Below are positions 1 to 64,000 of a stretch of 64,000 bases of DNA, one piece after another. The notes under the pieces are model-generated. The model did no database searches. It was not told the origin of the DNA and was given only the letters and a program-made list of their open reading frames with translations. The stretch is from the NCBI GenBank assembly GCA_025774845.1, contig JALGZP010000002.1:348-64347 (forward strand). The letters are read 5' to 3'. Origin of the DNA: a bacterium. Its GTDB lineage: Bacteria > Arandabacterota > Arandabacteria > Arandabacterales > Arandabacteraceae. Position numbers and translations under genes: made by a program. How positions within the stretch are numbered: the first letter of the stretch is position 1; each line of letters opens with the position of its first letter.

Positions 1-519
1 GTTTTCCAGAACGTTCACCCTCGCTCCAAATCCTAACCCACCCCGCCCGGTGTGAGCATCGTAGCCCACGTTAAGCACCGGTGAAATCCCACCGGGAAGT
101 GGGGCGGTCTGCAGGGCGGCTTGATAGAAAAGAGCCGTCTCCCTGCCGGAAACCGGGGATTGCTCAAAGCTGAAGAGCTCGACTTCAGCCTTGGCCCTCA
201 GGAGTGAGTCGGGGAGAACCACGGTGTAGCTGAGATCTACCAGCCACTTACTGAAGTCCATAACGTACGAGCTACTGACCTCAAGCTTGCGCCAGACGGG
301 TCCCCTCAGAGTGAGACCTACATTGGCACCTCCATCCATTCCAAAGAAGGTGTCGAAAGGGTCTTCGTCAACAGGCCCAAAAAACCTGTGCTGGACCTTA
401 AACTCCATCTGCCCTCTCTCGAGATTCGAGGGAACACTCAGGTTCAGCATACTCATCTCGTAAGATAGGCACATCGCCGGCAGGCATACAAACAGGATGA
501 CAAGACTGACTTGCTTCAT
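1..519 (-). CDS. Exported beta-barrel-like protein, first 173 codons only (continues past window start); DUF5777-like, tentative
   Basis: Not in ORF track because it has no stop inside the window. ATG at 519..517 with GGAG upstream. I translated the minus strand to position 1 without meeting a stop. Signal peptide MKQVSLVILFVCLPAMC. The block GQMEFKVQHRFFG...FFGMDGGANVGL recalls HRF-motif barrels found beside DOMON proteins. Confidence 0.5.
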   Translation of the reverse strand, partial: MKQVSLVILFVCLPAMCLSYEMSMLNLSVPSNLERGQMEFKVQHRFFGPVDEDPFDTFFGMDGGANVGLTLRGPVWRKLEVSSSYVMDFSKWLVDLSYTVVLPDSLLRAKAEVELFSFEQSPVSGRETALFYQAALQTAPLPGGISPVLNVGYDAHTGRGGLGFGARVNVLEN

Positions 520-558
520 ACTCCTATCTCTCCGCGACAGATTCCTGCATTCATCTTT

Positions 559-945
559 CTATTCGTCCAGACTTTCTGCGTTCTGCTCTTTCTCCTCGGC
601 CTTCACAATAATCTCGGCTTTCTTCTTACCGGAGATACTGCAGCCCGAGATCACACTTATCTTGTCGCCCACCCTGGCATCGATGACTCTGTAAGAGGCT
701 TCCTGTATACCTTTGTCGATCTGGCTCTTGAACTTCTGCTCGATGATCTTCCTGCCGTTAAGCTCCACCTTTATCTCGTCCACGTAGTGCTTGGATGCGT
801 CCGCTACATTGTGTGCAACGACTATCCTGAGCAGATGGTCTGCGATATCAAACTCAACGCTCACCTTTGCAGGGGGGTGTCCAAAACCGGAAGCCGCGAG
901 GCTTAATAGCAGCACAAGGGCCAGTGAGATCGCTGAATACTTCAT
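559..945 (-). CDS. Small exported protein with superoxide-reductase-like His/Cys spacing, function unknown
   Basis: 128-aa ORF with signal peptide MKYSAISLALVLLLSLAASGFG. Candidate ligands are H23 (HPP), H45 (AHN), H53 (KHY) and C102 (GCSISG). Lies on the same strand between the DOMON gene and the barrel gene. Confidence 0.6.
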   Translation of the reverse strand: MKYSAISLALVLLLSLAASGFGHPPAKVSVEFDIADHLLRIVVAHNVADASKHYVDEIKVELNGRKIIEQKFKSQIDKGIQEASYRVIDARVGDKISVISGCSISGKKKAEIIVKAEEKEQNAESLDE

Positions 946-977
946 AATACCCTCCTTGCCGTATACGTGCAGCGAGG

Positions 978-1532
978 TTAGAGCGTGATTGTAGTAGCAG
1001 CTCTGGCCGCGTGTTGGGTTGTGTGATCGTCGGCACCGTTCGGACCTCTGCTCAGGATCACTCCATAGGTGTTACCCTCTGCCAACGGGCGGTCTCTGGT
1101 ATCACCGGAATCCAAAGGAATCGAGAAAGTTATCTCGGTCACTCCACCGGTTTCCGTACCACCTTTGTCGGTGACATCATCCGATCCTCCACCACTGACA
1201 TCCGACTCATGGGAAGTGAGCGCTGAGCCATAGTCATCACGTATGAATGCATCTCCGCCGCTCACATAGCCGATAATCAGATTCGCGTTCTGCATTCTAT
1301 TCGTGGGGTCGAATCCAACCGCCACCCACCCGGTTGTTGATGCGCTTACCTTTACCATCAGTGTTGAATCCTGGACCTTCCACTTCAGTGTAACTCCAGC
1401 GGCAGTCACCTGTGAGAAACCATCATCGTCAGTCCCGCCACCGGTACCTGTACCTCCATTGTCCGAACCGCAGGCACAGCAAGCCAGTAGCCCCAGACAC
1501 AAAACGAGTATCAGCCACCGTCCTGAATTCAT
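978..1532 (-). CDS. DOMON-domain lipoprotein
   Basis: Track ORF is 978..1628. The likely start is the internal MNSGRWLILVLCLGLLACCACGS (lipobox). VTLKWKV...STTGWVAVGFDP...NANLIIGY...EITFSIPL is a typical DOMON pattern. Confidence 0.7.
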   Translation of the reverse strand: MNSGRWLILVLCLGLLACCACGSDNGGTGTGGGTDDDGFSQVTAAGVTLKWKVQDSTLMVKVSASTTGWVAVGFDPTNRMQNANLIIGYVSGGDAFIRDDYGSALTSHESDVSGGGSDDVTDKGGTETGGVTEITFSIPLDSGDTRDRPLAEGNTYGVILSRGPNGADDHTTQHAARAATTITL

Positions 1533-1763
1533 TAGGGATACCCCCTTGTCTCTATGTTCACGGGCCTTATCACTCGCGATGAGCGAGTCTACGAAACTTT
1601 GGATTACGTGACCGTCATATGGTTGCATGCAGGAAAGATCGTGTCAAGAGGTGGGTACCGGGCTCTGCCGGGTCGATCAACGAAACCTCATCACACGCGG
1701 TAGCATCAAAAGCATATCTCTTGCGAATCTCAGTGAGGGAACCACAAACCAAGGAGGAGAGTC

Positions 1764-2516
1764 ATGCGGGATTCCGTTAGGCATGGAGCCACGATGCTTG
1801 TTGTTGCATTGGTGCTTGTCCTGACACAGTCGCGGGTCGCGCAAGCGGTCACAGTGACACTCGAGGGGGTGAAGGATAACTCGATCTATTCTGAGAGCGG
1901 CTCAGAAAGCAACGGTGCAGGCGATCACTTCTTCGCGGGGAGGACCAACACCGATAGCATTCGCAGGGCGCTGATAGCGTTCCCTGTCGCCGACAGCATC
2001 CCGCCGTGTGCCAGCATCACAAGTGTGACCCTCACGCTTCACGTTTCCCGGACCACGAGTGCTCTACAAACCGTCACCCTGCACAGACTGATTGCCGACT
2101 GGGGCGAGGGAACCTCGCATGCTCCGGGGCAGGAAGGCAAAGGGGCGGCTGCCACACCGAATGACGCTACGTGGGACAACACGTTTTTCCCGGGGACCTT
2201 CTGGACAAACACAGGAGGAGATTATAATCCCGTAGGCAGCGGGCTCCAGTCAGTCGGAGCAGCCGGTTTCTACAGTTGGGCCGATGCCGCCATGGTAACG
2301 GATGTTCAGATGTGGCTAGGCGATCCGGGTACCAACTTTGGCTGGATGCTAATCGGGAATGAGGCAGCAAATCATACAAGCAAGCGCTTCGATTCGCGTA
2401 CCAACGCCACCGCAGCCAACAGGCCCGTGCTGGTGGTGGACTATGAGGACTGTGCAGGTATCCATGAAGGCCCTGCCTTAAGATGGGGGAAGATCAAGTC
2501 TCTTTATCGGAAGTAA
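1764..2516 (+). CDS. Exported protein, DNRLRE/CBM96-like beta-sandwich (tentative)
   Basis: 250-aa ORF with GGAGGAG RBS and signal peptide MLVVALVLVLTQSRVAQA. KDNSIY...NGAG...IRRALIAFPV...ITSVTLTLHV resembles DNRLRE-type domains. Confidence 0.6.
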   Translation: MRDSVRHGATMLVVALVLVLTQSRVAQAVTVTLEGVKDNSIYSESGSESNGAGDHFFAGRTNTDSIRRALIAFPVADSIPPCASITSVTLTLHVSRTTSALQTVTLHRLIADWGEGTSHAPGQEGKGAAATPNDATWDNTFFPGTFWTNTGGDYNPVGSGLQSVGAAGFYSWADAAMVTDVQMWLGDPGTNFGWMLIGNEAANHTSKRFDSRTNATAANRPVLVVDYEDCAGIHEGPALRWGKIKSLYRK

Positions 2517-2520
2517 CCGG

Positions 2521-4374
2521 CTAGTTTATATATCCCAACGCCTTGAGCCTATCCATCAGCTGCTCATCGACCTCGGGTGGAGCCTTTCCGGCATGAAGCC
2601 GCCCGGTCTCATAGGTTTCGATTGTCGAGATCGGGTGCTGCGTGAGCCAGGTGTCCCGGAATGCTTCCGTTAGAACCCTTCCCGGCATATCCTCACCGAC
2701 CGGCAGACCCAGCAGGTAAAGGACCGTGGGAGCAATATCATAGACTGAGGCCTCGGTCAGAGTCACGCCCTGTCTGAAGGGTTTGCCCCAGAGAATCAGG
2801 ATGCCGGGTTCAGGATAGTGATGTGCGTTCCCCGTCATCTCGTGACCGTGATCGGAGGCTATGATAAGCGCGTAGTCCTCCCCCAGCCAGTCCATCCAGA
2901 GCCCAAACAGGCTGTCGTGGAAAACATAGGTGTTTTCGATCGTGTCCCCCAGCCATTCGATCAGCCGCTCGGACGTGAACTTCGACAGGTAGCCGGTCAT
3001 GGGATACTCTTCCGGATGACGCTTCAGAGAGTGTTCGTAGTAGAAGAGATGCTCAATCGCGTCTATGCTTGTAAGTCCCATGGCCATGAGGTTTGCATCC
3101 ATAGTACCAAACAGGCTCTCTGAAACGGCCTGGTACTTAAAATCGGAGGTGAGGTGCCATCCAAGCATGCCTATCCGGTCACTCGCCCCGGGGTAGGCCT
3201 CGAGACTCTCTGCCGGACAGCCTATGAACGCTGACAGAGCGGGATCGGGAAGCCCGCCCGTTATGTCGGAGATGTAAGTGGCAAGCTCGGGTGGATGGAC
3301 ATGATCCTTTGGCTCCTCTGCGTGAAGCCGGTCGGAAACCATGAATCCCCGGACTTCTTCCACCGGCCAGGTATACCGCCACCCCACAATTCCCACATCG
3401 GCGCCGGTGTCACCCACTATGTTCCAGACAGCCCTTACCCTCCTGTGACTGGGTCCCAGCGGACGCGAGCTACCGAAGCCCCTGGCATGAAGCTTGATGA
3501 AGATGTCGGGCAGCATCATTCGGGTCGGACACGGAAACCTAGCGATGCCGTGCTGCATCCCGGGGAAAGCGTAGTTGATGAAGCTGCCGACGGCGTGTCG
3601 CTCCGGTGAGTGTCCTGTGGCAAGTGTGGTCCACACCGGAGGGGAAACTGTCGGCGATAGCGTTTCCAGATGCGCCCTCGTACCCTCTTTGGTGAGCCTA
3701 CTGTATGCAGGGAGTCGTCCCTCACTCATCAGGGGATCGATGATATCCCATGTTACACCGTCGTCAACAATGATAAGGACCTTTTCGATACCGCCGGTCC
3801 GCTCGAGAGCCCCGGCCGCCTGATCCGCTTGGACTGCCACACCCCTTGTGGGGACAGACAGATAGCTCCAGGCACAGGCCACTATGGCCACAGCGACCAC
3901 GGTTCCAAGGAAGCCGATCCTGATCTTGCGGGAAGACCACCGGCGGACAATCACAAGCGCGATCAGACCTGCAATGGCACCTGCAGCCGCTGAGGCAAGG
4001 GCTACTCCCGCCGTCAGGATCAGACTCTTAAGCGGATGGTAAATCAGATGGGGTGCTCGCTCATCAAGGAACTGGTGACACGGGTAGCATGCGGCAAATC
4101 TGTCTGCAAAGATGAAAATGCCTGCCGAGATGGTGACAATGAGAAACGCCAGTCCACCCGTACCGAGTCTCTTGAGAGCACCGAAGACCGCACCGATTGC
4201 TCCCAGTATGAACCCCGCCAACCCGAACAGCAGCACTGACCAGAAGAGCAGGAAGAAGAGATCACGCGGGGTTTCCCAGACGTAGTTGACCCCGGCAAGT
4301 TCGAAGCCGACCAGGAGACCCAAGAACGCGGCCGGAGCGGCCCCGAACTTGAGAATTGCTTTAACAAACACCAT
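2521..4374 (-). CDS. Membrane-anchored alkaline-phosphatase-superfamily enzyme (type I phosphodiesterase/nucleotide pyrophosphatase family)
   Basis: 617 aa. About 6 N-terminal TM helices, then VLIIVDDGVTWD...LSPTVSPPVWTTLATGHSPERHAV...IIASDHGH. These are the metal and Thr-nucleophile motifs of the NPP/AlkP fold. Confidence 0.8.
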   Translation of the reverse strand: MVFVKAILKFGAAPAAFLGLLVGFELAGVNYVWETPRDLFFLLFWSVLLFGLAGFILGAIGAVFGALKRLGTGGLAFLIVTISAGIFIFADRFAACYPCHQFLDERAPHLIYHPLKSLILTAGVALASAAAGAIAGLIALVIVRRWSSRKIRIGFLGTVVAVAIVACAWSYLSVPTRGVAVQADQAAGALERTGGIEKVLIIVDDGVTWDIIDPLMSEGRLPAYSRLTKEGTRAHLETLSPTVSPPVWTTLATGHSPERHAVGSFINYAFPGMQHGIARFPCPTRMMLPDIFIKLHARGFGSSRPLGPSHRRVRAVWNIVGDTGADVGIVGWRYTWPVEEVRGFMVSDRLHAEEPKDHVHPPELATYISDITGGLPDPALSAFIGCPAESLEAYPGASDRIGMLGWHLTSDFKYQAVSESLFGTMDANLMAMGLTSIDAIEHLFYYEHSLKRHPEEYPMTGYLSKFTSERLIEWLGDTIENTYVFHDSLFGLWMDWLGEDYALIIASDHGHEMTGNAHHYPEPGILILWGKPFRQGVTLTEASVYDIAPTVLYLLGLPVGEDMPGRVLTEAFRDTWLTQHPISTIETYETGRLHAGKAPPEVDEQLMDRLKALGYIN

Positions 4375-4484
4375 ACAGGTTCCCCATCCGTGCCCTATAC
4401 AGAGTCTAAAGGATGAAAACCTCTAGAGCACTCACATACTTGAGATGCCTCTGAAGCCCAATTGGGCATGTGTGCACCGTGATC

Positions 4485-5603
4485 TCAGAGCAGGAACTTT
4501 ATTGCGCACAGTACCTGTGAGGTCGAATCCCCGATCCGGTGTTCAACACCCGCCACAGTGGAGTGCCCTTTCAGGAAGTAGTGAAGACCGTACGTGTAGT
4601 CGGCGATGTCATCTCCACCATCCGGGCTCTGCTGGGAGTACTTGAGCGTGAGCATTGCGCTCTTCTTTCTCACTCCGGCCTCGGCAAAGAACGTGTTGCC
4701 TTTGTACGCGCTGTCCCACTCATAGAAACCGGCGTTCAACACGGCATCCACCCTGCCCAGATTCACGCCTGCCTGGCAGTCGACCACCCAGTTCTCTGAA
4801 TCCATGACCGTTTTGCTCGTGAGTGTCGCATCGTCTGAAACGCTGGTAACCGTCTCAAAGGTCGCATCCGGCTGCATGTCGACGCCCGCGCCGACGAGAA
4901 GATAATCCCCGGCCTTTCCAAGCCTGTCCTGACCATAGAACCAGCCGGTCTGCGCGTCACCCATAAGCGCAAACTGTACATGGCCCGTGAGGCGCATGCC
5001 GGCCTCGGGATTCTTGCCCTTGGCTGTGGTCACCGTGGTGGTATCCGTTACAACTACAGATGTACTGAGGTTATCGTGGCCGTCGAAAACGCCCAGGCTG
5101 TAGGCGAACTTGTTCGCGACCGAACCGTGAAGCATCGCGCCAAAGTCTCTCCACACGAAGTGGTTGCTGAATTTCACTATCTCGGAGTTGTAGTCGATAC
5201 CCAGCAGACTAGCGGCGGATGAACCGTTTTCAAATGAGAAGGGAAGCAGGATAAGCCCTGCCATCACCCAGTGGCCGGAACCGCCGACACTCAGGTCGAT
5301 GAAGGCGTCCTGTATCTTGGTGGATGATGACGAACCGATCATACCGGCGTTGGCGTTATCCGTCTCGACAAACACTTTGATGCCGTCCGTTATCTGGCCG
5401 GCGATGATGAATCTCCCGCGCTTCATGAAGATATCATCGTTCTCGAGAGCGTCTTCCTGGTCAACGAACCGGCCGTGGAACTGGCCAAGAAAACTGAGAT
5501 TGAGATACGAATCGTCCCCGAATTCCACTTTGGGGCCGGCCACGAGACCGGATGCCGTAAACAGCACCAGCAAACCAATGCAAAAGATTATGCTCTTCTT
5601 CAT
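4485..5603 (-). CDS. Outer-membrane porin (beta-barrel)
   Basis: 372 aa with signal peptide MKKSIIFCIGLLVLFTASGLVAG. Alternating beta-strand pattern with an aromatic-rich C-terminus. Lies downstream of the MFS and acs genes. Confidence 0.6.
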   Translation of the reverse strand: MKKSIIFCIGLLVLFTASGLVAGPKVEFGDDSYLNLSFLGQFHGRFVDQEDALENDDIFMKRGRFIIAGQITDGIKVFVETDNANAGMIGSSSSTKIQDAFIDLSVGGSGHWVMAGLILLPFSFENGSSAASLLGIDYNSEIVKFSNHFVWRDFGAMLHGSVANKFAYSLGVFDGHDNLSTSVVVTDTTTVTTAKGKNPEAGMRLTGHVQFALMGDAQTGWFYGQDRLGKAGDYLLVGAGVDMQPDATFETVTSVSDDATLTSKTVMDSENWVVDCQAGVNLGRVDAVLNAGFYEWDSAYKGNTFFAEAGVRKKSAMLTLKYSQQSPDGGDDIADYTYGLHYFLKGHSTVAGVEHRIGDSTSQVLCAIKFLL

Positions 5604-5651
5604 GACTTCGTCTCACTCCTTACGCTGTGAACCTGTAGGCTATGTTTAAGC

Positions 5652-6935
5652 TTACGCGACCTCTGCTTTTATCGGCTTGAGCAACAATGCCAGCCCCGCA
5701 GCAACAAGACACGCAACCGCTGCGATGATGAAGGCAACGTAGAATGTTCCCATGGTATCCCAGACCCTGCCTGCCATCACCGGGCCGAGTATCCCACCGA
5801 CGCCGTAGGCGGAGAAAACCACGCCGTAATTGGCGCCAAGGTTCTTCGGTCCGAAGTTTTCAAGCGTGAGAAGTGGGAACAGGGCGAAGTTGCCGCCGAA
5901 ATTGAAGCCGAGCCAGCAGGCAGCAACCGTCAGCGTCAACGCGCTTGAACCCATCCGTATAAGCAGGAACATCATCGCGCCCTGGAGCACGCACATGAGA
6001 ATGACCGCGCCCTTGGCGGAAAGCTTGTGAGAGAGCGTTCCCCAGACGATTCTGCCAAGACCGTTAAACAGGGCCAGAAGACCAAGCGCCGACCCCGCGG
6101 CAGCTGCCGTGAGACCGCCCTGGAGTACCCCGAAGTTCTTGAGGCACTTGATTACCATAAGCCCGCATCCGGCACTGAACACAAAGGCGAGCCAGATCAT
6201 CCAGAACTGTCCTGTCCTGACCACCTGGTTCTGGGTCAGGTCTCTGACCGTCGCCAAGGCCGAGCCGTCTTTCGCCGTAGGAGGACTCCAGCCGGAAGGT
6301 TTCCAGCCATTCGGGGGATTCGATAGCAAAAGCCCGCCGATCACCACGCAGACGGCGAAGATGATACCGAATATCAGGAATGTTCCGTTGACACCGTGGA
6401 CGGCTATCAGGTTCATCCACGAACCGGCCAGTTTGACGAATATAAAGGCCCCGGCACCGAATCCCGCCACCGCAAGACCGGTGATAAGACCCTTGAGATC
6501 CGGAAACCATTTGACGCACGCGGCGATGGGACAAACATAGCCCATGCCGATACCGGCACCACCGACGATACCGATGAAGAGCAGCATCAGGGGATAGGAA
6601 GTTCCCGTGAGGCTGGCGAGACAATAACCGGCACCCAGCATCAGACCGCCGATCACCGCGATCTTACGCGGCCCGAACCTGTCCTGGAGCCGGCCGGCAA
6701 GTATCATCGTGAAGGCAAATGATGCCAGCCCTGCCGAGAATATCCACGAGGTTTGTGATGCAGAGTACTGAAACGGACCACCTGGATCCTGCAGTGCTCC
6801 CGTAAATGCGCCCCAGGCATAGATGGCACCAAGGCACAACTGCACCAAAAGGCCGCCTATGACAACCCACCAGCGATTCATAACCTTCTGTTCCACAGAA
6901 AACCTCCTATACTGGTTTCCGACAGAAACCGGCAC
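5652..6935 (-). CDS. MFS transporter, oxalate/formate antiporter (OFA)-like
   Basis: 427 aa with 12 predicted TM helices and Gly-rich MFS loops (GRLQDRFGPRK). The start may instead be the internal MNRWW at 6881. Confidence 0.8.
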   Translation of the reverse strand: MPVSVGNQYRRFSVEQKVMNRWWVVIGGLLVQLCLGAIYAWGAFTGALQDPGGPFQYSASQTSWIFSAGLASFAFTMILAGRLQDRFGPRKIAVIGGLMLGAGYCLASLTGTSYPLMLLFIGIVGGAGIGMGYVCPIAACVKWFPDLKGLITGLAVAGFGAGAFIFVKLAGSWMNLIAVHGVNGTFLIFGIIFAVCVVIGGLLLSNPPNGWKPSGWSPPTAKDGSALATVRDLTQNQVVRTGQFWMIWLAFVFSAGCGLMVIKCLKNFGVLQGGLTAAAAGSALGLLALFNGLGRIVWGTLSHKLSAKGAVILMCVLQGAMMFLLIRMGSSALTLTVAACWLGFNFGGNFALFPLLTLENFGPKNLGANYGVVFSAYGVGGILGPVMAGRVWDTMGTFYVAFIIAAVACLVAAGLALLLKPIKAEVA

Positions 6936-7039
6936 CCAGCCGGACCGGTCGTGCGTACCCGCACGCCTCAGTCATAAGAGAGGAGTACCCGAGATTCAAG
7001 AACTTTGTTTCCCGGATACTCCTCATACCAAAAACTGAA

Positions 7040-9025
7040 TTACTTACGTCCCTCGATCAGAGAGTCAACAACTGAGGGATCCGCCAGGGTCGTTGTGTCA
7101 CCGACCTGGTCGATCTGACCGGCGGCGATCTTCCTCAGGATTCGACGCATGATCTTGCCCGACCGTGTCTTGGGCAGGCTGTCAGCGAACTGAATCTTAT
7201 CAGGCGTCGCTATGGGGCTTATGACTTTCCTGACGTGGCCCCGCAGTTCCTTCAGCAGCTCGTCGGTCTTATCATAACCCTGCTTCAATGTGACAAAGCA
7301 ATAGATCCCCTGACCCTTGATCTCATGGGGCATCGCGGCTACGGCCGCCTCCGCCACCGACTGGTGGTCGACCAGTGCGCTCTCAACCTCAGCCGTGCTG
7401 ATCCTGTGACCTGACATATTGATCACGTCATCCGTCCGGCCCATGAGCCAGTAGTACCCGTCCTCGTCCTTCTTGCAGGCATCACCTGTAAAGAACTTGC
7501 CCGGATACACCGAGAAGTAGACCTTCTTCACCAGCTCGTTCTTCGGATCGCCCTGGGTCATGCGGAACATACCCGGCCAGGCCCGCTCGATGATGAGGAT
7601 GCCGCTCTCATTGGTGTCGGCTTCCGAACCGTCTTCTCTCAGGACCTTGGGTACAATACCGAAGAAAGGCTTCGTCGCCGAACCCGGTTTGGTCGGGATG
7701 GCGCCCGGGAGCGGAGTGATAAGGATTCCGCCGGTCTCGGTCTGCCACCATGTATCGACGATCACGCAATTCTCGCGGCCGATCACCCGGTGGTACCACA
7801 TCCACGCCTCGGGGTTGATGGGCTCACCTACGGAACCGAGAATACGAAGGCTCGACAGGTCATGCTTGTCGGGCCACGTTTCGCCCAGTCTCATAAGAGC
7901 GCGAATAGCGGTCGGAGCCGTGTAGAACACGGTGACCTTGTAATCGGCGACGATCTTCCAGAACCTGTCGGGCTCGGGATAGGTGGGGACACCTTCAAAC
8001 ATCACCTGGGTTGCCCCGTTTGACATCGGGCCGTAAACGATATAGGAGTGACCGGTGATCCAGCCGATATCGGCCGTGCACCAGAAAATATCATCATCAT
8101 GCACATCAAAGATGTTCTTAAAGGTAATTGTTACATAGAGCAGGTAACCGGCGGTTGTGTGAACCACGCCCTTGGGCTTACCGGTGGTTCCGCTCGTGTA
8201 GAGAATGAACAGCGGATCTTCAGCATCCATCTGCTCCGGCTCGCAGGTATCCGTGATATCGTCAGCCGACATCTCATCCTGCCACCAGAAATCTCTCCCT
8301 GCCTTCATGTTCGGGCTGGTGTTGCCGCGATTGTACACAAAGACTCTCTCCACACAATCGCACTTGTCGGCGGCCTCATCTGCCTTGCTCTTAAGGTCCG
8401 AGACTTTGCCGGCATGTATGCTGACGTCGGAGGTGATGATCGCCTTCGAGGTGGAATCCAGAACACGGGTAGCCAGCGCCTCCGAGCTAAACGCCGAAAA
8501 GACCACGGAATGAACCGCACCGATCCGGGCGCACGCAAGAACCGCGATGGTCAGCTCGGGAATCATGGGCATATACAGCGTGACCCGGTCACCCTTGCCG
8601 ATACCATGCTTCCTCAGGACGTTTCCGAACCTGCAGACCTCGGTAGTGATCTCACCATAAGTGTAGGTCTTCCTCTCGTCGTCCTTCTCGCCCTGCCACA
8701 GAATGGCGATCTTGTCCTTCTTGCCGGCTTTGACATGTCTATCAAGACAGTTGTAGGCGACGTTGAGTTTCCCACCTTCGAACCACTTGGTGTAAGGCTC
8801 GGCGACTTCACCAATCTTGGAGAAGTCGTAATACATAACCTTGTCCCACTTCTTGAACCAGTCAACGTTCTCATCGGCCATCTTGGCCCAGAAGGTTTCA
8901 GGATCATCAATTGACTGGTTATAGAGTTTCTCGTACTCCTCCATACTCTTGATGTACGCGTTCTCGCTCAGCGCTTTCGGAGGGTAGAACACCTTTTCAT
9001 CTTTGATCGTGGATTCGTTCGACAT
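7040..9025 (-). CDS. acs: Acetyl-CoA synthetase (AMP-forming)
   Basis: Start taken at MSNESTIKD (strong GGGAGGAAGGA RBS). Motifs YTSGTTGKPKGV, WWQTETGG, YFTGD and SGHRISTAEVE, with PKTRSGKIMRR at the C-terminus. Confidence 0.95.
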   Translation of the reverse strand: MSNESTIKDEKVFYPPKALSENAYIKSMEEYEKLYNQSIDDPETFWAKMADENVDWFKKWDKVMYYDFSKIGEVAEPYTKWFEGGKLNVAYNCLDRHVKAGKKDKIAILWQGEKDDERKTYTYGEITTEVCRFGNVLRKHGIGKGDRVTLYMPMIPELTIAVLACARIGAVHSVVFSAFSSEALATRVLDSTSKAIITSDVSIHAGKVSDLKSKADEAADKCDCVERVFVYNRGNTSPNMKAGRDFWWQDEMSADDITDTCEPEQMDAEDPLFILYTSGTTGKPKGVVHTTAGYLLYVTITFKNIFDVHDDDIFWCTADIGWITGHSYIVYGPMSNGATQVMFEGVPTYPEPDRFWKIVADYKVTVFYTAPTAIRALMRLGETWPDKHDLSSLRILGSVGEPINPEAWMWYHRVIGRENCVIVDTWWQTETGGILITPLPGAIPTKPGSATKPFFGIVPKVLREDGSEADTNESGILIIERAWPGMFRMTQGDPKNELVKKVYFSVYPGKFFTGDACKKDEDGYYWLMGRTDDVINMSGHRISTAEVESALVDHQSVAEAAVAAMPHEIKGQGIYCFVTLKQGYDKTDELLKELRGHVRKVISPIATPDKIQFADSLPKTRSGKIMRRILRKIAAGQIDQVGDTTTLADPSVVDSLIEGRK

Positions 9026-9230
9026 CGTCCTTCCTTCCTCCCTTCGACATAAATCTAAAGGTCTCATGCTTCTTGGTGATTACATCTTGGTGAGTGACAG
9101 CTGTCATCTCGCGGTTTTCGTATCTGATGAGTCAGATGCTCTTCGCCCCAGCTATAGAACCTCCTTTCGCACAGCACGATAACAGCGTTAATGAGTTGCT
9201 CTAGATGTGTCAAGATAGATAGGGATGAAT

Positions 9231-9259
9231 AATATAAGCGTTTTTGGCTGTGATGTCAA
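9231..9259 (-). promoter_or_regulatory. Candidate sigma70 promoter (TTGACA-N17-TATATT), about 200 nt upstream of acs
   Basis: Minus strand reads TTGACA (9259..9254), a 17-nt spacer, then TATATT (9236..9231). Confidence 0.35.
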
Positions 9260-9282
9260 CCGGGATGATCAATATTCCGGGG

Positions 9283-12200
9283 CTATCTGAGGAGGATCAT
9301 TTTGCGGGTCACGGCCTCCCGGGCAGTGCTGACCCGGTAGAAGTAAAGACCGCTTGCGACCATGCGGCCTGAGGAGTCACGTCCATCCCATTCTACGGCG
9401 TGTCTTCCCGGCCGCATCGCACGATTGAGCAGGTTCCGGACAATCCTTCCGTCAACAGCGATCACATCTATATGGACCATACCCGGGCGCGGCAGATGGA
9501 ATCCGACTTCAGTACTACCGCTGAAGGGATTGGGGACGTTTTGAATGACGCTGAGTTTGCCCGATCCGAACTCCGGTGTAATCTCATTGGGTCTGTGGAC
9601 CAGCACATAGGTCCCGAGGGCATGGGTAAACGCACTTATCCTGTGCTCTTTGCTATGAAGATAGGAGCTGACCGGTGTTGTCCCGGTGTCTTCAACCCTG
9701 GCCAGGGAGAGATGCTCGGCATCATGGCAGTCCGTATCATATTCAATCGAAATCTCGATCCAGTCATCGATATCGAGGCCGCCCGGTGATATCTCGTAAG
9801 CAACCGGATCGGCTTCGCCGGGGTCACCTGATTCGAATATGACCACGTAGGCGTCCCGACCAATCGTTCCCGGCTCCAGCCGTACCGTGCACCTGCCGTC
9901 CGGGCTGACTGCAGTACCGCCGGAGCCGGCAAGGACAAGCAAGGAGGAGAAATCTCTTGCGAGACGGGCCCAGTTACCCCTCAGATCAGTACCTTCGATA
10001 CAGATTGACATCACCCCGCTCGAGCACAGGTCGTAGTCACCGCGATACACGTTCAGGGAAGGCTCGGTCACTTCAAGCTCGACGGTGACGTGATCAACAC
10101 TGCACCTGAGGCTTGCTTCCGTAATCACCTCGCTCGCCACCAGGAAAACGTCGAGGTGGTTTGTTATATAGGGATTCTGGAGAACGGAGATCGAGAACTC
10201 AGGCGGAGTCTGGTCATAGGGTGTGGCGGATGCCGTATCCGGTTCTGAATAGTTGGGCATTTCATCGTATGAGAATATCGAGTAGTAGTAGGTAGTTTCG
10301 TTGGCAAGGCCGGCGTGGACAAACGAATCCGCGCCCGCCGGCGACGCCGGGAATCTTCCGGAATACCCGTTCTCCACGGGTATCCCGTCGTCGGGTGAAG
10401 AGGGGCAGGTTGTCGTTGAATACTGTATGAGCACCCCCTCAAGGTCCGGATCATCTGGGAAGTACCACCTCAGAAACACCGCGGAATCACCTACAAACAC
10501 TCTGAATCCAGTGACCGGGTCGGGTGGAGTGGTATCGAACGGAGCGGCACTTGCCGTTACGGCACCCGAGTAGTTCGGTACCTCGTCGGCTGAGAACGCG
10601 GCGTAGTAGTAGGTCACGTTGTTTACAAGACCGGTGTGAGCGAAGCTGTCCGTGCTCGCCGGCGTATTGACGAACACTCCATCCGATCCGTTCTCCACGT
10701 CGGCCCCATCCGCCGGTGAGTCGGGATAACCCTTGGTCGAATATCTTATCACGGTCGAGCTGAAGTCGGTATCCTCCGGATTGGACCACCTGAGCATCGC
10801 CCTAGCGTCACCCGGAGTGGCTGTGAAAGCCTGGGGAGTAGCCGGCGCGACAACATCCGCCGGGACTGCACTCGCATTCTCTCCGACCGAGTAGTTGCCT
10901 TCGTCATCATAGGTAAACGCTGTATAGTAACAGGTTTCCCCGTTTGTCAAACCGTGATGCAGGAACGAATCCTGGGATGCCGGGGCATTCGCGAACATCC
11001 CTGACAGGCCGTTCTCCACCGGGCTCCCGCCGGTCGGCTCCACAGGGAAGTCGACTGTTGAATATCTGATGATCGTCCCTTCGAAATCGCTGTCGGGTGG
11101 ATTGGTCCAGCGGATATTCACCAGGGTATCACCGGCCTCAGCAGTCAGGCCCGTGACCTCACCGGGCGGTGTGTAATCTCCGGGTGATGCACTCGCATGG
11201 GCCGCGGGTGAATGGTTCGGAACCTCATCAAACGCGAACGCCGAGTAATAGTAAACGGTGCCGTCCGTAAGCCCGCTGTGGATGAAAGATGTATCGCTAC
11301 CTGGCCGTCCCGGGAAGATACCTCCGGCCCCGTTTTCCACGGGTAACCCGCCGGAGATGGTTGCCGGATAGGAACTTGTCGAGTAGCGTATGACCGATCC
11401 TTCAAGATCACTCGCTGTGGGATTGACCCAGGAGAGCGTGATCTGGCCGGGTGCGGGCTGGGTCAGGAAGGCGACGGGCGTACCGGGGGGCATCGTATCA
11501 GATGGAATACCTCTACCGGTAAGTCCCGTTTCACTCAGCAGTGTCCCATTGTAGGCATAAGCGGTGTAGTAGTAGGTCGTATCATTAAGAAGCCCCGTAT
11601 GCGTGAAACTCCCCTGACCGGAGGGTGTACCCATTACATATCCGGCGTGGTCGTTTTCAATGGGTAGACCTGCTTCTGCGCTCTCAGGGTAGGCCGATGT
11701 CGAATAGACTATGAGCGCGCCCTGAACCGGTGCCGGTGGCAATGACCACTCAAGCACATTGGATGTATCTCCCGCGCTCACAGTGAAGGTCGGCAGCGCC
11801 TCGGGTGTCTCTGTGGGACAGCCCTGACCGATCGCGCCTATACGACCGCAGCCGTATCCGGTAAGACACGGCGAGTTATCAGATAGAGAGTAGTTCCCGC
11901 CCACACGATCGCAGAACAGGGGATCCTCCGAGAAGTTGCCGCCGCCATCGGTACCGCAGACCGTGTCGCTCTGGGTATTCGAGTAGAGGTCACAACAGGA
12001 GATGACGGGATTCGATCCCTGCAAGCACGTGATGGCGTCACCACCCTGGGTGTTTGAGACTATGGTCCGGGTGAGCTCACCCCCACTCCCGCCCGCGTAG
12101 TACACACCCGCGGCCGCCGTGTTGCCTTCGATCGTACATTCGGTGATCCGCGGTGACGAGGCGTCACTGTTTATACCCACACCCATCAACGCGTTTCCGG

Positions 12201-13959
12201 CCACCACACAGGCTTCTATACGCGGGGTCGAATTCGTGATCTTGATCACACCCGACGCGAGCGGATTTTCAAGACCGGTAAGAGTGAATCCCCTAAAACG
12301 TGCCCCGCTCCCGACGAGGTCGAACCAGACTATGTGCTCATGAGAACCGTCCGTGCCGGCATCGATGATCGTGCTTTCGGGACCCGCTTCACTCATGATG
12401 ACGATCGCCTGATCGATCAGGATCGAGCCTTCGGGGTAGGTACCGGGAGCCACGATTACGGTGTCCCCGGCGTCCGCAAGACCGACGGCCTCTCCTATGG
12501 TCGAAACATCGGACGGCACGTGCCAGGTGTGGGTTGACGAAAGCTCGGTTCCCCTGAGCCGTATGCAGACATCGGAGTCTTCGCAGCCTTCGATGGTCCG
12601 GACATCCTGCCACTCGCTCCCGTCGGCACTCACAAAACACTTGCCGGGTGCCACTATGCCGTTACCGTCGAGGGCGACCGGATAGGGAAAAGATGAATTG
12701 GTGAACCGGACCACCGCGTAGACAGCGTCTCCCGGTTCCACGGCAACGGGTGCGGAAAGCTCGACCGAGTGATAGCCGTATTCGGAAAACGCCTGATCGA
12801 GTTCGCTCGAAAGCAGTGTTGAGAGCGTGGTCCCGTCGAAGTCATCGTAGAGATACACATCGATATCGGTGGTGATATCGGTTGCCCAGAATTCGACACG
12901 TTCCAGCCGTGTGTCCTCCTCCGCGGCGAACTTGCACATCCCCCATGCCGTGGTCCCTTCGAAGCCCACCTGGACTTCACCTTGATACCCGCCCTCGTCG
13001 TAATAGAGCAGCCGACCGTCGGGATCATAATCCTGCCAACCGGTCATCGAGGACGACCAGCAGCCTATCATCGCAGTGCCGTATGCCATCGTGAAGAAAC
13101 CGCGCTCGGTGCCGTAGCCGCAGCGCCCTCCCCAGTCATTGCCCCAGCTGTTCTTGGCTATCCAGCCACCCTGACCACCCTCCTGCTCCAGTGAATCGTC
13201 CCAGCCTAACAGCAGGACCGCATGGTTGGGCTCTTGCCTTACGGGGTTATACAGTGTGTATGAACCGTCATAGGCTTTCATCTCGAAATACCAGGAGCTG
13301 CCCGACCCGGCATATAGCGATGTGTAAAGCGGTCCATAGGCCATTATGTAGGATTTCAGCAGATCGGGTTCCGGGATACTCTCCGCCGATACCATGCTCC
13401 AATCCAGAAGTGTGGTGACGTAGCTGCAGTTGCTCTTGCACGCCACGTTGGCGGGCACGTAGGGGTCACAGGTCTCAAGTACGGCGCCCTTCTGCGACAG
13501 GAAGTTTGCCATCCTGTGGTAGTTGCCTCCCGAGCAGCTACTCCTGTACCATTCGCATTCCTTGATGTTGTTCTCAGAGAAGTCATACCGTGGCTCCCCA
13601 TCGACCAGCAATTTGGCCTCGAGATTGGCAAGCGCGGCGAACGCATAGCATGAGCCGCAGGCCCCTTGATTCTTGACCGAGGTAATCCTTCCCTGCTCCC
13701 GCCAATCAAATCGTGAGGGCAGAGACACCGCGCGCTGAACCGGACGGACGGGTGTTATATGCAGCATGCTCCGCGCCGGGGGAATGAAACCCGCATCTTC
13801 TAAGACCGGATGGCTGGCGAGCGGTGCGTGCACCAGCGCCCGTGCCCTGGGTTTCCCGGCGGCGCCGGCAAGGGGGATCCTGACCGTACTTCCGACTACA
13901 CACAGGAGGAGAAATGCTGCCGGCAGGGATTTCACCCTGGTTGTACGTATACCGATCAT
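9283..13959 (-). CDS. Exported multidomain papain-family (C1) cysteine protease with right-handed beta-helix, five Fn3-like repeats and Por/FlgD-Ig-type C-terminal domain
   Basis: 1558 aa. Catalytic triad motifs are NQGACGSCYAF (Cys104), NHAVLLLGWDD and NSWGNDWG. The beta-helix region has GNTAAAG and NSPCL-type turns (aa ~480-715). C-terminus is NPFSGSTEVGFHLP...WDGRDSSGRMVASGLYFYRV. Confidence 0.85.
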   Translation of the reverse strand: MIGIRTTRVKSLPAAFLLLCVVGSTVRIPLAGAAGKPRARALVHAPLASHPVLEDAGFIPPARSMLHITPVRPVQRAVSLPSRFDWREQGRITSVKNQGACGSCYAFAALANLEAKLLVDGEPRYDFSENNIKECEWYRSSCSGGNYHRMANFLSQKGAVLETCDPYVPANVACKSNCSYVTTLLDWSMVSAESIPEPDLLKSYIMAYGPLYTSLYAGSGSSWYFEMKAYDGSYTLYNPVRQEPNHAVLLLGWDDSLEQEGGQGGWIAKNSWGNDWGGRCGYGTERGFFTMAYGTAMIGCWSSSMTGWQDYDPDGRLLYYDEGGYQGEVQVGFEGTTAWGMCKFAAEEDTRLERVEFWATDITTDIDVYLYDDFDGTTLSTLLSSELDQAFSEYGYHSVELSAPVAVEPGDAVYAVVRFTNSSFPYPVALDGNGIVAPGKCFVSADGSEWQDVRTIEGCEDSDVCIRLRGTELSSTHTWHVPSDVSTIGEAVGLADAGDTVIVAPGTYPEGSILIDQAIVIMSEAGPESTIIDAGTDGSHEHIVWFDLVGSGARFRGFTLTGLENPLASGVIKITNSTPRIEACVVAGNALMGVGINSDASSPRITECTIEGNTAAAGVYYAGGSGGELTRTIVSNTQGGDAITCLQGSNPVISCCDLYSNTQSDTVCGTDGGGNFSEDPLFCDRVGGNYSLSDNSPCLTGYGCGRIGAIGQGCPTETPEALPTFTVSAGDTSNVLEWSLPPAPVQGALIVYSTSAYPESAEAGLPIENDHAGYVMGTPSGQGSFTHTGLLNDTTYYYTAYAYNGTLLSETGLTGRGIPSDTMPPGTPVAFLTQPAPGQITLSWVNPTASDLEGSVIRYSTSSYPATISGGLPVENGAGGIFPGRPGSDTSFIHSGLTDGTVYYYSAFAFDEVPNHSPAAHASASPGDYTPPGEVTGLTAEAGDTLVNIRWTNPPDSDFEGTIIRYSTVDFPVEPTGGSPVENGLSGMFANAPASQDSFLHHGLTNGETCYYTAFTYDDEGNYSVGENASAVPADVVAPATPQAFTATPGDARAMLRWSNPEDTDFSSTVIRYSTKGYPDSPADGADVENGSDGVFVNTPASTDSFAHTGLVNNVTYYYAAFSADEVPNYSGAVTASAAPFDTTPPDPVTGFRVFVGDSAVFLRWYFPDDPDLEGVLIQYSTTTCPSSPDDGIPVENGYSGRFPASPAGADSFVHAGLANETTYYYSIFSYDEMPNYSEPDTASATPYDQTPPEFSISVLQNPYITNHLDVFLVASEVITEASLRCSVDHVTVELEVTEPSLNVYRGDYDLCSSGVMSICIEGTDLRGNWARLARDFSSLLVLAGSGGTAVSPDGRCTVRLEPGTIGRDAYVVIFESGDPGEADPVAYEISPGGLDIDDWIEISIEYDTDCHDAEHLSLARVEDTGTTPVSSYLHSKEHRISAFTHALGTYVLVHRPNEITPEFGSGKLSVIQNVPNPFSGSTEVGFHLPRPGMVHIDVIAVDGRIVRNLLNRAMRPGRHAVEWDGRDSSGRMVASGLYFYRVSTAREAVTRKMILLR
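10210..11811 (-). repeat. Five tandem ~100-aa protein repeats (first one divergent) inside the protease gene
   Basis: Recurring PP..V..F....GD....L.W.NP.D.D.EG..IRYST..YP.....G.PVENG..G.F...P...DSF.H.GL...T.YYY.AF..DE.PNYS, spanning aa ~717-1250. Confidence 0.75.
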
Positions 13960-14056
13960 GCTCTGTTCTTTCGACCCGTGTACCGTGGTTATTCGCCAGT
14001 ACCACTATACTCACACACAGCAGGATCGGCAATTACTCTAAGTACATGCGCGGTCA

Positions 14057-16192
14057 CTATTCTAGCAGGATGATCTTGGTGGCCTCCGAGTGCGGTCTGC
14101 CCTCGCCGGTGACGGCGCTCAGCCGGAGGAAGTAGACACCGCTCGCCGCCCTGTTACCGGTTCCGGTCATTCCGTCCCAGGCCGCTTCATATCGGCCCGG
14201 TCCATCGTTGCGTTTAAGCAGGGTGCGTACGACTCTACCTCTCAGGTCAACCACGCTCAGTTCCACCCTCGCCCGAACGGGCAGGCTGTAACGGATGGTT
14301 GTACCTGAAGCAAACGGGTTTGGCCGGACCCGCTCGAGCCACACCCCACTCCGGGGTCGATCCGGTACGTCATCCACCGACGCAGTCCCCAGGAGCTCGT
14401 GTATGGTATCGATCGCGAGTTTCGGTTTGTGGCCGAAGTAGGGCAGTACCACAATCCCGTCCCGGTCGATTATGAAATTACGGCCGAACGGTAACCCGGT
14501 GTTGGGCTGGGTATAGTGAATCGAGGCGACAGCGGTCGAATCGTGCATAACGGGACCTCTGAGGTAATAGTTATCCCAGAGGATAAACATCCAGGCCAGG
14601 GTCTCTTTGTAGTAACCGCCTGCATTGAGGAGGACTGTAACGACTTCGGGGTTATCTTCGAATTCCTTAACTATCGTGTTCTGCATGTCCGCGACCGCGG
14701 GCAGGCAGGCCGGTCACCACGAGCCGTAAACAGCCATCCAGATGATCTTTCCCAGATGGTCGGAGAGCGTGAAGGTTCCCTCCTCGTATTCACCGGTCTC
14801 ATGGTTCTTCGTGAAGATGGGAAGTGTGAAGTCCACAGCCGGTTCGCCGGGATCGAGATGGTCGGTGCTGGCGAACACCTGGATCGAGAGAGGGCTTTCG
14901 TCGGGGTCGTTGGAGTAGAAGTAGACTATGCCGTAGCCTTCTTCCGGCGTCCCGTCGTGGATGATATTAAAGGTCGCCGTATCCCCTGGGGCGATCGTTC
15001 CACCGGTGTACGAAAGGCTGACAGCCGGTACCGTCACAGTTACGCTGTCGATTATGAGATCACCTGCACCGAAGTTGGAGAGGGTCACGAGCTTCGTGCC
15101 CCCACTGGGTGTAAATCTTATCCTGGAAGTACTCGGTGTTATGTCGGCCTGTGTGCTCATCGAAGCCGGGATCAGCCGGTAAACGTCCATCGAGTTCCAG
15201 GTTGAGCAGAGAACCAGGTTACCATCCGAACCCACTCCGCCGAAACTTCGGAATACAGCATTGGCATTCCTTCGTGCGCCCTTCTCACGTGCGACCAGGG
15301 TTAGGTCACCGTTCGGTGCAACGCTGTATACGCGAACCCCGGAAAAGTCGGTTACGGCGAGATAGTCTTCTACCCACTCCATGTCCTCGGCGGCAGCGTC
15401 GACCGGGTATACCGTGCGGTCAAGGGGATTACCGTTCCGGTAGTGAATCACACCGGCTCCACCCGCCGCAAGATAGACATGACCGTTACGCGAGACCACT
15501 CCCTCAGCCGTCCCCAACGCTGTGGAAAGGTCATCGCCATCCAGGATTACGGGGTTTCCCACATCGGACACGTCGACCACCTTAAGACCACCTGCACCAT
15601 CGGCAACGTATGCCGTGTCGCCTGTGACAACGATATCGAAGGCATCAACGAAGCCTGAGTCCAGCGAGCCGGTCAGAGCAGGATTCAGGGGGTCGGTGAG
15701 ATCATAGACACGTATGCCATGGCTGTGGGCTGCAACGTACAGGTAATCTCCATCGACACACATCTTCTCGAAGTAGACCTTGCGCTGCTTCACTGTCTTC
15801 CGCCGGTAGAGAGTGTTGCCCACACGCTCGATCACTGCGAAGCCGGTTGTAAGCGATACATCGGGGTGGTGAAGATTGGCGTAGATGAAATTGCCGTCCT
15901 TGAGATAGATGTCCCGCGAGTTGATATTCATCATACGTGATATGTAGCTGTTGGTTCCCTCGACGGGGAGAGCAGTGAGATCCACCACGGCAAGAGCGAG
16001 GTTACTCGATACAACTGCCAGCGAGTCCCCAAGCGGGATTACATCGAGGAGCTCATCCGGTTCGCCGGGCTGCCGCAGGTAGCGGCCTGTGTACTCCAGG
16101 ACCATGTCCTGTGAAAAACCCTGCGATGCGAGAACAACAAGAAGAGCGAAGAAGAGCCAGTGCCTGCGAAAACCATCCTTGATTAGATCCAT
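14057..16192 (-). CDS. Exported LVIVD-repeat beta-propeller / Ig-like / TlpA-type redoxin protein with in-frame UGA (candidate Sec, W-U-P-A-C) and Por/FlgD-Ig C-terminal domain
   Basis: Track ORFs 14714..16282 and 14057..14686 share one frame and are separated only by TGA at 14714..14716. Read-through gives DFTLP...FTLSDHLGKIIWMAVYGSW-U-PACLPAVADMQ. Start taken at MDLIKDGFRRHWLFFALLVVLASQGFS. LVIVD-like repeats include GIRVYDLTDPLNP and GLKVVDVSDVGNP. Confidence 0.75.
14681..14704 (-). promoter_or_regulatory. Candidate bacterial SECIS hairpin for UGA 14714
   Basis: mRNA folds as CUGC-CCGC-GGUC-GCGG-(ACAU)-GCAG, starting 10 nt after the UGA. Apical loop is GGUC with G at +18/+19. Confidence 0.5.
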
Positions 16193-16360
16193 CCGTCCAC
16201 CCCACTTTTCCTGAACCTCCACCCAATCATATACAGATGGATAGGAGCACATCCTGGCTATTCTGATGTAGGATGCACCCAACAGTTGCAGTCTAATCCG
16301 GACTTCTCATGGTGTGAGGGGCAGTAACCCCGGGCACTCCGCAGGAGAAAGCTGGAACAG

Positions 16361-16492
16361 CTATGCAGTTGGCTCGGAGACCTTCGCGGCCTTTGCCTTT
16401 GCCTTGATCTTCTTCTTTTTGCGAGGACGGGTGTTACCCGAGCTCTTCTTCCAGATCTTACCCTTCCGTGTCCTTCGATCTCCTCTTCCCAT
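16361..16492 (-). CDS. 30S ribosomal protein THX (bTHX), 43 aa, below the track length cut-off
   Basis: Hand translation gives MGRGDRRTRKGKIWKKSSGNTRPRKKKKIKAKAKAAKVSEPTA. This closely parallels the Thermus Thx sequence as I remember it ([25 protein letters not shown]). GGGAGG lies 8 nt upstream of the ATG. Overlaps the 3' end of the upstream gene by 35 nt in another frame. Confidence 0.7.
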   Translation of the reverse strand: MGRGDRRTRKGKIWKKSSGNTRPRKKKKIKAKAKAAKVSEPTA

Positions 16493-17750
16493 CTTTGATA
16501 CCTCCCATATAGATACAGTCCTCTATTTCGCCATACCCGCGGACGATGTCATCGGCAAAAGCGATGCAGGTCGGAGCACCGCAGCATCCGCAGTCGATCC
16601 TGGGCAGCGCATTGTATATTGTATCCTTCTGTTTCTTCTTTTCAATCGCTGTGGCCAGGTCGCTGGCAAGGGGCCGAAGCGGCCTTGGGGCCAGCTTCTT
16701 TTCAAGGGAATAATGTCCCTTGTTATACTTCTCTATAACTTCATCTCTGTCAACCGGAACCTTACCACCATACTTCCTGAGCAGGTGCAGAGTGCTGCTG
16801 CGTGCGACGTACATGTTCTCAACGACAAGCGATCCACCGATGCAACCACCCAGACACGAGGAGAGTTCTACGAATTCCACATCTCTGAGTTTGGAGTTCT
16901 CGATATCGTCAAGGATCTTTGTAACATCACTCATACCGGAAACGGCGATCGAATGCTCCGCACCTATCAGCCTGGTCATCTCCCCCAACATGGACCAGCC
17001 CGCACCGAACTTGAAGTCCCGGGCAACATCCTCGTCAATCTCTTCATTCTCGAGGTCGGCGACCGCTGAGAAGAGAGGAGCAAAGACATCGACGATCGAC
17101 ACGGCACCGTCTATCCAGGATTTCGCCTTTTCGGCAGGCTGTTTGATTGAGACGATCTTTGCGGGGCAGGTCGTGATATAGACTACACCGATCCCCCCGA
17201 CATCCACACCAAGCTCACGTGCCAGATTCTGCTTAACATCTCTGGCAGCTATCTCCCTGGGAACATCTACAGGCACAACCCTGCCGGTCAGATCCGGGTA
17301 CTTCACCTGAATCAACCTCACGACCGCAGGGCAGAACGAGGAGAGAACGGGGAGCCTGCCCCTGTGTTGGGCAATGGACTCATCGATCGCAATGCTCACC
17401 TCTTGACAAGCGAGGGATAGATCACACACATAGTCGAATCCGATTCGCTTGAGCCCCATTATCACTTTTCTCGGATCGACCTCGGGTCTGAACTGCGAAT
17501 AGAGCACCGGTGACGGTAGTGCTACCTTGTACTTGAAATCCAGAGACTGCGCAAAGGGATCCGTAAGCGGCACGATCGCACCCGAGGGACAGACATTTAT
17601 ACACTCACCGCAATCCACGCACAGCTCTTCAATCACCCTCGCCTTGCCGTCACGCATCCTTATCGCAGCTGTGGGACAGCTGCGCATACACTTCATTCTC
17701 CCGTCGCATCTTTCGTCAACGAACTCTATGGGGTGATAGTATTTTCCCAT
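16458..17750 (-). CDS. [FeFe]-hydrogenase large-subunit homologue of the putative sensory type (no PAS domain)
   Basis: 430 aa. N-terminal 2x[4Fe-4S] region (CMRSCP, CVDCGECINVCP). H-cluster-like motifs are SSFCPAV (L1, proton-relay Cys replaced by Phe), TTCPAK (L2) and SSCLGGCIGG (L3, Ser where catalytic enzymes have Met). C-terminal CGCCGAPTC-x16-C. Confidence 0.8.
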   Translation of the reverse strand: MGKYYHPIEFVDERCDGRMKCMRSCPTAAIRMRDGKARVIEELCVDCGECINVCPSGAIVPLTDPFAQSLDFKYKVALPSPVLYSQFRPEVDPRKVIMGLKRIGFDYVCDLSLACQEVSIAIDESIAQHRGRLPVLSSFCPAVVRLIQVKYPDLTGRVVPVDVPREIAARDVKQNLARELGVDVGGIGVVYITTCPAKIVSIKQPAEKAKSWIDGAVSIVDVFAPLFSAVADLENEEIDEDVARDFKFGAGWSMLGEMTRLIGAEHSIAVSGMSDVTKILDDIENSKLRDVEFVELSSCLGGCIGGSLVVENMYVARSSTLHLLRKYGGKVPVDRDEVIEKYNKGHYSLEKKLAPRPLRPLASDLATAIEKKKQKDTIYNALPRIDCGCCGAPTCIAFADDIVRGYGEIEDCIYMGGIKDGKRRSKDTEG

Positions 17751-17752
17751 CG

Positions 17753-18184
17753 CTAATCCGTGTGAATCGTTATGGCCAGTTTGGTGCCTTTCCCCACCTC
17801 GGATTCGATCTCGAAGTCATCTGCATTACGCTTAATGTTCGGAAGCCCCATTCCCGCCCCGAAACCCATCTCCCTCATTTCAGCGGTCGCGGTCGAATAG
17901 CCCTCCTCCATCGCCCGTTCGATACACTCGATGCCCGGGCCTTCATCCTCTAGCTCGATTCGTATGCTTGTCGGGGTGGCCGACAATCTCACCACCGCCC
18001 TCTTCGCATACATGACGATATTCATCTCGGCTTCATAGGATGCAATGGCCGCCCGTCTGATCTTCACCGGATCGAAACCGATTTCCTTGAGAATCGATTT
18101 TATCTCCGTAGAGACCGTACCCGCGTTGGTGAAGTCCTTGCCAAGGACTGAAAATTCTTGGAAGAACAGAACTTCATCGCTCAT
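17753..18184 (-). CDS. RsbW/SpoIIAB-like anti-sigma-type ATPase (HATPase_c) protein
   Basis: 143 aa. EDEGPGI...GFGAGMGLPNIKRNAD...GKGTKLAITI are GHKL ATPase G-boxes. ATGA overlap with the upstream gene. Confidence 0.75.
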   Translation of the reverse strand: MSDEVLFFQEFSVLGKDFTNAGTVSTEIKSILKEIGFDPVKIRRAAIASYEAEMNIVMYAKRAVVRLSATPTSIRIELEDEGPGIECIERAMEEGYSTATAEMREMGFGAGMGLPNIKRNADDFEIESEVGKGTKLAITIHTD

Positions 18185-18540
18185 TTTCCACCAATCTGGC
18201 TTCCGGATTTCATGCCCTTTTCATAGAGGCGGCCGCATGCTTCGAACATCGAAAGCGGACATGACAACAGCGGAATACCCTTCTGTCCGGCCAGCTTCAC
18301 CGCCTCCTCGTCGGGCGTCTTCCCGCGTACATAGACTATCGCTCGCACCTCTGCTACATGAGAGGTTATGACGGATTGGACGTTCCTTAAGCCCGTGAGA
18401 AGAATCCCGCCAGGTGCGGCGAACGCAAGCACATCGCTCATGAGATCGGCGCCGCACACTTCCTCGTAGTCGTGATCGAGCATATCTTCTCCCGTAATCA
18501 CCTCACACTCAATTACCTGGCATATTTCCTTTAGTGTCAA
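18181..18540 (-). CDS. DRTGG-domain-like small protein
   Basis: Track ORF is 18181..18606. I place the start at TTG 18540..18538, which sits 5 nt after GCAGGAGG and just past the upstream stop. Product (M)TLKEICQVIECEVITGED...GGILLTGL...VYVRGK resembles the small DRTGG proteins of NuoEF/[FeFe]-hydrogenase operons. Confidence 0.6.
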   Translation of the reverse strand: MTLKEICQVIECEVITGEDMLDHDYEEVCGADLMSDVLAFAAPGGILLTGLRNVQSVITSHVAEVRAIVYVRGKTPDEEAVKLAGQKGIPLLSCPLSMFEACGRLYEKGMKSGSQIGGK

Positions 18541-18556
18541 TGAAGCCTCCTGCTGT

Positions 18557-20875
18557 TCATACTCCCAGATACTTGCATATCGTACCAGCCGCGCCAACGC
18601 CCTCAACGAATGCTTCTTCGGCTATGACCGGAGACCGGCCAAAACCGCAGGCGAAGATGCCGGAAGCACTTGTGGCGAATGGGGCGGCCAGCGAATCACC
18701 CGTCGCTATGAACTTAAGATCGTCAAGCCTGACTCCGGCCACGCGCGCCAGCTCTTCGTGGTCCGAGCCGTGGAGATGCCCGACTGAAAGCACCACGGCG
18801 TCAAACTCGTTGGAAACACTCTTCCCATCCGTCGAGTCGACGGCTACCTTGAGAGCCCCTTCCGTAGTAATCCGTGGCTCACCCGTGATCTCGATGAAGT
18901 TTACCCCGAGGTCGGCGGCATCCGTGTAGAGATCCTCCTCGAAGCCAAAAACCCTGATCCCTCTGTGGAACACGGTTACCTCTGCGCCGGGATTGTCCTC
19001 TTTGAGTCTGAGCACGTTGGCCAGGGCTTGCTTGCAGCAGTACCTGCTGCAGTAGGGGTGTTCGGCGCTGCGTGCACCTACACACTGAATCATCGCCACC
19101 CGCTTCCAGGAAGCCCGGCCTCCGGTGATACGCTGGCGGAACTCACTCTGGGTCAGGATTGCCTCGTGCTCTCCATGGTGGTACCCCGCAGGCACATAGG
19201 CGTTCGCGCCGGTTGCCATCAGCATCGCACCTGCTTCGAGCGTCTTCTCACCCTGGGGGGTGGAAACCTTGACCGTGATCTTTCCATCCGACGTTTCTAC
19301 GGCCGCTACGGTGCTTTCCTTAAGAACCGTTGCAACCGGGTTCGTCTCTATGGCTTTCACAAAACCGTCAACCACATCGACCTCTGTGCCTTCGGCGATG
19401 GCGGCGAAAGTCAGAGGCTTGCCTATTTCCGCCGACTTCTCAACCACTGTCACTTCTACACCACGCCGCACGAGCTCACTCGCGGCGGCGAGACCCGAGG
19501 TGCCTCCGCCGACCACAACCACACTCGCGGGTCTCTTCTCCCTCCCGGCCTCCGGCAGCTGCGAGGCAGAGGAGCCCTCCGTGACCGAGGCCAATTTCGC
19601 CTTCAGGTCGCCGCTCAGGCCTTCACCACCCACAATCGTGACGCTTCCCCGGGGGAGACCCGAGACCGTCTCAAAGAGCTCTTCATGACTGCCTTTGTGA
19701 CATCCCACCACGACTATCGATGATGTCTCATCCAGATTCGCCCTCATCGCGGCTCTGCCGTCCTTGTAACAAAGGAACGGGTGGACGATACAAAGCCCTT
19801 CGACATCCGACCGGTTCACACCTGCAAGCTCGAGACCGTATTCACAGGCATACACGAACGTCTTGCCCTTGTGCCGGGGTGACTGCTGAGACGGCACAGC
19901 CCCTGAGGAGTCGAGTGATCTGGTTGATGCCGCCAATGCATCGATCACACTCCGGTAAACCGGAGCCGGTCCGCAAACGGCACCACCAAATGATACGGCT
20001 TCGGTCTCGGCGATGAGACTTCCTATGCTGCGTTCAATGAACCCGAACTTGTTGACCCTGATCCCCGCCGTCCTGGCATAGCGCTTGAAGCCGCCAAGGG
20101 CATGGACACCAACGGCAAGCACGACGAGATCGAATTTCGCTTCGGCGGTTTCACCCGCGGCTGAGTATCCAACACTCAGGGTCCCATCCCCGGGATCCTC
20201 CTTGACCGAGGTCACCTCTCCCTCGATGAACTCGATCCAGTTCTCGCCCTGAAGCTCCGAAAGATCGAGCTCACTCCCTTTACCCACTGGTCTTAAGCCC
20301 CTGTGGAATACATGGACCTCCACATCGCCGGCAAGCTTCCTGGCATGTCTGGCCTGTGAAAACGTACGCGAGCAGCAGTCCGATGAGCAGAAGTTCGCGC
20401 CAATGCCCTCTTCCCTCGAACCGACACACTGAATGAAAGCGATTCGTTTCGGTATGTCCCCGTCAAAGGGTCTTACCAGGAGTCCGCCGAATGGACCCGT
20501 GGGACTCACCAGACGCTCGAATTCGAAACTGGTTATCACGTTCGCAGCGTCCGCGTAGCCGAGCTCCTTCTTCCCGTCGGGGTTAAAGACCTGACCGTCG
20601 GACGTGAATACTATGGCGTCTGCTTCGAGCTCGACCCTGCTTGCCGCTTCATCGTAGACGATCGCCTTGGGATCACACTCTGCAAGACACAGCCCGCAGC
20701 CGATACAGCGCCGGCAGCTCAGGCACCGTGCTGCTTCCTTAAGAACCATCTCCTCCGAAAGCCCGAGTTCAACCTCTTCGAAGTTGAGATTCCTCTCTTC
20801 AAGCGGCAGTTCGGGCATCCTATTCCGCTCGGAAGGAATGTCTTTGAACTCGGGTATGAACTTCGGTTTCTTCAT
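18557..20875 (-). CDS. Large HdrA-related flavoprotein: N-terminal Fe-S module plus two HdrA-like modules
   Basis: 772 aa. CLSCRRCIGCGLCLAEC, then two CxGxR...C..CC signatures (IQCVGSREEGIGANFCSSDCC and IQCVGARSAEHPYCSRYCC) and one GGGTSG FAD site. Confidence 0.8.
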   Translation of the reverse strand: MKKPKFIPEFKDIPSERNRMPELPLEERNLNFEEVELGLSEEMVLKEAARCLSCRRCIGCGLCLAECDPKAIVYDEAASRVELEADAIVFTSDGQVFNPDGKKELGYADAANVITSFEFERLVSPTGPFGGLLVRPFDGDIPKRIAFIQCVGSREEGIGANFCSSDCCSRTFSQARHARKLAGDVEVHVFHRGLRPVGKGSELDLSELQGENWIEFIEGEVTSVKEDPGDGTLSVGYSAAGETAEAKFDLVVLAVGVHALGGFKRYARTAGIRVNKFGFIERSIGSLIAETEAVSFGGAVCGPAPVYRSVIDALAASTRSLDSSGAVPSQQSPRHKGKTFVYACEYGLELAGVNRSDVEGLCIVHPFLCYKDGRAAMRANLDETSSIVVVGCHKGSHEELFETVSGLPRGSVTIVGGEGLSGDLKAKLASVTEGSSASQLPEAGREKRPASVVVVGGGTSGLAAASELVRRGVEVTVVEKSAEIGKPLTFAAIAEGTEVDVVDGFVKAIETNPVATVLKESTVAAVETSDGKITVKVSTPQGEKTLEAGAMLMATGANAYVPAGYHHGEHEAILTQSEFRQRITGGRASWKRVAMIQCVGARSAEHPYCSRYCCKQALANVLRLKEDNPGAEVTVFHRGIRVFGFEEDLYTDAADLGVNFIEITGEPRITTEGALKVAVDSTDGKSVSNEFDAVVLSVGHLHGSDHEELARVAGVRLDDLKFIATGDSLAAPFATSASGIFACGFGRSPVIAEEAFVEGVGAAGTICKYLGV

Positions 20876-20877
20876 AT

Positions 20878-22566
20878 CTAACTCAGGTACTCCTTCATTG
20901 AATCGGCTGCTATGTGGCCCGCGCGTATTGCCTCAATCACCGTGGCAGGCCCGGTCACACCATCCCCCCCCGCATATATGCCGGGACGGTTGGTGGCCAT
21001 AGTCCTTTCGTCAACCACAAACGAGTTCCAACGCGATATCTCGAAGCCATGCTCGTCCGGGAGGAACGTGATATCCGGCTGCTGGCTGATGGCCGGAATG
21101 ATGAGATCGGCCTCGACGGTGAATTCCGAACCCTCGACAGGAATCGGCCGTCTTCGGCCGCTTGCATCGAGTTTGCCCAGTCTCATCTTGGTGCATTCCA
21201 TGCCGGCTACCTTTCCGCCTTTACCCAGGATCTTGACCGGTGCGGCAAGGTAGTGAATCTTGACGCCCTCCTCCTCCGCTCCCTCGACCTCCCAGTCGTT
21301 TGCAGGCATCTCCCTTCGCGATCTCCTGTAGAGTATGGTGACCTCCTCACAACCCAACCTGAGCGCCGTCCTTGCCGAATCGATCGCCGAGTTTCCGCCG
21401 CCTATGACTATCACCTTGTTACCCGGTCTTGTCTTGTCTCCGAGATTCACATCCCGGAGGAACTTTATACAGTCAAGAAAACCTTCGTAGTCGTCTTCCC
21501 CGGGCACCCTGAGTTTAAGACCTTCATATGCACCCACGCCCAGGAAGATTCCCTTAAAGCCCTGCTTGAAGAGGTCGTCGACCGTGAACTCCTTCGTGAG
21601 AGGGGTGTTGAGTTTTATCTCGACACCAAGATCTTCGATGTATGCAACATCACTCAAGAGGATGTCCCTGGGCAGCCTGTATTCGGGAATTCCGAGGTGC
21701 ATCATGCCGCCGGGCACGGGAGCGGCCTCAAAAACGGTTACCCGATAACCTTCAAGCGCGAGATCGTGTGCAACCGTAAGACCCGCGGGGCCGGCCCCCA
21801 CCACTGCCACTTTGGTCTTAAGGTCTTTCTTGGGCTTCGGCGGTACGAACTTGCCGGCCTTTCGCTGTGCGACCTCATAATCGCTTACAAAACGCTTGAG
21901 AGCATCAATCGCAATCGCCTCGTCCTGACGCCCCCTGTTACAGACCGTCTCACACGGATGAGGACAGATCCGGCCGCAAACTGCTGGCAGCGGATTCCTG
22001 TCACGAATAACTCTTATTGCTTCTTCGTACCGGCCACCGGCGATCAGTCCCACGTACCTTCTTATGTCTATGTGAACGGGGCATCGCTCCTGGCAGGCGG
22101 GTGTTTCCTTCTCGATATTGTACTCGCCCCCGAAAGTACGCGGCCCCGCAAAGTCTATCGCGGTCCTGAGCATCAAACCCTCGTTATAGCTATCATATGG
22201 CTTTATCGGACAGACAAGCAGGCACTCGGCGCAGGCATTACAGGCCTCGGTTACCCTGCCCGGCTGGTGAGTTAGACTGACTTTGATCCTGTCGTCTTTC
22301 TTACGCACGCTCCCGAGGGTCGAGTTCGTGAGTACCCTGATCCCCGGGTGAGCAAGAACCTCATTCACCAACTTGGATGAAAGACAGACCGATGGGAAGC
22401 CCTCGGGAACCACCCGTTCCTGCTTGAGCAAGAGCCCGCCCAGGAACGGCGACTCCTCAACAAGCGCAACCCTGGCGCCCGATCCCGCAACCTCGAGTGC
22501 TGCCGTAAGCCCGGTGATACCGCCACCGACAACAACTACTTCCCTCGGGGAAGACTTATCACTCAT
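20878..22566 (-). CDS. GltD/NfnB-like NAD(P)H oxidoreductase subunit with an N-terminal HdrA-like FAD fragment
   Basis: Start taken at MSDKSS (ATGAGTGA overlap with the mvhD stop). VVVGGGITG...ACNACAECLLVCP is followed by CGRICPHPCETVCNRG and VAVVGAGPAGL...PGGMMHLGIPEYRLPRD...VIGGGNSAIDSAR, typical of GltD/NfnB. Confidence 0.8.
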   Translation of the reverse strand: MSDKSSPREVVVVGGGITGLTAALEVAGSGARVALVEESPFLGGLLLKQERVVPEGFPSVCLSSKLVNEVLAHPGIRVLTNSTLGSVRKKDDRIKVSLTHQPGRVTEACNACAECLLVCPIKPYDSYNEGLMLRTAIDFAGPRTFGGEYNIEKETPACQERCPVHIDIRRYVGLIAGGRYEEAIRVIRDRNPLPAVCGRICPHPCETVCNRGRQDEAIAIDALKRFVSDYEVAQRKAGKFVPPKPKKDLKTKVAVVGAGPAGLTVAHDLALEGYRVTVFEAAPVPGGMMHLGIPEYRLPRDILLSDVAYIEDLGVEIKLNTPLTKEFTVDDLFKQGFKGIFLGVGAYEGLKLRVPGEDDYEGFLDCIKFLRDVNLGDKTRPGNKVIVIGGGNSAIDSARTALRLGCEEVTILYRRSRREMPANDWEVEGAEEEGVKIHYLAAPVKILGKGGKVAGMECTKMRLGKLDASGRRRPIPVEGSEFTVEADLIIPAISQQPDITFLPDEHGFEISRWNSFVVDERTMATNRPGIYAGGDGVTGPATVIEAIRAGHIAADSMKEYLS

Positions 22567-23347
22567 ATGCAGTCTCACCGTTACCTGAAAGTTCCCACAT
22601 CGGGGTGTTTCCCACGACGGAGTGTATCTCAGCAAAACCCATCTTCTTTAGATCCGCCATCTGTCTTACGAGAATCTTCGGTGCCGTGTCCATCTTGGTG
22701 GCCAGCTCTTTTACCGAATGGGGTTTACCCTTGAGCCGTTCCAGTATCTCTCTCAGTCTGAATTCATCCATCGCTATCTCGTCAAAGAGCCTACCTATCT
22801 CATGGGCCGTGAACTTCTCCCCGTAGAGGTTACCCTTCTCGGTGAATTCCACGATCTTGCCCGTGACCCATCTGATCTTACGGCCGCCGAGCGCCTTCCC
22901 CGCAGCCTGAAGCTTGACCTCAAGATCGTTCTTATCGATGCCCTCGGGCTTACCCAGGGGACCCAGCTCGGTGATATCCTTCTGGAACTCACCTGCGAAC
23001 TCGACGAACTTGTTGCCCTCAGCGCTCGACATCATACGCATCCGGAGTCTGGCAGGATCTATACCCGCCATCCTGAGGACCCGCTTGGTGATTTCCATCT
23101 TGCCCTCGGCATGGAGGTTACCCGAGGTATAATGGCACTCTCCACGCTTGCAGGCGCCCACGAACACTCCGTCCGCACCCGCCAGCAATGACTCGATGAC
23201 CATCACAGGATCCACCCTTCCCGAACACATCACTCTCACAACCCTGATGTCGGGTGCATATTGAAACCTCGCTACCCCGGCGAGGTCAGCCGCACTGTAT
23301 GCTCACCAGTTACAGCAGAAAGCTATGATGTGCGGTTTGAAACTCAT
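22559..23347 (-). CDS. mvhD: MvhD-like iron-sulfur subunit with in-frame UGA (candidate Sec in CCNW-U)
   Basis: Track ORF starts at 23239. Extending upstream in frame gives [47 protein letters not shown], with TGA at 23303..23305. The ATG at 23347 lies 2 nt after the upstream stop. Without the extension the conserved N-terminal Cys block of MvhD is missing. Confidence 0.8.
23267..23285 (-). promoter_or_regulatory. Candidate bacterial SECIS hairpin for UGA 23303
   Basis: mRNA folds as CCUCGC-CGGGGUA-GCGAGG. The 6-bp stem starts 18 nt after the UGA and loop Gs lie at +25 to +28. Confidence 0.6.
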
Positions 23348-23349
23348 AC

Positions 23350-25038
23350 TCACTCCTTTTCGAAAGCTGCCCGTATCTGGGCCGTCAATTGCTCGTCGCT
23401 ATAATGCTTCATTGTAATTGCCCCCCGGTAGCAGGTCGCTCCGCACGTTCCGCAACCCTTGCAGGCGACATCGATTGTCCGTGCTTTCTCGCCGGCCTCG
23501 GTCTCAATCAGCTCAATCGCTCCGTATGGACAGAGCGCCACACAGAGTCCGCACCCCCTGCAGTCTTCCTCGGTTATGAATGAGACAATCGGTTCAACCT
23601 TGACCCGACCGCTTTCGAGGAACGTGGATGCACGCGACGCGGCACCGAGTGCCTGCTCGATGCACTCCTGGATGCCGGCGGGCCACCGTGCGGTTCCGCA
23701 GACAAAGATCCCGTCGGTCGCAAAGTCAAGCGGTCTGAGCTTCACGTGGGCCTCGAGGAAGAAGCCGTATTCATCGAGCGGGACCTTGAGCATCCTGGAA
23801 AGAGCTTCATTCGTACCGGCCGGTACAAGCGGGGTCTCAAGCACAAGGAGATCATACGGGAGCACCATCTCTCTCCCAAGTATGGCACTCGTCACCTTGA
23901 CCTCGCCCTTCTCGGCAAGCGGCGGTGCGTCGTCTGGGTAATTCACGAACCTGACACCGGCTTCCTTGGCATCCATCAGCAGGCTCTCGTTCTTGATCCC
24001 GTAACACATGAGATCCCGGTAGAGCATGGTCACATCAGATTTCCACTTCTTGCGAATGAGGATCGCATTCTTGATTGCCGTCATACAGCATATACGCGAG
24101 CAGTAAAGCCTGTCCCGCATTCTCGACCCGACGCAACCGATCATGACAACGTTCTTAGGACGGGTCCCGGGCTTTGCGAGCAGGCCTTCAAGTTGAAGTT
24201 GGGTTACAGCCCGCTTTGAATCAAAGCCGTACTGTCCTTCCGGAACCAGTACTTCCGCTCCTGTCGCCAGGATTATGATACCTGCCGTCACAGGTTCCTT
24301 AAGCGATGTCACGGATACGATGTAGTTACCTATGTAACCCTTGACCTCGGTCACTTCCGATGACTTGAGAACCTTGATGCGCCGGGCTTTTCCTACACGC
24401 CCCACCAGACCCTTCACATACTCCGCCGCCGGTTTCTCATGCGGGTAGATCCAGTTGACCGCCCTTAAGAGCCCACCGAGTTGTTTCTGTTTCTCAACCA
24501 GAACCACCTCAAACCCTCGTCTCGCAAGCTCGAGCGAAGCGGTCATGCCCGAGATACCTCCACCGATCACAAGCGCGCGTTTCGTCACATCCCCGATGAT
24601 GGGTTCCATCGGCTCAAGATACGCCGCCCGTGCTACACCCATCCTTATGAGGTCCTTCGCCTTCTCCGTAGCCGCCTCGCGATCTTCCTTATGCACCCAC
24701 GAGCAGTGCTCCCTGATATTGACGAATTCAAAATAGTAGGGATTAAGCCCGGCATCTTCGCATGCCGCACGGAATGTTGGCTCATGTGTCCTCGGTGTAC
24801 AGGCGGCGACAACGACCCGTTCAAGTTTGTTATCGGTAATGGCCTGACGGATGTCATTGATCCCGGCTTCCGAACACGAGTAAAGATTCTCTCTCACAAA
24901 GATCACATTTGGAAGACCCGACGCGTAATCGGCCACGGTTTTGGCATCCAGGAAGCCCGCAATATTCGTCCCGCAGTTACAGACGAAAACCCCTATACGC
25001 GGGCCGTTCACCGTGTCTTTCCTGCCTTGCTTACTCAT
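23350..25038 (-). CDS. HdrA paralogue with intact N-terminal Cys domain and C-terminal 2x[4Fe-4S] ferredoxin, lacking the FPTxDCSxC block
   Basis: 562 aa. RIGVFVCNCGTNIAG, VVVAACTPRTHEP, NIREHCSWVH, VIGGGISG, IGCVGSRMRDRLYCSRICCM, and CRGCGLCVALCP / CKGCGTCGATC. ATGA overlap with the upstream gene. Confidence 0.85.
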   Translation of the reverse strand: MSKQGRKDTVNGPRIGVFVCNCGTNIAGFLDAKTVADYASGLPNVIFVRENLYSCSEAGINDIRQAITDNKLERVVVAACTPRTHEPTFRAACEDAGLNPYYFEFVNIREHCSWVHKEDREAATEKAKDLIRMGVARAAYLEPMEPIIGDVTKRALVIGGGISGMTASLELARRGFEVVLVEKQKQLGGLLRAVNWIYPHEKPAAEYVKGLVGRVGKARRIKVLKSSEVTEVKGYIGNYIVSVTSLKEPVTAGIIILATGAEVLVPEGQYGFDSKRAVTQLQLEGLLAKPGTRPKNVVMIGCVGSRMRDRLYCSRICCMTAIKNAILIRKKWKSDVTMLYRDLMCYGIKNESLLMDAKEAGVRFVNYPDDAPPLAEKGEVKVTSAILGREMVLPYDLLVLETPLVPAGTNEALSRMLKVPLDEYGFFLEAHVKLRPLDFATDGIFVCGTARWPAGIQECIEQALGAASRASTFLESGRVKVEPIVSFITEEDCRGCGLCVALCPYGAIELIETEAGEKARTIDVACKGCGTCGATCYRGAITMKHYSDEQLTAQIRAAFEKE

Positions 25039-26330
25039 ACGCCGACTTCCTCATATATCCTGGCCGCCGCCCGCTCTGCGGCGGCACTGGCCTGGCTTAC
25101 CGCCTCGGGTATATCACACGGCCCCTTACAGAACCCACAGGCGAAGATGCCTGCCACACTGGTATCCGCCGGTTGCTCGGGGGGACACAGGATGAAACCG
25201 TACTTGTCCGCCTTGATCCGGAGAAGTTTCGCGAGCCCAAGCGCTCCCCTTGACGGCATCGCCGCGGTTGCCAGCACGACCATTTCGGTCTCAAGCGATT
25301 CGACTTTTCTCTTTCTCGTGTCCTCGTACCACACGATGGGATTCCCGTTGGGACCATCCTCGATCTCGGCAACCCTTCCCCTTATGTACTGGACCCCGTA
25401 CTCTTCCGCCGCCCGCTTCTCGTACTTCTGGAACCCCTTGCCCACGTTCCGGAGGTCCGTGTGGAAGACGTAGGAAACCGATTCGGGATCGTGTTCCCTC
25501 GCCAGCATGGCATCCTTGATCGAATACATACAGCAAACGCTCGAGCAATACGCGCAGTTGTTGAGATCTCTCGAGCCCACACACTGTACGTAAGCCACCT
25601 TCTTGGCCAGCTTGCCGTCGGAGGGTCTGTGGAGATGCCCTCCGGTGGGACCGGTCGCATTTATGAGTCTCTCATACTGTAAGCCGGTTATTACATTCTG
25701 GATCTTGCCAAAACCGTAGTGGGTAAGCGCCGTCGGGTCGAAGATATCAAGCCCGGTCGCGACTATTACCGCATCGACGTCGAGAGCAAGGATCTTGTCC
25801 TTCATCTCGTAGTCTATCGCGCCCTTGTCGCAGATCTTCTTACACACGCCACACTTGCCCTTGGTGAAGTATATGCAGTGGTCGCTGTCTATGGTCATTA
25901 CCGCGGGAATGCCCTGTGAGAAGTAAAGGTATATCGCTTTCCGTTTCCTCAAGTCCATGTCGAAGGCATCGGGTGCTTTTCCCGGGCACTTGCTCACACA
26001 GTCTCCACAGGCATTACAAATTTCTTCATCGACGTAGCGGGTGCGCTTTCTCACCTTGAGTGAGAACTTGCCGCCTTTCCGCTTAAGCCCCTCTATCTCA
26101 CTGTACGCCAGCAGTTCGACCCTGGGATGCCGACCGGCATCCAGCATTTTAGGCGCGAGAATTCATATGGAGCAGTCATTGGTGGGAAAAGTCTTATCAA
26201 GCTGTGCCATCACCCCGCCTATGCTGGGTTTCTTCTCGATCAGATAGACTTGAATACCCATCTCACCGAGGTCTAGCGCAGCCTGAATACCGGCAATCCC
26301 ACCGCCGATCACTGCAACCTTACCTTCCAC
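25035..26330 (-). CDS. hdrA: HdrA core (FAD domain plus inserted ferredoxin) with in-frame UGA (candidate Sec in FPTNDCSI-U)
   Basis: Track ORFs 26163..26372 and 25035..26147 share one frame and are separated only by TGA at 26163..26165. Read-through gives [15 protein letters not shown]...[29 protein letters not shown]...[12 protein letters not shown]...[22 protein letters not shown]. Start placed at GTG 26330, 8 nt after GGGAGG; the ATG at 26372 is an alternative. Confidence 0.85.
26122..26144 (-). promoter_or_regulatory. Candidate bacterial SECIS hairpin for UGA 26163
   Basis: mRNA folds as CUGGAUGCC-GGUC-GGCAUC(C)CAG. A 7-bp perfect core extends to 9 bp with one bulged C. It starts 19 nt after the UGA and has a GGUC tetraloop. 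Confidence 0.7.
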
Positions 26331-27462
26331 GCTTCTTACCTCCCAATGATCCGGCCACAAGCGTGACCGCATCGGTTATCTCTATTTGACCTGAGCAATC
26401 CTCATCCCGCAGGGCGCATCTCAGGTGGATATTGCACTTCGGACAAGCGGTAACAAGCACCTGCGCGCCTGTTGAGATGGCTTCATCAAGTCTCTCGACC
26501 TGGATCTTCTTGTTGACCCTCGAGCAGCTCACCCAGTTGCTTGAACCACAGCAAAGTGCATCCTTACCCCTTCGCGTCATTTCCGCCAGCTCGAGATCGG
26601 GTATGCTCTTGAGCACGTTCCGAGGTTCCTCGATAATGTCATCAGACTTGGCGAGCCTGCAGGGATCGTGGTAGGTCACTTTGGTTTTGCGTGAATTCAA
26701 TCGTATGTCACCCATCTTTTCACTCAGAAGATCAAGGAGGAAGACCACCTCGAGCCCCATACCCCTTACGAACTCCGAATAGACGTGTTTGAACATGTGA
26801 TAGCATTCCGGACAGGAGAACACGACACGTTTTGCACCCGTCTTCTTTATAGCTGCGACATTACGTTTAGCAAGTTCCTTTACGAGATCGCCTCCCCCGG
26901 TCCAGTACTCATCATGACCGCAGCACACCTCACCTTCGCTGACGGCAGGTATGATGCCCAACTGATTGAGCAGACGTACGCTTGAGTTCCCGATCCCCCT
27001 GCCGTCGAAACCGATTTCCTTGAACACGACATCAAGAAAAGGCAGGCAGCCTCCGAAGTAATACGTGCTTGATCTCGACCGTGTCTTCGCGCCACGCCCC
27101 AGCCAGGAAGCCTGTCGTCTGAACCCTGGCATACGTTGCAGGTCGATCAGGGCTGCGAGTGTGTCCGCATGGGTGCAGACACCGCTCTCACCAACCTGTC
27201 TTGCGCGCTCCCTCATCGATCTCATGAAACCCGTGAAATCAACCGTGGACGGACACCGGAGATCACAGGTGCCGCAGGTGAGACAGCTCCACATTTCCGG
27301 GTCGTGCACACTTTCATCCTCACTGAAGAGGAGCGCCTTCTCCACGGTCAGCCGCGGTGAGTAGGCGTCGCGATGCCTGGAAACGGGACAACTGCCCGTA
27401 CAGATACCGCACTCGAGGCAGAGATATGCCTTTGTCTTATCTACGGCCGCGCGAAGCGACAC
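26320..27462 (-). CDS. HdrD-like (fused HdrC/HdrB) Fe-S protein with two CCG domains
   Basis: [12 protein letters not shown] and [12 protein letters not shown] (HdrC-like), then VCCGHDEYW and [11 protein letters not shown] motifs. Start placed at GTG 27462 after AGGAGGAGG; the track start at 27510 is a TTG. Confidence 0.8.
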
Positions 27463-27880
27463 GTTTCCTCCTCCTGGTTGTTTTCTTGAACTGCTTGAGG
27501 AAGTTCCCAAGCACCCTCTTGTATTCCTTGCCCCCGCTCTCCGATATCATGTGAAAGCCGAGGCGTTTCCCCGGTACTCCGGCAATCTCAAGTATCTCCT
27601 GCGTCTCCTTTACTATCTCTCCGCATCTCTGGCTTCCGTTGTAGTAATGACAGTCTCCCTCCTCACAACCCAGTACCAGTACTCCGTCGAAACCCTTGGC
27701 AAACAGCTTCAGCAGGAAAGACACCTTGACCAGACCTGTACATTTGACCGGTATGACAGTCGGACCCGCGTCACAGGTGAAGCCATCCTTCGCGGCATTC
27801 TCCATCGCTGTAAGCGGATGCCATTTGCACGGCACTATTGCCACCTTCGTTTTGATGCTATATACCCCCTGCCGCTTCAA
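27437..27880 (-). CDS. Second MvhD-like Fe-S protein (all-Cys version)
   Basis: 147 aa. VPVKCTGLVKVSFLLKLFAKGFDGVLVLGCEEGDCHYYNGS parallels VMCSGRVDP...GACKRGECHYTSGN of the neighbouring MvhD. Start codon uncertain (the track start is a TTG with no clear RBS). Confidence 0.7.
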   Translation of the reverse strand: MKRQGVYSIKTKVAIVPCKWHPLTAMENAAKDGFTCDAGPTVIPVKCTGLVKVSFLLKLFAKGFDGVLVLGCEEGDCHYYNGSQRCGEIVKETQEILEIAGVPGKRLGFHMISESGGKEYKRVLGNFLKQFKKTTRRRKRVASRGRR

Positions 27881-29612
27881 TAGTCGTATCGATCAGACGG
27901 GCCGTCATATCGGCGTGCGAAAGCGCGCCCGAAGGGCAAACTGAGACACACACTCCGCAACCCACACACTGAATCGGAATCACCTCTGCCCGCTTCAAGC
28001 CGTCTTCGTCAACCACGAGCTCGATGGCGCCGTGCCGGCACACCTCTTCACAACGGCCGCACCCCCTGCACAGGTCCCGGTCGACAGTGGTCGTACGCGC
28101 AATACGCTCTACCTTGCCGAGACTGATGAGGTCGAATGCCCGCGAGGCGGCGCCGTAACCCTGTACGATCGACTCGGTGATCGTCGACGGCCAGTGCGCA
28201 CTCCCCGCAACGAAAACACCTCTCGGAGCATACTCCTCAGGCCTCACCTTAAGCCTCGGCTCCACCAGGAAGCCGTAGCTGTCAGTCGGTATCTTGAACA
28301 TCCGGGCGAGTGATGTGTTCGTCGCCGGGGGCAGCATCGGCACCGCAAGCACAATGCGGTCGAACGGTATGTGGGCTTCCATCTCGGATATCTGGTCGTA
28401 GACCTCAACCGTGGTGTCTCCGAGGACGGGCGGCTTCTCCGGTGAGTACCGGATTATGTCGACACCCATGTCCCTCGCCCGGTCAAGATCACCGGCATAA
28501 CCTGCAAAGCCCCGCGACAGTATCGTCACCTGCGAAGCCGGGAACTTCTGCTTGATCAGGATCGCGTTCTTGATTGAGGCCGTACAACATATACGTGAGC
28601 AATAAGGTCTTTCATCGTTCCGCGATCCCACACACTGGATCATCACGACGTCTGAACCGGGATTGTCCCCACGCTTGAGTATGGCTTCGAACTCAACCTG
28701 GGTAACCACCTGGTCGCGTTCACCGTAGCCAAACAGACCCTTCGGCGTAAGCAGGTCCGCCCCGGTGGCAACAATTATCACACCTGCTTCGATCTTTTCG
28801 CCGCCGGTGAGCTCAATCTCGAAATTCCCGACATGACCGCGGACCGAAACCGGTTCCACCCCGGTTTTCACCTCGACCGCGCCCGCATCGATGTTCCGTG
28901 ACTGGCCGTTGAGAAACTCGGATGCTTCTATGTAGGACGGGAAGACGATGTTGAGTTGTTTTAGCAGTCCCCCGACACTTTCATCCTTCTCTACTATGAT
29001 TGTCTTTACACCTCTCGAAGCCATGGCCGTGGCCGCCGACATACCCGCTATACCACCACCCAGCACAACGCACACCGGTTTGATATCGGCTTCTACCTTT
29101 TCCATCGGACTCGTGCCGGCTACACGGGCAACAGCCATATTTATGAGCCCCAGTGCGCCCGATGTCGTTGCCTTCTTTGCTCCCGGCGGGGCCGAGCACA
29201 ACCTGCTTATGTCCGCAAACTCCACCAGTGAAGGATCGATACCCGACTGCGCCAGAATGTTCCTGAAGAACTTGCCGTACAACCGCTCACTGCTGCCGGC
29301 GACAACTACCCGTGACAGTCCGCGTTTGACAATCAGAGCGCCGATCGCATCTATCTTCCCGATCGTGCAGGGGTAGTCCTGGACCTTGACGAGGGCCACC
29401 TCGGGATTTGCCGCCACCTGTTTCTCGAGTGAGGTGATATCGAGCACACGTGAGAGATCGCTCTCACACTGCGATATTACGACGGCGACACCTGTACCCT
29501 TTGCCCGGACCGGCCGCGTTTGGGATTTCTTTGCAGGGCGTTTCTTGGCGGGTCGTTTCCGGACCCGCGTCGCCTTCTTCGACTTCTTCTTTGTCCGTGT
29601 CTTTCCCGGCAT
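27858..29612 (-). CDS. HdrA paralogue with degenerate (Cys-poor) N-domain and a Lys/Arg-rich N-terminal tail
   Basis: Start taken at ATG 29612 (GAGGAG upstream). MPGKTRTKKKSKKATRVRKRPAKKRPAKKSQTRPVRAK, then VLGGGIAGMSAA, IQCVGSRNDERPYCSRICCT, and CRGCGRCEEVCRHG / CVGCGVCVSVCP. Confidence 0.8.
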   Translation of the reverse strand: MPGKTRTKKKSKKATRVRKRPAKKRPAKKSQTRPVRAKGTGVAVVISQCESDLSRVLDITSLEKQVAANPEVALVKVQDYPCTIGKIDAIGALIVKRGLSRVVVAGSSERLYGKFFRNILAQSGIDPSLVEFADISRLCSAPPGAKKATTSGALGLINMAVARVAGTSPMEKVEADIKPVCVVLGGGIAGMSAATAMASRGVKTIIVEKDESVGGLLKQLNIVFPSYIEASEFLNGQSRNIDAGAVEVKTGVEPVSVRGHVGNFEIELTGGEKIEAGVIIVATGADLLTPKGLFGYGERDQVVTQVEFEAILKRGDNPGSDVVMIQCVGSRNDERPYCSRICCTASIKNAILIKQKFPASQVTILSRGFAGYAGDLDRARDMGVDIIRYSPEKPPVLGDTTVEVYDQISEMEAHIPFDRIVLAVPMLPPATNTSLARMFKIPTDSYGFLVEPRLKVRPEEYAPRGVFVAGSAHWPSTITESIVQGYGAASRAFDLISLGKVERIARTTTVDRDLCRGCGRCEEVCRHGAIELVVDEDGLKRAEVIPIQCVGCGVCVSVCPSGALSHADMTARLIDTTIEAAGGI

Positions 29613-29629
29613 GGTCTCCTCAAACAAAC

Positions 29630-30277
29630 TCAGGGACTTCCGTAATGCGTCTCACACACAATACACCTGAAAGTGTCCTTCGAGCCTCCAACGCTGTGAA
29701 GACTCCTTCGCGCAAATACTTTCCTAAGGTCAAACGTTCTGGCCGGACAGATCGTGGTACAGGTACCGCATCCCACGCAGACATTCGATTCCTGGCCGAA
29801 GGGTGGTACCACCTCACTCTCAGGACCTCGATTGGCGAATCCGATCGCCCCGACCCCGACGATCTCCTTGCAGGCCCTGACACACATCCCACACAGATAG
29901 CACTCTTCCTCACCCTTCGGAAACGGATTGGTTTTGACTCCGAGCTCCTTTGCCTTGTGCCTTATGATTTCGATGTCGGGGCACCGGGCGAGAAGCAGGG
30001 TTATGATCATCCTGCGGATTTCTGTTACCAGCTTTGTCTCCGTCCTCACAACCATTCCGTCCGCCACCGGTGTCACACACGAAGCCATCGTTCTTGTCCG
30101 CCCCCCCTGCTTGACCTCGACAACGCACAGCCGGCACGACCCGATCGGTGTCAGGGCTTCATGGTAACAAAGTGTCGGGATCTCGATCCCCATCTCCTTC
30201 GCTACCTCGAGGATGGTCCGGCCCTTTTCGGCCTTCCGGTTCCTGCCGTCGATCCTGATGCTCAATGTGTCGCTCAT
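29630..30277 (-). CDS. NuoG/HydA-N-terminal-like [2Fe-2S] plus 2x[4Fe-4S] ferredoxin subunit with no catalytic domain
   Basis: 215 aa. IRIDG...CYHEALTPIGSCRLCVVEV...ASC (plant-type 2Fe-2S), then CYLCGMCVRAC and CVGCGTCTTICP. Confidence 0.8.
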   Translation of the reverse strand: MSDTLSIRIDGRNRKAEKGRTILEVAKEMGIEIPTLCYHEALTPIGSCRLCVVEVKQGGRTRTMASCVTPVADGMVVRTETKLVTEIRRMIITLLLARCPDIEIIRHKAKELGVKTNPFPKGEEECYLCGMCVRACKEIVGVGAIGFANRGPESEVVPPFGQESNVCVGCGTCTTICPARTFDLRKVFARRSLHSVGGSKDTFRCIVCETHYGSP

Positions 30278-30283
30278 TTGGAT

Positions 30284-32113
30284 TTACTCCACATAAATCG
30301 CATCACCAGCAATCGCATCGAACTTGCACACTTCATAGCATGCGCCGCACTTTATGCATTTGGCTTGATCCAGATTGTGAGGTTGCGCCCTTGCTCCCGC
30401 CAACGCGCCTACCGGACAAGCCTTGACACATCTCTGGCAGCCCGTGCACTTATCCGCAACGACTCTGTAAACGATAAGAGCCTTGCAGACCTTTGCCGGA
30501 CAGCGCTTCTTGTATATGTGCGCTTCATATTCATCACGGAAATACTTGAGTGTAGTGAGTACCGGGTTTGGCGCCGTGGCTCCGAGACCGCAGAGCGATG
30601 CCTCCTTGATCGTCACCGCCAGACTCTCAAGCAGATCTATGTCACCCCGTCTGCCCTCACCCTTGACGATCCGTCCGAGGATTTCTCTCATCCTCCTGAT
30701 TCCCTCCCGGCAGGGTGTGCATTTCCCGCAGGATTCCTCCTCAAGGAAGGCCACGAAGTAATGGGCGACATCGACCATACAGGTATCCTCATCCATCACG
30801 ATCAGGCCTCCCGACCCCATGATCGAACCCGCCTTCGAGAGCTCCTCATAATCCACGGGAAGATCGATCAAAGACGTCGGGATGCAGCCGCCGGAGGGTC
30901 CCCCGCTCTGCACGGCCTTGAACTCCCTGTCCTTGAGTACCCCACCGCCGATATCATATATGATCTGCCTGAGCGTGGTCCCCATCGGAACCTCGATCAG
31001 ACCGGTGTTCTTTATCTTCCCCACAAGCGAGAAGACCTTTGTCCCCTTGCTCTTCTCGGTTCCGAGTGATGCGTACCAGTCTCCGCCGCGCAAAATGATG
31101 GGCGCCACGTTCGCCCAGGTTTCAACGTTGTTTACATTCGTGGGCTTGCCCCAGAGCCCGCTCTCCGCGGGAAATGGCGGACGTGGTCTCGGGCGACCCT
31201 GTTCGCCTTCAATCGATGCCATCAAGGCGGTTTCCTCGCCACAGACGAACGCCCCCGCACCCCTCACCACATTGATCTCGAAGTTGAAGCCGGTCCCGAG
31301 GATATTCTCACCCAAAAGACCGTACTCATGAGCGACTTCAATTGCCTTTGTCACGCGCTCAAGTGCCAGCGGGTACTCTTCTCTCACGTATATGTATCCG
31401 ACGTCAGCCCCGATCGCGCGCGCACCGATTGTCATCCCCTCGAGCACCGAGTGCGGATCGGACTCAAGCAGGCTCCTGTCCATAAAAGCCCCGGGATCTC
31501 CCTCGTCGGCGTTGCATATCACGTACTTACCATCCGGGCCGGGAGATTTCCTGCATATCCCCCACTTGATCCCCGTCGGGAAACCCCCACCTCCTCGTCC
31601 CCTCAAACCGGCTTTCTTGACCTCATCTATGATGTCCTCCGGCTTCATCTCCGTGAGAGCCTTCGGGAGCGCAAGATAACCCTCATTTGCGATGTAGTCA
31701 TCTATGCTGTCGGGATCGATCCTCCCGCGGTTTCGCATCGCAATCAGAACCTGATCCTTGAAAAAGCCGATATCCGAAAGCGAAGGCAGCGAATCCAGTC
31801 CCGGCTTCTCGCCGATCGTGAGACGCTTGACCACCTTCCCACCAACCAGGTGTTTCTTGACTATCTCTTCAACATCGCCGGCGGTTACTTTCCCATAGAC
31901 GGTCCCACCGGGTTCGACGGTTACAACGGGGCCCAGATTGCAGTACGCGTTGCACCTTCCCCCGGTCACCTTGACCCTGCCCGGGACCCTATGGCGCCCG
32001 AGCGATGCTTCGAGAGCTTGTTTCACCTCCCGCGCACCGTTTAAAACACAGCATGTGCCATAGCACACACTGACGGTCATCTGCTTGCGGCCGGATTTCT
32101 TAGTCATATCCAC
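30284..32113 (-). CDS. NuoF/HydB/HndC-like NAD(P)H-binding flavoprotein subunit
   Basis: 609 aa. N-terminal thioredoxin-like 2Fe-2S module, RGRGGGGFPTGIKW FMN-site signature, ESCGKCTPCREG, and C-terminal CTGCQRCVKACP / CIKCGACYEVC. The ATG at 32107 is the more likely start. Confidence 0.9.
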   Translation of the reverse strand: MDMTKKSGRKQMTVSVCYGTCCVLNGAREVKQALEASLGRHRVPGRVKVTGGRCNAYCNLGPVVTVEPGGTVYGKVTAGDVEEIVKKHLVGGKVVKRLTIGEKPGLDSLPSLSDIGFFKDQVLIAMRNRGRIDPDSIDDYIANEGYLALPKALTEMKPEDIIDEVKKAGLRGRGGGGFPTGIKWGICRKSPGPDGKYVICNADEGDPGAFMDRSLLESDPHSVLEGMTIGARAIGADVGYIYVREEYPLALERVTKAIEVAHEYGLLGENILGTGFNFEINVVRGAGAFVCGEETALMASIEGEQGRPRPRPPFPAESGLWGKPTNVNNVETWANVAPIILRGGDWYASLGTEKSKGTKVFSLVGKIKNTGLIEVPMGTTLRQIIYDIGGGVLKDREFKAVQSGGPSGGCIPTSLIDLPVDYEELSKAGSIMGSGGLIVMDEDTCMVDVAHYFVAFLEEESCGKCTPCREGIRRMREILGRIVKGEGRRGDIDLLESLAVTIKEASLCGLGATAPNPVLTTLKYFRDEYEAHIYKKRCPAKVCKALIVYRVVADKCTGCQRCVKACPVGALAGARAQPHNLDQAKCIKCGACYEVCKFDAIAGDAIYVE

Positions 32114-32981
32114 CCAGAACCTGCGGGATCTTCTCCTGGGTCATCTTCCCGTAGAATTTCCCGTCAACAACGAATACCGGAGCCAGTCCGCAGCAACCCA
32201 CACATCTCACGGACTCAAGCGAGAACTTGTCATCATAGGTGGTCTCACCCGTGTGAATTCCCAACTCCCGCTCGAAACTGTCGAGAAGGTTGGTGCCTCC
32301 CCTCACATGACAGGCAGTCCCCAGACACACGTGGATCATGTGTCTCCCCCTCGGAAGCAGGCTGAATGACTTGTAGAAGGTCGCAATTCCATAAACCCTC
32401 GGAAGATCGATGTTGACTCTTCCTGCGACAAACCTCAGCGCCTCCTGAGGCAGGTAGTTGAGTTCCTTCTGTATATCCTGCAAGTAGGAAATCAGCATGG
32501 ATTCTGAAAAGCGATGTTTGGCAAGGATCCCGTCAATCGCAGCAAGACTTGCGGGATCGTCAAAACTCTTGATCCTCCGCTCCCTGGCTTTCTCCCTGGT
32601 TTCGACCTCCATGCGTTCCTTACCCAACGCGTGGGATATCATGTCGGAGAGTTCCGGCATGGGGCTGAACTTGGAGATGTAGTTGTAGGCTCCTCTCCGC
32701 ATCGCCTCCACGGCCCCTTCGACGGTCGGAGTTGCCGTCTCGCCTATGATCGGAACCATCGGCATGATATCGTGGACGGTCTTCAGAAGCATCAGGCCGT
32801 CATCATGAGGAAGATCGAGATCAATGATAACGAGATGGGGAGGTCTTGCACCTATCTCGGAAAGCAAGGCGGCCCCGTCGGGAGCCAGTCGTACCGCATA
32901 CCCGTGGCCGGTCAGTGCGCTTTCTAACTCACTCCGCCTTCCGGGTTCTTGCTCCAATACTAGAAGAACAAGTTCGATCAA
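32100..32981 (-). CDS. Receiver (REC)-domain fused to NuoE/HydC-like [2Fe-2S] subunit
   Basis: 293 aa with a TTG start after AAAGGA. N-terminus LVLLVLEQEPGRR...HLVIIDLDLPHDDG...ISKF follows a CheY-like pattern. C-terminus HVCLGTACHVRG...VRCVGCCGLAPV carries the NuoE Cx4C...Cx3C cluster motif. Confidence 0.8.
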   Translation of the reverse strand: MIELVLLVLEQEPGRRSELESALTGHGYAVRLAPDGAALLSEIGARPPHLVIIDLDLPHDDGLMLLKTVHDIMPMVPIIGETATPTVEGAVEAMRRGAYNYISKFSPMPELSDMISHALGKERMEVETREKARERRIKSFDDPASLAAIDGILAKHRFSESMLISYLQDIQKELNYLPQEALRFVAGRVNIDLPRVYGIATFYKSFSLLPRGRHMIHVCLGTACHVRGGTNLLDSFERELGIHTGETTYDDKFSLESVRCVGCCGLAPVFVVDGKFYGKMTQEKIPQVLGGYD

Positions 32982-33010
32982 GCGATGTCCTTTCTACACC
33001 CAGGTACTGC

Positions 33011-33376
33011 CTAGTGGAGGCTCTCGGCGCCAGCGCCGAGAACAAACTTGCCGACCGGTTTCCCCCCGAGAACATGTTCCGCGTAAATCTGTTTTGCCTT
33101 GGCTCCATCGAGATCGCAGTACTTCACCGGAGGCGCTCCGGGGAGTTCGACCGTCATCATCGGCTCCCGCGAGCAAAGCCCGGCACACCCTGTAGTCTTA
33201 ATCGTGACACCCGATTTCCCGAGTTCTTCTGAAGCTGAGAGAACAGCTTCAAGCACACCCTCGGATCCGGATGCTATACCACACGTACCCATATGGACTA
33301 TGACCAACCTGGATTTCTTGCGGTTCTTCAGGTCACGATAGTGGGACTGCAGCTTCTCAGCACTGAGTTTCTGCAT
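33011..33376 (-). CDS. Thioredoxin-like [2Fe-2S] ferredoxin (HndB-like)
   Basis: 121 aa. VHMGTCGIASG...TTGCAGLCSREP. Confidence 0.75.
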   Translation of the reverse strand: MQKLSAEKLQSHYRDLKNRKKSRLVIVHMGTCGIASGSEGVLEAVLSASEELGKSGVTIKTTGCAGLCSREPMMTVELPGAPPVKYCDLDGAKAKQIYAEHVLGGKPVGKFVLGAGAESLH

Positions 33377-33411
33377 ATCGTTCCCCGTTTGTGTAGTTCG
33401 GCCCTGATCGC

Positions 33412-33750
33412 CTATCCGACAGGCTTGAGGCCGGCTTCGTAGAGCTGGACGGCGACCTTGAACGAATCGAGATCTGTTCCGAAGACGGTCACGCCGACCT
33501 TGTCCGCCATCTTCACCGTGTCTTCCGGAACCTTCTTCCCCCTCACGACTATGATTGCAGGAACATCTACAAGATTTGCGGCGGCGATAGTGTTCTTATG
33601 GGTCTGGACCGTAACCCAGACGCTGCCCGCCTGTGCACCCGCCATGACATCGCTGAGCATGTCGGAGATGAAGGCGCCGTCGATCTCGTTTTCAGTAACC
33701 TTGTTCAAGGGTTTGAAATTCAGTTTGGTTTCCAGGTCTTTGACTGTCAC
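33412..33750 (-). CDS. DRTGG-domain-like small protein
   Basis: 112 aa. FISDMLSDVM...VWVTVQTHKNTIAAANLVDVPAIIVVRGKK parallels the 18181..18540 product. Confidence 0.6.
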   Translation of the reverse strand: MTVKDLETKLNFKPLNKVTENEIDGAFISDMLSDVMAGAQAGSVWVTVQTHKNTIAAANLVDVPAIIVVRGKKVPEDTVKMADKVGVTVFGTDLDSFKVAVQLYEAGLKPVG

Positions 33751-33775
33751 GGTTTGGCCTCCTTCATTTGGCGAT

Positions 33776-34309
33776 CTAACCCTCAGGGGTCAGGCTGAGC
33801 ATGCCCACATCCTTGAGCATCTCGCCACGACATAGATCGGGTCTTCTTGTCAGGGAACCGGGTACAACCAGTATCTTCTTGCCGGGCGTACGGAGTCTCG
33901 ATGTAAAGTAGTCGGTCAAGATCACCAGTTTCTCGACCGGCAGATCGACCTCTTCCCCGAGTTGATAGGACAGGGCGGCATAGAGCCAGACGTTCTGTCC
34001 CTCGCAGATCCGGGACATTATGTTTACATGGCACTCAGGATCACAACCCACGCAATGCATCAGACCCATCAGGTCTTCGAACGGGACGGTCTTCTCGCAC
34101 CTGGTGCAAACCATATCGAACTTGACCGACTGGGCGCTCCCGGCATAGTTCCAGTAGTGATCGTCCTCTTTGTATTCATCCTTTGGAGGAACATCTTCAT
34201 AGGAGAAGTACACGCGATTCTTGTTACAGTGGTAACATTTCTCAGTTACTATGAAACCGTCCCTGAGATTTGTCATTTTCCAGGTGTGGTCGCACTCATC
34301 ACTAACCAT
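33776..34309 (-). CDS. Cys-rich (zinc-ribbon-like) hypothetical protein, first gene of the operon
   Basis: 177 aa with GGGAG RBS. CxxC-type pairs CYHC, CTRC and CVGCDPEC. I recognise no family. Confidence 0.6.
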   Translation of the reverse strand: MVSDECDHTWKMTNLRDGFIVTEKCYHCNKNRVYFSYEDVPPKDEYKEDDHYWNYAGSAQSVKFDMVCTRCEKTVPFEDLMGLMHCVGCDPECHVNIMSRICEGQNVWLYAALSYQLGEEVDLPVEKLVILTDYFTSRLRTPGKKILVVPGSLTRRPDLCRGEMLKDVGMLSLTPEG

Positions 34310-34373
34310 ATTGTTCTCCCTGCGCGGATTCAGTCAGATCCCGACCCGAGGCCCACCCGAGTCCTTACGACAC

Positions 34374-34402
34374 AGAATACGGGGGCAAAACGGCAATGTC
34401 AA
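34374..34402 (-). promoter_or_regulatory. Candidate sigma70 promoter for the Hdr/Nuo operon (TTGACA-N17-TATTCT)
   Basis: Minus strand reads TTGACA (34402..34397), a 17-nt spacer, then TATTCT (34379..34374). Lies about 65 nt upstream of the ATG at 34309. Confidence 0.4.
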
Positions 34403-34411
34403 GCAGGATAA

Positions 34412-35698
34412 TCAGCGGAAAGCCTTTATATACTGGCGGTAGCTTGCATTAAGGATGAGCATGGGAATGAGATAGTGGGTGCGCCTGCCCAGACTGAACG
34501 CCCTTCTCACCGTTCCTTTGAGCGAATAGAACTCATCCTCAATCCACCGGCGGCCCCGATCGAGTTCTTCAACTGTCATCTTGGCCGGCTTGAAGACCGT
34601 GTGCGCGATATCGTACTTCCTCCAGTCCTCGGTGATTATGCGGTTCTCACGCTTGAGCCGCTCCTGAAGCTTGGTCCCCGGGAAAGGAGTCAGGATCCCG
34701 AACTGGGCGAAATCTATCTTGGTCTTGTTGATGAAATCCAGTGTGCGCTTGAAAACACTCTTATCATCATGGTCGAAACCAAATACGAAAGCTCCCTCGA
34801 TGCTGATACCGGTGTCATGTATCCTCTTGATGTGATCATGGAACCGGGCAACCACGTTGAAGCTCTTCCCCACTTCTCTGAGGCTATCGGGCATTATCGA
34901 CTCAAAGCCGACAAAGACCCCCCGGCACCCGGCCTTGTGCATCATCTTCAAGAATCCGAGGTCCTTCCCTATCGTGATGGGTGCCTGGCAGATCCACTTG
35001 ACATTCAGTGGGGCAATCCCTGCAAAGAGCTCTCTTGCATACGAGCGACTACCCGCCAGATTATCATCGACAAAGACCACGAACTTTGTGGCGAGGGCAC
35101 GTATCTCATCTACCACTGAGCCCACCGACCGGAACCTGAATTTGTCTCCAAAGAAGCGCTGGACGCTGCAGAAGTCACAGCCAAGGGGACAGCCCCTGGA
35201 TGTCTGGACCGTTCCTTTGAGGAAGTAGCCCTTGCGCTCGAAGATATCCCTTCTGGGAATTGATATCTGTGAAGGATCTGGCTTCCTACCCCTGTAAAAC
35301 TTCTTGAGGCGTCCGGCCCTGAAGTCCGCGAGCAGCCTCGGCCATATTCCCTCAGCCTCACCGATCGCGACACAGTCCGCGTGCTGAATAGCCTCAAACG
35401 GTACGGCAGACGGATGTATTCCGCCCAGGACCGTCTTTACTCCCCGTTCTCTGTATTGATGTGAGATCTCGTACGCCCTCGGGGCATTCGCGGTCAGACT
35501 GGTTATGGCAACGAGATCGGGGGTGCTCGCAAAGTCCAGGTCGCGCATACTTTCATCAACCATCTCAATCTCAAAATCATCGGGTGTGAGCGATGCCAGA
35601 ATCCCAAGAGCCAGCGGCGGAACCTGAAAGGCACGTCCTGAGATACTACGTTTCTCTTTCTTCCCCGTTCCCGGGGCGGCCAGGAGAATCTTCAACAT
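34412..35698 (-). CDS. B12-binding-domain radical SAM protein
   Basis: 428 aa. N-terminal cobalamin-binding-like Rossmann fold (DLVAITSLTANA...VLGGIHPS), then SRGCPLGCDFCSV (CxxxCxxC). Confidence 0.85.
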   Translation of the reverse strand: MLKILLAAPGTGKKEKRSISGRAFQVPPLALGILASLTPDDFEIEMVDESMRDLDFASTPDLVAITSLTANAPRAYEISHQYRERGVKTVLGGIHPSAVPFEAIQHADCVAIGEAEGIWPRLLADFRAGRLKKFYRGRKPDPSQISIPRRDIFERKGYFLKGTVQTSRGCPLGCDFCSVQRFFGDKFRFRSVGSVVDEIRALATKFVVFVDDNLAGSRSYARELFAGIAPLNVKWICQAPITIGKDLGFLKMMHKAGCRGVFVGFESIMPDSLREVGKSFNVVARFHDHIKRIHDTGISIEGAFVFGFDHDDKSVFKRTLDFINKTKIDFAQFGILTPFPGTKLQERLKRENRIITEDWRKYDIAHTVFKPAKMTVEELDRGRRWIEDEFYSLKGTVRRAFSLGRRTHYLIPMLILNASYRQYIKAFR

Positions 35699-35776
35699 AG
35701 CCTCCGATACGTATGATGAGATCTATGTTAAGCGGAGGCTACAGGATGGGGGCGTAAATGTCAAGGTCGGGCGGTC

Positions 35777-37138
35777 TCAGCGTATGTAACCCAGAGACTT
35801 GAGCTGGTCGATCTGGTCGCGGCTGAGCTTGGGACTGCGTGTCTTGAGCTCGGCGCGTCTCAACCGCATTTCGTAGTCCCACTCATGCAGTTCCGTCTGC
35901 ATCTTTCTGAGAGTCGTCAGGTCATCTACACTCACGTCCCGCTTCTCTCCGGGATCTTCAGCCAGGTTGATCAACTGGGTCACGTCACTGGTCGGATCGT
36001 AGATCAGTTTCAAACCGTCACGGATCATCGTCTGGAAGGTACCCCACCTCATGGTCTCGCTGAACACCGCCCGGGGCTGGGGCGTTTTGCCGCCGGCAAA
36101 CTCAAGCGCCACTCCATCGTGCGTATACCCATCCGGCATCTCGAGACCGTTCAGACTGAGGATTGTGGGTGCGATGTCCACGAGCCCTACATGCTGGTCT
36201 ATGACCCTTGCCGTGGTTTCTCCCGGAAGCCTGATCATCAGGGGCACGTGAATCAGCTCCTGATAGACGGTCTTGGTGTGGCCGATCCAGTTATCTCCGC
36301 GCTCAAGGAACTCTTCGCCGTGATCGGCAGCGATGATGATAATCGAATTGTCGTAGAGCCCCTGCTCCTTGAGCACGTCCAGGAACCTCCCGACATGCTC
36401 GTCCGTGAACCTGATTTCCGAATCGTAGAGAGCGTTCAGGTAGTCTACGTCATCTTCGGTCATCTCCGGGGCCAGCTCTCTCAGGTCACTGATCGTCTGG
36501 CCGCTGAGGAGCGTTCCATCATAGTCAGGATAGTAGTTGTACTCCTCATGCTGGATGTAGTCGCAATGAGGATCGAAGTAATGCAGGAACAGGAAGAACT
36601 TGCGATCCTTGTGCTCTTCGATAAAGGCGACAGCCTTGTCGGTGACCGACGGTGACGACACATGGCCGTGCCCCTGGGAGTTTTCCTCGTCATAGATGTC
36701 AAAGCCCTGGCCTATGCCGAAGGTGTTCGAGATATAGGCATGCGCGATTATTCCCCCGGTCGCGTAGCCACTGTTCCTGAGTACTTCGGCCAGGCAGGGG
36801 AACTTCTCGTCAAGTACAACTGCCTGATCCTGGTACCCGAGAACGTGTGGGTACTGGGCCGTGAACATGCTCGCCACCGTTGGAGTGGTCCACGGAGCAG
36901 GAGAAATTGCATTCCTGAACAAGACGGCGTCAGCGGCGAACTTGTCGAGATTGGGAGTCGTGTTCCGGTCGTACCCGTAGCAGCCGACATGATCTGCTCT
37001 CATGGTATCGATCATGATCAGTATGACATTGTGCCTGTCTTTTGCCGTCAGATTGTCATCATCATCGGCCGCAGTACACGCGACCAGTGCAATGGCGGCC
37101 ATCAGGAACGCGAAGGAGACCCGTCTCATAAGCATCAC
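35777..37138 (-). CDS. Exported sulfatase-fold (AlkP superfamily) hydrolase/transferase, Thr at nucleophile position
   Basis: 453 aa. VILIMIDTMRADH...SPAPWTTPTVASMFT...IIIAADHGEEF. No C/S-x-P-x-R formylglycine motif. Confidence 0.8.
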   Translation of the reverse strand: MMLMRRVSFAFLMAAIALVACTAADDDDNLTAKDRHNVILIMIDTMRADHVGCYGYDRNTTPNLDKFAADAVLFRNAISPAPWTTPTVASMFTAQYPHVLGYQDQAVVLDEKFPCLAEVLRNSGYATGGIIAHAYISNTFGIGQGFDIYDEENSQGHGHVSSPSVTDKAVAFIEEHKDRKFFLFLHYFDPHCDYIQHEEYNYYPDYDGTLLSGQTISDLRELAPEMTEDDVDYLNALYDSEIRFTDEHVGRFLDVLKEQGLYDNSIIIIAADHGEEFLERGDNWIGHTKTVYQELIHVPLMIRLPGETTARVIDQHVGLVDIAPTILSLNGLEMPDGYTHDGVALEFAGGKTPQPRAVFSETMRWGTFQTMIRDGLKLIYDPTSDVTQLINLAEDPGEKRDVSVDDLTTLRKMQTELHEWDYEMRLRRAELKTRSPKLSRDQIDQLKSLGYIR

Positions 37139-37185
37139 ATATTACTATATTGCACTCAACGTCATGGGGAAAGTGCTTTCGATCG

Positions 37186-39195
37186 CTAACGTGAGAGGAT
37201 GATCTTCTTGCTCACCATGCCGGGGCCTGTAGCTACCGAGACGAAGTAAACGCCGGGGGCCACTCTATCACCGTACGAGTCTCTGAGATTCCAGGTAAAC
37301 GGCCCGGCTTCTCCGATAGCACCCTTCCTTACGACCCGGCCCAGGATGTCATAGATCTCGACTCTTCCTTTCGCACCCGGCCGGGACAACGAGATTGCAG
37401 CATAAGATGTTGCCGGGTTGGGGTAGCATGTCACGACCAGTGCCGGATTCTCGATATCGATTCCGCCCAGACCGCCGAACCAGTCCACAATCCTTGAGAG
37501 CAGGAGCACACGGTCCTCCGGAGTCGAGATCGCTTCGAACCCAAAGGAGAGATAGACGACCTTCGAGGAATCCGAGTCGAATCGGACCCCACCATGCTTG
37601 GCCGGATCACTGTAGTCAAAAATGACCTGAGCGGGTGCGACCGAATCTATCACATCGGGGTAGTTCTGGTTATTTGCCCCGTCTCCACCCTGGATCGTAA
37701 TCGACAAGCCGTCGGTTATGGGATCACCCGCCCGCCCGGACAAATTCCAGAGGTTGGAATTCGGCATGATGTGCCGTGCGTGAAGGTAGTTCCTGTAGAA
37801 TGTCTCGGAGTCCTCCGAATATTCATGACTGTTGATATCGTCAAGACCCCAGCCGATGTCCTGCCCCGTCAGGAAGAGCCGGCCGTCGCCTGCGAGGTAT
37901 GAGGTTAGAACCGATTGATCGTGCACATCAAGACTCGGGGCGGCATGGCCGGTGAACCAGACCACAAATTCCGTCGCGTCGAGGTCGTCAAGCTCGGGAA
38001 CGTCGATTGTCCGATCCCAGGTCCCCCACGAGATACCTAAGGAATCGAGTGCGTCTTCGTAGTAAGGCTCGAGATCATAGCCTCCATCGTCATCGACTAT
38101 GAGAGCGCATACACCTGAGATGGCAAGGTACCGGAGACTCCGGCTGAAAGCAGGGTCCCGGCGCGATGTCAGGGTCAGAGTCGCCACCCCGGTACCGGTG
38201 TCATAGCCGCAGCCGATGGTAACGTTGATGGCACAGGAGCTGTCACTCTCGAGGGCGACTGAACCACCCAGTGGAACGCCACCCACGACTTCGTAATCTG
38301 CGGACCAGTCCGAGGGTAGCTGCTGTGTGAAGTCTATGTCAAACGTGTCCACAACCGACGTGCGACTTAACAGCGTTCCGGGGAAGACTGCGTCCCTTCC
38401 TTCACCGGCAACATCCCCGCGTCTCGGCGCGGTGTATCTTGCCCAGGCCGCCGGTGGCTGTGCGGACGACACTGCCTGGACTATACTCGTGTCTGTTTCA
38501 TCCTGGATAAAAACAATGGTGCTGACGTTGGCCGGGTCCCACGATGGGTCAACCTCAAAGGCGAGATTGAAGTCCAGGGTTTCCCCGGCGTCTATCGCGA
38601 ACGCGATCCCGCCGGGATCGGGAACGAAATCCCTGAAGACAAAGTTGAAAATGTCCTGACCGTTGGGTGCCTCATAGTATATGCTGTCCTCGATCGCGGC
38701 CGCTCTTAGGATCAGGCTGTCCGCCAAAGGCTCCCACTCCGCTATCACGCTTATGTCAACAAAGCAGGAATCGCCGCTCAATGAGTCACTCGCCACCAGC
38801 TTTATCGGGCTCGGGACGTCAAGATTCTCATCGATCACATCCTTGATCGGTCCAACGAAGCAGGACTTCGGTCGCTTGACGCCGTCGATGAACATCGCCG
38901 GCATCTTGGTGATTGAGTAGTAGCCTAAGCGTTCCTCAATCTCCACCGGGTTGGCAAGGTAGAAGGGATCTAACGCCCACGGATCCCTTCCGTGGTATCT
39001 GATCATCACAACATCAACTGGACTGTAATAAACGAGCATCGAATCCAAACTTGGATTCAGGCAGCGGCCTCACCCGCAGCCGACATTGATCGCGTGCTCG
39101 ATCAGCACCGTCCGTCTCGCCGCGTCCGCAGTACCGACGCCAACAGCAGCCAGAACCGCCATCGCTACCAGACACCAGATTAAGAATCTTTGCAT
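37186..39195 (-). CDS. Exported thioredoxin-fold / Ig-like protein with in-frame UGA (candidate Sec, GCG-U-GRC) and Por/FlgD-Ig C-terminal domain
   Basis: Track ORFs 39070..39270 and 37186..39048 share one frame and are separated by TGA at 39070..39072. Only the upstream piece has a signal peptide (MQRFLIWCLVAMAVLAAVGVGTADA). Read-through gives RRTVLIEHAINVGCG-U-GRCLNPSLDSMLVYY...IRYHGRDPW...PAMFIDG. C-terminus is YPNPATSYAAISL...GVYFVSV. Confidence 0.65.
39041..39058 (-). promoter_or_regulatory. Candidate bacterial SECIS hairpin for UGA 39070
   Basis: Perfect palindrome GAAUCCAA-GU-UUGGAUUC, realistically a 6-bp stem with an AAGUUU loop. Starts 12 nt after the UGA with the loop G at +20. 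Confidence 0.5.
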
Positions 39196-39335
39196 TCTAC
39201 CCCTATGTCTCAAAATAACAAATAAAGCGGAACGCGCCTGCGTCCCGCTCCAACACAACAATGGTACCACGAAACCCGCTCGAAGTCAAGTCAAACCCGT
39301 GGGGTTCAGGAGCCCGTGATGGCGCCCTGTGCCGG

Positions 39336-39761
39336 CTACTTACCCAGGAGGGCCTGGAAAGTATCCAGATGATCTTCCTCTTCAGCCAGAATTGTCTTAA
39401 ACATCGTGACCGTGGTGTAGTCTTTCTCCTTCTCGGCCAGCGCTATTATCTCCTTGTAGAGCTTGACTGCACCCTGTTCGGCCTTGATATCCTCCCTGAC
39501 CATCTGTCTGAAGGTCTTGCCCACTGTGATCGGGTCCGGTTCAGTGGTCGGGCGGCCACCGAAGTAAGCGAGTCTCATCGCTATCTCTTCGGCATGTCTC
39601 ATCTCGGTCAGCGCAATAGCCCTCAACTCATCCTTCACCGTGAAACCCTCGATCCCCTTCCAGAGCACCTGCTGCCACATGTACTGGATCGAAACCTGGA
39701 TCTCTCTCGCTATCGCCTTGTTTAGAAGTACCATCAGTTTCTTCGAAGCCATACCGAACAC
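39336..39761 (-). CDS. Bacterioferritin/ferritin-like di-iron protein
   Basis: 141 aa. LNKAIAREIQVSIQY...TEMRHAEEIA...EEEDHLD matches the ExxH ferroxidase pattern. Confidence 0.7.
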   Translation of the reverse strand: MFGMASKKLMVLLNKAIAREIQVSIQYMWQQVLWKGIEGFTVKDELRAIALTEMRHAEEIAMRLAYFGGRPTTEPDPITVGKTFRQMVREDIKAEQGAVKLYKEIIALAEKEKDYTTVTMFKTILAEEEDHLDTFQALLGK

Positions 39762-39790
39762 CTCCGTTCATTGGACCGCCAGTGCCGCTC

Positions 39791-40537
39791 CTACTTTACT
39801 ATCGGTGACGCCTCCTGGTCAAATGGATTGGTTCTCATTGCCAGTGAGAAGAGATAAGGATAGTGGTTCTTGAGGTGTTTCATGTAATCCAGCCATTCGC
39901 TGACCAGCAGGACATAGGCTCTCCTTATGTCCCCTGCCAGATGCTTGTAGTCGCTATCCGGTAAGCCGGCCAGATCCCCACGACTCCGGACTTCCTCAGT
40001 GAGATGAAAAACCGCACGGAGAAGATCGGTGAAAGTCTCATGTTCGAGCAGAGCGGGGTTCTCAAGAAGCCGAACCATAAAATCCCTCTTGGTGATCAGA
40101 AAGTTCCGCAGGTTCTCGAGGTCAACCTTGGTGATATCGATCCCATAGTCATACGACCTGAGATGGCGGCTCACGACTTCGAATTCTTTATCTGACCAGT
40201 CATTTGAGACAATCATCTTCTTTCTGATGCTATCGAGTCCGGGATCGGCATCCGAGAGTGACACAAGAAGCCCCGTCCCAGCCTCACTAAAGAAGGTCCC
40301 TATGACCATGTTGAGTTTCTCAAGCACTATCCGCTTCTCCCGCCGGACAAGCAGGCTGTGGATTATCAGGGTAACAAGCAGCACTTCGATCGGAACAAAC
40401 GCTACGTCTCCCACCATGTATATGAATATGTGATGGGCATCGTGGAAGACCGTATAGTGGAAGAAATACAGCACCGCGGACAACACAACCAGCGAAAGAC
40501 CCAGGACAATCTGCCAGCGCCGAAACGTCATATGCAA
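39791..40537 (-). CDS. Hypothetical membrane protein (2 N-terminal TM helices)
   Basis: 248-aa ORF with a hydrophobic N-terminus and a soluble helical C-terminal region. I recognise no family. Confidence 0.55.
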   Translation of the reverse strand: MHMTFRRWQIVLGLSLVVLSAVLYFFHYTVFHDAHHIFIYMVGDVAFVPIEVLLVTLIIHSLLVRREKRIVLEKLNMVIGTFFSEAGTGLLVSLSDADPGLDSIRKKMIVSNDWSDKEFEVVSRHLRSYDYGIDITKVDLENLRNFLITKRDFMVRLLENPALLEHETFTDLLRAVFHLTEEVRSRGDLAGLPDSDYKHLAGDIRRAYVLLVSEWLDYMKHLKNHYPYLFSLAMRTNPFDQEASPIVK

Positions 40538-40625
40538 TCACTCCTCCCCATGTGAACGACGACTTGCGCCCATACTCCTTTGATTCTGACTCCTTGAGGT
40601 CGACCGGGGTTGCTCAACCGGTCCG

Positions 40626-41387
40626 CTAAATCTGACAGTCATGGCAGGCATAGGTGATCCGCCCGGCCTGCCGAAACGACTCCACACGGCCTCCGCATCT
40701 CGGACATGGTCTGCTCTTGCCGCGATAGACGCGGATCCACTCATCCTCCCTCCCCCGCTCCTCAAGCCATTTCTTCATCAGTCTGAGTGTCCAGTCTGTA
40801 AGTCGCCGCTTGTCATTCCGGGAAAGCCGGGCCACTTTTCTCCGGGGGTGGATCTTCGCTCGAAACATGACTTCGATCCGAAGGATATTCCCCACACCTG
40901 AAACGATCGTCTGATCAAGGAATGCCTCCCCGATCGTATAGGAAGGCCTGGCATCAAGACGCCGCAGGAACTCTCTCCTGGAAAAGTCGCTTCTCAGAGG
41001 ATCCGGACCCAGATTGCCCCATGTCGGGTGCCGATCGAGGTCCTCCTGAGTGAGAAGTCTCACAACAGGCGCCGAGAACGCAACGGCGGCGTGGGAACCG
41101 GTAGTCAGAATCAGGCGAGCGCGCTCACGCGGTCTATCCCAGGTCTCCGCTTTACGATAGATGCGCCAGTAGCCCCACATCATGAGGTGTACAAGAATGA
41201 TCCTCTCATCGGAAAGTCTGATACGGAATTGCTTGCCGTAGGCTTCAACGTCGTTGATGCGCAGGTTCCGGAGCGAAGACTCGAACCGCTTGAGCTTGCG
41301 AACACCGAACTCGATCCGGACCCTTTTACCCTTGAGCACCCTTCTGAGCTGCCTGGCATTGTAGTGTACTAAAGGACCTTCCGCCAT
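40626..41387 (-). CDS. Fpg/Nei-family DNA glycosylase
   Basis: 253 aa. H2TH block LDQTIVSGVGNILRIEVMFRAKIHP and C-terminal zinc finger CPRCGGRV...YACHDCQ. The N-terminus is MAEGP rather than MPEGP. Confidence 0.8.
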   Translation of the reverse strand: MAEGPLVHYNARQLRRVLKGKRVRIEFGVRKLKRFESSLRNLRINDVEAYGKQFRIRLSDERIILVHLMMWGYWRIYRKAETWDRPRERARLILTTGSHAAVAFSAPVVRLLTQEDLDRHPTWGNLGPDPLRSDFSRREFLRRLDARPSYTIGEAFLDQTIVSGVGNILRIEVMFRAKIHPRRKVARLSRNDKRRLTDWTLRLMKKWLEERGREDEWIRVYRGKSRPCPRCGGRVESFRQAGRITYACHDCQI

Positions 41388-41415
41388 AATTCAATCCCGG
41401 GTGGACCTCAACCGC

Positions 41416-42396
41416 TCACTCTTCCACCATTGCCCTGAAGGCTTCGTCCTGCCTGAGTGCTTCAAGATCGGAGTCGTCACGCGCCATCTTCTTAAATTCA
41501 GGTGACAGCGTGAGGGCCTGTCCAAGAGTCTCCAGCGCCTCATCCTTCATACCGGATAGCGAGTAATAACATGCTAGGTCATACAGGGCTTCCGGCAAGG
41601 TGGGGTTGAGTTCAACCGCCCTCAGGGCCGCACCCAGAGCTCCGTCGAGATCGCCTTCCTCTTTCAAGGCACTTGCCTCAAAGAGAGCGCTGTAGGAGAG
41701 CTGGATCCCCAGCAGGCGTGACAATTCATCAATCGGTTCGGCATGATCATCGACTCTCAGGTCGATATACCTGTCATTGAGACCCAGGTATCCCCCGGCC
41801 TCTTTGACCACGAGCAGTGAAGCCGACTGCTTGCCCCTGGAGTCACCACCGGCTTCCTCACCGGCCTTGAGTGCCTTGACCAGACGAAGAGCCAGCTCAC
41901 CCTCGGTCTCCCCGAAGGTCTGGGACATCGCGGTGATGGCCGTCCCATCAACGAGTATGTTACCCTGGCAGGCAAAGTACTTACCGGCCTTGCCACCGGC
42001 CCAGGCGATGCACTCCTTGCCGGTGAAGGTGGCCGACCGTCCCACTGCATCCACTATCCCGACCTGCCGTCGGTCCCTGCCTTCGTCGGAGCCGACCAAG
42101 CTCTCCAGGACTTCATTCGGATCAAGACCGGACGCAAGAAGCGCAAGACCCTCCGGGCCATACATCGTATTGGCATATGACTGGGTCGCAACGGCTCCGA
42201 CCCCCGCGCTTGCCCACGGTACGACTGCACCGACCGCGAGGAATTTCGAAGCCACTGCTACACCAAGCTCGCCCGTCTCCGGATCGAATCCCACAATCGA
42301 GAAAGTGGAAACCTGTGAAGTCCTGTTTGGCGCAGTCGCAAGACAGACCGCCACACAACCCCAGATAAGAACCGTACTGATCAGTAGCTTTTTCAT
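41416..42396 (-). CDS. Exported DUF1028 (Ntn-hydrolase fold) protein with C-terminal TPR region
   Basis: 326 aa. STFSIVGFDPETGELGVAVASKFLAVGAVVPWA is the characteristic DUF1028 N-terminus. TPR-like helices at the C-terminus. Confidence 0.75.
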   Translation of the reverse strand: MKKLLISTVLIWGCVAVCLATAPNRTSQVSTFSIVGFDPETGELGVAVASKFLAVGAVVPWASAGVGAVATQSYANTMYGPEGLALLASGLDPNEVLESLVGSDEGRDRRQVGIVDAVGRSATFTGKECIAWAGGKAGKYFACQGNILVDGTAITAMSQTFGETEGELALRLVKALKAGEEAGGDSRGKQSASLLVVKEAGGYLGLNDRYIDLRVDDHAEPIDELSRLLGIQLSYSALFEASALKEEGDLDGALGAALRAVELNPTLPEALYDLACYYSLSGMKDEALETLGQALTLSPEFKKMARDDSDLEALRQDEAFRAMVEE

Positions 42397-43616
42397 CGCT
42401 CTCCCCTCCTTCCCCAGAAGAAGACAAGCATATCGTCAATATGAGCACGCCAGTTGCCCCAGCTGTGTCCTTCGTTGAACTCCTGGTACTTCAGGCGATA
42501 CCCCTTTTCGGTGAGAATAGTCTGCATCCTCCTGTTTTCGCTCAGGAGATCGCCGAATTTCCCGCAGTCAATATAGAAGTCGACAAGCTGTTTCGGACTC
42601 TCCTCCGCCTGCATGAGGAGTTTCCCATCATCCACTTCAAATGCCCCCGACTGCGACCCGCACATACCGAAAATCTCCGGGTGATTCATCGCAATCATAA
42701 AGGATATGGCACCACCGAGCGATGCTCCCATGATCGCGGTATCGTCCGGGCGGGTGCTGACGTCATAGCGCACGCGGATGAACGGCATGATCTCTTCGAT
42801 CAGTAACCGTTCATAGTCGGCGTTCAGCCAGTATTCGTAATTCCTGTCGAACGGATCGATGAAAACGGCGATGATAGGAGGAATACGGCCCCGTCGGATT
42901 ATGTTGTCCAGCACGTTGACCATCGAGGCGAGTGTGATGTACTCTCCACCGTCCTGCACAAAAACAACAGGATACGGCCCGGGATTTGCGGCCACGCCTG
43001 TCGAGTCGGGCCGGGACCCGTACGGCATATAGACCTGGATCTTCCTCGTACTGGGGAGTATGTCGCTCGTGAACTCATGAACATCGACTGTGCCCCGCTG
43101 CGGGAACATGGCCTCGGCAATCTCAGATGGTGGCACGTAGTCAGGCATGCTGAATTCGGAATTGTCTCCAAAACCGCCTGTTATCGTCCTCGCGTTGAGC
43201 GGGTCAAGCATCCAGAGCCGGTCGACATAGAACTTATAGTCTATGCGCGCGTCCATCGGCATGGTGAGTGTAAGGTAGTACAGGTTGGTCCGTCCCAGCC
43301 TTGTCATCTCACGGGTCTTTGTATCCCAGCGGTTTATGTCAGAGGGGACGGTTGCCCTCAAGCCCACCGCGCCATGGTAGACAAAGGTGACCAGACTATC
43401 TTCGATTAGCGGGAATTTCCCGTTGTTTTCCTCAAGGAAGTTGGTCACCGGCCAGCCGCCCGTACCCGAATAGGCGCGTCCAAGCCTCTCCTGCAATCTT
43501 CTAATCCTGGGGCTCATGATCTCCGACTCATCTTCGGGGTAGCAGAGACCGCTCAGGGCCAGAAACAGACCCATTGTAAGGACCAGTATGATTGCCGATC
43601 GTACCACACTAACCAT
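42393..43616 (-). CDS. Exported esterase (enterochelin-esterase-like alpha/beta hydrolase)
   Basis: 407 aa. N-terminal Ig/CBM-like domain, GASLGG nucleophile elbow and HSWGNW near the C-terminus. Confidence 0.7.
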   Translation of the reverse strand: MVSVVRSAIILVLTMGLFLALSGLCYPEDESEIMSPRIRRLQERLGRAYSGTGGWPVTNFLEENNGKFPLIEDSLVTFVYHGAVGLRATVPSDINRWDTKTREMTRLGRTNLYYLTLTMPMDARIDYKFYVDRLWMLDPLNARTITGGFGDNSEFSMPDYVPPSEIAEAMFPQRGTVDVHEFTSDILPSTRKIQVYMPYGSRPDSTGVAANPGPYPVVFVQDGGEYITLASMVNVLDNIIRRGRIPPIIAVFIDPFDRNYEYWLNADYERLLIEEIMPFIRVRYDVSTRPDDTAIMGASLGGAISFMIAMNHPEIFGMCGSQSGAFEVDDGKLLMQAEESPKQLVDFYIDCGKFGDLLSENRRMQTILTEKGYRLKYQEFNEGHSWGNWRAHIDDMLVFFWGRRGER

Positions 43617-43709
43617 ATTGTGTATCCCCCTTCCGGTGAATCGAAACCTTCGAGTTCTTTATAACATCTTGAAACCTGCCATGCCACCGGAATCCACCAA
43701 CGGTAGTGC

Positions 43710-43738
43710 TTGACTTCAACGGGATTCCGTGGTACAAT
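43710..43738 (+). promoter_or_regulatory. Candidate sigma70 promoter (TTGACT-N17-TACAAT with TGg extended -10)
   Basis: TTGACT at 43710..43715, a 17-nt spacer ending in TGG, and TACAAT at 43733..43738. Confidence 0.5.
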
Positions 43739-43755
43739 AGTTACGATCACAGGCA

Positions 43756-46700
43756 TTGGGACGCCGGGAGTGTGCCGACTCACCGGTGTTTTTATATGTA
43801 TGCTTACATGAGAGGAACATATTGAAACTAAACAGGTTATTGCCATTGCTGGCGGTACTCGTGCTCCTTTTCATTCCTTCCTCGTGCTACCCGATATGGC
43901 ACTGCGGAGACATCGAGCTGCCTGCCGAGCCCCGTACGACCCTGATCGATCCCGTGACGGGAGATTTCTTTGTCGGTGCCGCCTCGGCGCACCTCATGAG
44001 AATCGACGAGGCCACATATGAAGTGACCCTGTTCGACCTTGTAGATACCCCGGTGGCAATGGGATTGGACCCGGCTGCAAGGTTGCTCTACGCCTGCCAT
44101 GCCGACCCCGGTATGGTGACAATCATGAGCATCGAGACAGGCGACACTACCCTGGTTGCGGTCGGGAAGTCCCCATCGGGTGTGGCTATAGATCCGATCC
44201 GCGGCCTGGCGTACGTGGCGGCCGCGGGTGACAGCACCATTTGGGTCCTGGAAAGCTCGGCCGTATCAGACACAATCGAATGCGTTGGCAGCCCTGCCGC
44301 CGTCTCCGTAGATCCATGGACGGGAAGGGGTTTCGCAGCGCTCACCGACTCCGACCTGCTTTTCGACTTCGATACCTCAACCGGTGATACGGCATACTTC
44401 ACCACCGGGCTCGCACCCGCGGACATAGAGATTGATCCCGAGAAAGGTGAACTCTACATCGCGAACTCCGGGGAGGCCACGATAACGGTCTTCACCATTG
44501 ACTCGGACTCGGTTTACAGTGTCTCAGTCGACGGTCCGGTCACGACCCTCGCACTCAATCCCGAAACCGGGCGCCTTTTTGCCGGTACCACACCGGCCGG
44601 TGTTACCATTGTAGACACGGACACATATACGACGCAGAACGTCGGGCTCCCGGCCGAGCCCGGGTTTATCTCGATAGATGGTCTGGCCGACAGAGCTTTC
44701 GCAGGCCTTCCCGACGCGGACCTTCTCATCGAGATAGACTCAGCCGGTGACACCCTGATGATCCCGGTTCCGGGAAGTCCGGCCATGCTTGCGGTCAACC
44801 CCGTGACCTATAAGTGCTATGTCACCGATACCGAGTCATGGGCATTGAGTGTCTTCGAGGCGATCAACCTTAGCGGCGAGCGCGTCTCAGCCCCGGGCGG
44901 TCCCGGTCAGGTGAAAATCAACTTAGAGGACCACAAAGTCTATTCACCGAAGTGGTGGGTCACGGGGCTCGTGGTCATAGACGGTTACACGAATCAGGTA
45001 TCCTCGCTCCCAACCGCAGACGGCCCGAACGCTGTGCACATAGACCCCGTAAGCGACGATCTCTACGTAGTCTGCGCCTGGGCGAACAGGGTGATGGTGA
45101 AAAGGAGCGATAGCCCGGATACCGTGCTTGTGCCCCTGGGCGACTATGCCCACGGGATGGGCCTCAATCCCAATACCGGAAGAGCATTCGTAAGCAACAG
45201 GTACTCGAGGGATCTGACCGTCATTGACATGGCGACGCTCGATACGACGCTCGTAAGAATGGGTGGCTACCCGTGCCATGTCGATGTTAATCTCGACCAC
45301 AACAGGGTTTACGTTCCCAATCGAACCAGCTGGTCCCTCTCAGTAGTAGATGGGGCCCTGCTGACGACGACTTTTACACCAATCGGCCGCGCGCCCACAA
45401 TCGCCCGTGTCGAACCCGTGACCAACAAGATCCTGACTGCCGATAGCGGCGGAAGGACGATTTCAGTTGTGGACGGGATTACACTCGAGCGTGTCGAGAT
45501 CCCGGTGGGAACGACCCCACGAGGCGTGGGAGTCAACTCGAACACCAACACCATATACGTATCAAGCTCCATGGATGGCGAGGTAACCGTGATCGACGGA
45601 GACACGTACGAAAGGACTCCCGTTCCGTGCGGGGCTCTCGTCTTCGCTGTTAAGGTGGATCCGTGGCTCGACCGGGTTTTCACACCCAGCTGGTCATTTG
45701 ACACGGTGCACATGATTGACGGTAACTTCAAATCGATGCTGACGATCCCGGCAGGTGGTGAGCCGCATGGTACTGCCTACGACCCGGTGCTTGAGAAGTT
45801 CTACATCGCCAACCATGCGGGAAACTCCATCGACATCATACAGTTCAGGGAGAAGATCTCTCCGAGACTGGAAGTAGCCATCGACACTTTGCCCGGTGAC
45901 GTTGCCTACATCCCGACACCGACTATCACGGGGACGGCGACATCGCTCAGGACCCCGCGGAACTATGGCATAATGAAGGTGCTTTACAAGATAGACAATC
46001 TCAGAGGTCCCTGGAGCGAAGCCACCATCATTGGTCAGGGAGCGAGTGTCCCGTGGGAGATCACGACTCCCCCGCAGCTCCTTGGTGCCCATCTGATCTT
46101 CGTTGCTGCCATTGACAGCACGGCCGGCTCGCTTTCGTCGTCTTCCTTATCCTCACTTGTGCGGATGAGTGATATCGCCTGTTATGAGTTCACGTGCCTT
46201 ACCCCACCACCCGGAGCCCCCGAGCTGGTTATCCCGGATGATGAACAGCTCGGCGGCCAGAGCCTGGCATGGACTCCGACGTGTGGAGATGACGGATGGT
46301 ACGATATCGAGTTGTCTCCCGATCCGGATTTCTCAGGCGGGGTGACCACAATCAGTGCGATCGGTTCACCATCATACACGCTGTCTGCAGGTGAGGTGGA
46401 AGGTGGCCTGTCTTACTGGCGGGTTGCGGCTGTTGACTACCCGCACGGCAAACGTAGCGACTTCAGCCCTGTCTACACCATAAGCCTCGCAGACGGTCCG
46501 GGAGGTCCGGCAGGTCCGGCTCTGGCACAATGGGCGCTTACCGTCTATCCGAATCCTGCGTCGGAAAACGTGTCACTGAGACTGGCCGGTGCAAACCCGG
46601 CAAAGAGCCACTGCACGGTCTATGATGTTGCAGGCAGATTCGTTGCCGCCATACCCCTGGTGGCATCTGATAACGGCCTCTCCGGCTCGTGGAGTGCTAC

Positions 46701-46797
46701 TGACGCATGGGGCAACCCGCTACCCCAGGGAGTGTACTATGCGCGGATCAAGGCCGGCGGAGAAACCTTCGAACACAAGATCATCCTGTTACGCTGA
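43756..46797 (+). CDS. Exported YVTN/YncE-type beta-propeller repeat protein with Por/FlgD-Ig C-terminal domain
   Basis: 1013-aa ORF. The true start is probably TTG 43822 after GAGAGGAA, giving (M)KLNRLLPLLAVLVLLFIPSSC. Repeats such as LYIANSGEATITVF, VYVPNRTSWSLSVVD and IYVSSSMDGEVTVID. C-terminus is YPNPASENVSLRL...GVYYARI. Confidence 0.8.
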   Translation: MGRRECADSPVFLYVCLHERNILKLNRLLPLLAVLVLLFIPSSCYPIWHCGDIELPAEPRTTLIDPVTGDFFVGAASAHLMRIDEATYEVTLFDLVDTPVAMGLDPAARLLYACHADPGMVTIMSIETGDTTLVAVGKSPSGVAIDPIRGLAYVAAAGDSTIWVLESSAVSDTIECVGSPAAVSVDPWTGRGFAALTDSDLLFDFDTSTGDTAYFTTGLAPADIEIDPEKGELYIANSGEATITVFTIDSDSVYSVSVDGPVTTLALNPETGRLFAGTTPAGVTIVDTDTYTTQNVGLPAEPGFISIDGLADRAFAGLPDADLLIEIDSAGDTLMIPVPGSPAMLAVNPVTYKCYVTDTESWALSVFEAINLSGERVSAPGGPGQVKINLEDHKVYSPKWWVTGLVVIDGYTNQVSSLPTADGPNAVHIDPVSDDLYVVCAWANRVMVKRSDSPDTVLVPLGDYAHGMGLNPNTGRAFVSNRYSRDLTVIDMATLDTTLVRMGGYPCHVDVNLDHNRVYVPNRTSWSLSVVDGALLTTTFTPIGRAPTIARVEPVTNKILTADSGGRTISVVDGITLERVEIPVGTTPRGVGVNSNTNTIYVSSSMDGEVTVIDGDTYERTPVPCGALVFAVKVDPWLDRVFTPSWSFDTVHMIDGNFKSMLTIPAGGEPHGTAYDPVLEKFYIANHAGNSIDIIQFREKISPRLEVAIDTLPGDVAYIPTPTITGTATSLRTPRNYGIMKVLYKIDNLRGPWSEATIIGQGASVPWEITTPPQLLGAHLIFVAAIDSTAGSLSSSSLSSLVRMSDIACYEFTCLTPPPGAPELVIPDDEQLGGQSLAWTPTCGDDGWYDIELSPDPDFSGGVTTISAIGSPSYTLSAGEVEGGLSYWRVAAVDYPHGKRSDFSPVYTISLADGPGGPAGPALAQWALTVYPNPASENVSLRLAGANPAKSHCTVYDVAGRFVAAIPLVASDNGLSGSWSATDAWGNPLPQGVYYARIKAGGETFEHKIILLR

Positions 46798-46803
46798 CCC
46801 GGG

Positions 46804-48084
46804 CTAGGGTTGGCGGTGTGCCTCGAGCAGAGGCTCAACGATCTCCGGGGGAATGCGTTCCATCCTGTAGACCTGCTCCCGGTGGTTAACTCTCATAGCG
46901 GGGTTGTACCATTCCCAGACAATCTCGCCTTCCCCGGTAATCTCGAAACACCGGCCACGGTCGCCTTCGCATACCAGTGTGTTACCGTTCGGAAACCTCT
47001 GGGATGAGCCCCGTTCAGGCGTGTAGAAGGTCTCCGGAGGGTCGCCGACATACTCCCACTCGATTTCTTCAGTCAATGGATTGAGCTCGATTAGCCGGGT
47101 GTATTTCCTCTTCCTCGCCCCGTTGTCGAATATCAGGATGTTGCCGCTATCGAGCATGGTCGGATGGTGGGGCCAATCCAGATCACCCTCACCCCATACC
47201 CAGAGGATTTCCTTGGTATCCTTCTCAAGCACGGCAATCTGGTTCACATTCCTGAAGCATATCAGGAGGTTTCCCTCACCAAATCTCGGGTCACTCCCGC
47301 CAAGCGGTGTATCGGGGATGATACTTATCGTGTTCATATGAAACTGGTCATATCTGCGCGGCCACGCATCTATCTCGGCCTTGACCGACTCGGCGTGGGC
47401 GGTCAATGGCTCCCAGGTCTTGGGATCCACACCATCGGCTATGAGGCTGTCCAGGATGGTATCGATAAACGAGCGCTGATCGAACTTCCGCTTGATCTCT
47501 GCAAGATTCGCGAAAGTAGACCACCTTTCGATCTCCTCACCACACTCTGAAAGCCGAACGATCGCCGGAAACCTTACACGCAACCTTCTGTGCTCGTGAA
47601 TCTCACGGCCTATCACATAGATGGTACTGTCAGGAAGAAGTGTTATCTCATGGTGTGATCTCAGCTCGATTCTCCAGATGAGCTGCGAATTCCAGTCGAG
47701 TTTGATCACATCATGGAACTTGCGTATTACGATCAGGTCGCCGTTATCAAACATCCGGGCATAGTCCCATACTCTCGGCCGCACGTCCGGGTATGCCCAC
47801 GTGTTGACAACTGTCCCTGTCATATCCATGAGGACAACTTCGGAGGTCAGTGAGCTGCAGTAGAGATTGTAGCCCCTGTACGACTTTGATGGCTTGAATC
47901 TCACGACCCCGGCCTTCGCGGGATCACTCTCATCCTTGGTAACGGTCGTGTAGGGTACCGACCGGAGGGCTTTCAGGTTGTCTTCATTCTTGTCACTGTC
48001 GGCCCGGACGCCGGTTGATATGATTGTCGCTGAGATAAGAACTGCGGCTATAACCAGATAGTGCTTTGCGGCCTGTGTTCTCAA
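46804..48084 (-). CDS. Exported arylsulfotransferase (ASST)-like beta-propeller protein
   Basis: 426 aa with a signal peptide. HHEITLLPD...QFHMNTISI...WPHHPTMLDSGNILIFDNG...GNTLVCEG resembles the ASST family. Confidence 0.65.
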   Translation of the reverse strand: MRTQAAKHYLVIAAVLISATIISTGVRADSDKNEDNLKALRSVPYTTVTKDESDPAKAGVVRFKPSKSYRGYNLYCSSLTSEVVLMDMTGTVVNTWAYPDVRPRVWDYARMFDNGDLIVIRKFHDVIKLDWNSQLIWRIELRSHHEITLLPDSTIYVIGREIHEHRRLRVRFPAIVRLSECGEEIERWSTFANLAEIKRKFDQRSFIDTILDSLIADGVDPKTWEPLTAHAESVKAEIDAWPRRYDQFHMNTISIIPDTPLGGSDPRFGEGNLLICFRNVNQIAVLEKDTKEILWVWGEGDLDWPHHPTMLDSGNILIFDNGARKRKYTRLIELNPLTEEIEWEYVGDPPETFYTPERGSSQRFPNGNTLVCEGDRGRCFEITGEGEIVWEWYNPAMRVNHREQVYRMERIPPEIVEPLLEAHRQP

Positions 48085-48147
48085 TACAACCTCTCATTTC
48101 CGCAGACAATAGAAACATAAGCTATTCCTGAGAGTGAAGACAAGAGG

Positions 48148-50658
48148 TTGCCACGCTCCCTTCGGGAGTTCGCAATGACACCTTTCAGTCGAGAGAGCTT
48201 GTCAGTGCCGGGCCGGTCTGGCATTATTCCATATATGAAGTCAAGTCCTGAAACCGGAAGGGATATGGTCGAGCGGCGTCTGCTCGCCGCTTTGACCTTC
48301 ATCGTGTCACTGATATTCTATATGGCAACGCTTCCCAGAAGCGTGCTTCCCGGTGACAGCGGCGAGCTCATAGCGGCGTCGCGTACGCTGAGCATCGCAC
48401 ATCCCCCGGGTTATCCCCTCTATGTCATGATCGGCAAGTTGTTTTCCACTCTCTTCGCATGGGGTACCGTGGCCTACAGGTACAATCTCCTCTCGGCAGT
48501 CGCGGTGTCTGCCACCCTGGCACTTGTCTATCTTATTCTCACCGAGCTGCGTGTTGGAAGGATCATCGGGATTGCCGTGACGCTCGGTCTGGCAACACTC
48601 CAGTCCTTCTGGCTTCAGGCAACGACCGCGGAGGTCTATGCTTTTAACGCACTCTTCACGGTGATACTCCTCTATTCCGCACTCCTCGGGAGGAGGCGCG
48701 GCGAGGGGAGTTTCCTCCTGATCGCGTTCGTCGCCGGTCTCGCGCTTTCACATCATCTCAGCCTCATCTATCCTGTGATCTCAGCACTCGTGATACTGGT
48801 CTTCGGACTGAGGGTGATACCCAGGGTCAGAACAGGCATGCTCTCCGTGCTTCTCTTTTTGCTTGGCCTGACCGCATGGCTTTATATACCCGTGAGATCG
48901 AGTGCCGGCCCGTTACTAACCTGGGGCAGTACCGATACGCTGTCGGGGTTCATATCACACATAACAGCTCAGGGTTACAGGTGGCGGCTGAGAGAATTCG
49001 CTGTCGCCGCAAGAGCGGTCAATTTCTTCGATTACTTCCGGGTCGCTACGGCGGAATCGGGAGTGCTGTTGATATCCGCCGCGCTTATCGGAGTTGCGGC
49101 CAACATCAGGCGGTTCGCACTGATAGCAGGTTTTATCCTCCTGGTACTCTTCTTTGCGGCCCACTTTGCTATGTACAGCATCCCCGACATTGAGAGTCAT
49201 GTGTTCCCGGCATTGATCGGAATCGGCGTGCTGGCGGGGCTGGGGCTCCAGGGCATCGCGGGTCTCGCGGCGGGGTACAAGAAATCGGCGGGTCTTATCG
49301 TTGCTGTTTGCACGTTTCTGATTCTCATTCCCAACCTGCTTGAGGTTCATCCGCGAAGGGATGAATGGTTCGCTCTTGACTATGCTCATGCGATCGAGCA
49401 GAGCGCGCGTGGTGCCTGCGGTGATGACTGTATTGTGGTGACGAGCGGGGCTCTCTCGACTTTCCCATTGCTCTACACGTCCCTTGCCGAATCTGATGGT
49501 GTGCTGATATACGACCTCGCTGCATCGAATCCATCGATCATCGGCGGAGACCACCGGTCCGAAAGCCTGGAGGAATGCGTCGCCTGGGCTGCAGAGAAAT
49601 TCGGCAGATCGAAGGTCGCCCTGCTTGGACCGGTGCCGAGGTACGTTCTCGGGAGCAGGCCGCGTATCTGTGGAATGGTACACGTTATTGAAGAACCGCC
49701 GGCGGTGTGCCCTTCGCCGCTGGATTACAGCATCCGCGGGGCCGGTGAGGATCTCAGGGAGTACTCCTCGAGACTCCTGACCGGGACGTACTACCTCCAA
49801 CTTGCGCGGTGGCACGCCCAGGAGGGTGATACGACCGCTGTTAAGAGTAAGGTCAAACTGGCCCTTGCCGCGGCGAGTGACGATGTGGGTACGCACATAA
49901 ACGCGGCAACACTCTATCTCGAGACGGGTATGGTGCGACAGGCATTCGGCACAGCCGTCCTGGCGGTCAAGGTCGACCCCGACTTCTTCGAGGCGCATGA
50001 TCTGCTTGCCAACATGCTTACAAGTGCAGGCCGTGTCGATGAGGCCATTGTTGAGTACAGGGAAGCGCTCAAGGGAAATCCAAGGCCCGCGATGGTCTAC
50101 TCCAATCTGGCGAATGCCTATGCCACCAAAGGTGATCACACGAGCGCCCTCGACAATTTCTATAAGGCCATCGAACTTGATTCGACGCTTGCGAACACCT
50201 ATGTCGGCCTCGGACGTACGCTCGAGGCCCTTGGAAGAACAGGCGAGGCCCTGAAATACATGCGGCGCGCCCGTTCAATCGATCCCAATTCAACCCTTGC
50301 CTGTCGTGTCGAGGCGACCCTGCTCCTGAAGTCAGGGAAGGTTGAGGAGGCCGTCGAGGTGCTTAAGACTGCACTCTCTCTGGAGCCCGATAGCCCGGTT
50401 CTCTTCTCAGACATAGGGCTCTGCTACTTAAGGATGGACGATCTCGACAGCGCGATTGTCCATCTTAAAGAGGCTCTTGAGCTCGATCCAACTCTGCTTA
50501 CGGCCCGGGGCAATCTCGCCGTCGCATATGAGCGAAGCGGCCGGCCGCGGGAAGCAATCAGGGAATACAGAGAGTACATAGAGCTGGCTCCCCCTGGGCC
50601 GCTCAGGGAAAGAGCACGGGAAGCCATCGAGCATCTCGAGGCCGGTGGTGCCGGGTAA
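48148..50658 (+). CDS. DUF2723-type membrane glycosyltransferase-like protein with C-terminal TPR repeats
   Basis: 836-aa ORF; the start may be M30 or M40 (48238 or 48265). LPGDSGELIAA...HPPGYPLYVMIGKLF, about 10 TM helices, then about 7 TPR units. Confidence 0.8.
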   Translation: MPRSLREFAMTPFSRESLSVPGRSGIIPYMKSSPETGRDMVERRLLAALTFIVSLIFYMATLPRSVLPGDSGELIAASRTLSIAHPPGYPLYVMIGKLFSTLFAWGTVAYRYNLLSAVAVSATLALVYLILTELRVGRIIGIAVTLGLATLQSFWLQATTAEVYAFNALFTVILLYSALLGRRRGEGSFLLIAFVAGLALSHHLSLIYPVISALVILVFGLRVIPRVRTGMLSVLLFLLGLTAWLYIPVRSSAGPLLTWGSTDTLSGFISHITAQGYRWRLREFAVAARAVNFFDYFRVATAESGVLLISAALIGVAANIRRFALIAGFILLVLFFAAHFAMYSIPDIESHVFPALIGIGVLAGLGLQGIAGLAAGYKKSAGLIVAVCTFLILIPNLLEVHPRRDEWFALDYAHAIEQSARGACGDDCIVVTSGALSTFPLLYTSLAESDGVLIYDLAASNPSIIGGDHRSESLEECVAWAAEKFGRSKVALLGPVPRYVLGSRPRICGMVHVIEEPPAVCPSPLDYSIRGAGEDLREYSSRLLTGTYYLQLARWHAQEGDTTAVKSKVKLALAAASDDVGTHINAATLYLETGMVRQAFGTAVLAVKVDPDFFEAHDLLANMLTSAGRVDEAIVEYREALKGNPRPAMVYSNLANAYATKGDHTSALDNFYKAIELDSTLANTYVGLGRTLEALGRTGEALKYMRRARSIDPNSTLACRVEATLLLKSGKVEEAVEVLKTALSLEPDSPVLFSDIGLCYLRMDDLDSAIVHLKEALELDPTLLTARGNLAVAYERSGRPREAIREYREYIELAPPGPLRERAREAIEHLEAGGAG

Positions 50659-50677
50659 CAACTTCACACACCGCAGG

Positions 50678-52495
50678 TTACTGGATGTACCCTAAGGCCC
50701 TGAGTCGCTGCTTGGTATCCTCACTTAGCTTCACGGGTGTGTCCGGCTGGAGCTCGTTTCCGGAGTGCCATATGAGGAAGTAAGGTGTCTGTGGCCTTGA
50801 CTCGGGGATCCCGCGTGACAGAGCCTTCCGTGTCGACTTCTCAGTGAACGGCATCTTCGAGGCAGGCAAGAGCGTGGGGCCGATAAACGTCTTGCCGGCT
50901 GCAGGCTCACCATCGATTCTGAGATCAAATGTCAGACCGGCCCGCTTGGGATTCGCTTTGAACGCCAGACGTAGAGTACCCTTGAGCTCTAGCCCTTCGA
51001 TCCTGAGGAGTTCCGATGAAATTTCGGTGAATTTCACCCGGTCGCTCTCCACAATGTACCCGTCCGCATCGAGGATCTTCGCCAACTTGATGTTCCCGGC
51101 AAACGGCTTCTGCTGGGCCGTCACGGTGAGATCGAAGGTGTGGCTTTCGCCGCCGCCCGAGATCTCAACAAACCATGATTCCGATATGGTGTAGAGGGTA
51201 CCGAAGAGTATGTTCTCCATCAACCCGCGGGTATCAGTCTCTTCTGCAAGGACGTTATGATGCTCACCGGGATCGACCGCGAGGTTAAGCAGCATCTCCT
51301 CTTCGGTCACTATGTCATAGACCAGTTTCCACGGATGGGCAGTAAGACTCTTCTTCTCCGTGCCGTACAACATCGACTCGGAGAAAGCAAACTTGGCCGG
51401 CAGAAGACTGACTTTGGATGCCTCCACGTCCCCCTGGCCCGTGATAAAAGGTTCGAGGCTCACTCCCTCAAGATGAGTTGCCGCACTTATACCCATGATA
51501 TCGAGGATAGTCGGCATGACGTCAAGAAGTCTCACCTGCTCACCGACCGTTACATTCTCGGGAAGTCTGCCGGGAAGTGAGAGTATGAGCGGCACCTTGA
51601 TGAGCTCGTCAAAAAGCGTATGGCCGTGCTCGAAACCCTTGTGTTCAAAGAACTCCTCACCGTGATCGCTCAAAAAGACTATCAGGGTATTGTCTCTCAA
51701 ACCTCTCTCATCAAGTCCCTTGAGAAGATCTCCAACGGCCGCATCCGTAAAAGCTATCTCACCATCATAAAGCGCCCGGATATGATTCCAGTCCGCGGCC
51801 GCGGCCGGATCGTCCTCTCTTGCGAGCTCACGCTCCAGACGTATGTAGGTTTCACGTTCAAAACCTTTCCCCAGCCGGCCTTCGTATCCCGGATCGAAAA
51901 GGGTGTCATAGGGGGCGGGTGGCGTGTAATCCAGATGCGGATCGAAGTAGTGCACGAATGCGAAGAAGGGCACATCCTTATTGAGGTCAATCCACTTCAG
52001 GGCATCGGCGGTGGTGCCATCGGCGATCCTCCTGTCCCACCGCGGCGTCGTATCATAGAACTCGAAACCCCTGTCGACACCGAACTCGGCCGCGAGAGCA
52101 GGGGCATTTATTATCGCGCCGGTCGTGTAGCCCTGCTTGAGCAGCAACATCGCAAGCGGCGGGAAGACCGTCCGCATCCGCTTTCCATATGCACCGGCCC
52201 CCGGTTCGAGAAACCCGGCCCCGTGCTGAGTCGGATAAAGCGAGGTCAGAATAGTGGCAAAAGACGGAAGCGTCCAGGGTGATTGACTGACTGCATCCTC
52301 GAACAGCACGCCTTCGGCTGCAAGCCCGTCGATGTTCGGACTTGTGTTGCGCTCGTAACCGTAGCAACCCAGGTGGTCGGGCCGCAGCGTATCGATCGCT
52401 ATTATCATGAGATTGAGTTTGCGCTCGCTCGTCTGCCCGCATGAAAGTGCAAGGCAAATGCCTAGAAGCAATGCCAGCCTGCCGGGAGTCCTCAT
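50678..52495 (-). CDS. Sulfatase-fold (AlkP superfamily) lipoprotein, Thr at nucleophile position
   Basis: 605 aa with lipobox LALSCG. MIIAIDTLRPDH...SQSPWTLPSFATILTSLYP...VFLSDHGEEF. Confidence 0.8.
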   Translation of the reverse strand: MRTPGRLALLLGICLALSCGQTSERKLNLMIIAIDTLRPDHLGCYGYERNTSPNIDGLAAEGVLFEDAVSQSPWTLPSFATILTSLYPTQHGAGFLEPGAGAYGKRMRTVFPPLAMLLLKQGYTTGAIINAPALAAEFGVDRGFEFYDTTPRWDRRIADGTTADALKWIDLNKDVPFFAFVHYFDPHLDYTPPAPYDTLFDPGYEGRLGKGFERETYIRLERELAREDDPAAAADWNHIRALYDGEIAFTDAAVGDLLKGLDERGLRDNTLIVFLSDHGEEFFEHKGFEHGHTLFDELIKVPLILSLPGRLPENVTVGEQVRLLDVMPTILDIMGISAATHLEGVSLEPFITGQGDVEASKVSLLPAKFAFSESMLYGTEKKSLTAHPWKLVYDIVTEEEMLLNLAVDPGEHHNVLAEETDTRGLMENILFGTLYTISESWFVEISGGGESHTFDLTVTAQQKPFAGNIKLAKILDADGYIVESDRVKFTEISSELLRIEGLELKGTLRLAFKANPKRAGLTFDLRIDGEPAAGKTFIGPTLLPASKMPFTEKSTRKALSRGIPESRPQTPYFLIWHSGNELQPDTPVKLSEDTKQRLRALGYIQ

Positions 52496-52611
52496 ACCGG
52501 ACTCGATACCTCCTGATGTCGCAGTTCGCCCACCGAACGGCGTCCAACAGATAATATATCGGATTCGTCTCCCATGGCGAAATCTTTTTCACTGGCCCGA
52601 TGTTTAATTTC

Positions 52612-52640
52612 AAAACCTGCCCGGGGGGATGACCCCGGGG
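52612..52640 (-). terminator. Candidate Rho-independent terminator after the ICDH-family gene
   Basis: mRNA folds as CCCGGGG-UCAUCC-CCCCGGG (7 GC pairs), followed 4 nt later by UUUU. Lies about 53 nt past the stop at 52693. Confidence 0.5.
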
Positions 52641-52692
52641 TGGGCATGGCATTGCCGTTGTGGTTGGAATGCTCTTGGAGCCAGTCTACCTG

Positions 52693-53889
52693 TCAGCCCG
52701 TATAAGCCTTCCAGCGCTTCTCGAGTTCCGGGTCTTTCATGGTCGCGAGTATGTAATCGCAGAAGTCATTACCCGTGGCCCCATCGGATCTACCGGTCAT
52801 CACCAGTTTCTTCTCGTACTGACCGCAGATATCAAGCGCCATCTCGAGTTTCTTGCCCTTTTCAGGAAATCCGATGTGGCTGAGAAGCATGGCCCCCGCC
52901 CGGATCATACTGGACGGATCGGCATGCTGGGCCCGTCCTTCCTTGACCATCCGTGGGGCAGACCCGTGTATGGCCTCAAACATGGAATACTTCTTGCCGA
53001 TGTTGGCGCTCCCGGCCGTCCCGACCCCACCCTGGAACTCAGCCGCCTCATCCGTGAGGATGTCCCCGTAAAGGTTGGGAAGAACGAAAACCTTGAAGGC
53101 GGTCCGCCTCTTGGGATCGACCAGCTTCGCCGTCATGATATCGATATACCAGTCATCACACTCGATCCCAGGATACTCTTCAGCTATCTTCTGGCCTATC
53201 TTCAGGAATTTCCCATCGGTCGTCTTCACGACATTCGCCTTGGTGACAATCGTAACCCGGTTGATGCCGTTCTTCTTGGCGTGATCAAATGCCAGCCTGA
53301 TGATACGCTCCGCGCCCTGGCTCGTGATCACTTTGAAATCGAATGCCAGGTCTTCGGTGACATCTATGCCGCAACTGCCGAGGACGTAGGCCCCCTCGGT
53401 GTTCTCCCTGAAAAACACCCAGTCCAGTCCTTCCCTGGGAACCTTGACCGGCCGGACATTTGCGAAGAGATCCAGATATCTGCGCATCGCGACATTCGCA
53501 CTCTCTATGTTGGGCCAGGGATCTCCCTTCCGGGGAGTGGTCGTAGGGCCCTTGAGGGTGACGTGACACTTCTTTATCTCCTCGAGGACATCATCGGGGA
53601 TAGCCTTGTTGACCTTGGCTCTATTCTCAATCGTCAGGCCTTCGATCACTCTGAACTCAACCTTGCCTGACTTGAGCTCATCTGCGAGCATTGTCTCAAG
53701 TACCCGCTGGGCATCTGCGGCGATGTACGGGCCGATCCCATCGCCACCGATTATCCCCACGATGATCGGTTTCAGACCGCCGAAGTCGGTCCACTCCTCA
53801 CCTTTCTTCATCCTCTCGACCCGTGCCAGCTGCTCGGTGACGAGATTCTCGAAATGCGTTTTGGCTTTCTCGACAACCTTCTTGTCCAC
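52693..53889 (-). CDS. Isocitrate/isopropylmalate dehydrogenase family enzyme (probably isocitrate dehydrogenase)
   Basis: 398 aa. IGGDGIGPYI, LKGPTTTP, NLYGDILTDEAA and FEAIHGSAPR. Confidence 0.85.
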   Translation of the reverse strand: MDKKVVEKAKTHFENLVTEQLARVERMKKGEEWTDFGGLKPIIVGIIGGDGIGPYIAADAQRVLETMLADELKSGKVEFRVIEGLTIENRAKVNKAIPDDVLEEIKKCHVTLKGPTTTPRKGDPWPNIESANVAMRRYLDLFANVRPVKVPREGLDWVFFRENTEGAYVLGSCGIDVTEDLAFDFKVITSQGAERIIRLAFDHAKKNGINRVTIVTKANVVKTTDGKFLKIGQKIAEEYPGIECDDWYIDIMTAKLVDPKRRTAFKVFVLPNLYGDILTDEAAEFQGGVGTAGSANIGKKYSMFEAIHGSAPRMVKEGRAQHADPSSMIRAGAMLLSHIGFPEKGKKLEMALDICGQYEKKLVMTGRSDGATGNDFCDYILATMKDPELEKRWKAYTG

Positions 53890-53976
53890 GACTTCCTCCT
53901 ATGGGGGTGTCCGCTCTTTGCTTCTCGAATTCTGGATATTACACCGTCTGAGCGTCTATGTCAACGAATGCCTGCG

Positions 53977-55326
53977 TTACAGGTGGAGGACGAACCTGGC
54001 GATCTCCAGATAGATGATAAGAGCTACTACATCGAGGACGCTGGCTATCAACGGCCCGGAAGCAACCGCGGGATCGAGTTTCACTTTCTTGAAGATCAGG
54101 GGAAGAACTGCCCCCAGTACTGTTGCGAACGTGACGACCGAGACCATGGCAAGTCCGACAGTCAAAGCCAGCCTGATGTTATTTTCAAGCACGTAACCCC
54201 TGAGCGCTCCCACGACTGCCACAACAATCCCGATGATCAGCCCGACAACGATCTCCTTCCAGAAGATACGAAGCGAATCGGAGAGTGATACCTCTCCCGT
54301 GGCAAGACCTCTAATGATAACTGTGGATGCCTGTGTCCCGGCATTTCCACCGGATGCATTAATAACCGGGATAAAGATGGCGAGTGCAAAAACGGTTGTT
54401 ATCATCGATTCATACCGGTGTATGATCATCCCCGAGACGAATCCCACGGCGGCAAGCAGGATTAGCCAGACGACCCTCTCACGCGCCAGCCTGAACGGGT
54501 TGGTGGGCAGATAACGAAGATGCTCACCGGCCGCCCCGTAGTGATACATGTCCTCTGTTGTCTCTTCCACAACAACATCCACAACATCATCGTGTGTGAC
54601 TATTCCGAGGAGTTTACCACCGGTATCGACAACGGGGACGGATACGAGATCATAGTCCTTGGCCACTCTCACAACTTCCTCGACATGCGAAGTCGCATGG
54701 ACAGACTTGACATCCGCCTTCATAACGTCCTTCACGCTTGCGAGGCTGGGGAGCACGAAGAGATCCTTGAGCAGAATCACACCGACGAGTTTCCTCGAGT
54801 TGTCAACAACATAGACGTTATACAGGGTGTCGCGGTCGGGAGCGATTCGTCGTAGCTCCCCGAGGGCCCCGCCAATCGTAAGATCGCCACTCACCGCTGC
54901 ATACTCGGTCGTCATGACCGATCCAGCCGTTCCTTCTTCGTACGTGACAAGCCTGGCGATCTCATTGCGTTTCGCCTGCGCGATCATAGGCAGAATCCTC
55001 TCCGCCACCTCCTCGGGAAGGGCCTTTATGAGATCCACCCGTTCATCCGGGTCCATCCGCTCAATCAGACGCGCATTGTCAGGCCTCTCCATGGTCTGGA
55101 GTACTTCAACCTGCACTTCGGTATCCAGCTTCTGAAAGGCATCGGGGCCGAGAGGATCGCCCAGAAGCAGTACGATCCGGGAAATCACCGGGGGCTCAAG
55201 TTCCGCGATGAACTCCGCAATGTCGTAGGGATCGTGCTCGCTCAGGAAGTCCCTGACAGCAACGGACCGGCCTTCCTCAAGCATCTCAAGGATCTCCGGT
55301 CCTATGATTGTGTTTCGTTCTCCCAT
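53977..55326 (-). CDS. mgtE: Magnesium transporter MgtE
   Basis: 449 aa. MgtE N-domain (PDERVDLIKALPEEVAERIL), two CBS domains and a 5-TM C-terminus with PVINASGGNAGTQAS. Confidence 0.9.
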   Translation of the reverse strand: MGERNTIIGPEILEMLEEGRSVAVRDFLSEHDPYDIAEFIAELEPPVISRIVLLLGDPLGPDAFQKLDTEVQVEVLQTMERPDNARLIERMDPDERVDLIKALPEEVAERILPMIAQAKRNEIARLVTYEEGTAGSVMTTEYAAVSGDLTIGGALGELRRIAPDRDTLYNVYVVDNSRKLVGVILLKDLFVLPSLASVKDVMKADVKSVHATSHVEEVVRVAKDYDLVSVPVVDTGGKLLGIVTHDDVVDVVVEETTEDMYHYGAAGEHLRYLPTNPFRLARERVVWLILLAAVGFVSGMIIHRYESMITTVFALAIFIPVINASGGNAGTQASTVIIRGLATGEVSLSDSLRIFWKEIVVGLIIGIVVAVVGALRGYVLENNIRLALTVGLAMVSVVTFATVLGAVLPLIFKKVKLDPAVASGPLIASVLDVVALIIYLEIARFVLHL

Positions 55327-55552
55327 ACGCCCCCATGCGCTTCCTGATCGCGCCGGTCAGGACTCGATGATAAGGTGTCCGGTTGTAGAAACTCAAGCGG
55401 TAAGATTAGTCTTACATCTACCTGGCAGGTTCGAAGCGAACGTAGTCCATCTTGCCGCCTCGTTGGCCGCTGATGAAGGAGAACCTCAGGGTGCAGGGAC
55501 CACCAAGGAGTTCAAACTGGCTGCTCCCGGCAGCCGTGTGGTAAGTAGGGCT

Positions 55553-56518
55553 TCAGCCGGCCCCCGAGCCTTCGTCGAGGAGTATATCTTCATATTGGTT
55601 AAGAGCGCTGCAACCCTCCACCTCAACCCGGAGGACAAGGGGCATATCCGGCCATGCGGCGTATCTCACACTCGCCGTGTAGGTTCCGGGGCCCGGGACC
55701 GTAATCGGGACCTCAATGTAATCCCCTTCATCATCCAGCCCGGCCACGGCCATACCCTCGGTCGCATACGCGCAGTACACTACCTCGATGGCATACGTAT
55801 GCGGGTCACCTGTGTCGAAGGCGAATGTGTAACGGTCGAGCTCCACATCAAAATTCGAGGCACCCGCAATCACTACGACCTTCGCTACCCCGCTCTTATC
55901 GGGACAGCCAACACTCGCGGCCCGTACCATCAGGGCGAGCGGTGATTCGGCCTTGGCGGGAGCGACATACATTCCATTGTCCGTGATGGTACCAACCACC
56001 TCGGGGTCTCCCGTGACAGCTGCAACCGACCAGACTACATCCGTGGTCGTGCAACCTGAGACCTCACTTGAAAACTCGAGGGAATCTGAAATGAAAACGG
56101 TCGCCGTGTCAGGGTCGACCTTGACAAAGGCCGTTGTGTCTTCCTTCGTAATGAAAATCGTGGCTTTAGCTTCAACCGTTGCATCTTCCATGGCCACCGC
56201 CTCGAGCGTAACTGAGGGTGGGACGAGCCCGAACGTTTCAGGCAGGCTATCCGGTGCAACATAGACGCCTTCGGTCGTTATCATTCCTACCCAGGGATCG
56301 CCGCCAGGAATTCCGTTCACATACCATGTTACATCAGGCGTATCACCATCGTAATCGACTTCGAAGGTCTCGGAGCAGCTGATCTCAATGGACATCGAAT
56401 TAGGAATTATGACCAGCTTTGGCTGAGGACCGGGGCCCTTGTCCTCGCCACAATGAAGACCGAGCACAATGCTCCCGGCAAGTGCCAGAAAACATACCAG
56501 TCTAGATCTGCTCGTCAC
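55553..56518 (-). CDS. Hypothetical lipoprotein with Ig-like repeats
   Basis: 321 aa with lipobox LGLHCG. Two similar Ig-like modules (TEGVYVAPD / DNGMYVAPA) and a C-terminal beta-sandwich-like region. Confidence 0.6.
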   Translation of the reverse strand: MTSRSRLVCFLALAGSIVLGLHCGEDKGPGPQPKLVIIPNSMSIEISCSETFEVDYDGDTPDVTWYVNGIPGGDPWVGMITTEGVYVAPDSLPETFGLVPPSVTLEAVAMEDATVEAKATIFITKEDTTAFVKVDPDTATVFISDSLEFSSEVSGCTTTDVVWSVAAVTGDPEVVGTITDNGMYVAPAKAESPLALMVRAASVGCPDKSGVAKVVVIAGASNFDVELDRYTFAFDTGDPHTYAIEVVYCAYATEGMAVAGLDDEGDYIEVPITVPGPGTYTASVRYAAWPDMPLVLRVEVEGCSALNQYEDILLDEGSGAG

Positions 56519-56520
56519 CT

Positions 56521-58053
56521 CTACCTCTTCCAGACAAGACCGATCTTTCCGGACTTGGCTTCCACCGCATTCAGGATGTCCCAGTCGGCTATCTTCTTTG
56601 CTATCGCCTGAATATCGGGGTAAAGCACCCGGTCCTTCTTGAGCGGTCTGACCACCTTACGAATCTCCTTATACGCCGCAAGTGTGCCGACCCCGGGCTT
56701 CCCGTCAAGGAAGTCGAGGGCCTGTGCACCCGACATCATTTCGATGGCTAGAATGTTGATTACGTTTCGAACTATTTCTTTGAGCTTGCGCACGCTGATC
56801 GGACCCATACACACATGGTCCTCCTGATCCGCCGCCATGCTGAAGTTGTCCACGATGGCCGGATGAGAAAGCAACTTGTTCTCGGAGCAAAGCGACGCAG
56901 CCGTGTATTGCGCGACCATCAGGCCCGAGTTCAGGCCCTCACCCTTCACGAGAAACGCAGGAAGACCCACGTTGAGATTGGGATTCATAAGCCGGTTGAT
57001 GTGCCGCTCGCTCAAGCCCCCGATCTCGCTCACCGCGATGGCAAGCAGGTCGAGCACCATCGCAACCGGCTGGCCGTGGAAGTTCCCGCAGGATATACGC
57101 TCCCTGTCGGCTGCGAAGAAGAGCGGATTATCCACGGCGGAGTTCATCTCGATCTCGATCTGTTGCCTTGCATAGTGAAGGGCGTCGATTGAGGGGCCGT
57201 AGACCTGGGGAATACACCGCAGGCTGTATGCATCCTGAACCTTCGTTCCCTTGCCGGCAAGCCTGCTGCCTCTGAGCAGCTTTCTCAGGTTGGCCGCAAC
57301 GACATTCTGTCCGTTGTAGGGTCTTATCTCGTGAACACGTTTGTCGTACCCGCCCAGAGGAGTCCTCAGGGCATCGGCCGACATAGCGCTCGCTATGATG
57401 GCGGTCTTCATCAGCCTGATCGCATCATAGAGTCTGAGTGCGCCGCAAGCGGTGAACATCTGTGTCCCGTTGATCAGCCCAAGACCCTCCTTGAAACTGA
57501 GATTGACGGGCTTGATGCCGGCGAGCGAAAGCGCCTTCTTCCCACTCATCAACTTGCCTTTGTAAAACGCCCTGCCCTCTCCCATCACAACTTCGGCCAT
57601 CTGTGAAAGCGGTGAGAGGTCACCACTCGTTCCGACCGAGCCTTTCTCGTTGATCGCAGGAATGACGTTCTTGTTGATCATCTTGATCAGGGTTTGAAGG
57701 GTGCTTAGCCGCACGGCCGAATAGCCTTTGGCCAGCAGGTTGGCCCTGAGGAGCATCGCTCCTCTGACCTCATCTTCCTCGAAGAAATCACCCACGCCTG
57801 CCGAGTGACTGTAGACGATCCGCTTCTGCAGCTCTTCACCTACTTCGGGTGGAACACGAACCCTTGAAAGCTCCCCGATACCGGTTGTAACACCGTAGAT
57901 CAACTGGCCTTCGGCCACCAGGTCCTCGACGGTCTTCCTGCACCTGATAACGGCCTTCTTGGCCTTGGGGGCAAGTCTCACGCGGGCGTGGTTGCGTGCG
58001 ACCTCGTGGACATCCTCGATTTTGAGTCTCTTGCCGTCAAGCTGTACGATCAT
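56521..58053 (-). CDS. hutH: Histidine ammonia-lyase (MIO-dependent)
   Basis: 510 aa. YGVTTGIG, the HAL-type SH pair in IVYSHSAGVG, and the MIO segment GSVGTSGDLSPLS (T142-S143-G144). Confidence 0.9.
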   Translation of the reverse strand: MIVQLDGKRLKIEDVHEVARNHARVRLAPKAKKAVIRCRKTVEDLVAEGQLIYGVTTGIGELSRVRVPPEVGEELQKRIVYSHSAGVGDFFEEDEVRGAMLLRANLLAKGYSAVRLSTLQTLIKMINKNVIPAINEKGSVGTSGDLSPLSQMAEVVMGEGRAFYKGKLMSGKKALSLAGIKPVNLSFKEGLGLINGTQMFTACGALRLYDAIRLMKTAIIASAMSADALRTPLGGYDKRVHEIRPYNGQNVVAANLRKLLRGSRLAGKGTKVQDAYSLRCIPQVYGPSIDALHYARQQIEIEMNSAVDNPLFFAADRERISCGNFHGQPVAMVLDLLAIAVSEIGGLSERHINRLMNPNLNVGLPAFLVKGEGLNSGLMVAQYTAASLCSENKLLSHPAIVDNFSMAADQEDHVCMGPISVRKLKEIVRNVINILAIEMMSGAQALDFLDGKPGVGTLAAYKEIRKVVRPLKKDRVLYPDIQAIAKKIADWDILNAVEAKSGKIGLVWKR

Positions 58054-58225
58054 CTTTTTCCTCCGGGTAACCCGACATATACGTTCAGGCTCCCACGAAT
58101 CTACTAAATATCCCGAACGCGGTCAAGGTGGGTCGCGAGGATGATACCGGGGATGAATGGCCGGCGACAGGAGTCACTGTGCCCCCGGAATGCATGATAC
58201 AGGTGATATCATCCGGAGAATCGGC

Positions 58226-58253
58226 TTGACACGGGTATGCTGTTTCTTATGAT
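58226..58253 (+). promoter_or_regulatory. Candidate sigma70 promoter for the two-component operon (TTGACA-N16-TATGAT)
   Basis: TTGACA at 58226..58231 and TATGAT at 58248..58253. Confidence 0.45.
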
Positions 58254-58358
58254 AATGATGGCTTGGGCAACACCCGTGGGAGCCGGCAACAACTCGGTGA
58301 AGCTAGTTCCTTGCAGTGGTAGAGCACTGGACCCCGTTATCCGGACAGGGGAGATCAC

Positions 58359-59813
58359 ATGAGAATAAGAGTTCGCTCGGTGCTCACCGCCGGACTCGGG
58401 ATAATAGTGGGTCTCTTTGCCCTTTCTACGCTGGTCACGATAGGGTCGGTGAGTCGGATCGGCAGGTTGGAGGAAAGCCTGGCACGTTTCGACCATGCGA
58501 AGCACGAAGGCCATCTTACCCTTTCGGCGGTCCAGAAGGCCTTCATGCACCAGTCCCAGATCATGATCCTCGGGAATCCCACACATATGGACCGGTACAC
58601 CGAGGCCCGCCGGGATGCACTGACACAACTGAAGAGGCTTGAGGAAGCCAGCGAGGCGGTCGGTGTGACGGAGGGGACGGATGAGATTCGGCAGACGTTT
58701 AATGAGCTCCAGCGCTACTTCGAGGAAGATGTACTGCCCGATCTGACGGAATCCGGATCCGAACGTATTACCCTTCATGACCACTTAGCAACGTTGACGG
58801 AACGAGCAGGAATTCTGAATCACGAACTCAACTCCATCCTCGAAGGTCGCAGTGCGGAAGCTCGTGACGAACTTAAAAACGTCCTCCGACTGACTCAGGC
58901 GGCCACCGTCACCATGCTCCTGCTCTCCGTTCTGGTCGCAGGCATAGTCGGGGTGGTTCTGGTTCGGCTCATAGCCCGTCCGGTTGCCGATCTGCACCAG
59001 GCACTGGAGGCCATCGGGGGCGGCAACCTGGATGTCCGAGTCAGTGCAGCCGGTCCCAAGGAACTCATGGATCTTGCTCAGGGTCTCAATGATATGGTAG
59101 CGGCGCTTCAGGAGAGCCGTCATCTAGTCGCACAACAGGAACGCCGGGCAGCCATAGGGGAGTTGGCTGCGGGAATTGCCCATGAGTTGAACAATCCGCT
59201 GGGCGTCATCAAGGGATATATCAAGGTGCTGCGCAAGGAGGTCAAGGGCCCGCAGTCCAACAAGGATCTGGATATCATTACTGACGAGGTCAATCAGTGT
59301 CAGCGAATAGTCCAGGGACTTCTCGAGCTGGCCCGCCCCCAGACACTCGAGATGCAGCAGGTCGAGCTCGTCGCAGTGGTGCGTGAAGCCCTGGAGCGCC
59401 TGGAAAAGGCCAGAACGACGGAAGGTCCGAGGATCACGCTCTCTACCGGCCCTGATAGGATTGAGGCCACTGTTGACAGTCAGGCAATCAAGCGCATTCT
59501 CATTAACCTCATAAACAATGCGACCGATGCCGCGGGCGCCGGCGGCGAGATCGACGTGACAGTAAGGGAAACAGATGGTACCGCAGTGATATCGGTCGCC
59601 GATTCTGGTAAGGGGATTCCATCGGAAATCCGTGACAATCTTTTTAAACCGTTTCAGACCACCAAGCCGAACGGCACCGGACTCGGGCTGGCCATCTGCG
59701 ATGCCCTGGTCAGGGCTCATGGCGGCCGTATCGAGGCGGGACCGGGGTCAAAGGGCGGGGCTCTTTTCCGTGTGATTTTGCCCAGCCGGGAGAGGAGTGA
59801 CAGCCACGGATGA
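58359..59813 (+). CDS. Sensor histidine kinase (2 TM, periplasmic helical domain, HAMP, HisKA, HATPase)
   Basis: 484 aa. H-box AAGIAHELNNPL, N-box LINLINNATDA and G-boxes DSGKGI / GTGLGLAI. Confidence 0.85.
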   Translation: MRIRVRSVLTAGLGIIVGLFALSTLVTIGSVSRIGRLEESLARFDHAKHEGHLTLSAVQKAFMHQSQIMILGNPTHMDRYTEARRDALTQLKRLEEASEAVGVTEGTDEIRQTFNELQRYFEEDVLPDLTESGSERITLHDHLATLTERAGILNHELNSILEGRSAEARDELKNVLRLTQAATVTMLLLSVLVAGIVGVVLVRLIARPVADLHQALEAIGGGNLDVRVSAAGPKELMDLAQGLNDMVAALQESRHLVAQQERRAAIGELAAGIAHELNNPLGVIKGYIKVLRKEVKGPQSNKDLDIITDEVNQCQRIVQGLLELARPQTLEMQQVELVAVVREALERLEKARTTEGPRITLSTGPDRIEATVDSQAIKRILINLINNATDAAGAGGEIDVTVRETDGTAVISVADSGKGIPSEIRDNLFKPFQTTKPNGTGLGLAICDALVRAHGGRIEAGPGSKGGALFRVILPSRERSDSHG

Positions 59814-61192
59814 GTGAATACAGGATTCTCGTGGTAGATGACAAGGAAACCATGCTCTCACTCTTCCAGCGCATACTGTCCGATCACCAGGTCCGCACCG
59901 CCAGTGATGGGGCGAAAGCGCTGGCCCTGATAGATGAAGACGAGCCCTTTGACCTCATCATCAGCGACATCCGTATGCCCGGGCTGGATGGTCTTTCCCT
60001 CCTGAAGGAGGTGAAGCAGATACATCCGGAGACAGAGGTCATCCTCATGACCGCCTATGCGGAGGTCGGCGATGCCGTGGAGGCGATGAAAGCAGGTGCC
60101 TCAGATTATCTGGTGAAACCGTTTGATCCCGACGAAGCCATCATCGTGGTCAACAGGGCATTGGAGATTCGCCGGCTGGGCCGGCAGGCAAAGCATTTGT
60201 GGGAATCCCTCGATGAAGCGCGTGGGTTCGGTCCGTTTATAGGTGAGAGCGAAGCCATGCAAAAGATTTACACATTGCTTGACAAGGCAGCGGTCAGCGA
60301 TGCCAACGTGCTCCTCCTGGGTGAGAGCGGGACAGGTAAGGAATTGGCTGCGCATACCATTCACCGGAACAGCCCCAGGCAGGACGGGCCCTTTGTACCC
60401 GTCAACTGTGGTGCACTGCCCGTCGAACTCGCCGAGTCCGAGCTCTTCGGCCACGTCAAGGGATCCTTTACAGGCTCGGTCCGGGATAAACCGGGTCTTT
60501 TCGAAGAGGCCGGAGGCGGCACACTCTTTCTCGACGAAATCAATGCCCTGCCTCGGGCTATACAGGTGAAACTAAACCGCGCGATCGAGGAGCATGAAGG
60601 CAGGCGCGTCGGAGCCAACACGCCGTACAAAGTAGACGTACGTCTGATGGCTGCTGCTAACGTCGATCTCAGAGCAGAAGTGGACGCCGGCAGGTTCCGG
60701 GAAGATCTGTACTTCAGACTGCATGTTCTGGCGATTCGCCTGCCGGCACTACGGGAAAGGAAAGAGGATATCCCTCTTCTGATAGCTCATTTTCTTGACA
60801 CGCTGGGGGCTAATCGAATAAAGGAATTGACTCCTGAGGCAATCAGGGTGCTGACGGCGTATTCGTGGCCCGGCAATGTTCGCGAGCTGCGCAACGCGGT
60901 GGAAAGTGCCCTTGCTCTTACCGAAGGTGACGACATCGGTGTCTCTGATCTTCCACTTCACATATCTGAAAGCTCGGCAGGCATGATACCTGCGGGGCAT
61001 CTGACCAGGCTGAGCTACCAGGAGGCCTGCGACCTGGGCAGGGATCGCATGGCGAGACGCTACCTGACGGCACTGATGAAGACATCCGGGGGCAATGTCA
61101 CAGTCGCCGCTGAGCGTGCCGGGGTGAAGCGTGAAACACTTCACCGGCTGCTTCGAAGACACGACATCGATCCGTCCGCATTCCGCCGTTAG
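59810..61192 (+). CDS. Sigma54-dependent response regulator (NtrC family: REC, AAA+, Fis-type HTH)
   Basis: 460 aa. DLIISDIRMPGLDG, Walker A GESGTGKE, ESELFGHVKGSFTGS (GAFTGA-type loop) and the C-terminal HTH AAERAGVKRETLHRLL. ATGA overlap with the kinase gene. Confidence 0.9.
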   Translation: MSEYRILVVDDKETMLSLFQRILSDHQVRTASDGAKALALIDEDEPFDLIISDIRMPGLDGLSLLKEVKQIHPETEVILMTAYAEVGDAVEAMKAGASDYLVKPFDPDEAIIVVNRALEIRRLGRQAKHLWESLDEARGFGPFIGESEAMQKIYTLLDKAAVSDANVLLLGESGTGKELAAHTIHRNSPRQDGPFVPVNCGALPVELAESELFGHVKGSFTGSVRDKPGLFEEAGGGTLFLDEINALPRAIQVKLNRAIEEHEGRRVGANTPYKVDVRLMAAANVDLRAEVDAGRFREDLYFRLHVLAIRLPALRERKEDIPLLIAHFLDTLGANRIKELTPEAIRVLTAYSWPGNVRELRNAVESALALTEGDDIGVSDLPLHISESSAGMIPAGHLTRLSYQEACDLGRDRMARRYLTALMKTSGGNVTVAAERAGVKRETLHRLLRRHDIDPSAFRR

Positions 61193-61371
61193 GGGGTCGA
61201 CCTCCGGGCGCGCCGGATTGTCTCAGGGTGAGCCCGGCCGGGGGCCGGGTCGGGCAGGTCGGAGTAATCTGTCCCGTCACGTGTAATCCTACAGGTCACA
61301 TATTCCTGCTGCTTGCGCAGCACTGAATTTGAAACTTATTGAAAACAATACGATTAACAGAGCATAGGCTT

Positions 61372-61387
61372 AGGCACGCCGATTGCA
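61372..61387 (+). promoter_or_regulatory. Sigma54 (-24/-12) promoter aGGCACG-N4-TTGCA
   Basis: GG at 61373..61374 and GC at 61385..61386, exactly 10 nt apart. Matches TGGCACG-N4-TTGCW at every position except the first T. Lies about 90 nt upstream of the ATG at 61477. Confidence 0.65.
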
Positions 61388-61476
61388 GAGGGTTACTGGC
61401 GTGAGGCCTTCCCCGCCAGATGGCCCAGAGGATCTGATGCCCGGATGCCGGGGAGAAAGTGAGAAGGAGGTTTGTT

Positions 61477-62346
61477 ATGTTGAGAGTCATATGTATGGTC
61501 GCCCTGGTGATCGCTCTGGCAGGCTTGCCTGCGCTTGCGGATGAGGAAAAGACTCAGACGGAAGAGACCCCCGAAGGTGGGGCAGCGACGACGACTAAAC
61601 AAGAGGTTGAAGCAGTGGAGAAGGCCGAGGATACGTATCCTCTTGATACGTGCATCGTCTCGGACGGCAAACTCGGATCGATGGGTGATCCCGTGGTCTA
61701 CGATCACGATGGACGCGAGATCAGGTTCTGCTGTAAGGGGTGTATCGGAGCATTTGAGAAGGATCCGAAAACCTATCTTGAGAAGATGGACAAAGCCATA
61801 ATCAAGAAGCAACTCCCCGATTATCCGCTTGAAACGTGCTTGGTCATGGGTCATGAGTTAGCGAGCGAGAAGGAGACCCCCGTCAACTACGTCTACGACA
61901 ACCAGCTCATACGCTTCTGCTGCGCGGCCTGTATCAAGACCTTCGAGAAGGATCCAGACAAGTATCTCAAGAAGATTGGGGAAGCCAAGGCCAAACGTGC
62001 AGCCAAGATTGAGCACGAAGCTCAAATGAAGCACGAAGGCCACATGGAGCAAAAGGAGCACGAGGGCCACATGAAGCACATGGAGCACGAGGGACATGGG
62101 CACATGACAGAGTCGAAAGCTACGAAGCATGCCGCTGTCGAGCCATACCCTCTGAGCACCTGCATCGTCTCAGGCGAAGAGCTGGGTTCTATGGGAGACC
62201 CGGTAACGCACGTATACGAAGGCCAGGAACTCAAGTTCTGCTGCGCGGGATGCATCGGGCAATTCAAAGAGGACCCTGAGAAGTACATAAAGCAAATGAA
62301 GGCTGCCGGGGCAGCGGCGGCAAAAGAGAGTCAAGGAACAGAGTAA
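61477..62346 (+). CDS. Periplasmic protein with three Cys-motif domains and a His/Met-rich linker (putative metal chaperone)
   Basis: The track start at 61459 is a GTG; the ATG at 61477 follows GAAGGAGG by 6 nt. Three copies of YPL.TC.V......(x17-19)..FCC.GCI..F..DP.KY. Linker is HEAQMKHEGHMEQKEHEGHMKHMEHEGHGHM. Confidence 0.75.
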   Translation: MLRVICMVALVIALAGLPALADEEKTQTEETPEGGAATTTKQEVEAVEKAEDTYPLDTCIVSDGKLGSMGDPVVYDHDGREIRFCCKGCIGAFEKDPKTYLEKMDKAIIKKQLPDYPLETCLVMGHELASEKETPVNYVYDNQLIRFCCAACIKTFEKDPDKYLKKIGEAKAKRAAKIEHEAQMKHEGHMEQKEHEGHMKHMEHEGHGHMTESKATKHAAVEPYPLSTCIVSGEELGSMGDPVTHVYEGQELKFCCAGCIGQFKEDPEKYIKQMKAAGAAAAKESQGTE

Positions 62347-62364
62347 CGGCGGAGGACACTAACA

Positions 62365-63747
62365 TTGACGACGCCTCGGATCTTCCAGCAGACGGATAGG
62401 GTGTTCTGGCTTGTATCGGCATTAGTCTTACTGGTGGTACTCTCAGGCTGTGCATCGGTGGGTGAACGACAGTCCTTCAGGGAGCTCCGAGAACTCTCAA
62501 GATCAGAGCATGTATCCGGCGATCGCGTGTTTACACGCGGTGACCTTCCCGAATTGCTGGAAGATGCTACGCTTCAAGATTACCTGGCCTATGCGGCACT
62601 CAGCAACCCGGGGCTCGAAGCAGCATTTGACGAGTGGAAGAGAGCCCTGGAGAAGGTCCCACAGGCTCGTACACTGCCCGACCCACGGTTCACCTACGCG
62701 CATTACATACGTGAGGTAGAGACCAGGGTGGGACCTCAGCGCCAGGCGTATAGCCTGATGCAGACCCTGCCGTGGTTCGGCAAACTCCGGCTGCGTGGCT
62801 ACGCGGCACTGGAAGGCTCGGATGCGGCTCATCAGAGGTACGAGGCGGCAAAGCTGAGACTCTTCTACCGCGTGAAGCACGCTTACTACGAGTACTACTA
62901 CCTGGCACGGGCCATCGCTATCACGGAAGAAAACATGAGGCTGCTTTCGAGTCTCGAGTCAGTCGCCCGGGCCAAGTTCAAGACCGGCATGGCACCCCAA
63001 CCGGCTATCATCAAGGCCCAGGTTGAGCTCGGCAAGCTTGAGGATCGCCTGAATAGCATGGAGGCCATGCGCAAGCCGACGGTTGCCAGGCTGAACGCCG
63101 CCCTCGGACGATCTACGGACAGCGACCTGCCCTGGCCTCAGAAAATAGTGCAGCAAGAGGCTGACCTCAAGGACGACGAACTCTTTGAAGAGCTAAAACA
63201 GAGTAATCCCGAGCTGCGTGCGCTTGCATTCATGACCGCCAAGGAAGAGGTATCAGTCAAACTCGCAAGGAAGAACTACTTCCCCGACATCACCCTTGGA
63301 GCGAAGTTTATCGACACGGGTGACGCGATGAACCCGGACATGGTGGACAGCGGCAAGGACCCGGTCATGGCAACGGTCTCGATTAACGTGCCGCTGTGGG
63401 TGGGGAAATACCGCGCCGGTGAGAGAGAGGCCCGCGCACGGGCCCACGCGGCAGCAAGTCGCCGCGAGGATCGTGAGAACAAGTTGTTGGCCGACCTGAC
63501 CATGGTCCTCTTCCATTTCCGCGACGCCGAACGCAAGATTGACCTGTATCATGACACGTTGGTTCCCAAGGCCGAACAGGCCCTTTCCACCACCCAAAGG
63601 GCTTTTGCCGCAGGCAAGGCGGATTTCTTCGACTTGATTGAGGCCGAGCGGACGCTGCTCGAGTTCCAACTTTCGTATGAGCGTGCGCTTGTCGATCGCG
63701 CCCAGCGGCTGGCCGAGATAGAGATGCTGATAGGCAGGGAGATATGA
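62365..63747 (+). CDS. Outer-membrane efflux lipoprotein (TolC/NodT family, CusC-like)
   Basis: 460 aa with lipobox VLSGCAS. Two OEP repeats are typical of RND outer-membrane factors. Confidence 0.85.
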   Translation: MTTPRIFQQTDRVFWLVSALVLLVVLSGCASVGERQSFRELRELSRSEHVSGDRVFTRGDLPELLEDATLQDYLAYAALSNPGLEAAFDEWKRALEKVPQARTLPDPRFTYAHYIREVETRVGPQRQAYSLMQTLPWFGKLRLRGYAALEGSDAAHQRYEAAKLRLFYRVKHAYYEYYYLARAIAITEENMRLLSSLESVARAKFKTGMAPQPAIIKAQVELGKLEDRLNSMEAMRKPTVARLNAALGRSTDSDLPWPQKIVQQEADLKDDELFEELKQSNPELRALAFMTAKEEVSVKLARKNYFPDITLGAKFIDTGDAMNPDMVDSGKDPVMATVSINVPLWVGKYRAGEREARARAHAAASRREDRENKLLADLTMVLFHFRDAERKIDLYHDTLVPKAEQALSTTQRAFAAGKADFFDLIEAERTLLEFQLSYERALVDRAQRLAEIEMLIGREI

Positions 63748-64000
63748 TGAAAGCGGATCACACCGAGGAGGATGGGGCAATGGAAGGTGTTGAAAAGAGG
63801 GTTAAACCCGGTTATTCAAAGCGAAGAATCCTCATTCTGTGCGTCGTCGCAGCTGCAGTCATTCTCATCTCCATCGGGACCGGGTACAGGCTTGGGAGAA
63901 GAGGTGGAGAGAGTGAGACCTATGCGGAACACGAGCACGGTGCCGGGGAGACATCCGCGGCGGAGGTGTGGACCTGCTCCATGCACCCCCAGATCAGACA
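63744..64000 (+). CDS. Efflux RND periplasmic adaptor (CusB-like), first 85 codons only (runs off window end)
   Basis: Not in ORF track. ATG at 63744 overlaps the upstream stop (ATATGATGA). One TM helix, then EVWTCSMHPQIR, the heavy-metal-binding N-terminal motif of CusB-type adaptors. Confidence 0.75.
   Translation, partial: MMKADHTEEDGAMEGVEKRVKPGYSKRRILILCVVAAAVILISIGTGYRLGRRGGESETYAEHEHGAGETSAAEVWTCSMHPQIR

What the first reader, a model, noticed from the sequence alone, without database searches (positions are those of the whole stretch)
14057..16192. Exported selenoprotein candidate: LVIVD propeller fused to a TlpA-like redoxin with a W-U-P-A-C active site and a sorting CTD
ORFs 14714..16282 and 14057..14686 share a frame and are separated only by TGA at 14714..14716. 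The junction reads AVDFTLP...FTLSDHLGKIIWMAVYGSW-U-PACLPAVADMQNTIVKEF. This is the layout of TlpA/AhpC-type redoxins, with the UGA exactly where the first Cys of WCxxC sits. The hairpin CUGC-CCGC-GGUC-GCGG-(ACAU)-GCAG (14681..14704) follows. The signal peptide is on the upstream piece and the Por/FlgD-Ig C-terminal domain is on the downstream piece. Only the fused 711-aa product is a coherent exported protein. I know of few characterised Sec-pathway-exported bacterial selenoproteins, and I do not recognise this propeller-redoxin-CTD architecture.
Basis: partly seen in the sequence, partly recalled or inferred. Interest (0 to 1): 0.8.

Follow-up and report, generated by a model that had tools for sequence, protein, structure and literature searches.

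The report
Exported propeller–redoxin selenoprotein, split by annotation
The two adjacent reading frames are one gene for a secreted 711-residue protein (beta-propeller, Ig-like domain, TlpA-like redoxin, sorting tail) whose active-site cysteine is replaced by selenocysteine. The redoxin type is a known selenoprotein kind, but this widespread fusion appears undescribed and is annotated as two hypothetical proteins wherever I looked.

Summary

**The gene.** On the minus strand, 16192..14057 is one frame interrupted only by TGA at 14716..14714, reading ...VYGSW-U-PACLPAVADMQ....

**Comparative support.**
- Among 44 related species-representative genomes, 32 carry TGA at this exact codon and 12 carry TGT/TGC.
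- 98 of the 120 best database hits end at this W.
- Contiguous full-length orthologues read W-C-P-A-C.

**SECIS.** A hairpin (CCGC-GGUC-GCGG on a CUGC/GCAG lower stem, loop 17 nt after UGA) meets the published bacterial SECIS constraints. It is fixed at synonymous sites in 27 of 28 close Sec forms, changes compensatorily in the 28th, and is absent from Cys forms.

**Sec use by the organism.** The window holds two further selenoprotein genes of known families, MvhD-like and HdrA-like. The HdrA hairpin has the same GGUC loop.

**Structure.** An AlphaFold model of a Cys orthologue (pLDDT 91.6) shows signal helix, propeller, Ig domain, thioredoxin fold spanning the junction, and C-terminal sandwich.

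The lower stem it drew is not the conserved one. UxxC redoxin selenoproteins ("Prx-like 3" / "Redoxin family protein") have been catalogued since 2008.

**What is new.** The propeller fusion, the predominance of Sec forms, and the T9SS-type tail. The biochemical function is inferred, not shown.

The parts
14057..16192 (-). Complete selenoprotein gene: 711 codons including UGA-493, plus the TAG stop at 14059..14057
   Evidence: Searches give the translation. One search shows contiguous Cys orthologues of 636-708 aa. One search shows the same layout in 44 species.
16112..16192 (-). Signal peptide, about residues 1-27: MDLIKDGFRRHWLFFALLVVLASQGFS. It has a basic n-region and an 11-residue hydrophobic core, with no lipobox Cys.
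   Evidence: Read directly from the sequence. Homologues have equivalent hydrophobic N-termini. The model of orthologue P0007 shows a detached N-terminal helix. No signal-peptide predictor was available.
15173..16111 (-). LVIVD-repeat beta-propeller, about residues 28-340
   Evidence: Pfam LVIVD has E 2.2e-11, above its cut-off. The AlphaFold model of the orthologue is an all-beta propeller at residues 40-354. Foldseek matches 7/8-bladed WD40-like propellers, E down to 4e-13. Boundaries were transferred from the orthologue and are approximate.
14870..15160 (-). Ig-like beta-sandwich linker domain, about residues 345-441, carrying the conserved SNDPDExPLPIQV motif
   Evidence: There are weak HYDIN/VesB-like Ig and choice-of-anchor-D hits. 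The orthologue model shows a beta-sandwich at 363-456. D, P, D and E are nearly invariant in alignment A1.
14378..14845 (-). TlpA/ResA-like thioredoxin-fold (redoxin) domain, about residues 450-605, with active site W492-U493-P-A-C496
   Evidence: Redoxin PF08534 has E 9e-4, below its cut-off. ResA NF002854 has E 9.5e-6. The best solved relatives are extracytoplasmic Trx-family proteins, DsbE and ResA. In orthologue P0007, WCPAC at 507-511 lies between strand 498-504 and helix 512-525.
14714..14716 (-). UGA codon 493, decoded as selenocysteine
   Evidence: TGA is at the same codon in 32 of 44 related species, and TGT/TGC in the other 12. 98 of the 120 top hits end at the preceding W.
14681..14708 (-). 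Bacterial SECIS hairpin. The lower stem is CUGC (14708..14705) pairing with GCAG (14684..14681). U14703-A14686 and G14702-C14687 also pair. The upper stem is CCGC (14700..14697) pairing with GCGG (14692..14689). The apical loop is GGUC (14696..14693).
   Evidence: The loop lies 17 nt after UGA and the MFE is -15.3 kcal/mol. Codons P-A-V-A are fixed as CCC GCG GTC GCG in 27 of 28 Sec forms. L022 has the compensatory form CUGC-AGUU-GCAG. Cys forms lack the hairpin.
14060..14341 (-). C-terminal sorting domain: a FlgD-Ig / T9SS type-A-like beta-sandwich, about residues 618-711, ending KIILLE
   Evidence: FlgD_ig scores 32.6 bits against a cut-off of 27. TIGR04183 scores 24.3 against 23. The orthologue model shows a beta-sandwich at 633-707. 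Three other large proteins in the window have the same tail pattern.

Best explanation
Window 16192..14057 (minus strand) is one gene for a 711-residue exported selenoprotein.

**Recoding.** Translation does not stop at UGA-493. A hairpin begins 5 nt downstream, with its GGUC apical loop 17 nt after the UGA. It acts as a bacterial SECIS that recruits SelB with Sec-tRNA(Sec), so selenocysteine is inserted as the first residue of a W-U-P-A-C redox motif.

**Product.** The domain order is signal peptide, LVIVD beta-propeller, Ig-like domain, TlpA/ResA-like thioredoxin-fold domain, then a T9SS-type (FlgD-Ig-like) C-terminal sorting domain.

**Fate and function.**
- After Sec-translocon export, the tail probably directs the protein to the cell surface or the medium.
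- The U-x-x-C centre probably cycles between a selenolate/thiol state and a selenenylsulfide state. It would act as a thiol-disulfide oxidoreductase on a substrate held by the propeller.

**Status of each step.**
- Shown here: one gene; the Sec/Cys pairing; the conserved SECIS; Sec use by this organism; the domain order.
- Inferred: export route, final location, reaction catalysed, substrate and electron donor.
For: 1. **Conserved TGA.** It occurs at the same codon in 32 of 44 related species-representative genomes. These include Eisenbacteria, Thermodesulfobacteriota, Thermoanaerobaculia, Fibrobacteraceae, Planctomycetota, Bacteroidia, Cloacimonadota, Gemmatimonadota, Calditrichota, Marinimicrobia and Fidelibacterota. 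In each, in-frame PAC.PAVADMQNT... follows the TGA.
2. **Cys at the same column.** TGT/TGC sits there in the 12 others, and W-C-P-A-C in 14 contiguous proteins of 636-708 aa with the same domain order.
3. **Truncated annotations.** 98 of 120 best hits stop exactly at the preceding W. About 27 clusters of ~205-aa 'hypothetical proteins' start at the Met 9 codons later.
4. **SECIS.**
   - All four published constraints are met (PMC13188914, read): a 4-nt loop and a 4-bp upper stem; G in the first loop positions; 17 nt of spacing; MFE -15.3 kcal/mol.
   - Codons +5..+8 use one codon each in 27 of 28 Sec forms. Equally conserved Gly, Val and Pro codons elsewhere use three to four different codons, and Cys forms use mixed codons.
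   - 87.8% of cells are paired, against 23-49% for slid controls. Four pairs change on both sides.
5. **The organism decodes Sec.**
   - An MvhD/FlpD-like gene reads CNW-U-AYSAADLAG at TGA 23305..23303. PF02662 has E 3e-47 across the site.
   - An HdrA-like gene reads [14 protein letters not shown] at TGA 26165..26163.
   - The HdrA hairpin is GGAUGCC-GGUC-GGCAUCC, with the same loop.
6. **TGA is otherwise a normal stop** in this window.
7. **Structure.** The AlphaFold model of Cys orthologue P0007 has pLDDT 91.6 and pTM 0.84. Its thioredoxin fold has strands on both sides of the CxxC.
8. **Nearest solved relatives.** For the redoxin domain these are extracytoplasmic Trx-family proteins, DsbE and ResA.
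Against: - No selA, selB, selD or tRNA-Sec lies in the 64 kb. ARAGORN found no tRNA.
- The hairpin alone is not unusually stable for this G+C-rich sequence: z is -1.4 to -0.3.
- Covariation is thin because the hairpin hardly varies in the close family.
- Redoxin PF08534 and Por_Secre_tail PF18962 are below Pfam cut-offs for this sequence.
- A surface-exposed TlpA-like reductase would lack the usual DsbD/CcdA electron supply.
- No conserved neighbour gene such as ccdA was found.
- No experimental or proteomic evidence exists for selenium incorporation.
- The n-region contains RR (FRRHWLF), so Tat export is not strictly excluded.
Confidence: 0.85

Rival explanations
1. There are two independent genes, or a pseudogene or sequencing error. 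A 492-residue propeller protein would end at a genuine TGA stop. A separate ~209-residue protein would start at ATG 14686.
For: Every public annotation I saw calls two ORFs. TGA is a normal stop elsewhere in the window.
Against: - The stop falls inside a thioredoxin fold, exactly at the catalytic Cys column.
- The 8 codons between TGA and ATG are conserved as protein in 32 species.
- Cys orthologues are contiguous.
- The same 'error' cannot recur at one codon in at least 10 phyla.
- The downstream piece would lack a signal peptide yet carry a secretion tail.
Confidence: 0.02
2. The UGA is read through or reassigned to a standard amino acid (Trp, Cys or Gly) rather than selenocysteine.
For: Selenium incorporation was not measured. 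No Sec machinery genes are visible in the window.
Against: - The host phyla use the standard code, and the window uses TGA as an ordinary stop.
- The column is Cys, not Trp or Gly, in the non-TGA orthologues.
- A SECIS-type hairpin is maintained at synonymous sites only in TGA forms.
- Two classic selenoprotein genes, MvhD and HdrA, in the same window have TGA at their known Sec positions.
Confidence: 0.03
3. The gene model is the same, but the redox domain is a selenol peroxidase (peroxiredoxin-like) that detoxifies peroxides outside the cytoplasm, rather than a disulfide reductase or isomerase.
For: - Orthologues carry precomputed AhpC-TSA PF00578 hits.
- The related GOS group was named 'Prx-like 3'.
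- Sec greatly favours peroxide reduction; this rests on general knowledge of GPx and Prx chemistry.
- A peroxidase could work with small environmental reductants.
Against: - The motif is W-U-P-A-C of the TlpA/ResA/DsbE type, with no Thr/Ser at position -3 (G-S-W-U).
- The best NCBIfam and PDB matches are ResA, DsbE and Trx-family lipoproteins, not peroxiredoxins.
Confidence: 0.2
4. The protein stays in the periplasm, and the C-terminal sandwich is a binding or structural Ig domain rather than a T9SS signal. It would be kept reduced by DsbD/CcdA like other TlpA-family proteins.
For: - PF18962 is below its cut-off here, and the stronger hit is the generic FlgD_ig fold.
- Several orthologues lack any tail, or carry dockerin-like or other C-termini.
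- A periplasmic location solves the electron-donor problem.
Against: - TIGR04183 is just above its cut-off.
- Bacteroidales orthologues have clear PF18962 tails.
- At least three other large secreted-type proteins in the window end with the same NP.F...GxY....K(I/M)ILLR pattern, as expected of a shared sorting signal.
Confidence: 0.3

Closest known systems
'Prx-like 3' selenoproteins of the GOS survey (pfam08534-weak, UxxC; PMC2398784), listed as 'Redoxin family protein, PF08534, UxxC' in the 2026 review PMC13188914
   Same: - Both are thioredoxin-fold redoxins with Sec as the first residue of (W)-U-x-x-C.
- Both match PF08534 only weakly.
- Both have a SECIS directly downstream.
- Members have hydrophobic N-termini.
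- GOS read 1093018267852 is 36-41% identical (E about 1e-29) to the redoxin domains of the Calditrichota, Marinimicrobia and Fidelibacterota propeller fusions L039/L041-43. It is 26% identical (E 2e-10) to the window protein.
   Different: - The catalogued members that start within a read are small stand-alone proteins. The only fusion reported is to a C-terminal dockerin/thrombospondin-like 'Unknown_3' domain.
- No propeller or Ig domain is mentioned.
- Cys homologues vastly outnumber Sec forms there (68 against 2,608). Here Sec forms predominate.
TlpA / ResA / CcmG(DsbE) / Etrx extracytoplasmic thiol-disulfide reductases (cd02966)
   Same: - Both have an exported thioredoxin fold with W-C-x-x-C at the N-terminus of helix 1.
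- These are the best NCBIfam hit (ResA) and the best solved-structure hits: 4evm, 4hqs, 3gl3, 4nmu.
- A conserved G-L-P-F-G-R-x-F-I-I-D stretch lies where the cis-Pro loop is expected.
   Different: - Those proteins use Cys and are single-domain, membrane-anchored or lipoproteins.
- They are reduced by DsbD/CcdA and have defined clients such as cytochrome c, CuA and MsrAB.
- Here the nucleophile is Sec and the domain sits behind a propeller and an Ig domain.
- No ccdA/dsbD neighbour is conserved.
LVIVD-repeat / 'choice-of-anchor' surface proteins (PF08309; TIGR04312, NF012200)
   Same: - Both have an LVIVD propeller followed by an Ig-like module.
- Both have a C-terminus that varies between lineages: T9SS tail, dockerin-like, Cys-rich, FN3-like or none.
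   Different: - Matches to the choice-of-anchor models are far below their cut-offs.
- Known members carry no redox domain and no Sec.
E. coli fdhF-type bacterial SECIS
   Same: - Both are hairpins inside the coding region just after UGA.
[quoted passage not shown] The fdhF loop sequence is from my memory.
- Both satisfy the published bSECIS model.
   Different: - The upper stem is only 4 bp before an internal C·A mismatch.
- There is no evident bulged U.
- No Rfam family matches.
NHLRC2-type proteins (thioredoxin-like domain plus NHL beta-propeller plus beta-stranded domain)
   Same: Both combine a Trx-like redox domain with a beta-propeller and a C-terminal beta domain in one polypeptide. 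This comparison is from memory and is analogy only.
   Different: The domain order is the opposite, the propeller family is different, and there is no Sec. Homology was not tested here.

Membership tests
Bacterial selenoprotein gene | In-frame UGA conserved at the same codon in orthologues | tested here: met
   TGA at this codon in 32 of 44 related species. 98 of 120 database hits end at the preceding W.
Bacterial selenoprotein gene | Cys-containing homologues with Cys aligned to the UGA | tested here: met
   12 species have TGT/TGC. 14 contiguous proteins have W-C-P-A-C.
Bacterial selenoprotein gene | bSECIS per the published model: 3-9 nt loop, upper stem of at least 4 bp, G in the first two loop positions, 16-37 nt from UGA to the loop, MFE at or below -7.5 kcal/mol (PMC13188914) | tested here: met
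   Loop GGUC, stem CCGC/GCGG, 17 nt spacing, MFE -15.3 kcal/mol. Conserved at synonymous sites only in Sec forms. 87.8% of cells paired, against at most 49% when slid.
Bacterial selenoprotein gene | Genome encodes selA, selB, selC (tRNA-Sec) and selD | tested here: inconclusive
   None was seen in the 64 kb, and ARAGORN found no tRNA. Not all ORFs were scanned. Indirect support comes from two further selenoprotein genes of known families in the window.
Bacterial selenoprotein gene | Selenium actually incorporated | not testable with these tools
   This needs 75Se labelling or MS of the peptide IIWMAVYGSWUPACLPAVADMQNTIVK.
TlpA/ResA/DsbE-like redoxin (PF08534 / cd02966) | Score above the Pfam gathering threshold | tested here: not met
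   PF08534 scores 19.5 bits against a cut-off of 26.6 for the window protein. Orthologues do carry precomputed PF08534/PF00578 hits. ResA NF002854 has E 9.5e-6 but is far below its subfamily cut-off.
TlpA/ResA/DsbE-like redoxin (PF08534 / cd02966) | Thioredoxin fold with CxxC at the N-terminus of helix 1 | tested here: met
   Shown on the Cys orthologue P0007. WCPAC at 507-511 lies between strand 498-504 and helix 512-525, and the model has pLDDT 91.6.
TlpA/ResA/DsbE-like redoxin (PF08534 / cd02966) | Extracytoplasmic location, and reduction by DsbD/CcdA | not tested
   A signal peptide is read from the sequence only. No ccdA/dsbD neighbour is conserved.
Peroxiredoxin (AhpC/TSA) | PxxxT/SxxC peroxidatic motif | tested here: not met
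   The sequence reads Y-G-S-W-U-P-A-C, with Gly at position -3. The nearest solved relatives are not peroxiredoxins.
GOS 'Prx-like 3' / 'Redoxin family protein' selenoproteins | UxxC with a weak PF08534 match, and sequence similarity to catalogued members | tested here: inconclusive
   The motif and the weak PF08534 match are met. Identity to one catalogued read is 26%, E 2e-10. That read is 36-41% identical to distant propeller fusions. The family has no defined boundary, and its representative HEU0032618.1 could not be retrieved.
T9SS type A C-terminal sorting domain | TIGR04183 / PF18962 above cut-off | tested here: inconclusive
   TIGR04183 scores 24.3 against 23, which is met. PF18962 scores 15.4 against 27, which is not met. 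FlgD_ig scores 32.6 against 27, which is met. Bacteroidales orthologues have PF18962.
T9SS type A C-terminal sorting domain | T9SS machinery present in the genome | not tested
   Only 64 kb is available. A shared tail pattern on three other large proteins in the window is suggestive.
LVIVD-repeat beta-propeller (PF08309) | Pfam threshold and propeller fold | tested here: met
   43.3 bits against a cut-off of 20.2. The orthologue model is a propeller that matches 7/8-bladed propellers in the PDB.

The most novel reading that the evidence does not exclude
This would be the first recognised family of bacterial selenoproteins that are cargo of the type IX secretion system and work on the cell surface or outside the cell. 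A selenol/thiol centre would be presented by a propeller to an extracellular substrate in anoxic sediments, for example polysulfides, oxidised surface proteins or metalloids.

Because the UGA precedes the sorting tail, selenium supply would also act as a switch. The full-length product would be sorted and redox-active. The truncated product would be a 492-residue propeller without a tail that stays in the periplasm.
Probability: 0.2. Interest if true: 0.65.

Novelty: new variant of a known kind. Interest (0 to 1): 0.45.

Why it matters
**Annotation.** About a hundred 90%-identity protein clusters, and 32 of 44 related species-representative genomes, carry this gene as two 'hypothetical proteins'. 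Recognising it as one selenoprotein repairs the annotation in many poorly known phyla: Eisenbacteria, Cloacimonadota, Marinimicrobia, Planctomycetota, Gemmatimonadota and others.

**Selenoprotein catalogue.** It adds a large multidomain exported member to a catalogue dominated by small cytoplasmic redox proteins. The family is also unusual in that Sec forms outnumber Cys forms, which suggests selenium gives a real catalytic advantage in this setting.

**Worked examples.** The forced P-A-V-A-D peptide shows how a SECIS constrains protein sequence. The three Sec genes within 12 kb make the contig a useful test case for selenoprotein gene finders.

**Limits.** Thioredoxin-fold UxxC selenoproteins are the commonest kind known, and the function here is only inferred.

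Tried and rejected
- **Rfam.** Neither the gathering threshold over the whole window nor E up to 10 around the site gave a SECIS family match.
- **ARAGORN.** It found no tRNA or tRNA-Sec in the window.
- **Exact-match contig look-up for the window's own N-terminal product.** It is not on record.
- **Structure prediction of the fused U->C window protein.** I modelled the Cys orthologue P0007 instead.
- **Foldseek against the PDB.** It returned only generic WD40-like propellers and gave no functional lead for the propeller.
- **Whole-library HMMER search with the N-terminal piece.** Giant multi-LVIVD-repeat proteins dominated it, so it gave no usable family count.
- **Conserved gene neighbourhood.** All-against-all clustering of neighbours in 45 loci, plus three Pfam-annotated contigs, found no family-wide partner. 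There was no ccdA/dsbD, no sel genes and no T9SS genes.
- **A conserved partner Cys in the propeller.** None was found; the best column is Cys in 30 of 56 sequences.
I rejected it because those 5' bases vary freely among orthologues.
- **Single-sequence folding statistics.** They do not distinguish the hairpin from shuffles.
- **Literature.** Searches linking Sec with LVIVD or type IX secretion found nothing relevant. Haft & Tolstoy 2025 (PMC12013261) was not available. The supplements of BSepDB and the 2026 review were not held. I therefore could not check whether their 'Redoxin family protein' entry already includes this fusion.
Full report
**1. What is in the sequence**

- On the minus strand a single reading frame runs from ATG 16192 (MDLIKDGFRRHWLFFALLVVLASQGFSQD...) to TAG 14059..14057.
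- It is interrupted only by TGA at 14716..14714, inside ...LGKIIWMAVYGSW-*-PACLPAVADMQNTIVKEF....
- The ORF lister reports the downstream part as 14057..14686 only because it starts at the first Met. The frame is open from 14713.
- With the stop replaced by Cys, the 711-residue product hits the following:

| Family | Result | Against cut-off |
|---|---|---|
| LVIVD | E 2.2e-11 | above |
| FlgD_ig | E 8e-8 | above |
| TIGR04183 T9SS sorting domain | 24.3 bits vs 23 | above |
| Redoxin PF08534 | E 9e-4 | below |
| ResA | E 9.5e-6 | below |
| HYDIN-type Ig | weak | below |

**2. Is the TGA a selenocysteine codon?**

- *Database hits.* A search with the fused protein returned 226 relatives. Of the 120 best, 98 are 430-610 residues long and end exactly at the W preceding the TGA. 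Eight more end at what looks like the same junction, after a residue other than W.
- *Cys orthologues.* Fourteen hits are contiguous proteins of 636-708 residues with redoxin domains. Nine end in a T9SS-type tail, and the other five lack one or carry a dockerin-like end. All read W-C-P-A-C, with the first Cys aligned to the window's TGA.
- *Species genomes.* A scan of species-representative genomes gave 44 true relatives. I read the codon after the W in each.
  - 32 have TGA followed in frame by P-A/V-C-x-P-A-V-A-D-M-Q-N-T....
  - 12 have TGT or TGC: Bacteroidales, Kapabacteria, Spirochaetaceae and some Phycisphaerae.
  - The TGA forms come from at least ten phyla.
- *Annotation of the downstream half.* It is annotated as a separate ~205-residue hypothetical protein starting at the Met of ADMQ in about 27 clusters. 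The same is true in three Pfam-annotated contigs.
- *What this excludes.* A read error, a pseudogene and a genuine two-gene arrangement are all excluded by these data. The Cys/TGA pairing is the classical signature of a selenoprotein.
- *Genetic code.* TGA is used as an ordinary stop by other genes in the window. The genetic code is therefore not reassigned.

**3. The SECIS**

I aligned the 33 TGA forms from the TGA to +39 (A2).

*Conserved structure* (column n corresponds to window coordinate 14717-n):
- Lower stem: CUGC 14708..14705 (the Ala-Cys codons) pairs with GCAG 14684..14681.
- Middle pair: G14702-C14687. U14703-A14686 also pairs in the window's own fold.
- Upper stem: CCGC 14700..14697 pairs with GCGG 14692..14689.
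- Apical loop: GGUC 14696..14693.

*Fit to the published model.* The loop starts 17 nt after the UGA, and the MFE of the 38-nt element is -15.3 kcal/mol. All four constraints of the published bacterial SECIS model are met (PMC13188914).

*Strongest evidence: synonymous sites.*
- The four codons P-A-V-A that form the upper stem and loop are CCC GCG GTC GCG in 27 of 28 close Sec forms.
- Equally conserved four-fold degenerate residues nearby (Gly -12, Pro +22, Val +24) use three to four different codons.
- The 12 Cys forms use mixed codons and even different residues (P-S-A-E-A-D).
- The one exception, L022 (Cloacimonadota), has CUGC-AGUU-GCAG. This is a compensatory C-G to U-A change, and its lower stem also changes C-G to U-A.

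*Pair counts.* 87.8% of cells are paired, against 23-49% when the 3' partners are slid. Four pairs change on both sides.

*Caveats.*
- Variation is sparse.
- The single-sequence z-score is only -1.4.
- RNAalifold on the ungapped alignment recovers only the upper stem.
- The distant Marinimicrobia-type members use a slightly shifted UCCGG-AGUUG-UCGGA hairpin.

**4. The organism uses selenocysteine**

No tRNA and no sel genes were seen in the window. However, two further genes have in-frame TGA at known Sec positions of known selenoprotein families.
- An MvhD/FlpD-like protein reads MSFKPHIIAFCCNW-U-AYSAADLAG, with TGA at 23305..23303. PF02662 has E 3.4e-47 across the site.
- An HdrA-like protein reads ...[21 protein letters not shown], with TGA at 26165..26163.
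- Both have downstream hairpins. The HdrA hairpin is GGAUGCC-GGUC-GGCAUCC, with the same GGUC tetraloop as the target.

**5. Architecture**

The fused window sequence could not be submitted for modelling. I therefore modelled the Cys orthologue P0007 (41% identity, 96% coverage) with an 89-sequence alignment. The result has pLDDT 91.6 and pTM 0.84.

| P0007 residues | Element |
|---|---|
| 17-31 | Detached N-terminal helix (signal peptide) |
| 40-354 | All-beta propeller |
| 363-456 | Beta-sandwich |
| 471-620 | Alpha/beta thioredoxin fold |
| 633-707 | C-terminal beta-sandwich |

- WCPAC (507-511) lies between strand 498-504 and helix 512-525. The TGA therefore cuts the fold in two, and only the fused product is a sensible protein.
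- Foldseek finds generic 7/8-bladed propellers only.
- By sequence, the nearest solved relatives of the redoxin domain are extracytoplasmic thioredoxin-family proteins (4evm, 4hqs), DsbE and ResA.
- The C-terminus varies among orthologues: T9SS-type tail, dockerin-like, Cys-rich, extra domains or none. This recalls 'choice-of-anchor' surface proteins.
- Three other large proteins in the window end in the same NP.F...GxY...K(I/M)ILLR tail. One is the 1558-residue papain-family peptidase immediately downstream.

**6. How it most likely works**

*Shown:*
- One gene.
- UGA-493 paired with Cys in orthologues.
- A conserved SECIS.
- Sec usage by the organism.
- The domain order.

*Inferred:*
- SelB-dependent insertion of Sec as the attacking residue of W-U-P-A-C.
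- Export by the Sec translocon. The signal peptide is read from the sequence. The RR in its n-region is shared by the closest homologue P0002 but is not a consistent feature of the other N-termini.
- Sorting by the C-terminal domain.
- Thiol-disulfide exchange through a selenenylsulfide intermediate, on a substrate bound by the propeller.

*Open points:*
- The motif and the closest relatives favour a TlpA/ResA-type oxidoreductase over a peroxiredoxin, because there is no Thr/Ser at position -3. A selenol peroxidase role is not excluded.
- The electron donor is unknown. No ccdA/dsbD or any other partner is conserved nearby.
- No Cys is conserved in the propeller.

**7. Comparison with what is known**

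- Thioredoxin-fold UxxC proteins are the most common class of bacterial selenoprotein.
- The GOS survey (PMC2398784) listed 'Prx-like 3' (pfam08534 with E > 0.001, UxxC, 68 Sec reads against 2,608 Cys homologues).
- The 2026 review PMC13188914 lists it as 'Redoxin family protein, PF08534, UxxC'.
- Its supplementary sequences include small stand-alone proteins with signal-like N-termini and W-U-x-x-C.
- One read is 36-41% identical to the redoxin domains of the distant propeller fusions and 26% identical to the window's. It may itself be a fragment of such a fusion.
- The only fusion described there is to a C-terminal dockerin-like domain.
- I found no paper connecting Sec with LVIVD repeats, propellers or type IX secretion.
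- No NCBIfam model is specific for this family.
- NCBI and JGI records call the pieces hypothetical proteins.
- I could not retrieve the review's representative accession or the BSepDB tables. Prior cataloguing under the generic name therefore cannot be excluded.

**8. Verdict**

- The finding is a new variant of a known kind: a Sec-containing TlpA-like redoxin embedded in a large exported propeller-Ig-redoxin-tail protein.
- It is widespread, Sec-dominant and annotated as two ORFs in every record I examined.
- Interest is moderate (0.45). It is useful for annotation and for selenoproteome biology, and intriguing if it is truly surface-exposed. It is not surprising in kind, and its function is only inferred.

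Noticed in passing
window 22559..23347 (-), TGA at 23303..23305: A second selenoprotein gene of a known family, MvhD/FlpD-like. It reads MSFKPHIIAFCCNW-U-AYSAADLAGVARFQY..., a CxxU motif. PF02662 has E 3.4e-47 across the TGA. The hairpin CCUCGC-CGGGGUA-GCGAGG lies downstream. As raw ORFs it looks like a protein lacking its first 15 residues.
   Followed up: partly
window 25035..26375 (-), TGA at 26163..26165: A third selenoprotein gene, HdrA-like. It reads ...[32 protein letters not shown].... Its SECIS-like hairpin GGAUGCC-GGUC-GGCAUCC has the same GGUC loop as the target gene. It sits in an Hdr/Mvh/NuoEF-like electron-bifurcation cluster spanning roughly 18.5-33.6 kb.
   Followed up: partly
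window 9283..13959 (-); also 37186..39069 (-) and 43741..46797 (+): Large secreted-type proteins carry the same C-terminal tail pattern as the target (NP.F/A ... GxY ... K(I/M)ILLR). The one immediately downstream is a 1558-residue papain-family (C1) peptidase with lectin-like, beta-helix and repeated FN3-like modules. This suggests a shared sorting system and possibly co-transcription with the selenoprotein gene, which lies 97 bp away.
   Followed up: partly
L015 about 7423..7437 and L031 about 7470..7484: Two Sec-form orthologues lack the resolving Cys while keeping the SECIS intact. A Planctomycetota member reads U-P-A-S, and a Phycisphaerales member reads U-P-Y-T. They are either UxxS/UxxT variants with different chemistry or decaying genes.
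   Followed up: no
window 16157..16171 (-), residues 8-12: The signal peptide n-region contains F-R-R-H-W-L-F, a loose twin-arginine-like motif. The closest homologue P0002 shares it (LRRFWSVL). It is not a consistent feature of the other N-termini, though a few contain RR elsewhere in the n-region. Tat versus Sec export was not resolved.
   Followed up: no
L004, L010, L019, L028, L029, L032, L042 (regions after the redoxin domain): The C-terminal module after the redoxin domain is swapped between lineages. Variants include a T9SS-type tail, dockerin-like repeats in Phycisphaerae, Cys-rich segments, long extra beta domains, or nothing. This resembles 'choice-of-anchor' behaviour.
   Followed up: partly
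window 16458..18220 (-): Directly upstream of the target lies an [FeFe]-hydrogenase-like protein: Fe_hyd_lg_C with E 6.6e-27, plus 4Fe-4S and 'Putative Fe-S cluster' domains. A small protein follows it. By eye, its sequence resembles an anti-sigma-factor / histidine-kinase-like ATPase. Together they may form a sensory hydrogenase module heading the Hdr/Mvh cluster.
   Followed up: no
Family-wide: Sec forms outnumber Cys forms in this fusion family: 32 against 12 species, and about 106 against 14 clusters among the top hits. In most UxxC redoxin families the ratio is the reverse. Both forms occur within Phycisphaerae, which implies repeated Sec/Cys switching. The count is biased by using a Sec-form query.
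   Followed up: partly

Follow-up and report, generated by a model that had tools for sequence, protein, structure and literature searches.

A 64-kb window (the whole stretch of DNA analysed here; G+C content 56%) contains four minus-strand in-frame TGAs, at 14716, 23305, 26165 and 39072 (sites A, D, B and C), each of which splits an otherwise continuous gene, and sequence comparison leads us to consider it highly probable that all four encode selenocysteine (Sec) through the standard bacterial decoding route. Every UGA lies inside a Cys redox motif, with a hairpin downstream that conforms to the published bacterial SECIS (bSECIS) consensus; the frame is continuous over each TGA, Pfam domains or structure alignments bridge all four, and at each site the UGA aligns with a Cys of homologues, with both flanks conserved (Table 1). 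The four recoding sites in redox Cys motifs that a preliminary description had reported all exist, with TGA also present in orthologues from independent assemblies, and the products would be four redox selenoproteins of an uncultured Eisenbacteria-like (FCB-group) bacterium. We regard the comparative evidence as decisive, namely TGA conserved in orthologues, Cys in distant homologues, and conserved hairpins with compensatory changes; recoding is preferred to chance because of this cross-genome conservation above all, together with a narrower hairpin descriptor (below), and not because of hairpin stability.

Table 1. Features of the four genes with in-frame UGA. Coordinates are those of the plus strand; loop positions count the U of UGA as +1.
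Feature	Coordinates	Strand	Description
Gene A	14057..16192	-	711 aa read through, start picked by homology to homologue P0045; putative signal peptide, LVIVD beta-propeller, Ig-like domain, redoxin/thioredoxin-like domain, T9SS C-terminal sorting domain (profile matches LVIVD, Redoxin (over TGA), FlgD_ig)
Predicted Sec codon A (UGA)	14714..14716	-	Motif GSW-U-PAC (W-U-P-A-C), Sec493
Candidate SECIS A	14681..14708	-	Stem CUGC.CUG.CCGC, loop GGUC (+21..24), -13 kcal/mol
Gene D	22559..23347	-	262 aa; MvhD/FlpD domain fused to C-terminal winged-HTH-like region
Predicted Sec codon D (UGA)	23303..23305	-	Motif CCNW-U-AYS, Sec15
Candidate SECIS D	23265..23287	-	8-bp stem GACCUCGC/GCGAGGUU, 7-nt loop CGGGGUA (+27..33)
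Gene B	25035..26372	-	HdrA-like flavoprotein; thioredoxin-reductase-like core with inserted ferredoxin domain
Predicted Sec codon B (UGA)	26163..26165	-	Motif DCSI-U-ILAPK
Candidate SECIS B	26119..26147	-	Stem GGAUGCC/GGCAUCC, prolonged by CUG/CAG across a bulge; loop GGUC (+31..34)
Gene C	37186..39195	-	669 aa; putative signal peptide, thioredoxin (Trx)-fold/Omp28-like N-domain, Ig-like domains, GATase1-like domain, T9SS C-terminal sorting domain
Predicted Sec codon C (UGA)	39070..39072	-	Motif GCG-U-GRC, Sec42
Candidate SECIS C	39041..39058	-	7-bp stem GAAUCCA/UGGAUUC, loop AGUU (+22..25; A-AGUU-U), -7.1 kcal/mol

Of the four sites, B and D belong to a single operon and share a Hdr/NuoEF-type electron-bifurcation gene cluster. 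Gene B encodes 445 aa from the ATG at 26372, with the GTG at 26330 (431 aa) the more likely start, as in the orthologue annotations. Its product aligned with residues 142-564 of HdrA (5ODC_A; E 3e-129, a 55-60% identity-level alignment), placing the U at Cys197, the position at which Sec197, with a selenylsulfide, has been seen experimentally in M. maripaludis HdrA (PMC13518236). Twenty-two full-length homologues have DCSxC at the site, and the codon is TGA in one related locus (L003) and in all four of a further set (L149-L152) that covers both the B and D genes and includes a complete 2.69-Mb Eiseniibacteriota genome and a locus with an NCBI protein named Latescibacteria. SECIS B is nucleotide-identical in these four loci, and across six sequences (the window, the four loci and L003) its synonymous sites are frozen more often than elsewhere (6/12 versus 4/33, p=0.013). 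Protein B covers the HdrA core only (profile 136-558 of 777) and scores below the NCBIfam cut-offs for full-length HdrA (NF040770, 506 versus 1100 bits; NF041778, 377 versus 1400), and is therefore named HdrA-like; we infer a flavoprotein with a CxxU pair beside FAD. It resembles known HdrA selenoproteins (Methanococcus Sec197 and the sulfate-reducer HdrA-like proteins) in having the same CxxU column adjoining FAD and MvhD and HdrBC-like genes in its neighbourhood, but, unlike methanogen HdrA, is without N-terminal and C-terminal ferredoxin domains and occurs in a bacterial NuoEF/GltD-type cluster of an FCB-group bacterium, outside any context of methanogenesis.

Protein D matched PF02662 with 159.9 bits (gathering score 22.3) over residues 7-129, bridging the TGA, and its U fell on the final Cys of FCCNWC when aligned to the solved MvhD structures 5ODC_D and 8RVU_F. 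As at site B, the codon is TGA in the same four loci (4/4), where SECIS D is kept with one compensatory pair (C-G to U-A). The protein is probably an MvhD-like iron-sulfur subunit with CxxU, the motif listed for PF02662 selenoproteins (PMC13188914, Table 1). Like the MvhD/VhuD/FrhD selenoproteins of that family, D would have Sec in place of the last CCNWC Cys; unlike them, it has a single Sec, not two, and a C-terminal HTH-like domain of ~120 aa.

The preliminary description had placed half of the sites on exported proteins, in keeping with the signal-peptide-like N termini, recognised by inspection, and the type IX secretion system (T9SS) sorting domains of A and C, which would make both of them exported thiol/selenol oxidoreductases. 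At site A, 14 full-length homologues carry the first Cys of WCPAC in place of the U, and the codon is TGA in 17/17 metagenome relatives. SECIS A, which encodes the peptide C-L-P-A-V-A-D-M-Q, is kept in 16 relatives with four pairs altered on both sides (a number reached by 2/500 shuffles). Protein A scored 19.5 bits against Redoxin PF08534, under the gathering score of 26.6, and its Cys-form homologues have precomputed PF08534/PF00578 matches, so we describe the domain as divergent and redoxin-like; the T9SS sorting profile TIGR04183 was matched at 24.3 bits (cut-off 23). UxxC motifs are catalogued for Redoxin, Prx-like 3 and thiol-disulfide isomerase-like families (PF08534, cd02966; PMC13188914 Table 1, PMC2398784 Table 2), with which A has in common W-U-P-x-C where helix 1 of a redoxin-type domain begins. 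It differs from them in that the redoxin follows ~440 aa of LVIVD beta-propeller plus Ig-like module and precedes a T9SS tail; no description of a propeller-redoxin fusion of this kind was found in the literature searched.

Site C combines Sec and Cys forms within one clade: its codon is TGA in 6/9 genomic orthologues and TGC in the other 3/9, and protein homologues (P0005-P0022) have C-G-C at the Sec position. The invariant pair of the clade is C-G-[U/C] (CxU/CxC), the downstream Cys of UxxC being gone from several Cys forms. In all seven TGA forms SECIS C is kept (loops AGUU, GGUC or AGGU, with one G-U wobble), and its stem is missing from distant Cys forms (L007/L008) despite a nearly identical encoded peptide. 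Protein C matched Pfam Omp28 PF11551 (38.0 bits, cut-off 34.9), and its tail matched the T9SS profiles TIGR04183 (36.8 versus 23) and PF18962 (Por_Secre_tail; 33.3 versus 27). The AF2 model of a Cys homologue (P0006) places the motif in a beta1-[CGC]-alpha1 arrangement of the Trx fold; in a whole-chain Foldseek search with this model, Ig-like domains dominated the matches and the Trx domain was not singled out. Together, these features suggest an Omp28-like Trx-fold protein with C-G-U(-x-x-C). Its nearest catalogued counterpart, hypothetical protein GOS_C, corresponds to NCBIfam NF045500, 'Omp28-related selenoprotein' (PMC2398784; PMC13188914), and is likewise Omp28-like, its N-terminal Trx-fold domain carrying Sec in the region of CxxC, but C, of 669 aa, has added Ig-like and GATase1-like domains, a T9SS tail and a CxU/CxC pair, and scored 21.2 bits against NF045500, well below the cut-off of 200.

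To assess the hairpins, we used the bSECIS consensus (Zhang & Gladyshev 2005; prototype E. coli fdhF) in the form given by PMC13188914 Fig. 2: an apical loop of 3-9 nt on an upper stem of 4-16 bp, a G within loop positions 1-2, usually then G/U, a UGA-to-loop spacing of 16-37 nt and an MFE <= -7.5 kcal/mol. Rules i-iii hold for A, B, C and D (loop/stem sizes of 4 nt/4 bp extended to 10, 4/5+, 4/7 and 7/8, and spacings of 17, 27, 18 and 23 nt, respectively), and the energy rule holds for A, B and D (-13.0, -17.9 and -17.2 kcal/mol); the loop G is present in all four and conserved among orthologues. SECIS C alone reaches -7.1 kcal/mol against the -7.5 cut-off, with orthologue folds that include outer pairs at -12 to -16.8. 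The G23 and U24 of its loop occupy the same position as in E. coli fdhF. The apical loops are as previously described (GGUC twice, CGGGGUA and AAGUUU, with loop Gs at +18 to +29 when counted from the base after UGA), and the 'one grammar' proposed for them holds in that all four fit bacterial SECIS, but this is the published consensus, which is poorly specific alone, and the sites divide into two spacing classes (loop start +21/22 for A and C versus +27/31 for D and B). Like bSECIS elements, each is a stem-loop within the ORF just past the UGA, A and B carrying the very loop GGUC; unlike typical ones, they include the two spacing classes, the 7-nt loop of D and, in C, a minimal hairpin slightly under the energy rule.

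Control TGAs show how little the hairpins say by themselves. Fold z-scores for the four were -0.9 to -1.8, not significantly more stable than shuffled sequence; a loose hairpin rule was satisfied by 58% of control TGAs, and rules i-iv by 4/16 ordinary TGA stops and 28% of 400 out-of-frame TGAs. The hairpins alone are therefore weak evidence, and the bSECIS consensus is poorly specific for Sec-UGA. A covariance model was set aside because families A and C were structurally out of register in the cross-family MAFFT alignment, and an ~18-nt model would mostly re-find its training hairpins; in its place, all 2443 TGAs were scanned with a descriptor and pairs were counted family by family. The descriptor, derived after seeing the sites (N-G-[G/U]-N tetraloop, >=6/7 stem pairs, spacing 16-37), matched 36/2443 TGAs (1.5%), A, B and C among them. 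Pooled over families, identical codons were in excess in the SECIS zone (14/31 versus 13/87, p=0.001). Rfam returned no family match for the whole window at gathering score, and for 121-nt pieces around the sites at E<=10 only chance miRNA/snoRNA matches.

In the mechanism that we propose, a stem-loop inside the coding sequence, its apical loop (G, then G/U) 17-27 nt past the UGA, would bring SelB-GTP-Sec-tRNA(Sec) to the ribosome, and Sec would be inserted at the UGA in place of release-factor-2 termination; a UGA lacking this kind of stem-loop would terminate normally. The unremarkable thermodynamics of the hairpins would also suit SECIS-independent readthrough or near-cognate decoding, in which UGA is read as Trp/Cys or weakly suppressed without SelB and the hairpins just slow termination, as would the lack of Sec machinery at hand: none of selA, selB, selD or tRNA-Sec was found within the window, and ARAGORN found no tRNA-Sec in the window or in 1.35 Mb of related loci. 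We nevertheless consider such readthrough very unlikely, given that the UGA always replaces a Cys of a redox motif and never another residue, that loop G/GU and spacing are conserved inside each family, that methanogen HdrA has a proven Sec at position B (PMC13518236), and that HdrA, MvhD, redoxin and Omp28-related/GOS_C are all catalogued selenoprotein families with matching motif types (PMC13188914 Table 1; PMC2398784).

As the preliminary description had anticipated, gene calling cuts all four genes: in the public records (NCBI, JGI) of the 65,105-nt source contig, A appears in pieces of 512/522 + 209 aa, with B reduced to 370 aa, C to 617 aa and D to 223 aa, and the N-terminal fragment of gene B orthologues is annotated as 54-58 aa. 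These fragments have plausible start codons, as they would if the stops were genuine and the genes truly split, truncated or decayed to pseudogenes. That reading is extremely improbable, because dozens of independent assemblies always show the break at one and the same codon (of the 120 nearest database homologues in each case, ~105 for gene A stop exactly ahead of the Sec codon and 93 for gene B begin at the first Met past it), both flanks are conserved and single domains bridge the break, full-length Cys homologues are known for all four, and the downstream C fragment would be without the signal peptide that its T9SS tail needs.

TGA is also an ordinary stop here, ending 16/47 greedy-called genes (including those at 18557, 22559, 23350 and 25035), which agrees with the earlier proposal that decoding is context dependent rather than a code change. 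A change of the genetic code throughout the genome, with UGA assigned to a standard amino acid (code 4- or code 25-like), might be suggested by the high local density of four in-frame UGAs per 25 kb, but has next to no chance of being correct, as those 16 ends are well placed, with operon overlaps and complete C-terminal domains, the only in-frame TGAs are the four, every one at a Cys position, and the G+C content is 56%. Across the 64 kb, no further in-frame TGA candidates were found; TGA-split ORF pairs at 18223, 29632, 34336, 40540, 46795, 52695 and 55555 were discarded, being out-of-frame overlaps, junk extensions or complete C-termini.

Sec decoding at these four sites would follow a mechanism, and involve families (HdrA, MvhD, redoxin UxxC and Omp28-related/GOS_C), that are already known, and nothing here is conceptually new. 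A modest added interest lies in two predicted exported selenoproteins with T9SS tails and in Eisenbacteria as a Sec user; our literature search found no paper tying Eisenbacteria to selenocysteine. The four sites, two of them from a single operon, do not establish the Sec-rich lineage suggested in the preliminary description. The locus would accordingly add an uncultured phylum to the Sec users and, from its sequence, would place Sec in proteins bearing T9SS sorting tails. More tentatively, A (a Sec redoxin with LVIVD) and C (with C-G-U) could represent an undescribed class of type-IX-secreted surface or extracellular selenoproteins in FCB-group candidate phyla, and Eisenbacteria could be unrecognised, possibly Sec-rich, Sec users, a possibility that we hold to be less probable than its alternatives. 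If so, the C-G-U of C would be the selenium counterpart of the CXC disulfide-isomerase motif, as opposed to the UxxC of catalogued Omp28-related selenoproteins, and exported redox enzymes of Eisenbacteria would be systematically absent from annotations. Because selenoprotein genes are stored as fragments, metabolic reconstructions of Eisenbacteria, Latescibacteria, Zixibacteria, KSB1, Gemmatimonadota and other lineages may misdescribe Hdr-type electron-bifurcating complexes and overlook exported redox enzymes.

A stop-to-stop analysis of the window (56% G+C, with most genes at 9 to 43 kb called on the minus strand) for same-frame ORF pairs split by a single TGA recovered the four read-through genes A–D, and no further credible in-frame TGA was found in the 64 kb. 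The reading frame continues across each site: the TGA is spanned by Pfam domains or structure alignments in A, B and D, and in C a signal peptide lies 5' and a type IX secretion system (T9SS) tail 3' of it. The same codon is also a normal stop here, as the preliminary description held, ending 16 of the 47 other genes (its four examples included). Exact look-ups show the 65,105-nt source contig in NCBI and JGI with two pieces for A (512/522 aa and 209 aa) and fragments of 370 aa for B, 617 aa for C and 223 aa for D, so the claim that standard gene calling truncates all four is literally true; orthologous loci are split in the same way.

In-frame TGA codons and the genes obtained by reading through them (plus-strand coordinates)
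Feature	Coordinates	Strand	Description
Site A TGA	14716..14714	-	ORF pair, 530 + 218 codons
Site B TGA	26165..26163	-	ORF pair, 70 + 375 codons
Site C TGA	39072..39070	-	ORF pair, 71 + 627 codons
Site D TGA	23305..23303	-	ORF pair, 31 + 247 codons; upstream part shorter
Gene A read through	14057-16192	-	711 aa, putatively exported; LVIVD propeller, redoxin-like domain, FlgD_ig/T9SS tail; GSW-U-PAC
Gene B read through		-	445 aa (or 431 aa), HdrA-like flavoprotein; DCSI-U-ILAPK
Gene C read through	37186-39195	-	669 aa, putatively exported; Omp28-like, T9SS tail; GCG-U-GRC
Gene D read through	22559-23347	-	262 aa, MvhD/FlpD protein; CCNW-U-AYS

Folding of all four sites reproduced the hairpins described earlier: CUGC.CUG.CCGC-GGUC-GCGG.CAU.GCAG for A (loop +21..24, counting the U of UGA as +1), GGAUGCC-GGUC-GGCAUCC for B (loop +31..34), GAAUCCA-AGUU-UGGAUUC for C (loop +22..25) and GACCUCGC-CGGGGUA-GCGAGGUU for D (loop +27..33). 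Spacing is conserved within each family and forms two classes: A and C have 17-18 nt, like E. coli fdhF, and D and B have 23-27 nt. Every rule of the bacterial SECIS (bSECIS) model (loop 3-9 nt, stem 4-16 bp, G in loop positions 1-2, spacing 16-37 nt, MFE <= -7.5; PMC13188914 Fig. 2) is satisfied by A, B and D, and all except energy (-7.1) by C. The proposed shared grammar is thus real but weak as a stand-alone detector: when the refuting condition of the preliminary description (hairpins as good after ordinary TGA stops) was put to the test, the consensus matched at 25-28% of controls (4 of 16 ordinary TGA stops and 28% of 400 out-of-frame intragenic TGAs) versus 75-100% of the sites. A looser hairpin rule was satisfied by 58% of control TGAs, fold z-scores at the four sites were -0.9 to -1.8 against dinucleotide shuffles, and a per-site p of 0.28 gives 0.006 for four of four. 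A narrow descriptor chosen after the sites were known (N-G-[G/U]-N tetraloop, four closing pairs, >=6/7 stem pairs, spacing 16-37) matched 1.5% of the TGA triplets counted over the two strands (36 of 2443), A, B and C among them; none of the other matches compared with called genes lay in frame within a gene. Hairpin structure alone is barely beyond chance. Elsewhere in the window, two ordinary TGA stops also precede strong hairpins that pass the bSECIS rules: 46795 (+), at -18.1 kcal/mol, and 55553 (-), at -12.9 kcal/mol. Because the T9SS tail of the protein ending at 46795 is complete, that hairpin probably serves as a terminator for convergent genes.

What decides the matter is the comparative evidence, and selenocysteine (Sec) recoding at all four UGAs is supported by Sec/Cys alignment, TGA conservation and hairpin conservation across loci. 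Among the 120 closest homologues of A, about 105 stop exactly before the TGA (...YGSW) and 14 full-length proteins carry WCPAC, and TGA occupies the Sec position in 17 of 17 metagenomic relatives. Conservation extends to the A hairpin, where both partners have changed in four of the pairs (a level reached by 2 of 500 shuffles; slid controls were lower). All Sec forms (related loci L069-L090 and the window at 14681-14708, minus strand) encode U-P-A-C-x-P-A-V-A-D-M-Q-N, whereas Cys forms read C-P-A-C-P-S-A-E-x-D-M-Q-N, with P-S-A-E-x-D in place of P-A-V-A-D. The latter is constant in Sec forms because CCC GCG GUC GCG GAC is the SECIS stem-loop, and RNA structure here shapes the protein sequence. 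Separately, A residues 144-180, in the propeller, weakly match the 56-kDa selenium-binding protein family SBP56 (sub-threshold, 16.7 bits versus 34), probably a mere shared propeller fold.

For C, the best protein matches are 'Omp28-related outer membrane protein' entries from Candidatus Eisenbacteria MAGs, the closest of which begin directly after the TGA. Nine full-length genomic orthologues have either TGA (six) or TGC (three) at the aligned codon, and the stem GAAUCCA/UGGAUUC is kept in all seven TGA forms (window included; loops AGUU, GGUC or AGGU; one G-U wobble). In two distant Cys forms a near-identical peptide is written in GC-rich codons unable to pair; a close Cys form (TGC; related locus L002, 1937-2000) yet retains the hairpin GAAUCCA-AGGU-UGGAUUC and looks like a recent Sec-to-Cys replacement. 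In the AF2 model of a Cys homologue (pLDDT 85.5), the order beta1-[CGC]-alpha1-beta2-alpha2-beta3-beta4-alpha3 identifies the N-terminal domain as a predicted thioredoxin fold. Residues ~360-580 of C form a further domain (VDDDGG...TGQDIG...GDGANNQ), also present in loci L013-L068, which recurs in fusions with peptidases (M6, M14, S8 and C1) and with other proteins in Anaerolineae, archaea, WOR-3 and others. In the AF2 model of the homologue, the solved structure that this domain matches best has a class-I glutamine amidotransferase fold (8rp2_BBB, TMt 0.66).

The B UGA aligns with Cys197 of HdrA in PDB 5ODC, a residue that in M. maripaludis HdrA is Sec197, in a selenylsulfide near FAD (PMC13518236), and the D UGA with the final Cys of CCNWC in MvhD subunits of known structure. 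Among the 120 closest homologues of B, 93 have the first Met past the TGA as their start, and 22 run full length and carry DCSxC. The two TGAs occur in four of four syntenic loci, among them the complete Eiseniibacteriota genome CP070702.1 and a locus with a protein that carries the name Latescibacteria in NCBI. In these loci the B hairpin is nucleotide-identical and that of D has one C-G to U-A compensatory pair. Counting conserved-amino-acid codons only, identical codons make up 14/31 in the SECIS zone versus 13/87 elsewhere (p=0.001, pooled).

One long redox cluster spans 16458-32981 (-), with gene order kept in the Eisenbacteria- and Latescibacteria-type loci L149-L152. It comprises an [FeFe]-hydrogenase-like C-domain protein, a HATPase_c_2 kinase-like protein, four paralogues of HdrA-like type, a pair of MvhD genes, an HdrBC-like CCG protein and GltD/NfnB-like, Fer2 and NuoF-like proteins, with two DRTGG proteins nearby, and resembles an electron-bifurcating Hdr-type complex linked to NADH or H2. 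At its head (32100-32981, -) is an unusual fusion of a response-regulator receiver domain with a NuoE-type thioredoxin-like [2Fe-2S] ferredoxin. The second MvhD gene (27437-27880) has VPCKWHPL and no CCNWC motif; D residues ~140-262 extend the protein at its C-terminus and give weak HTH_11/ArsR/Rrf2-like matches, and orthologues of D are annotated as 214-235 aa. Between a radical-SAM/B12 gene and a DRTGG gene, a 177-aa Cys/His-rich protein (33776-34309, -) with several CxxC pairs had no Pfam match.

The prokaryotic selenoprotein catalogue includes HdrA, MvhD (PF02662, CxxU), redoxin/Prx-like UxxC proteins and GOS_C, which is NCBIfam NF045500 'Omp28-related selenoprotein' (PMC13188914 Table 1; PMC2398784). 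B is HdrA-like but short of full HdrA (506 bits versus a cut-off of 1100); C scores far under the NF045500 cut-off (21 versus 200 bits) and, unlike UxxC selenoproteins, has the invariant motif C-G-[U/C]; and the redoxin domain of A, under the Pfam cut-off, is fused to an LVIVD propeller. Together, the comparisons support Sec recoding of the ordinary bacterial kind in four selenoprotein families that are already known, in which Sec would be inserted by the usual SelB/SECIS-directed route; we infer SelB dependence, selenium incorporation, export and catalytic roles for these proteins. No Sec machinery was found in the 64-kb window, nor tRNA-Sec in 1.35 Mb of related loci, and no paper in the literature searched connects Eisenbacteria to selenocysteine. 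The suggested 'Sec-rich lineage' is unsupported, because two of the four sites share one operon and the evidence is confined to 64 kb.

The T9SS tails of A and C exceed curated cut-offs. Other large T9SS-type cargo proteins are a papain-family C1 peptidase of 1558 aa that has lectin, fn3 and beta-helix domains (9283-13959, -) and a beta-propeller protein of 1013 aa (43756-46797, +), and the organism seems to make heavy use of type IX secretion. The findings are of modest interest, for the scale of mis-annotation and for A and C as T9SS-tailed, putatively exported selenoproteins.

Follow-up and report, generated by a model that had tools for sequence, protein, structure and literature searches.

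We propose that seventeen genes (g1 to g17) of an Eisenbacteria-like bacterium form one conserved operon, which may encode a soluble, selenocysteine (Sec)-containing multi-flavin/Fe-S assembly, a redox hub composed of three known kinds of electron-bifurcating flavoprotein modules. This reading, which draws on sequence and on analogy with characterised systems, has in our estimate about an even chance of being right. Observed directly were the gene, domain and motif content, the Sec sites, the conserved gene order, the fused genes of relatives and the lack of a nearby catalytic partner; the recurrence of the gene order in dozens of independent genomes is far above chance expectation.

As the earlier note had claimed, all 17 genes lie on one strand, running from 34309 to 16458 on the minus strand of the window (the whole 64-kb stretch of DNA that was analysed), and they are tightly packed with gaps of at most 35 nt when the best-judged start codons are used. 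ORF coordinates recovered this layout and the three junctions named before, i.e. the ATGA overlaps of g10/g11 (25035-25038) and g15/g16 (18181-18184) and the g12/g13 overlap ATGAGTGA at 22559-22566. Transmembrane-like segments were found in none of the 17 products. The limits of the operon were placed at synteny breaks, outside of which the neighbours are unrelated and non-conserved. Its upstream end comprises:

34374..34402, minus strand: TTGACA-17-TATTCT, promoter-like site located in a gap of 102 nt ahead of g1
33776..34309, minus strand: g1, 177-aa Cys/His-rich protein, first gene of the operon (homologue clusters, synteny)
33412..33750, minus strand: g2, small DRTGG-domain protein (weak Pfam DRTGG match, E 5.6e-5)

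The promoter-like site, read 34402..34374, is the top sigma-70 match of the region (10/12), in which the number of such matches (13) is not above that in shuffled sequence (9.3 +/- 3.0). Its position is consistent with a conserved operon start, as g1 also heads the operon in two related loci (L070 and L071), both of which keep g2 and g3 as well. Thus, three genomes whose upstream neighbours are unrelated all begin the operon with g1, which bears out the former description of a compact unit. The g1 protein has no match in Pfam or NCBIfam, and its AF2 model (pLDDT 78.6) has no fold match in the PDB. Homologues fall into 43 clusters with 49-87% identity and conserve residues C6, H8, C25, H27, C28, C68, C71, C86, C89, C93, C102 and C160.

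The following four genes encode components of an NADH-linked module:

33011..33376, minus strand: g3, 121-aa thioredoxin-like [2Fe-2S] ferredoxin, HydD-like (weak Pfam 2Fe-2S_thioredx match)
32100..32981, minus strand: g4, BfuC/NuoE/HydC-like [2Fe-2S] subunit with N-terminal receiver domain (REC) (Pfam)
30284..32107, minus strand: g5, BfuB/HydB-type NuoF (Pfam, full-length structure matches)
29630..30277, minus strand: g6, short BfuA (2Fe-2S plus 2x[4Fe-4S]), NuoG-N-like and BamI-like, of the Type-2 Bfu kind (Pfam)

The NuoE/F/G-like genes g4 to g6 are recognisable as a Bfu module. The g5 product combines an N-terminal Trx-like [2Fe-2S] domain, the FMN/NADH site with the motif GGGGFPTGIKW, an NADH_4Fe-4S domain and C-terminal 2x[4Fe-4S], and it matches BfuB 7t2r_B (1e-244), HydB 7q4v_B, Stn 8oh5_B and NfnB 9n5u_B over its full length. 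The best match of g6 is 9mqx_A, a NuoG-like protein of 247 aa (1.5e-37); the N-terminal parts of BfuA subunits come next. In g4, Pfam detected Response_reg (1.2e-17) and 2Fe-2S_thioredx (2.9e-47); this REC-BfuC fusion is retained in every full-length entry among the 120 best clusters, and the phospho-acceptor Asp of the REC domain is not conserved family-wide.

Pfam domain content further confirmed that the operon carries multiple HdrA modules, namely four to five HdrA-type units (g7, g10, g11 and g14, plus the N-terminus of g13), and two FlpD/MvhD proteins (g8 and g12):

27858..29612, minus strand: g7, HdrA paralogue with degenerate N-terminal domain, TrxR-FAD and C-terminal ferredoxin domain (Pfam)
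27437..27844, minus strand: g8, short MvhD/FlpD; start uncertain, 27844 or 27880 (Pfam)
26320..27462, minus strand: g9, HdrD/BamD-like protein, Pfam Fer4_8 plus 2xCCG, with 2 cubane [4Fe-4S] motifs
25035..26330, minus strand: g10, selenoprotein HdrA core consisting of TrxR-FAD and the inserted ferredoxin domain (Pfam, structure match)
23350..25038, minus strand: g11, HdrA paralogue with N-terminal Fe-S domain, TrxR-FAD and C-terminal ferredoxin domain
22559..23347, minus strand: g12, long MvhD, 262 aa, BamF-like (Pfam FlpD 3.4e-47)

The g10 protein can be aligned with M. wolfeii HdrA (5odc_A) over residues 146-564 of the latter (E 4e-130), shares with it an identical motif ending (C/U)ILAPKM and has Sec at the position of Cys197. 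It thus has the CxxU motif, the Lys at the flavin N5 and the inserted ferredoxin domain, whereas g11 has the N- and C-terminal domains only: its match to HdrA (E 5e-124) consists of two blocks that skip residues ~244-327, i.e. the inserted domain is absent. Likewise, g7 is devoid of the inserted ferredoxin domain and of CxxC. An equivalent of Lys409 occurs in g7 (CSRICCTASIKN), g10 and g11; neither of the g14 units has one. In g12, Sec15 lies within FCCNW-U-AY, and the C-terminal region is winged-HTH-like (HTH_11 match of 1.2e-4, under the curated cut-off). In g8, CKWH replaces CCNWC, and its orthologues have His at the position taken by Sec in g12. For g9, the earlier note had envisaged a CCG-domain disulfide-reductase module. 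The CCG protein is indeed present, but it may not act as a disulfide reductase, because across orthologues one CCG domain has only four invariant Cys, as in BamD, for which a four-Cys CCG pattern has been reported and which reduces ETF. This concerns the first CCG domain, in which a fifth Cys occurs in 31% of the orthologues and also in g9 of the window; the second is fully conserved.

The proposed selenium content of the assembly relates to four features:

26163-26165, minus strand: in-frame TGA (Sec codon) of g10 (orthologue comparison)
26125..26142, minus strand: SECIS-like hairpin GGAUGCC-GGUC-GGCAUCC, 21 nt past the g10 UGA
23303-23305, minus strand: in-frame TGA (Sec codon) of g12 (orthologue comparison)
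23267..23285, minus strand: SECIS-like hairpin CCUCGC-CGGGGUA-GCGAGG, 18 nt past the g12 UGA

TGA occupies the g10 site in 34/34 orthologous loci, with Cys in distant homologues, and the g12 site in 47/47, with Cys in homologues from Chloroflexi, Dehalococcoidia and Syntrophobacterales. At the g10 hairpin, 83% of cells are paired as compared to 19-51% in slid controls; there is one C-G to U-A change, and covariation is not significant. The g12 hairpin has 6 pairs, one of which shows a C-G to U-A change in 4 sequences. With hairpins 3' of both codons, the comparison identifies both TGA codons as genuine selenocysteine sites, in agreement with the selenium-containing complex envisaged before.

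The last redox genes encode an interrupted HdrA:

20878..22566, minus strand: g13, HdrA N-terminal part plus NfnB/GltD-type NADPH module (Pfam Fer4_20 and GltD-type Pyr_redox_2)
18557..20875, minus strand: g14, rest of the interrupted HdrA unit plus second TrxR-like FAD unit (Pfam, structure mapping)

Residues 8-163 of g13 map to HdrA 140-301, comprising the FAD fold and the start of the inserted ferredoxin domain, and residues 52-320 of g14 continue with HdrA 285-556; the second TrxR-like FAD unit spans residues 446-772. In between, residues 156-561 of g13 most closely resemble the NADPH modules of 9bov_A, NfnA 9n5u_A and Stn 8oh5_C (2e-117 to 7e-106), which are Bfu-type transhydrogenases. 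Hence, g13/g14 is recognisable as a split HdrL, i.e. an HdrA interrupted by an NfnB insertion, matching the HdrA-NfnB insertion reported from ANME-1 (PMC9012536) and HdrL (PMC2702500). Together with g5 (NuoF/BfuB), the GltD/NfnB-type domain of g13 provides the two pyridine-nucleotide modules noticed previously.

A gene-order search of public genomes found the g7–g14 block in the same order in ~40 species-level genomes, which belong to Eisenbacteria, Zixibacteria, KSB1, Gemmatimonadota and further phyla. Carriers of the operon include dozens of uncultivated sediment bacteria. Genes g11-g14 were present in 41/56 loci and g9-g10 in 26 of the 27 loci reaching far enough. The block also occurs without the Bfu module: on a Gemmatimonadota chromosome (L003), g9-g14 stands alone with no Bfu within 10 kb; in Desulfobacterales MAGs it lies inside nuo operons, joined to NuoG/H/J/L-N instead; and three loci (L005, L036, L042) have g11-g14 alone. 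The Bfu and Hdr/HdrL parts can thus work apart, since g9-g14 lacks Bfu in L003 and within the Desulfobacterales nuo operons. The region might therefore represent two or three separate co-located enzymes, a Bfu-HdrA-MvhD (g3-g8) and a self-contained NADPH-dependent Hdr (g9-g14). The latter would be the NADPH-using counterpart of Flx-Hdr or Mvh-Hdr, taking up NADPH via HdrL and bifurcating at g10 to ferredoxin and the g9 acceptor, and the HdrL-MvhD units of Db. autotrophicum have been described as independent loci (PMC2702500). We regard this as a minor though real possibility. Against it, a further HdrA+MvhD pair directly precedes g9 in 21 of 22 loci reaching far enough, with BfuA upstream of the pair in 10/15; the reading frames of g8/g9 and g9/g10 overlap; one relative (L045) joins BfuA to HdrA units in a single 1092-aa protein; REC-BfuC genes share contigs with the cores of L038 and L039; and homologous modules form one complex in class II benzoyl-CoA reductase (BCRII; preprint 10.64898/2026.04.10.717634). 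HdrA-HdrA (L049, 1035 aa) and g13+HdrA+HdrA (L069, 1502 aa) fusions also occur.

Downstream of g14, the operon ends with a putative sensory set:

18181..18540, minus strand: g15, DRTGG-domain protein (Pfam)
17753..18184, minus strand: g16, 143-aa GHKL/anti-sigma-type ATPase, HATPase_c_2 (Pfam; SpoIIAB-like, 8.5e-12)
16458..17750, minus strand: g17, putative sensory [FeFe]-hydrogenase homologue, group D (M2e)-type (Pfam Fe_hyd_lg_C and PF04060)

Among 32 loci with enough DNA, g15 follows g14 in 19, and g16, like the sensor set as such, is found in 20. Bfu modules are the classical partners of [FeFe] hydrogenases, and g17 retains all four H-cluster Cys and Lys358. One might thus consider g17 as the catalytic subunit of an H2-dependent (or H2-evolving) Bfu/Hdr hydrogenase complex, the more so as the characterised group D enzyme TamHydS interconverts H+ and H2 reversibly, albeit slowly (PMC8163306). 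However, the proton-transfer Cys299 is replaced by Phe, and Met353 and Met497 by Thr and Ser, a signature of putative sensors; catalytic enzymes match g17 weakly (E 5e-18); 12/32 core-keeping loci lack it; and, like TamHydS (PMC8163306), it is accompanied by a kinase-like ATPase and a DRTGG protein. A catalytic role is therefore highly improbable. The replacements of Cys299 and Met353, the C-terminal Cx2Cx4Cx16C motif, the absence of a PAS domain and the kinase-like ATPase next to it constitute the group D/M2e signature and uphold the earlier view of a sensory protein.

Among the remaining large ORFs of the window, Pfam detected neither an AOR or formate dehydrogenase nor a catalytic subunit of a hydrogenase, and the loci of the annotated relatives L001, L003-L006, L070 and L071 contain no hydrogenase, formate dehydrogenase or tungsten enzyme. 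The former impression that a catalytic partner is not evident thus holds for the window and the inspected loci of this type, in which no hydrogenase or FDH gene was found adjacent. Alternatively, the operon could be a chassis that supplies electrons to a catalytic partner whose gene lies elsewhere in the genome, of which the window covers 64 kb only. Such a partner might be a tungsten enzyme like BamB, MetFV, DsrC/sulfite reductase or some other reductase needing sub-ferredoxin-potential electrons. In the characterised relative BCRII, BamDEFGHI does drive BamBC, the Db. autotrophicum HdrL loci adjoin dsr or fdh genes (PMC2702500), and two distant relatives have candidates nearby: an AOR-family gene (L062) and two ORFs resembling MetV/MetF (L069), the latter judged by eye without a family scan. 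We nevertheless consider it unlikely, given the absence of a candidate from the window and from the annotated relatives, the unrelated neighbours at both operon ends, and because one would not usually expect a stoichiometric subunit to be unlinked in all of ~40 genomes from several phyla.

For the redox hub that we favour, we infer a single physical complex, whose electron path, substrates and regulatory logic would be as follows. The Type-2 Bfu module, composed of REC-BfuC (g4), BfuB (g5), short BfuA (g6) and the small Trx-like ferredoxin (g3), would exchange electrons with NADH and ferredoxin. In the BamDEF-like Hdr module (g9-g12, with g7/g8 as second HdrA/MvhD pair), g10 and g11 may form an asymmetric pair wired together by g12 with its Sec and winged-helix tail, by analogy with BamF, and g9 would be the high-potential exit. 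The third module, the split HdrL, has an NfnB/GltD-type NADPH module within the inserted ferredoxin domain of HdrA, the second TrxR-like unit of g14 being presumably non-bifurcating. Electrons could run through two sites in series, one for confurcation/bifurcation in Bfu and one for bifurcation in HdrA, as in class II benzoyl-CoA reductase. As no substrate-reducing subunit is attached, the assembly would serve as a reversible hub between NADH, NADPH, ferredoxin and an additional acceptor of high potential at g9, which could be a disulfide or else a protein like ETF; by analogy, the hub probably balances the NADH, NADPH and ferredoxin pools of the cell. Genes g17, g16, g2 and g15, as well as the REC domain fused to BfuC, point to regulation by H2 or the redox state.

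The composition had previously been thought not to match the Hdr-Mvh, Flx-Hdr or Nfn arrangements. This has to be revised, as the modules correspond to Bfu, BamD-BamE-BamF and split HdrL, and the parts are thus not unprecedented. In BCRII, BamDEFGHI drives BamBC (preprint 10.64898/2026.04.10.717634), whereas the operon has no substrate-reducing subunit attached. This BamDEFGHI electron-supply chassis is the closest characterised relative, with g9-g12 mirroring BamD-BamE-BamF in identical gene order; HdrL–MvhD and Nfn-Bfu/Stn are further relatives.

ORF mapping placed 17 genes, every one on the minus strand, between positions 16458 and 34309 of the window, with intergenic spacings of -35 to +35 nt when the best-supported start codons are used. 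The earlier note had described the gene content of this operon, three overlapping junctions and the absence of a recognisable catalytic partner. This description turned out to be accurate, and the three overlaps are real (ATGA at 25035-25038, ATGAGTGA at 22559-22566 and ATGA at 18181-18184). The genes, designated g1 (first, at 34309) to g17 (last, ending at 16458), encode the following products according to Pfam:

g1, 33776-34309, minus strand: no Pfam domain
g2, minus strand: DRTGG, weak
g3, minus strand: thioredoxin-like [2Fe-2S], weak
g4, minus strand: receiver domain and NuoE-type [2Fe-2S] domain (2Fe-2S_thioredx, 2.9e-47)
g5, minus strand: NuoF extended by a [2Fe-2S] domain at the N-terminus and a 2x[4Fe-4S] domain at the C-terminus
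g6, minus strand: Fer2_4 and [4Fe-4S], 215 aa
g7, minus strand: HdrA-like flavoprotein
g8, minus strand: FlpD/MvhD
g9, minus strand: Fer4_8 and two CCG domains
g10, 25035-26330, minus strand: HdrA-like flavoprotein
g11, minus strand: HdrA-like flavoprotein
g12, minus strand: FlpD/MvhD
g13, minus strand: short FAD fold, Fer4_20 and GltD-type Pyr_redox_2
g14, minus strand: HdrA-like flavoprotein
g15, minus strand: DRTGG
g16, minus strand: HATPase_c_2
g17, minus strand: Fe_hyd_lg_C and PF04060

Among these 17 products, Pfam detected no AFOR_N/AFOR_C protein, no FlxA-type domains and no proteins with FAD_binding_6, NAD_binding_1 or DHODB_Fe-S_bind domains, and none of them contains a membrane-like segment. 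A [NiFe] hydrogenase domain was found neither in the operon genes nor in the window's other large ORFs, and the Pfam scan of the latter also returned no AOR (AFOR_N/AFOR_C), hydrogenase or formate dehydrogenase. These remaining ORFs are unrelated and encode sulfatases, T9SS-sorted proteins, a B12 radical-SAM protein, acetyl-CoA synthetase, ammonia-lyase and others. No NCBIfam model matched at its curated cut-off any of the ten products scanned (g1-g3, g7, g9 and g13-g17), so none of these qualifies for an equivalog name. Rfam at gathering thresholds and a tRNA scan returned nothing across the 64-kb window.

A promoter-like site at 34402..34374 (minus strand) was the top match of the region. 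Promoter-like matches were no more frequent than in shuffled sequence, and the promoter and terminator scans both stayed at background level, which makes them uninformative on transcription units. The unit is better defined by g1, which is the first gene in the window and in the related loci L070 and L071 and is preceded by unrelated neighbours. In the window, the neighbour is a B12-binding radical-SAM gene (34412-35698) on the strand of g1 that ends 102 nt upstream of it and is not conserved beside the operon in L070 or L071. These two loci carry oxygen-stress genes immediately ahead of the operon (L070 7308-7700; L071 6229-8675), and the window has none of them; they encode rubrerythrin/ferritin-like, flavodiiron-type (Lactamase_B+ODP) and Flavin_Reduct+Rubredoxin proteins. 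Among the products of further flanking genes of the window (14057-16282, 35777-39048, 43756-48084 and 50678-52495) are two sulfatases, an arylsulfotransferase-like protein and proteins whose C-terminal sorting domains are of T9SS type, a content that fits an FCB-group organism degrading sulfated polymers. Two long plus-strand ORFs are antisense to operon genes (29450-31069, 539 aa, opposite g5; 20914-22275, 453 aa, opposite g13), and nothing marks them as genes. Coding-strand GC skew is strong over the operon (-0.13 to -0.20).

The first product, g1, is a protein of 177 aa with 12 conserved Cys/His positions that occurs in 43 clusters only. Its conservation of 49-87% is above that of several of the operon's enzymes. 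It belongs to no Pfam or NCBIfam family, and its AF2 model (pLDDT 78.6) gave no significant fold match in the PDB (best E 0.066). We considered a DsrC/TusE-like carrier and found no evidence supporting it; g1 may function as metal-binding regulator, assembly factor or redox partner.

The spread of the operon was surveyed by scanning the g14 alignment against one genome per species. This gave 63 loci, which belong to Eisenbacteria, Zixibacteria, KSB1, Gemmatimonadota, TA06, Coatesbacteria, Zhuqueibacterota, candidate division B38, Aminicenantes and Methylomirabilota, with more distant loci in Desulfobacterota, Chloroflexi and others; the 86% relative carries the label Candidatus Eisenbacteria. 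Of 56 non-duplicate loci, 41 have g11-g12-g13-g14 together; contig ends truncate most of the others. Upstream, g9-g10 are present in 26/27 loci that have enough DNA on this side, a further HdrA+MvhD pair precedes g9 in 21/22, and BfuA lies upstream of this pair in 10/15. Downstream, g16-g17 were found in 20 of 32 loci. The full 17-gene order is retained in GCA_029933125.1 (L001+L070), g1 to g11 over the available DNA in GCA_052744595.1 (L071) and g5 to g17 in GCA_053497275.1 (L006). The latter locus also contains, 4 kb downstream of the operon (18031-22307), genes for Fer4_22, a DHODB-type FAD/NAD protein, Fer4_11, NuoH, NuoB and a NuoC-like protein. At locus L005 (GCA_900175145.1), the g12 and g13 orthologues are separated by inserted genes for an FMN_bind protein, a malic enzyme and a T9SS-sorted protein (4114-7461); the malic enzyme could be an NADPH source.

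The products of g3-g6 resemble the Bfu family of bifurcating enzymes. Over its full length, g5 aligns to BfuB (PDB chain 7t2r_B) at 1e-244; BfuB is followed by HydB, StnB and NfnB of NfnABC (1e-244 to 1e-200 for these chains), and the alignment to NuoF of complex I is far poorer. Every BfuB domain is detectable in g5 by Pfam: the N-terminal Trx-like [2Fe-2S] domain, the FMN/NADH site, the NuoF [4Fe-4S] site and the C-terminal 2x[4Fe-4S] domain. The domain hits further identify BfuC (g4) and a short BfuA (g6) encoded beside BfuB, as in the Bfu family; g6 is nearest to 9mqx_A, a NuoG-like chain of 247 aa, followed by BfuA N-termini. In the scheme of Schut et al. (2022; PMC9304861), a short BfuA fed by further subunits characterizes Type-2 Bfu enzymes, and g3-g6 is a predicted member of this type. 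Among the 120 best clusters, every full-length entry retains the receiver domain on BfuC. The receiver domain encoded in the window has the phospho-acceptor Asp, which is not universal in the family.

The HdrA-like proteins fall into distinct types. g10 aligns to residues 146-564 of HdrA from M. wolfeii (5odc_A; E 4e-130), i.e. to the TrxR core with the inserted ferredoxin domain. The DCSxC motif of HdrA contains Cys197, which is Sec in some methanogens. g10 carries Sec at the Cys197 position, its motif ending in (C/U)ILAPKM is identical to that of HdrA, and it shares the FAD unit, the DCSxC motif, the Lys409 equivalent and the inserted Fd domain expected of an HdrA. The alignment of g11 to HdrA (5e-124) consists of two blocks and leaves out the inserted domain; g11 possesses an N-terminal Fe-S domain and a C-terminal ferredoxin domain; g7 is of the same type with a degenerate N-terminal domain. 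According to the alignment, the Lys that contacts flavin N5 (Lys409 in HdrA) is present in g7, g10 and g11 and replaced in both units of g14. The two MvhD proteins differ as well: g12 is 262 aa long (FlpD, 3.4e-47) and has an HTH-like tail (HTH_11 at 197-246, under the Pfam cut-off), while g8 is a short MvhD with CKWH replacing CCNWC. g9 combines two cubane motifs with two CCG domains. In 26 aligned sequences, the second CCG domain is invariant and the first has four invariant Cys, the fifth Cys being present in only 31% of orthologues; the window's own g9 has all five.

Residues 8-163 of g13 correspond to HdrA 140-301 and residues 52-320 of g14 to HdrA 285-556, while g13 residues 153-562 form a GltD/NfnB module and g14 residues 446-772 a second TrxR-like unit. 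This mapping identifies g13/g14 as an HdrA with an NADPH module inside the inserted ferredoxin domain, cut into two genes. The NADPH module is nearest to those of Bfu-type transhydrogenases (9bov_A, 9n5u_A, 8oh5_C), and its YRRSRREMPA stretch probably represents the NADPH-binding GltD/NfnB type. An HdrA that carries a GltD/NfnB NAD(P)H module thus lies beside the MvhD g12, as is characteristic of HdrL. HdrL of Db. autotrophicum is an HdrA with an inserted GltD/NfnB-type module (PMC2702500), and HdrA-NfnB fusions (HdrA9-11) are found in ANME-1 (PMC9012536); g13/g14 is the split form of these proteins.

Two operon genes contain in-frame UGA codons. g12 reads FCCNW-TGA-AYSAADLAG, placing Sec at position 15, and TGA occupies the aligned position in 47/47 orthologues; for g10 this holds for 34 of 34. 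Homologues from Chloroflexi, Dehalococcoidia and Syntrophobacterales have Cys instead. Hairpins follow 21 nt 3' of the g10 UGA (GGAUGCC-GGUC-GGCAUCC) and 18 nt 3' of the g12 UGA (CCUCGC-CGGGGUA-GCGAGG). Both remain paired across loci with a few C-G to U-A exchanges; the sequences vary too little for covariation to reach significance, and none was detected. RNAalifold did not recover the g10 hairpin, direct counting of the proposed structure showed good pairing, and the folding energies of the hairpins were no better than those of shuffles. With a conserved in-frame UGA, Cys in homologues and a downstream hairpin, g10 and g12 show the characteristics of bacterial selenoproteins; selABCD and tRNA-Sec were not found within the window. 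In collinear loci the in-frame identity of g10 is 55-96%, among the highest of the operon. Translating g10 out of frame also produced tblastn matches at orthologous loci that cover most of its length with 31-69% identity, attributable to unusually strong nucleotide conservation of this gene.

The operon ends with g17, a homologue of [FeFe]-hydrogenases. It retains the four H-cluster Cys and Lys358 and might accordingly be taken for a true hydrogenase, which we regard as very improbable: Cys299 is replaced by Phe, Met353 by Thr and Met497 by Ser. g17 has two N-terminal [4Fe-4S] motifs and a C-terminal Cx2Cx4Cx16C motif, lacks a PAS domain and adjoins the kinase-like ATPase g16. Such features define the putative sensory group D (M2e) of [FeFe]-hydrogenases (PMC8163306), to which g17 belongs by motif signature. 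These features and the loss of Cys299 and Met353 bear out the previous impression, gained from the sequence alone, that g17 looks sensory. The same set is seen in TamHydS, which likewise has 2x[4Fe-4S], no Cys299, a hydroxyl residue for Met353, Cx2Cx4Cx16C, no PAS domain and a histidine-kinase-like ATPase as neighbour. However, TamHydS is located beside bifurcating HydABC and g17 beside a Bfu/Hdr assembly without HydA. Together with g2, g15, g16 and the receiver domain of g4, g17 suggests that the assembly may be tuned to H2 or redox state, which would suit fermentative sediment bacteria shedding reducing equivalents as H2 builds up.

Beyond gene and motif content, the whole working model of the operon is what we infer from sequence. 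We favour the view that its products form one soluble assembly and give it an even chance. In this assembly, the Bfu module would handle NADH and ferredoxin and the HdrL (g13/g14) NADPH. g10 would provide the HdrA-type bifurcating flavin with a selenenylsulfide pair and g9 the high-potential exit, and the MvhD proteins and the g7-/g11-type HdrAs would serve as wiring. As a substrate-reducing subunit is absent, the net chemistry would be an exchange among NADH, NADPH, ferredoxin and one further carrier. Alternatively, the operon might be the chassis for an unlinked catalytic partner, which we consider improbable; AFOR_N/AFOR_C proteins are also missing from L001, L003-L006, L070 and L071. Rather unlikely, in our estimate, is the far-reaching proposal of a supercomplex of all 17 genes that chains Bfu FMN, HdrA FAD and NfnB-type FAD without a catalytic metal centre, a four-way exchanger gated by H2 via g17. 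It would connect NADH, NADPH, ferredoxin and a thiol/disulfide or ETF-like carrier. H2 sensed by g17 would be signalled through the kinase-like ATPase and the DRTGG proteins to the receiver domain of BfuC, the subunit whose domain movement gates Bfu-type bifurcation, and gating would be switched post-translationally.

The main rival to a single assembly is that g3-g8 and g9-g14 are separate enzymes. A g9-g14 block without Bfu in a Gemmatimonadota chromosome and such blocks inside nuo operons of Desulfobacterales MAGs speak for this alternative, which we judge to be somewhat unlikely. The strongest evidence so far for contact between Bfu, HdrA and HdrL parts comes from fused proteins. In a Thermodesulfobacteriota MAG (L045 485-5640), the BfuB gene is directly followed by a gene for a 1092-aa protein, in which a BfuA-like N-terminus (Fer2_4 and 2 Fer4) is fused to HdrA units; a Chloroflexi MAG (L049) encodes a 1035-aa HdrA-HdrA fused protein and a Syntrophobacterales MAG (L069) an HdrL of 1502 aa.

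The nuo-associated loci have an organization of their own. In MAGs of Desulfobacterales and other Deltaproteobacteria (L053 10901-18378; L058 10964-15931; L059 10872-20136), an HdrD-HdrA(Sec)-HdrA-MvhD(Sec)-HdrL block is directly followed by NuoH and by a NuoJ-like ORF, the latter named by sequence only. L053 additionally carries one Pfam-confirmed NuoL-type antiporter-like subunit and two large hydrophobic ORFs of NuoM/N size, and in L058 a NuoG-like gene stands ahead of NuoH. By this gene order, the Hdr/HdrL genes occupy the nuoEF place of a complex-I operon, pointing to a role as input module for a complex-I-like pump. At L055, NuoE- and NuoF-like genes follow HdrL instead. The NuoG-like gene of L058 (10964-13651) is split inside its molybdopterin domain into ORFs of 345 aa and 533 aa (break at 12001/12050), for which a frameshift, a Sec codon or faulty assembly could account.

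A literature search yielded no description of this gene order and no named complex. The conclusion of the earlier note, which saw no match to the Hdr-Mvh, Flx-Hdr or Nfn arrangements, was nevertheless too strong if taken to mean that the set matches nothing known, in view of the likenesses to BCRII (class II benzoyl-CoA reductase), HdrL and Bfu; its working hypothesis of a soluble, selenium-containing NAD(P)H/ferredoxin/disulfide complex is reasonable. The operon is a widespread new combination of known bifurcation modules. In the searchable literature, the split Sec-containing BamE-like pair, the receiver-domain BfuC, g1 and a group-D H2 sensor on a non-hydrogenase appear to be unreported.

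With NfnABC and StnABC the operon shares a full-length BfuB (g5), a BfuC contained in g4, a short BfuA (g6) and an NADPH module (g13) most similar to theirs, so that NADH, NADPH and ferredoxin sites are all present. However, the NADPH module is located within an HdrA and not fused to BfuA, which distinguishes the operon from a plain Nfn-Bfu or Stn enzyme, and four to five HdrA, two MvhD and one HdrD-like unit come between the nucleotide sites. Nor is it NfnAB, since NfnA (PyrK-like FAD/[2Fe-2S], NAD site) is missing. HdrABC-MvhAGD of methanogens and FlxABCD-HdrABC of Desulfovibrio resemble it in the HdrA core of g10, which matches methanogen HdrA, in MvhD as adaptor and in the CCG-type and HdrC-type clusters of g9. 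In contrast to these systems, HdrB and HdrC are fused and the functions of HdrA are divided among paralogues; lack of [NiFe] MvhAG excludes Mvh-Hdr, and lack of the FlxA-type FAD/NAD module excludes Flx-Hdr.

Also related are HdrL-MvhD (HdrL1-3 of Db. autotrophicum; HdrABC/HdrL of S. fumaroxidans, Sfum_0819-0824) and HdrA-NfnB of ANME-1, soluble systems in which an NfnB/GltD NAD(P)H module resides in the HdrA ferredoxin domain and an often Sec-containing MvhD is associated. The relatives at L062 and L069 are single polypeptides of 1123-1502 aa, whereas the operon encodes this protein in two pieces, g13 and g14, with the break behind the GltD part; g14 gains a second TrxR-like unit, and both genes are part of a larger conserved block with the Bfu module and the sensor set. 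At L062 (4602-7973), a Proteobacteria MAG encodes a canonical HdrA of 1123 aa with the NfnB insertion, and an AOR-family (BamB-like) gene is found 7 kb downstream (14718-16649); the pair may be another HdrA-driven tungsten enzyme.

To our knowledge, no enzyme holding two different bifurcation modules was known before the 2026 structure of BCRII. This cryo-EM study describes Bam[(BC)2DEFGHI]2 of Geobacter metallireducens (preprint 10.64898/2026.04.10.717634). BamGHI is a Bfu-type confurcating input, whose BamI subunit delivers electrons to BamE at the C-terminal ferredoxin domain. BamF, an elongated MvhD carrying Sec19 and a winged HTH, acts as relay to the bifurcating FAD in the first TrxR unit of BamE, beside the Cys59-Cys62 pair, and the exits are BamD (high-potential, to ETF) and BamBC (low-potential) (10.64898/2026.04.10.717634). 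Bam proteins were compared through this description rather than by sequence alignment. In both systems a Bfu/HydBC-type NuoEFG module is joined to an HdrA-type module, and the order HdrD-like protein, HdrA units and long MvhD recurs as g9-g10-g11-g12. As described, BamF is >100 aa longer than the usual MvhD and has a winged HTH and Sec near [2Fe-2S]; g12 corresponds to it with 262 aa, Sec15 and the HTH-like tail. g10 resembles the first BamE unit as described (CxxC pair, flavin Lys, inserted Fd domain) and g11 the second (C-terminal Fd domain), i.e. they show the complementary features of BamE but are separate genes. BamD-type proteins, which are HdrBC/HdrD-like, have one canonical and one incomplete non-cubane cluster site; g9 orthologues have one complete CCG domain and four invariant Cys in the other. 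Unlike BCRII, the operon lacks the BamB tungsten enzyme and BamC, its defining catalytic subunits, and is therefore not a benzoyl-CoA reductase. It further differs in the split of the BamE equivalent over two genes with Sec in the CxxC pair, in the upstream rather than downstream position of the Bfu genes, in the receiver domain on BfuC, and in the extra HdrA/MvhD pair (g7/g8) and HdrL NADPH module (g13/g14).

Taken together, where BCRII uses two bifurcation modules to drive one very hard reduction, the operon presents a BCRII-like chassis with an NADPH module, two selenocysteines, a receiver-domain BfuC and an H2-sensor set, but without an attached catalytic subunit, and this chassis is spread over many uncultivated sediment phyla. 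Its genes form a defined set that could be expressed and used to study the gating of coupled bifurcation sites. If its products form one complex, serial bifurcation would be a general means of electron trading among the main redox carriers of anaerobes and not a specialty of aromatic degradation.
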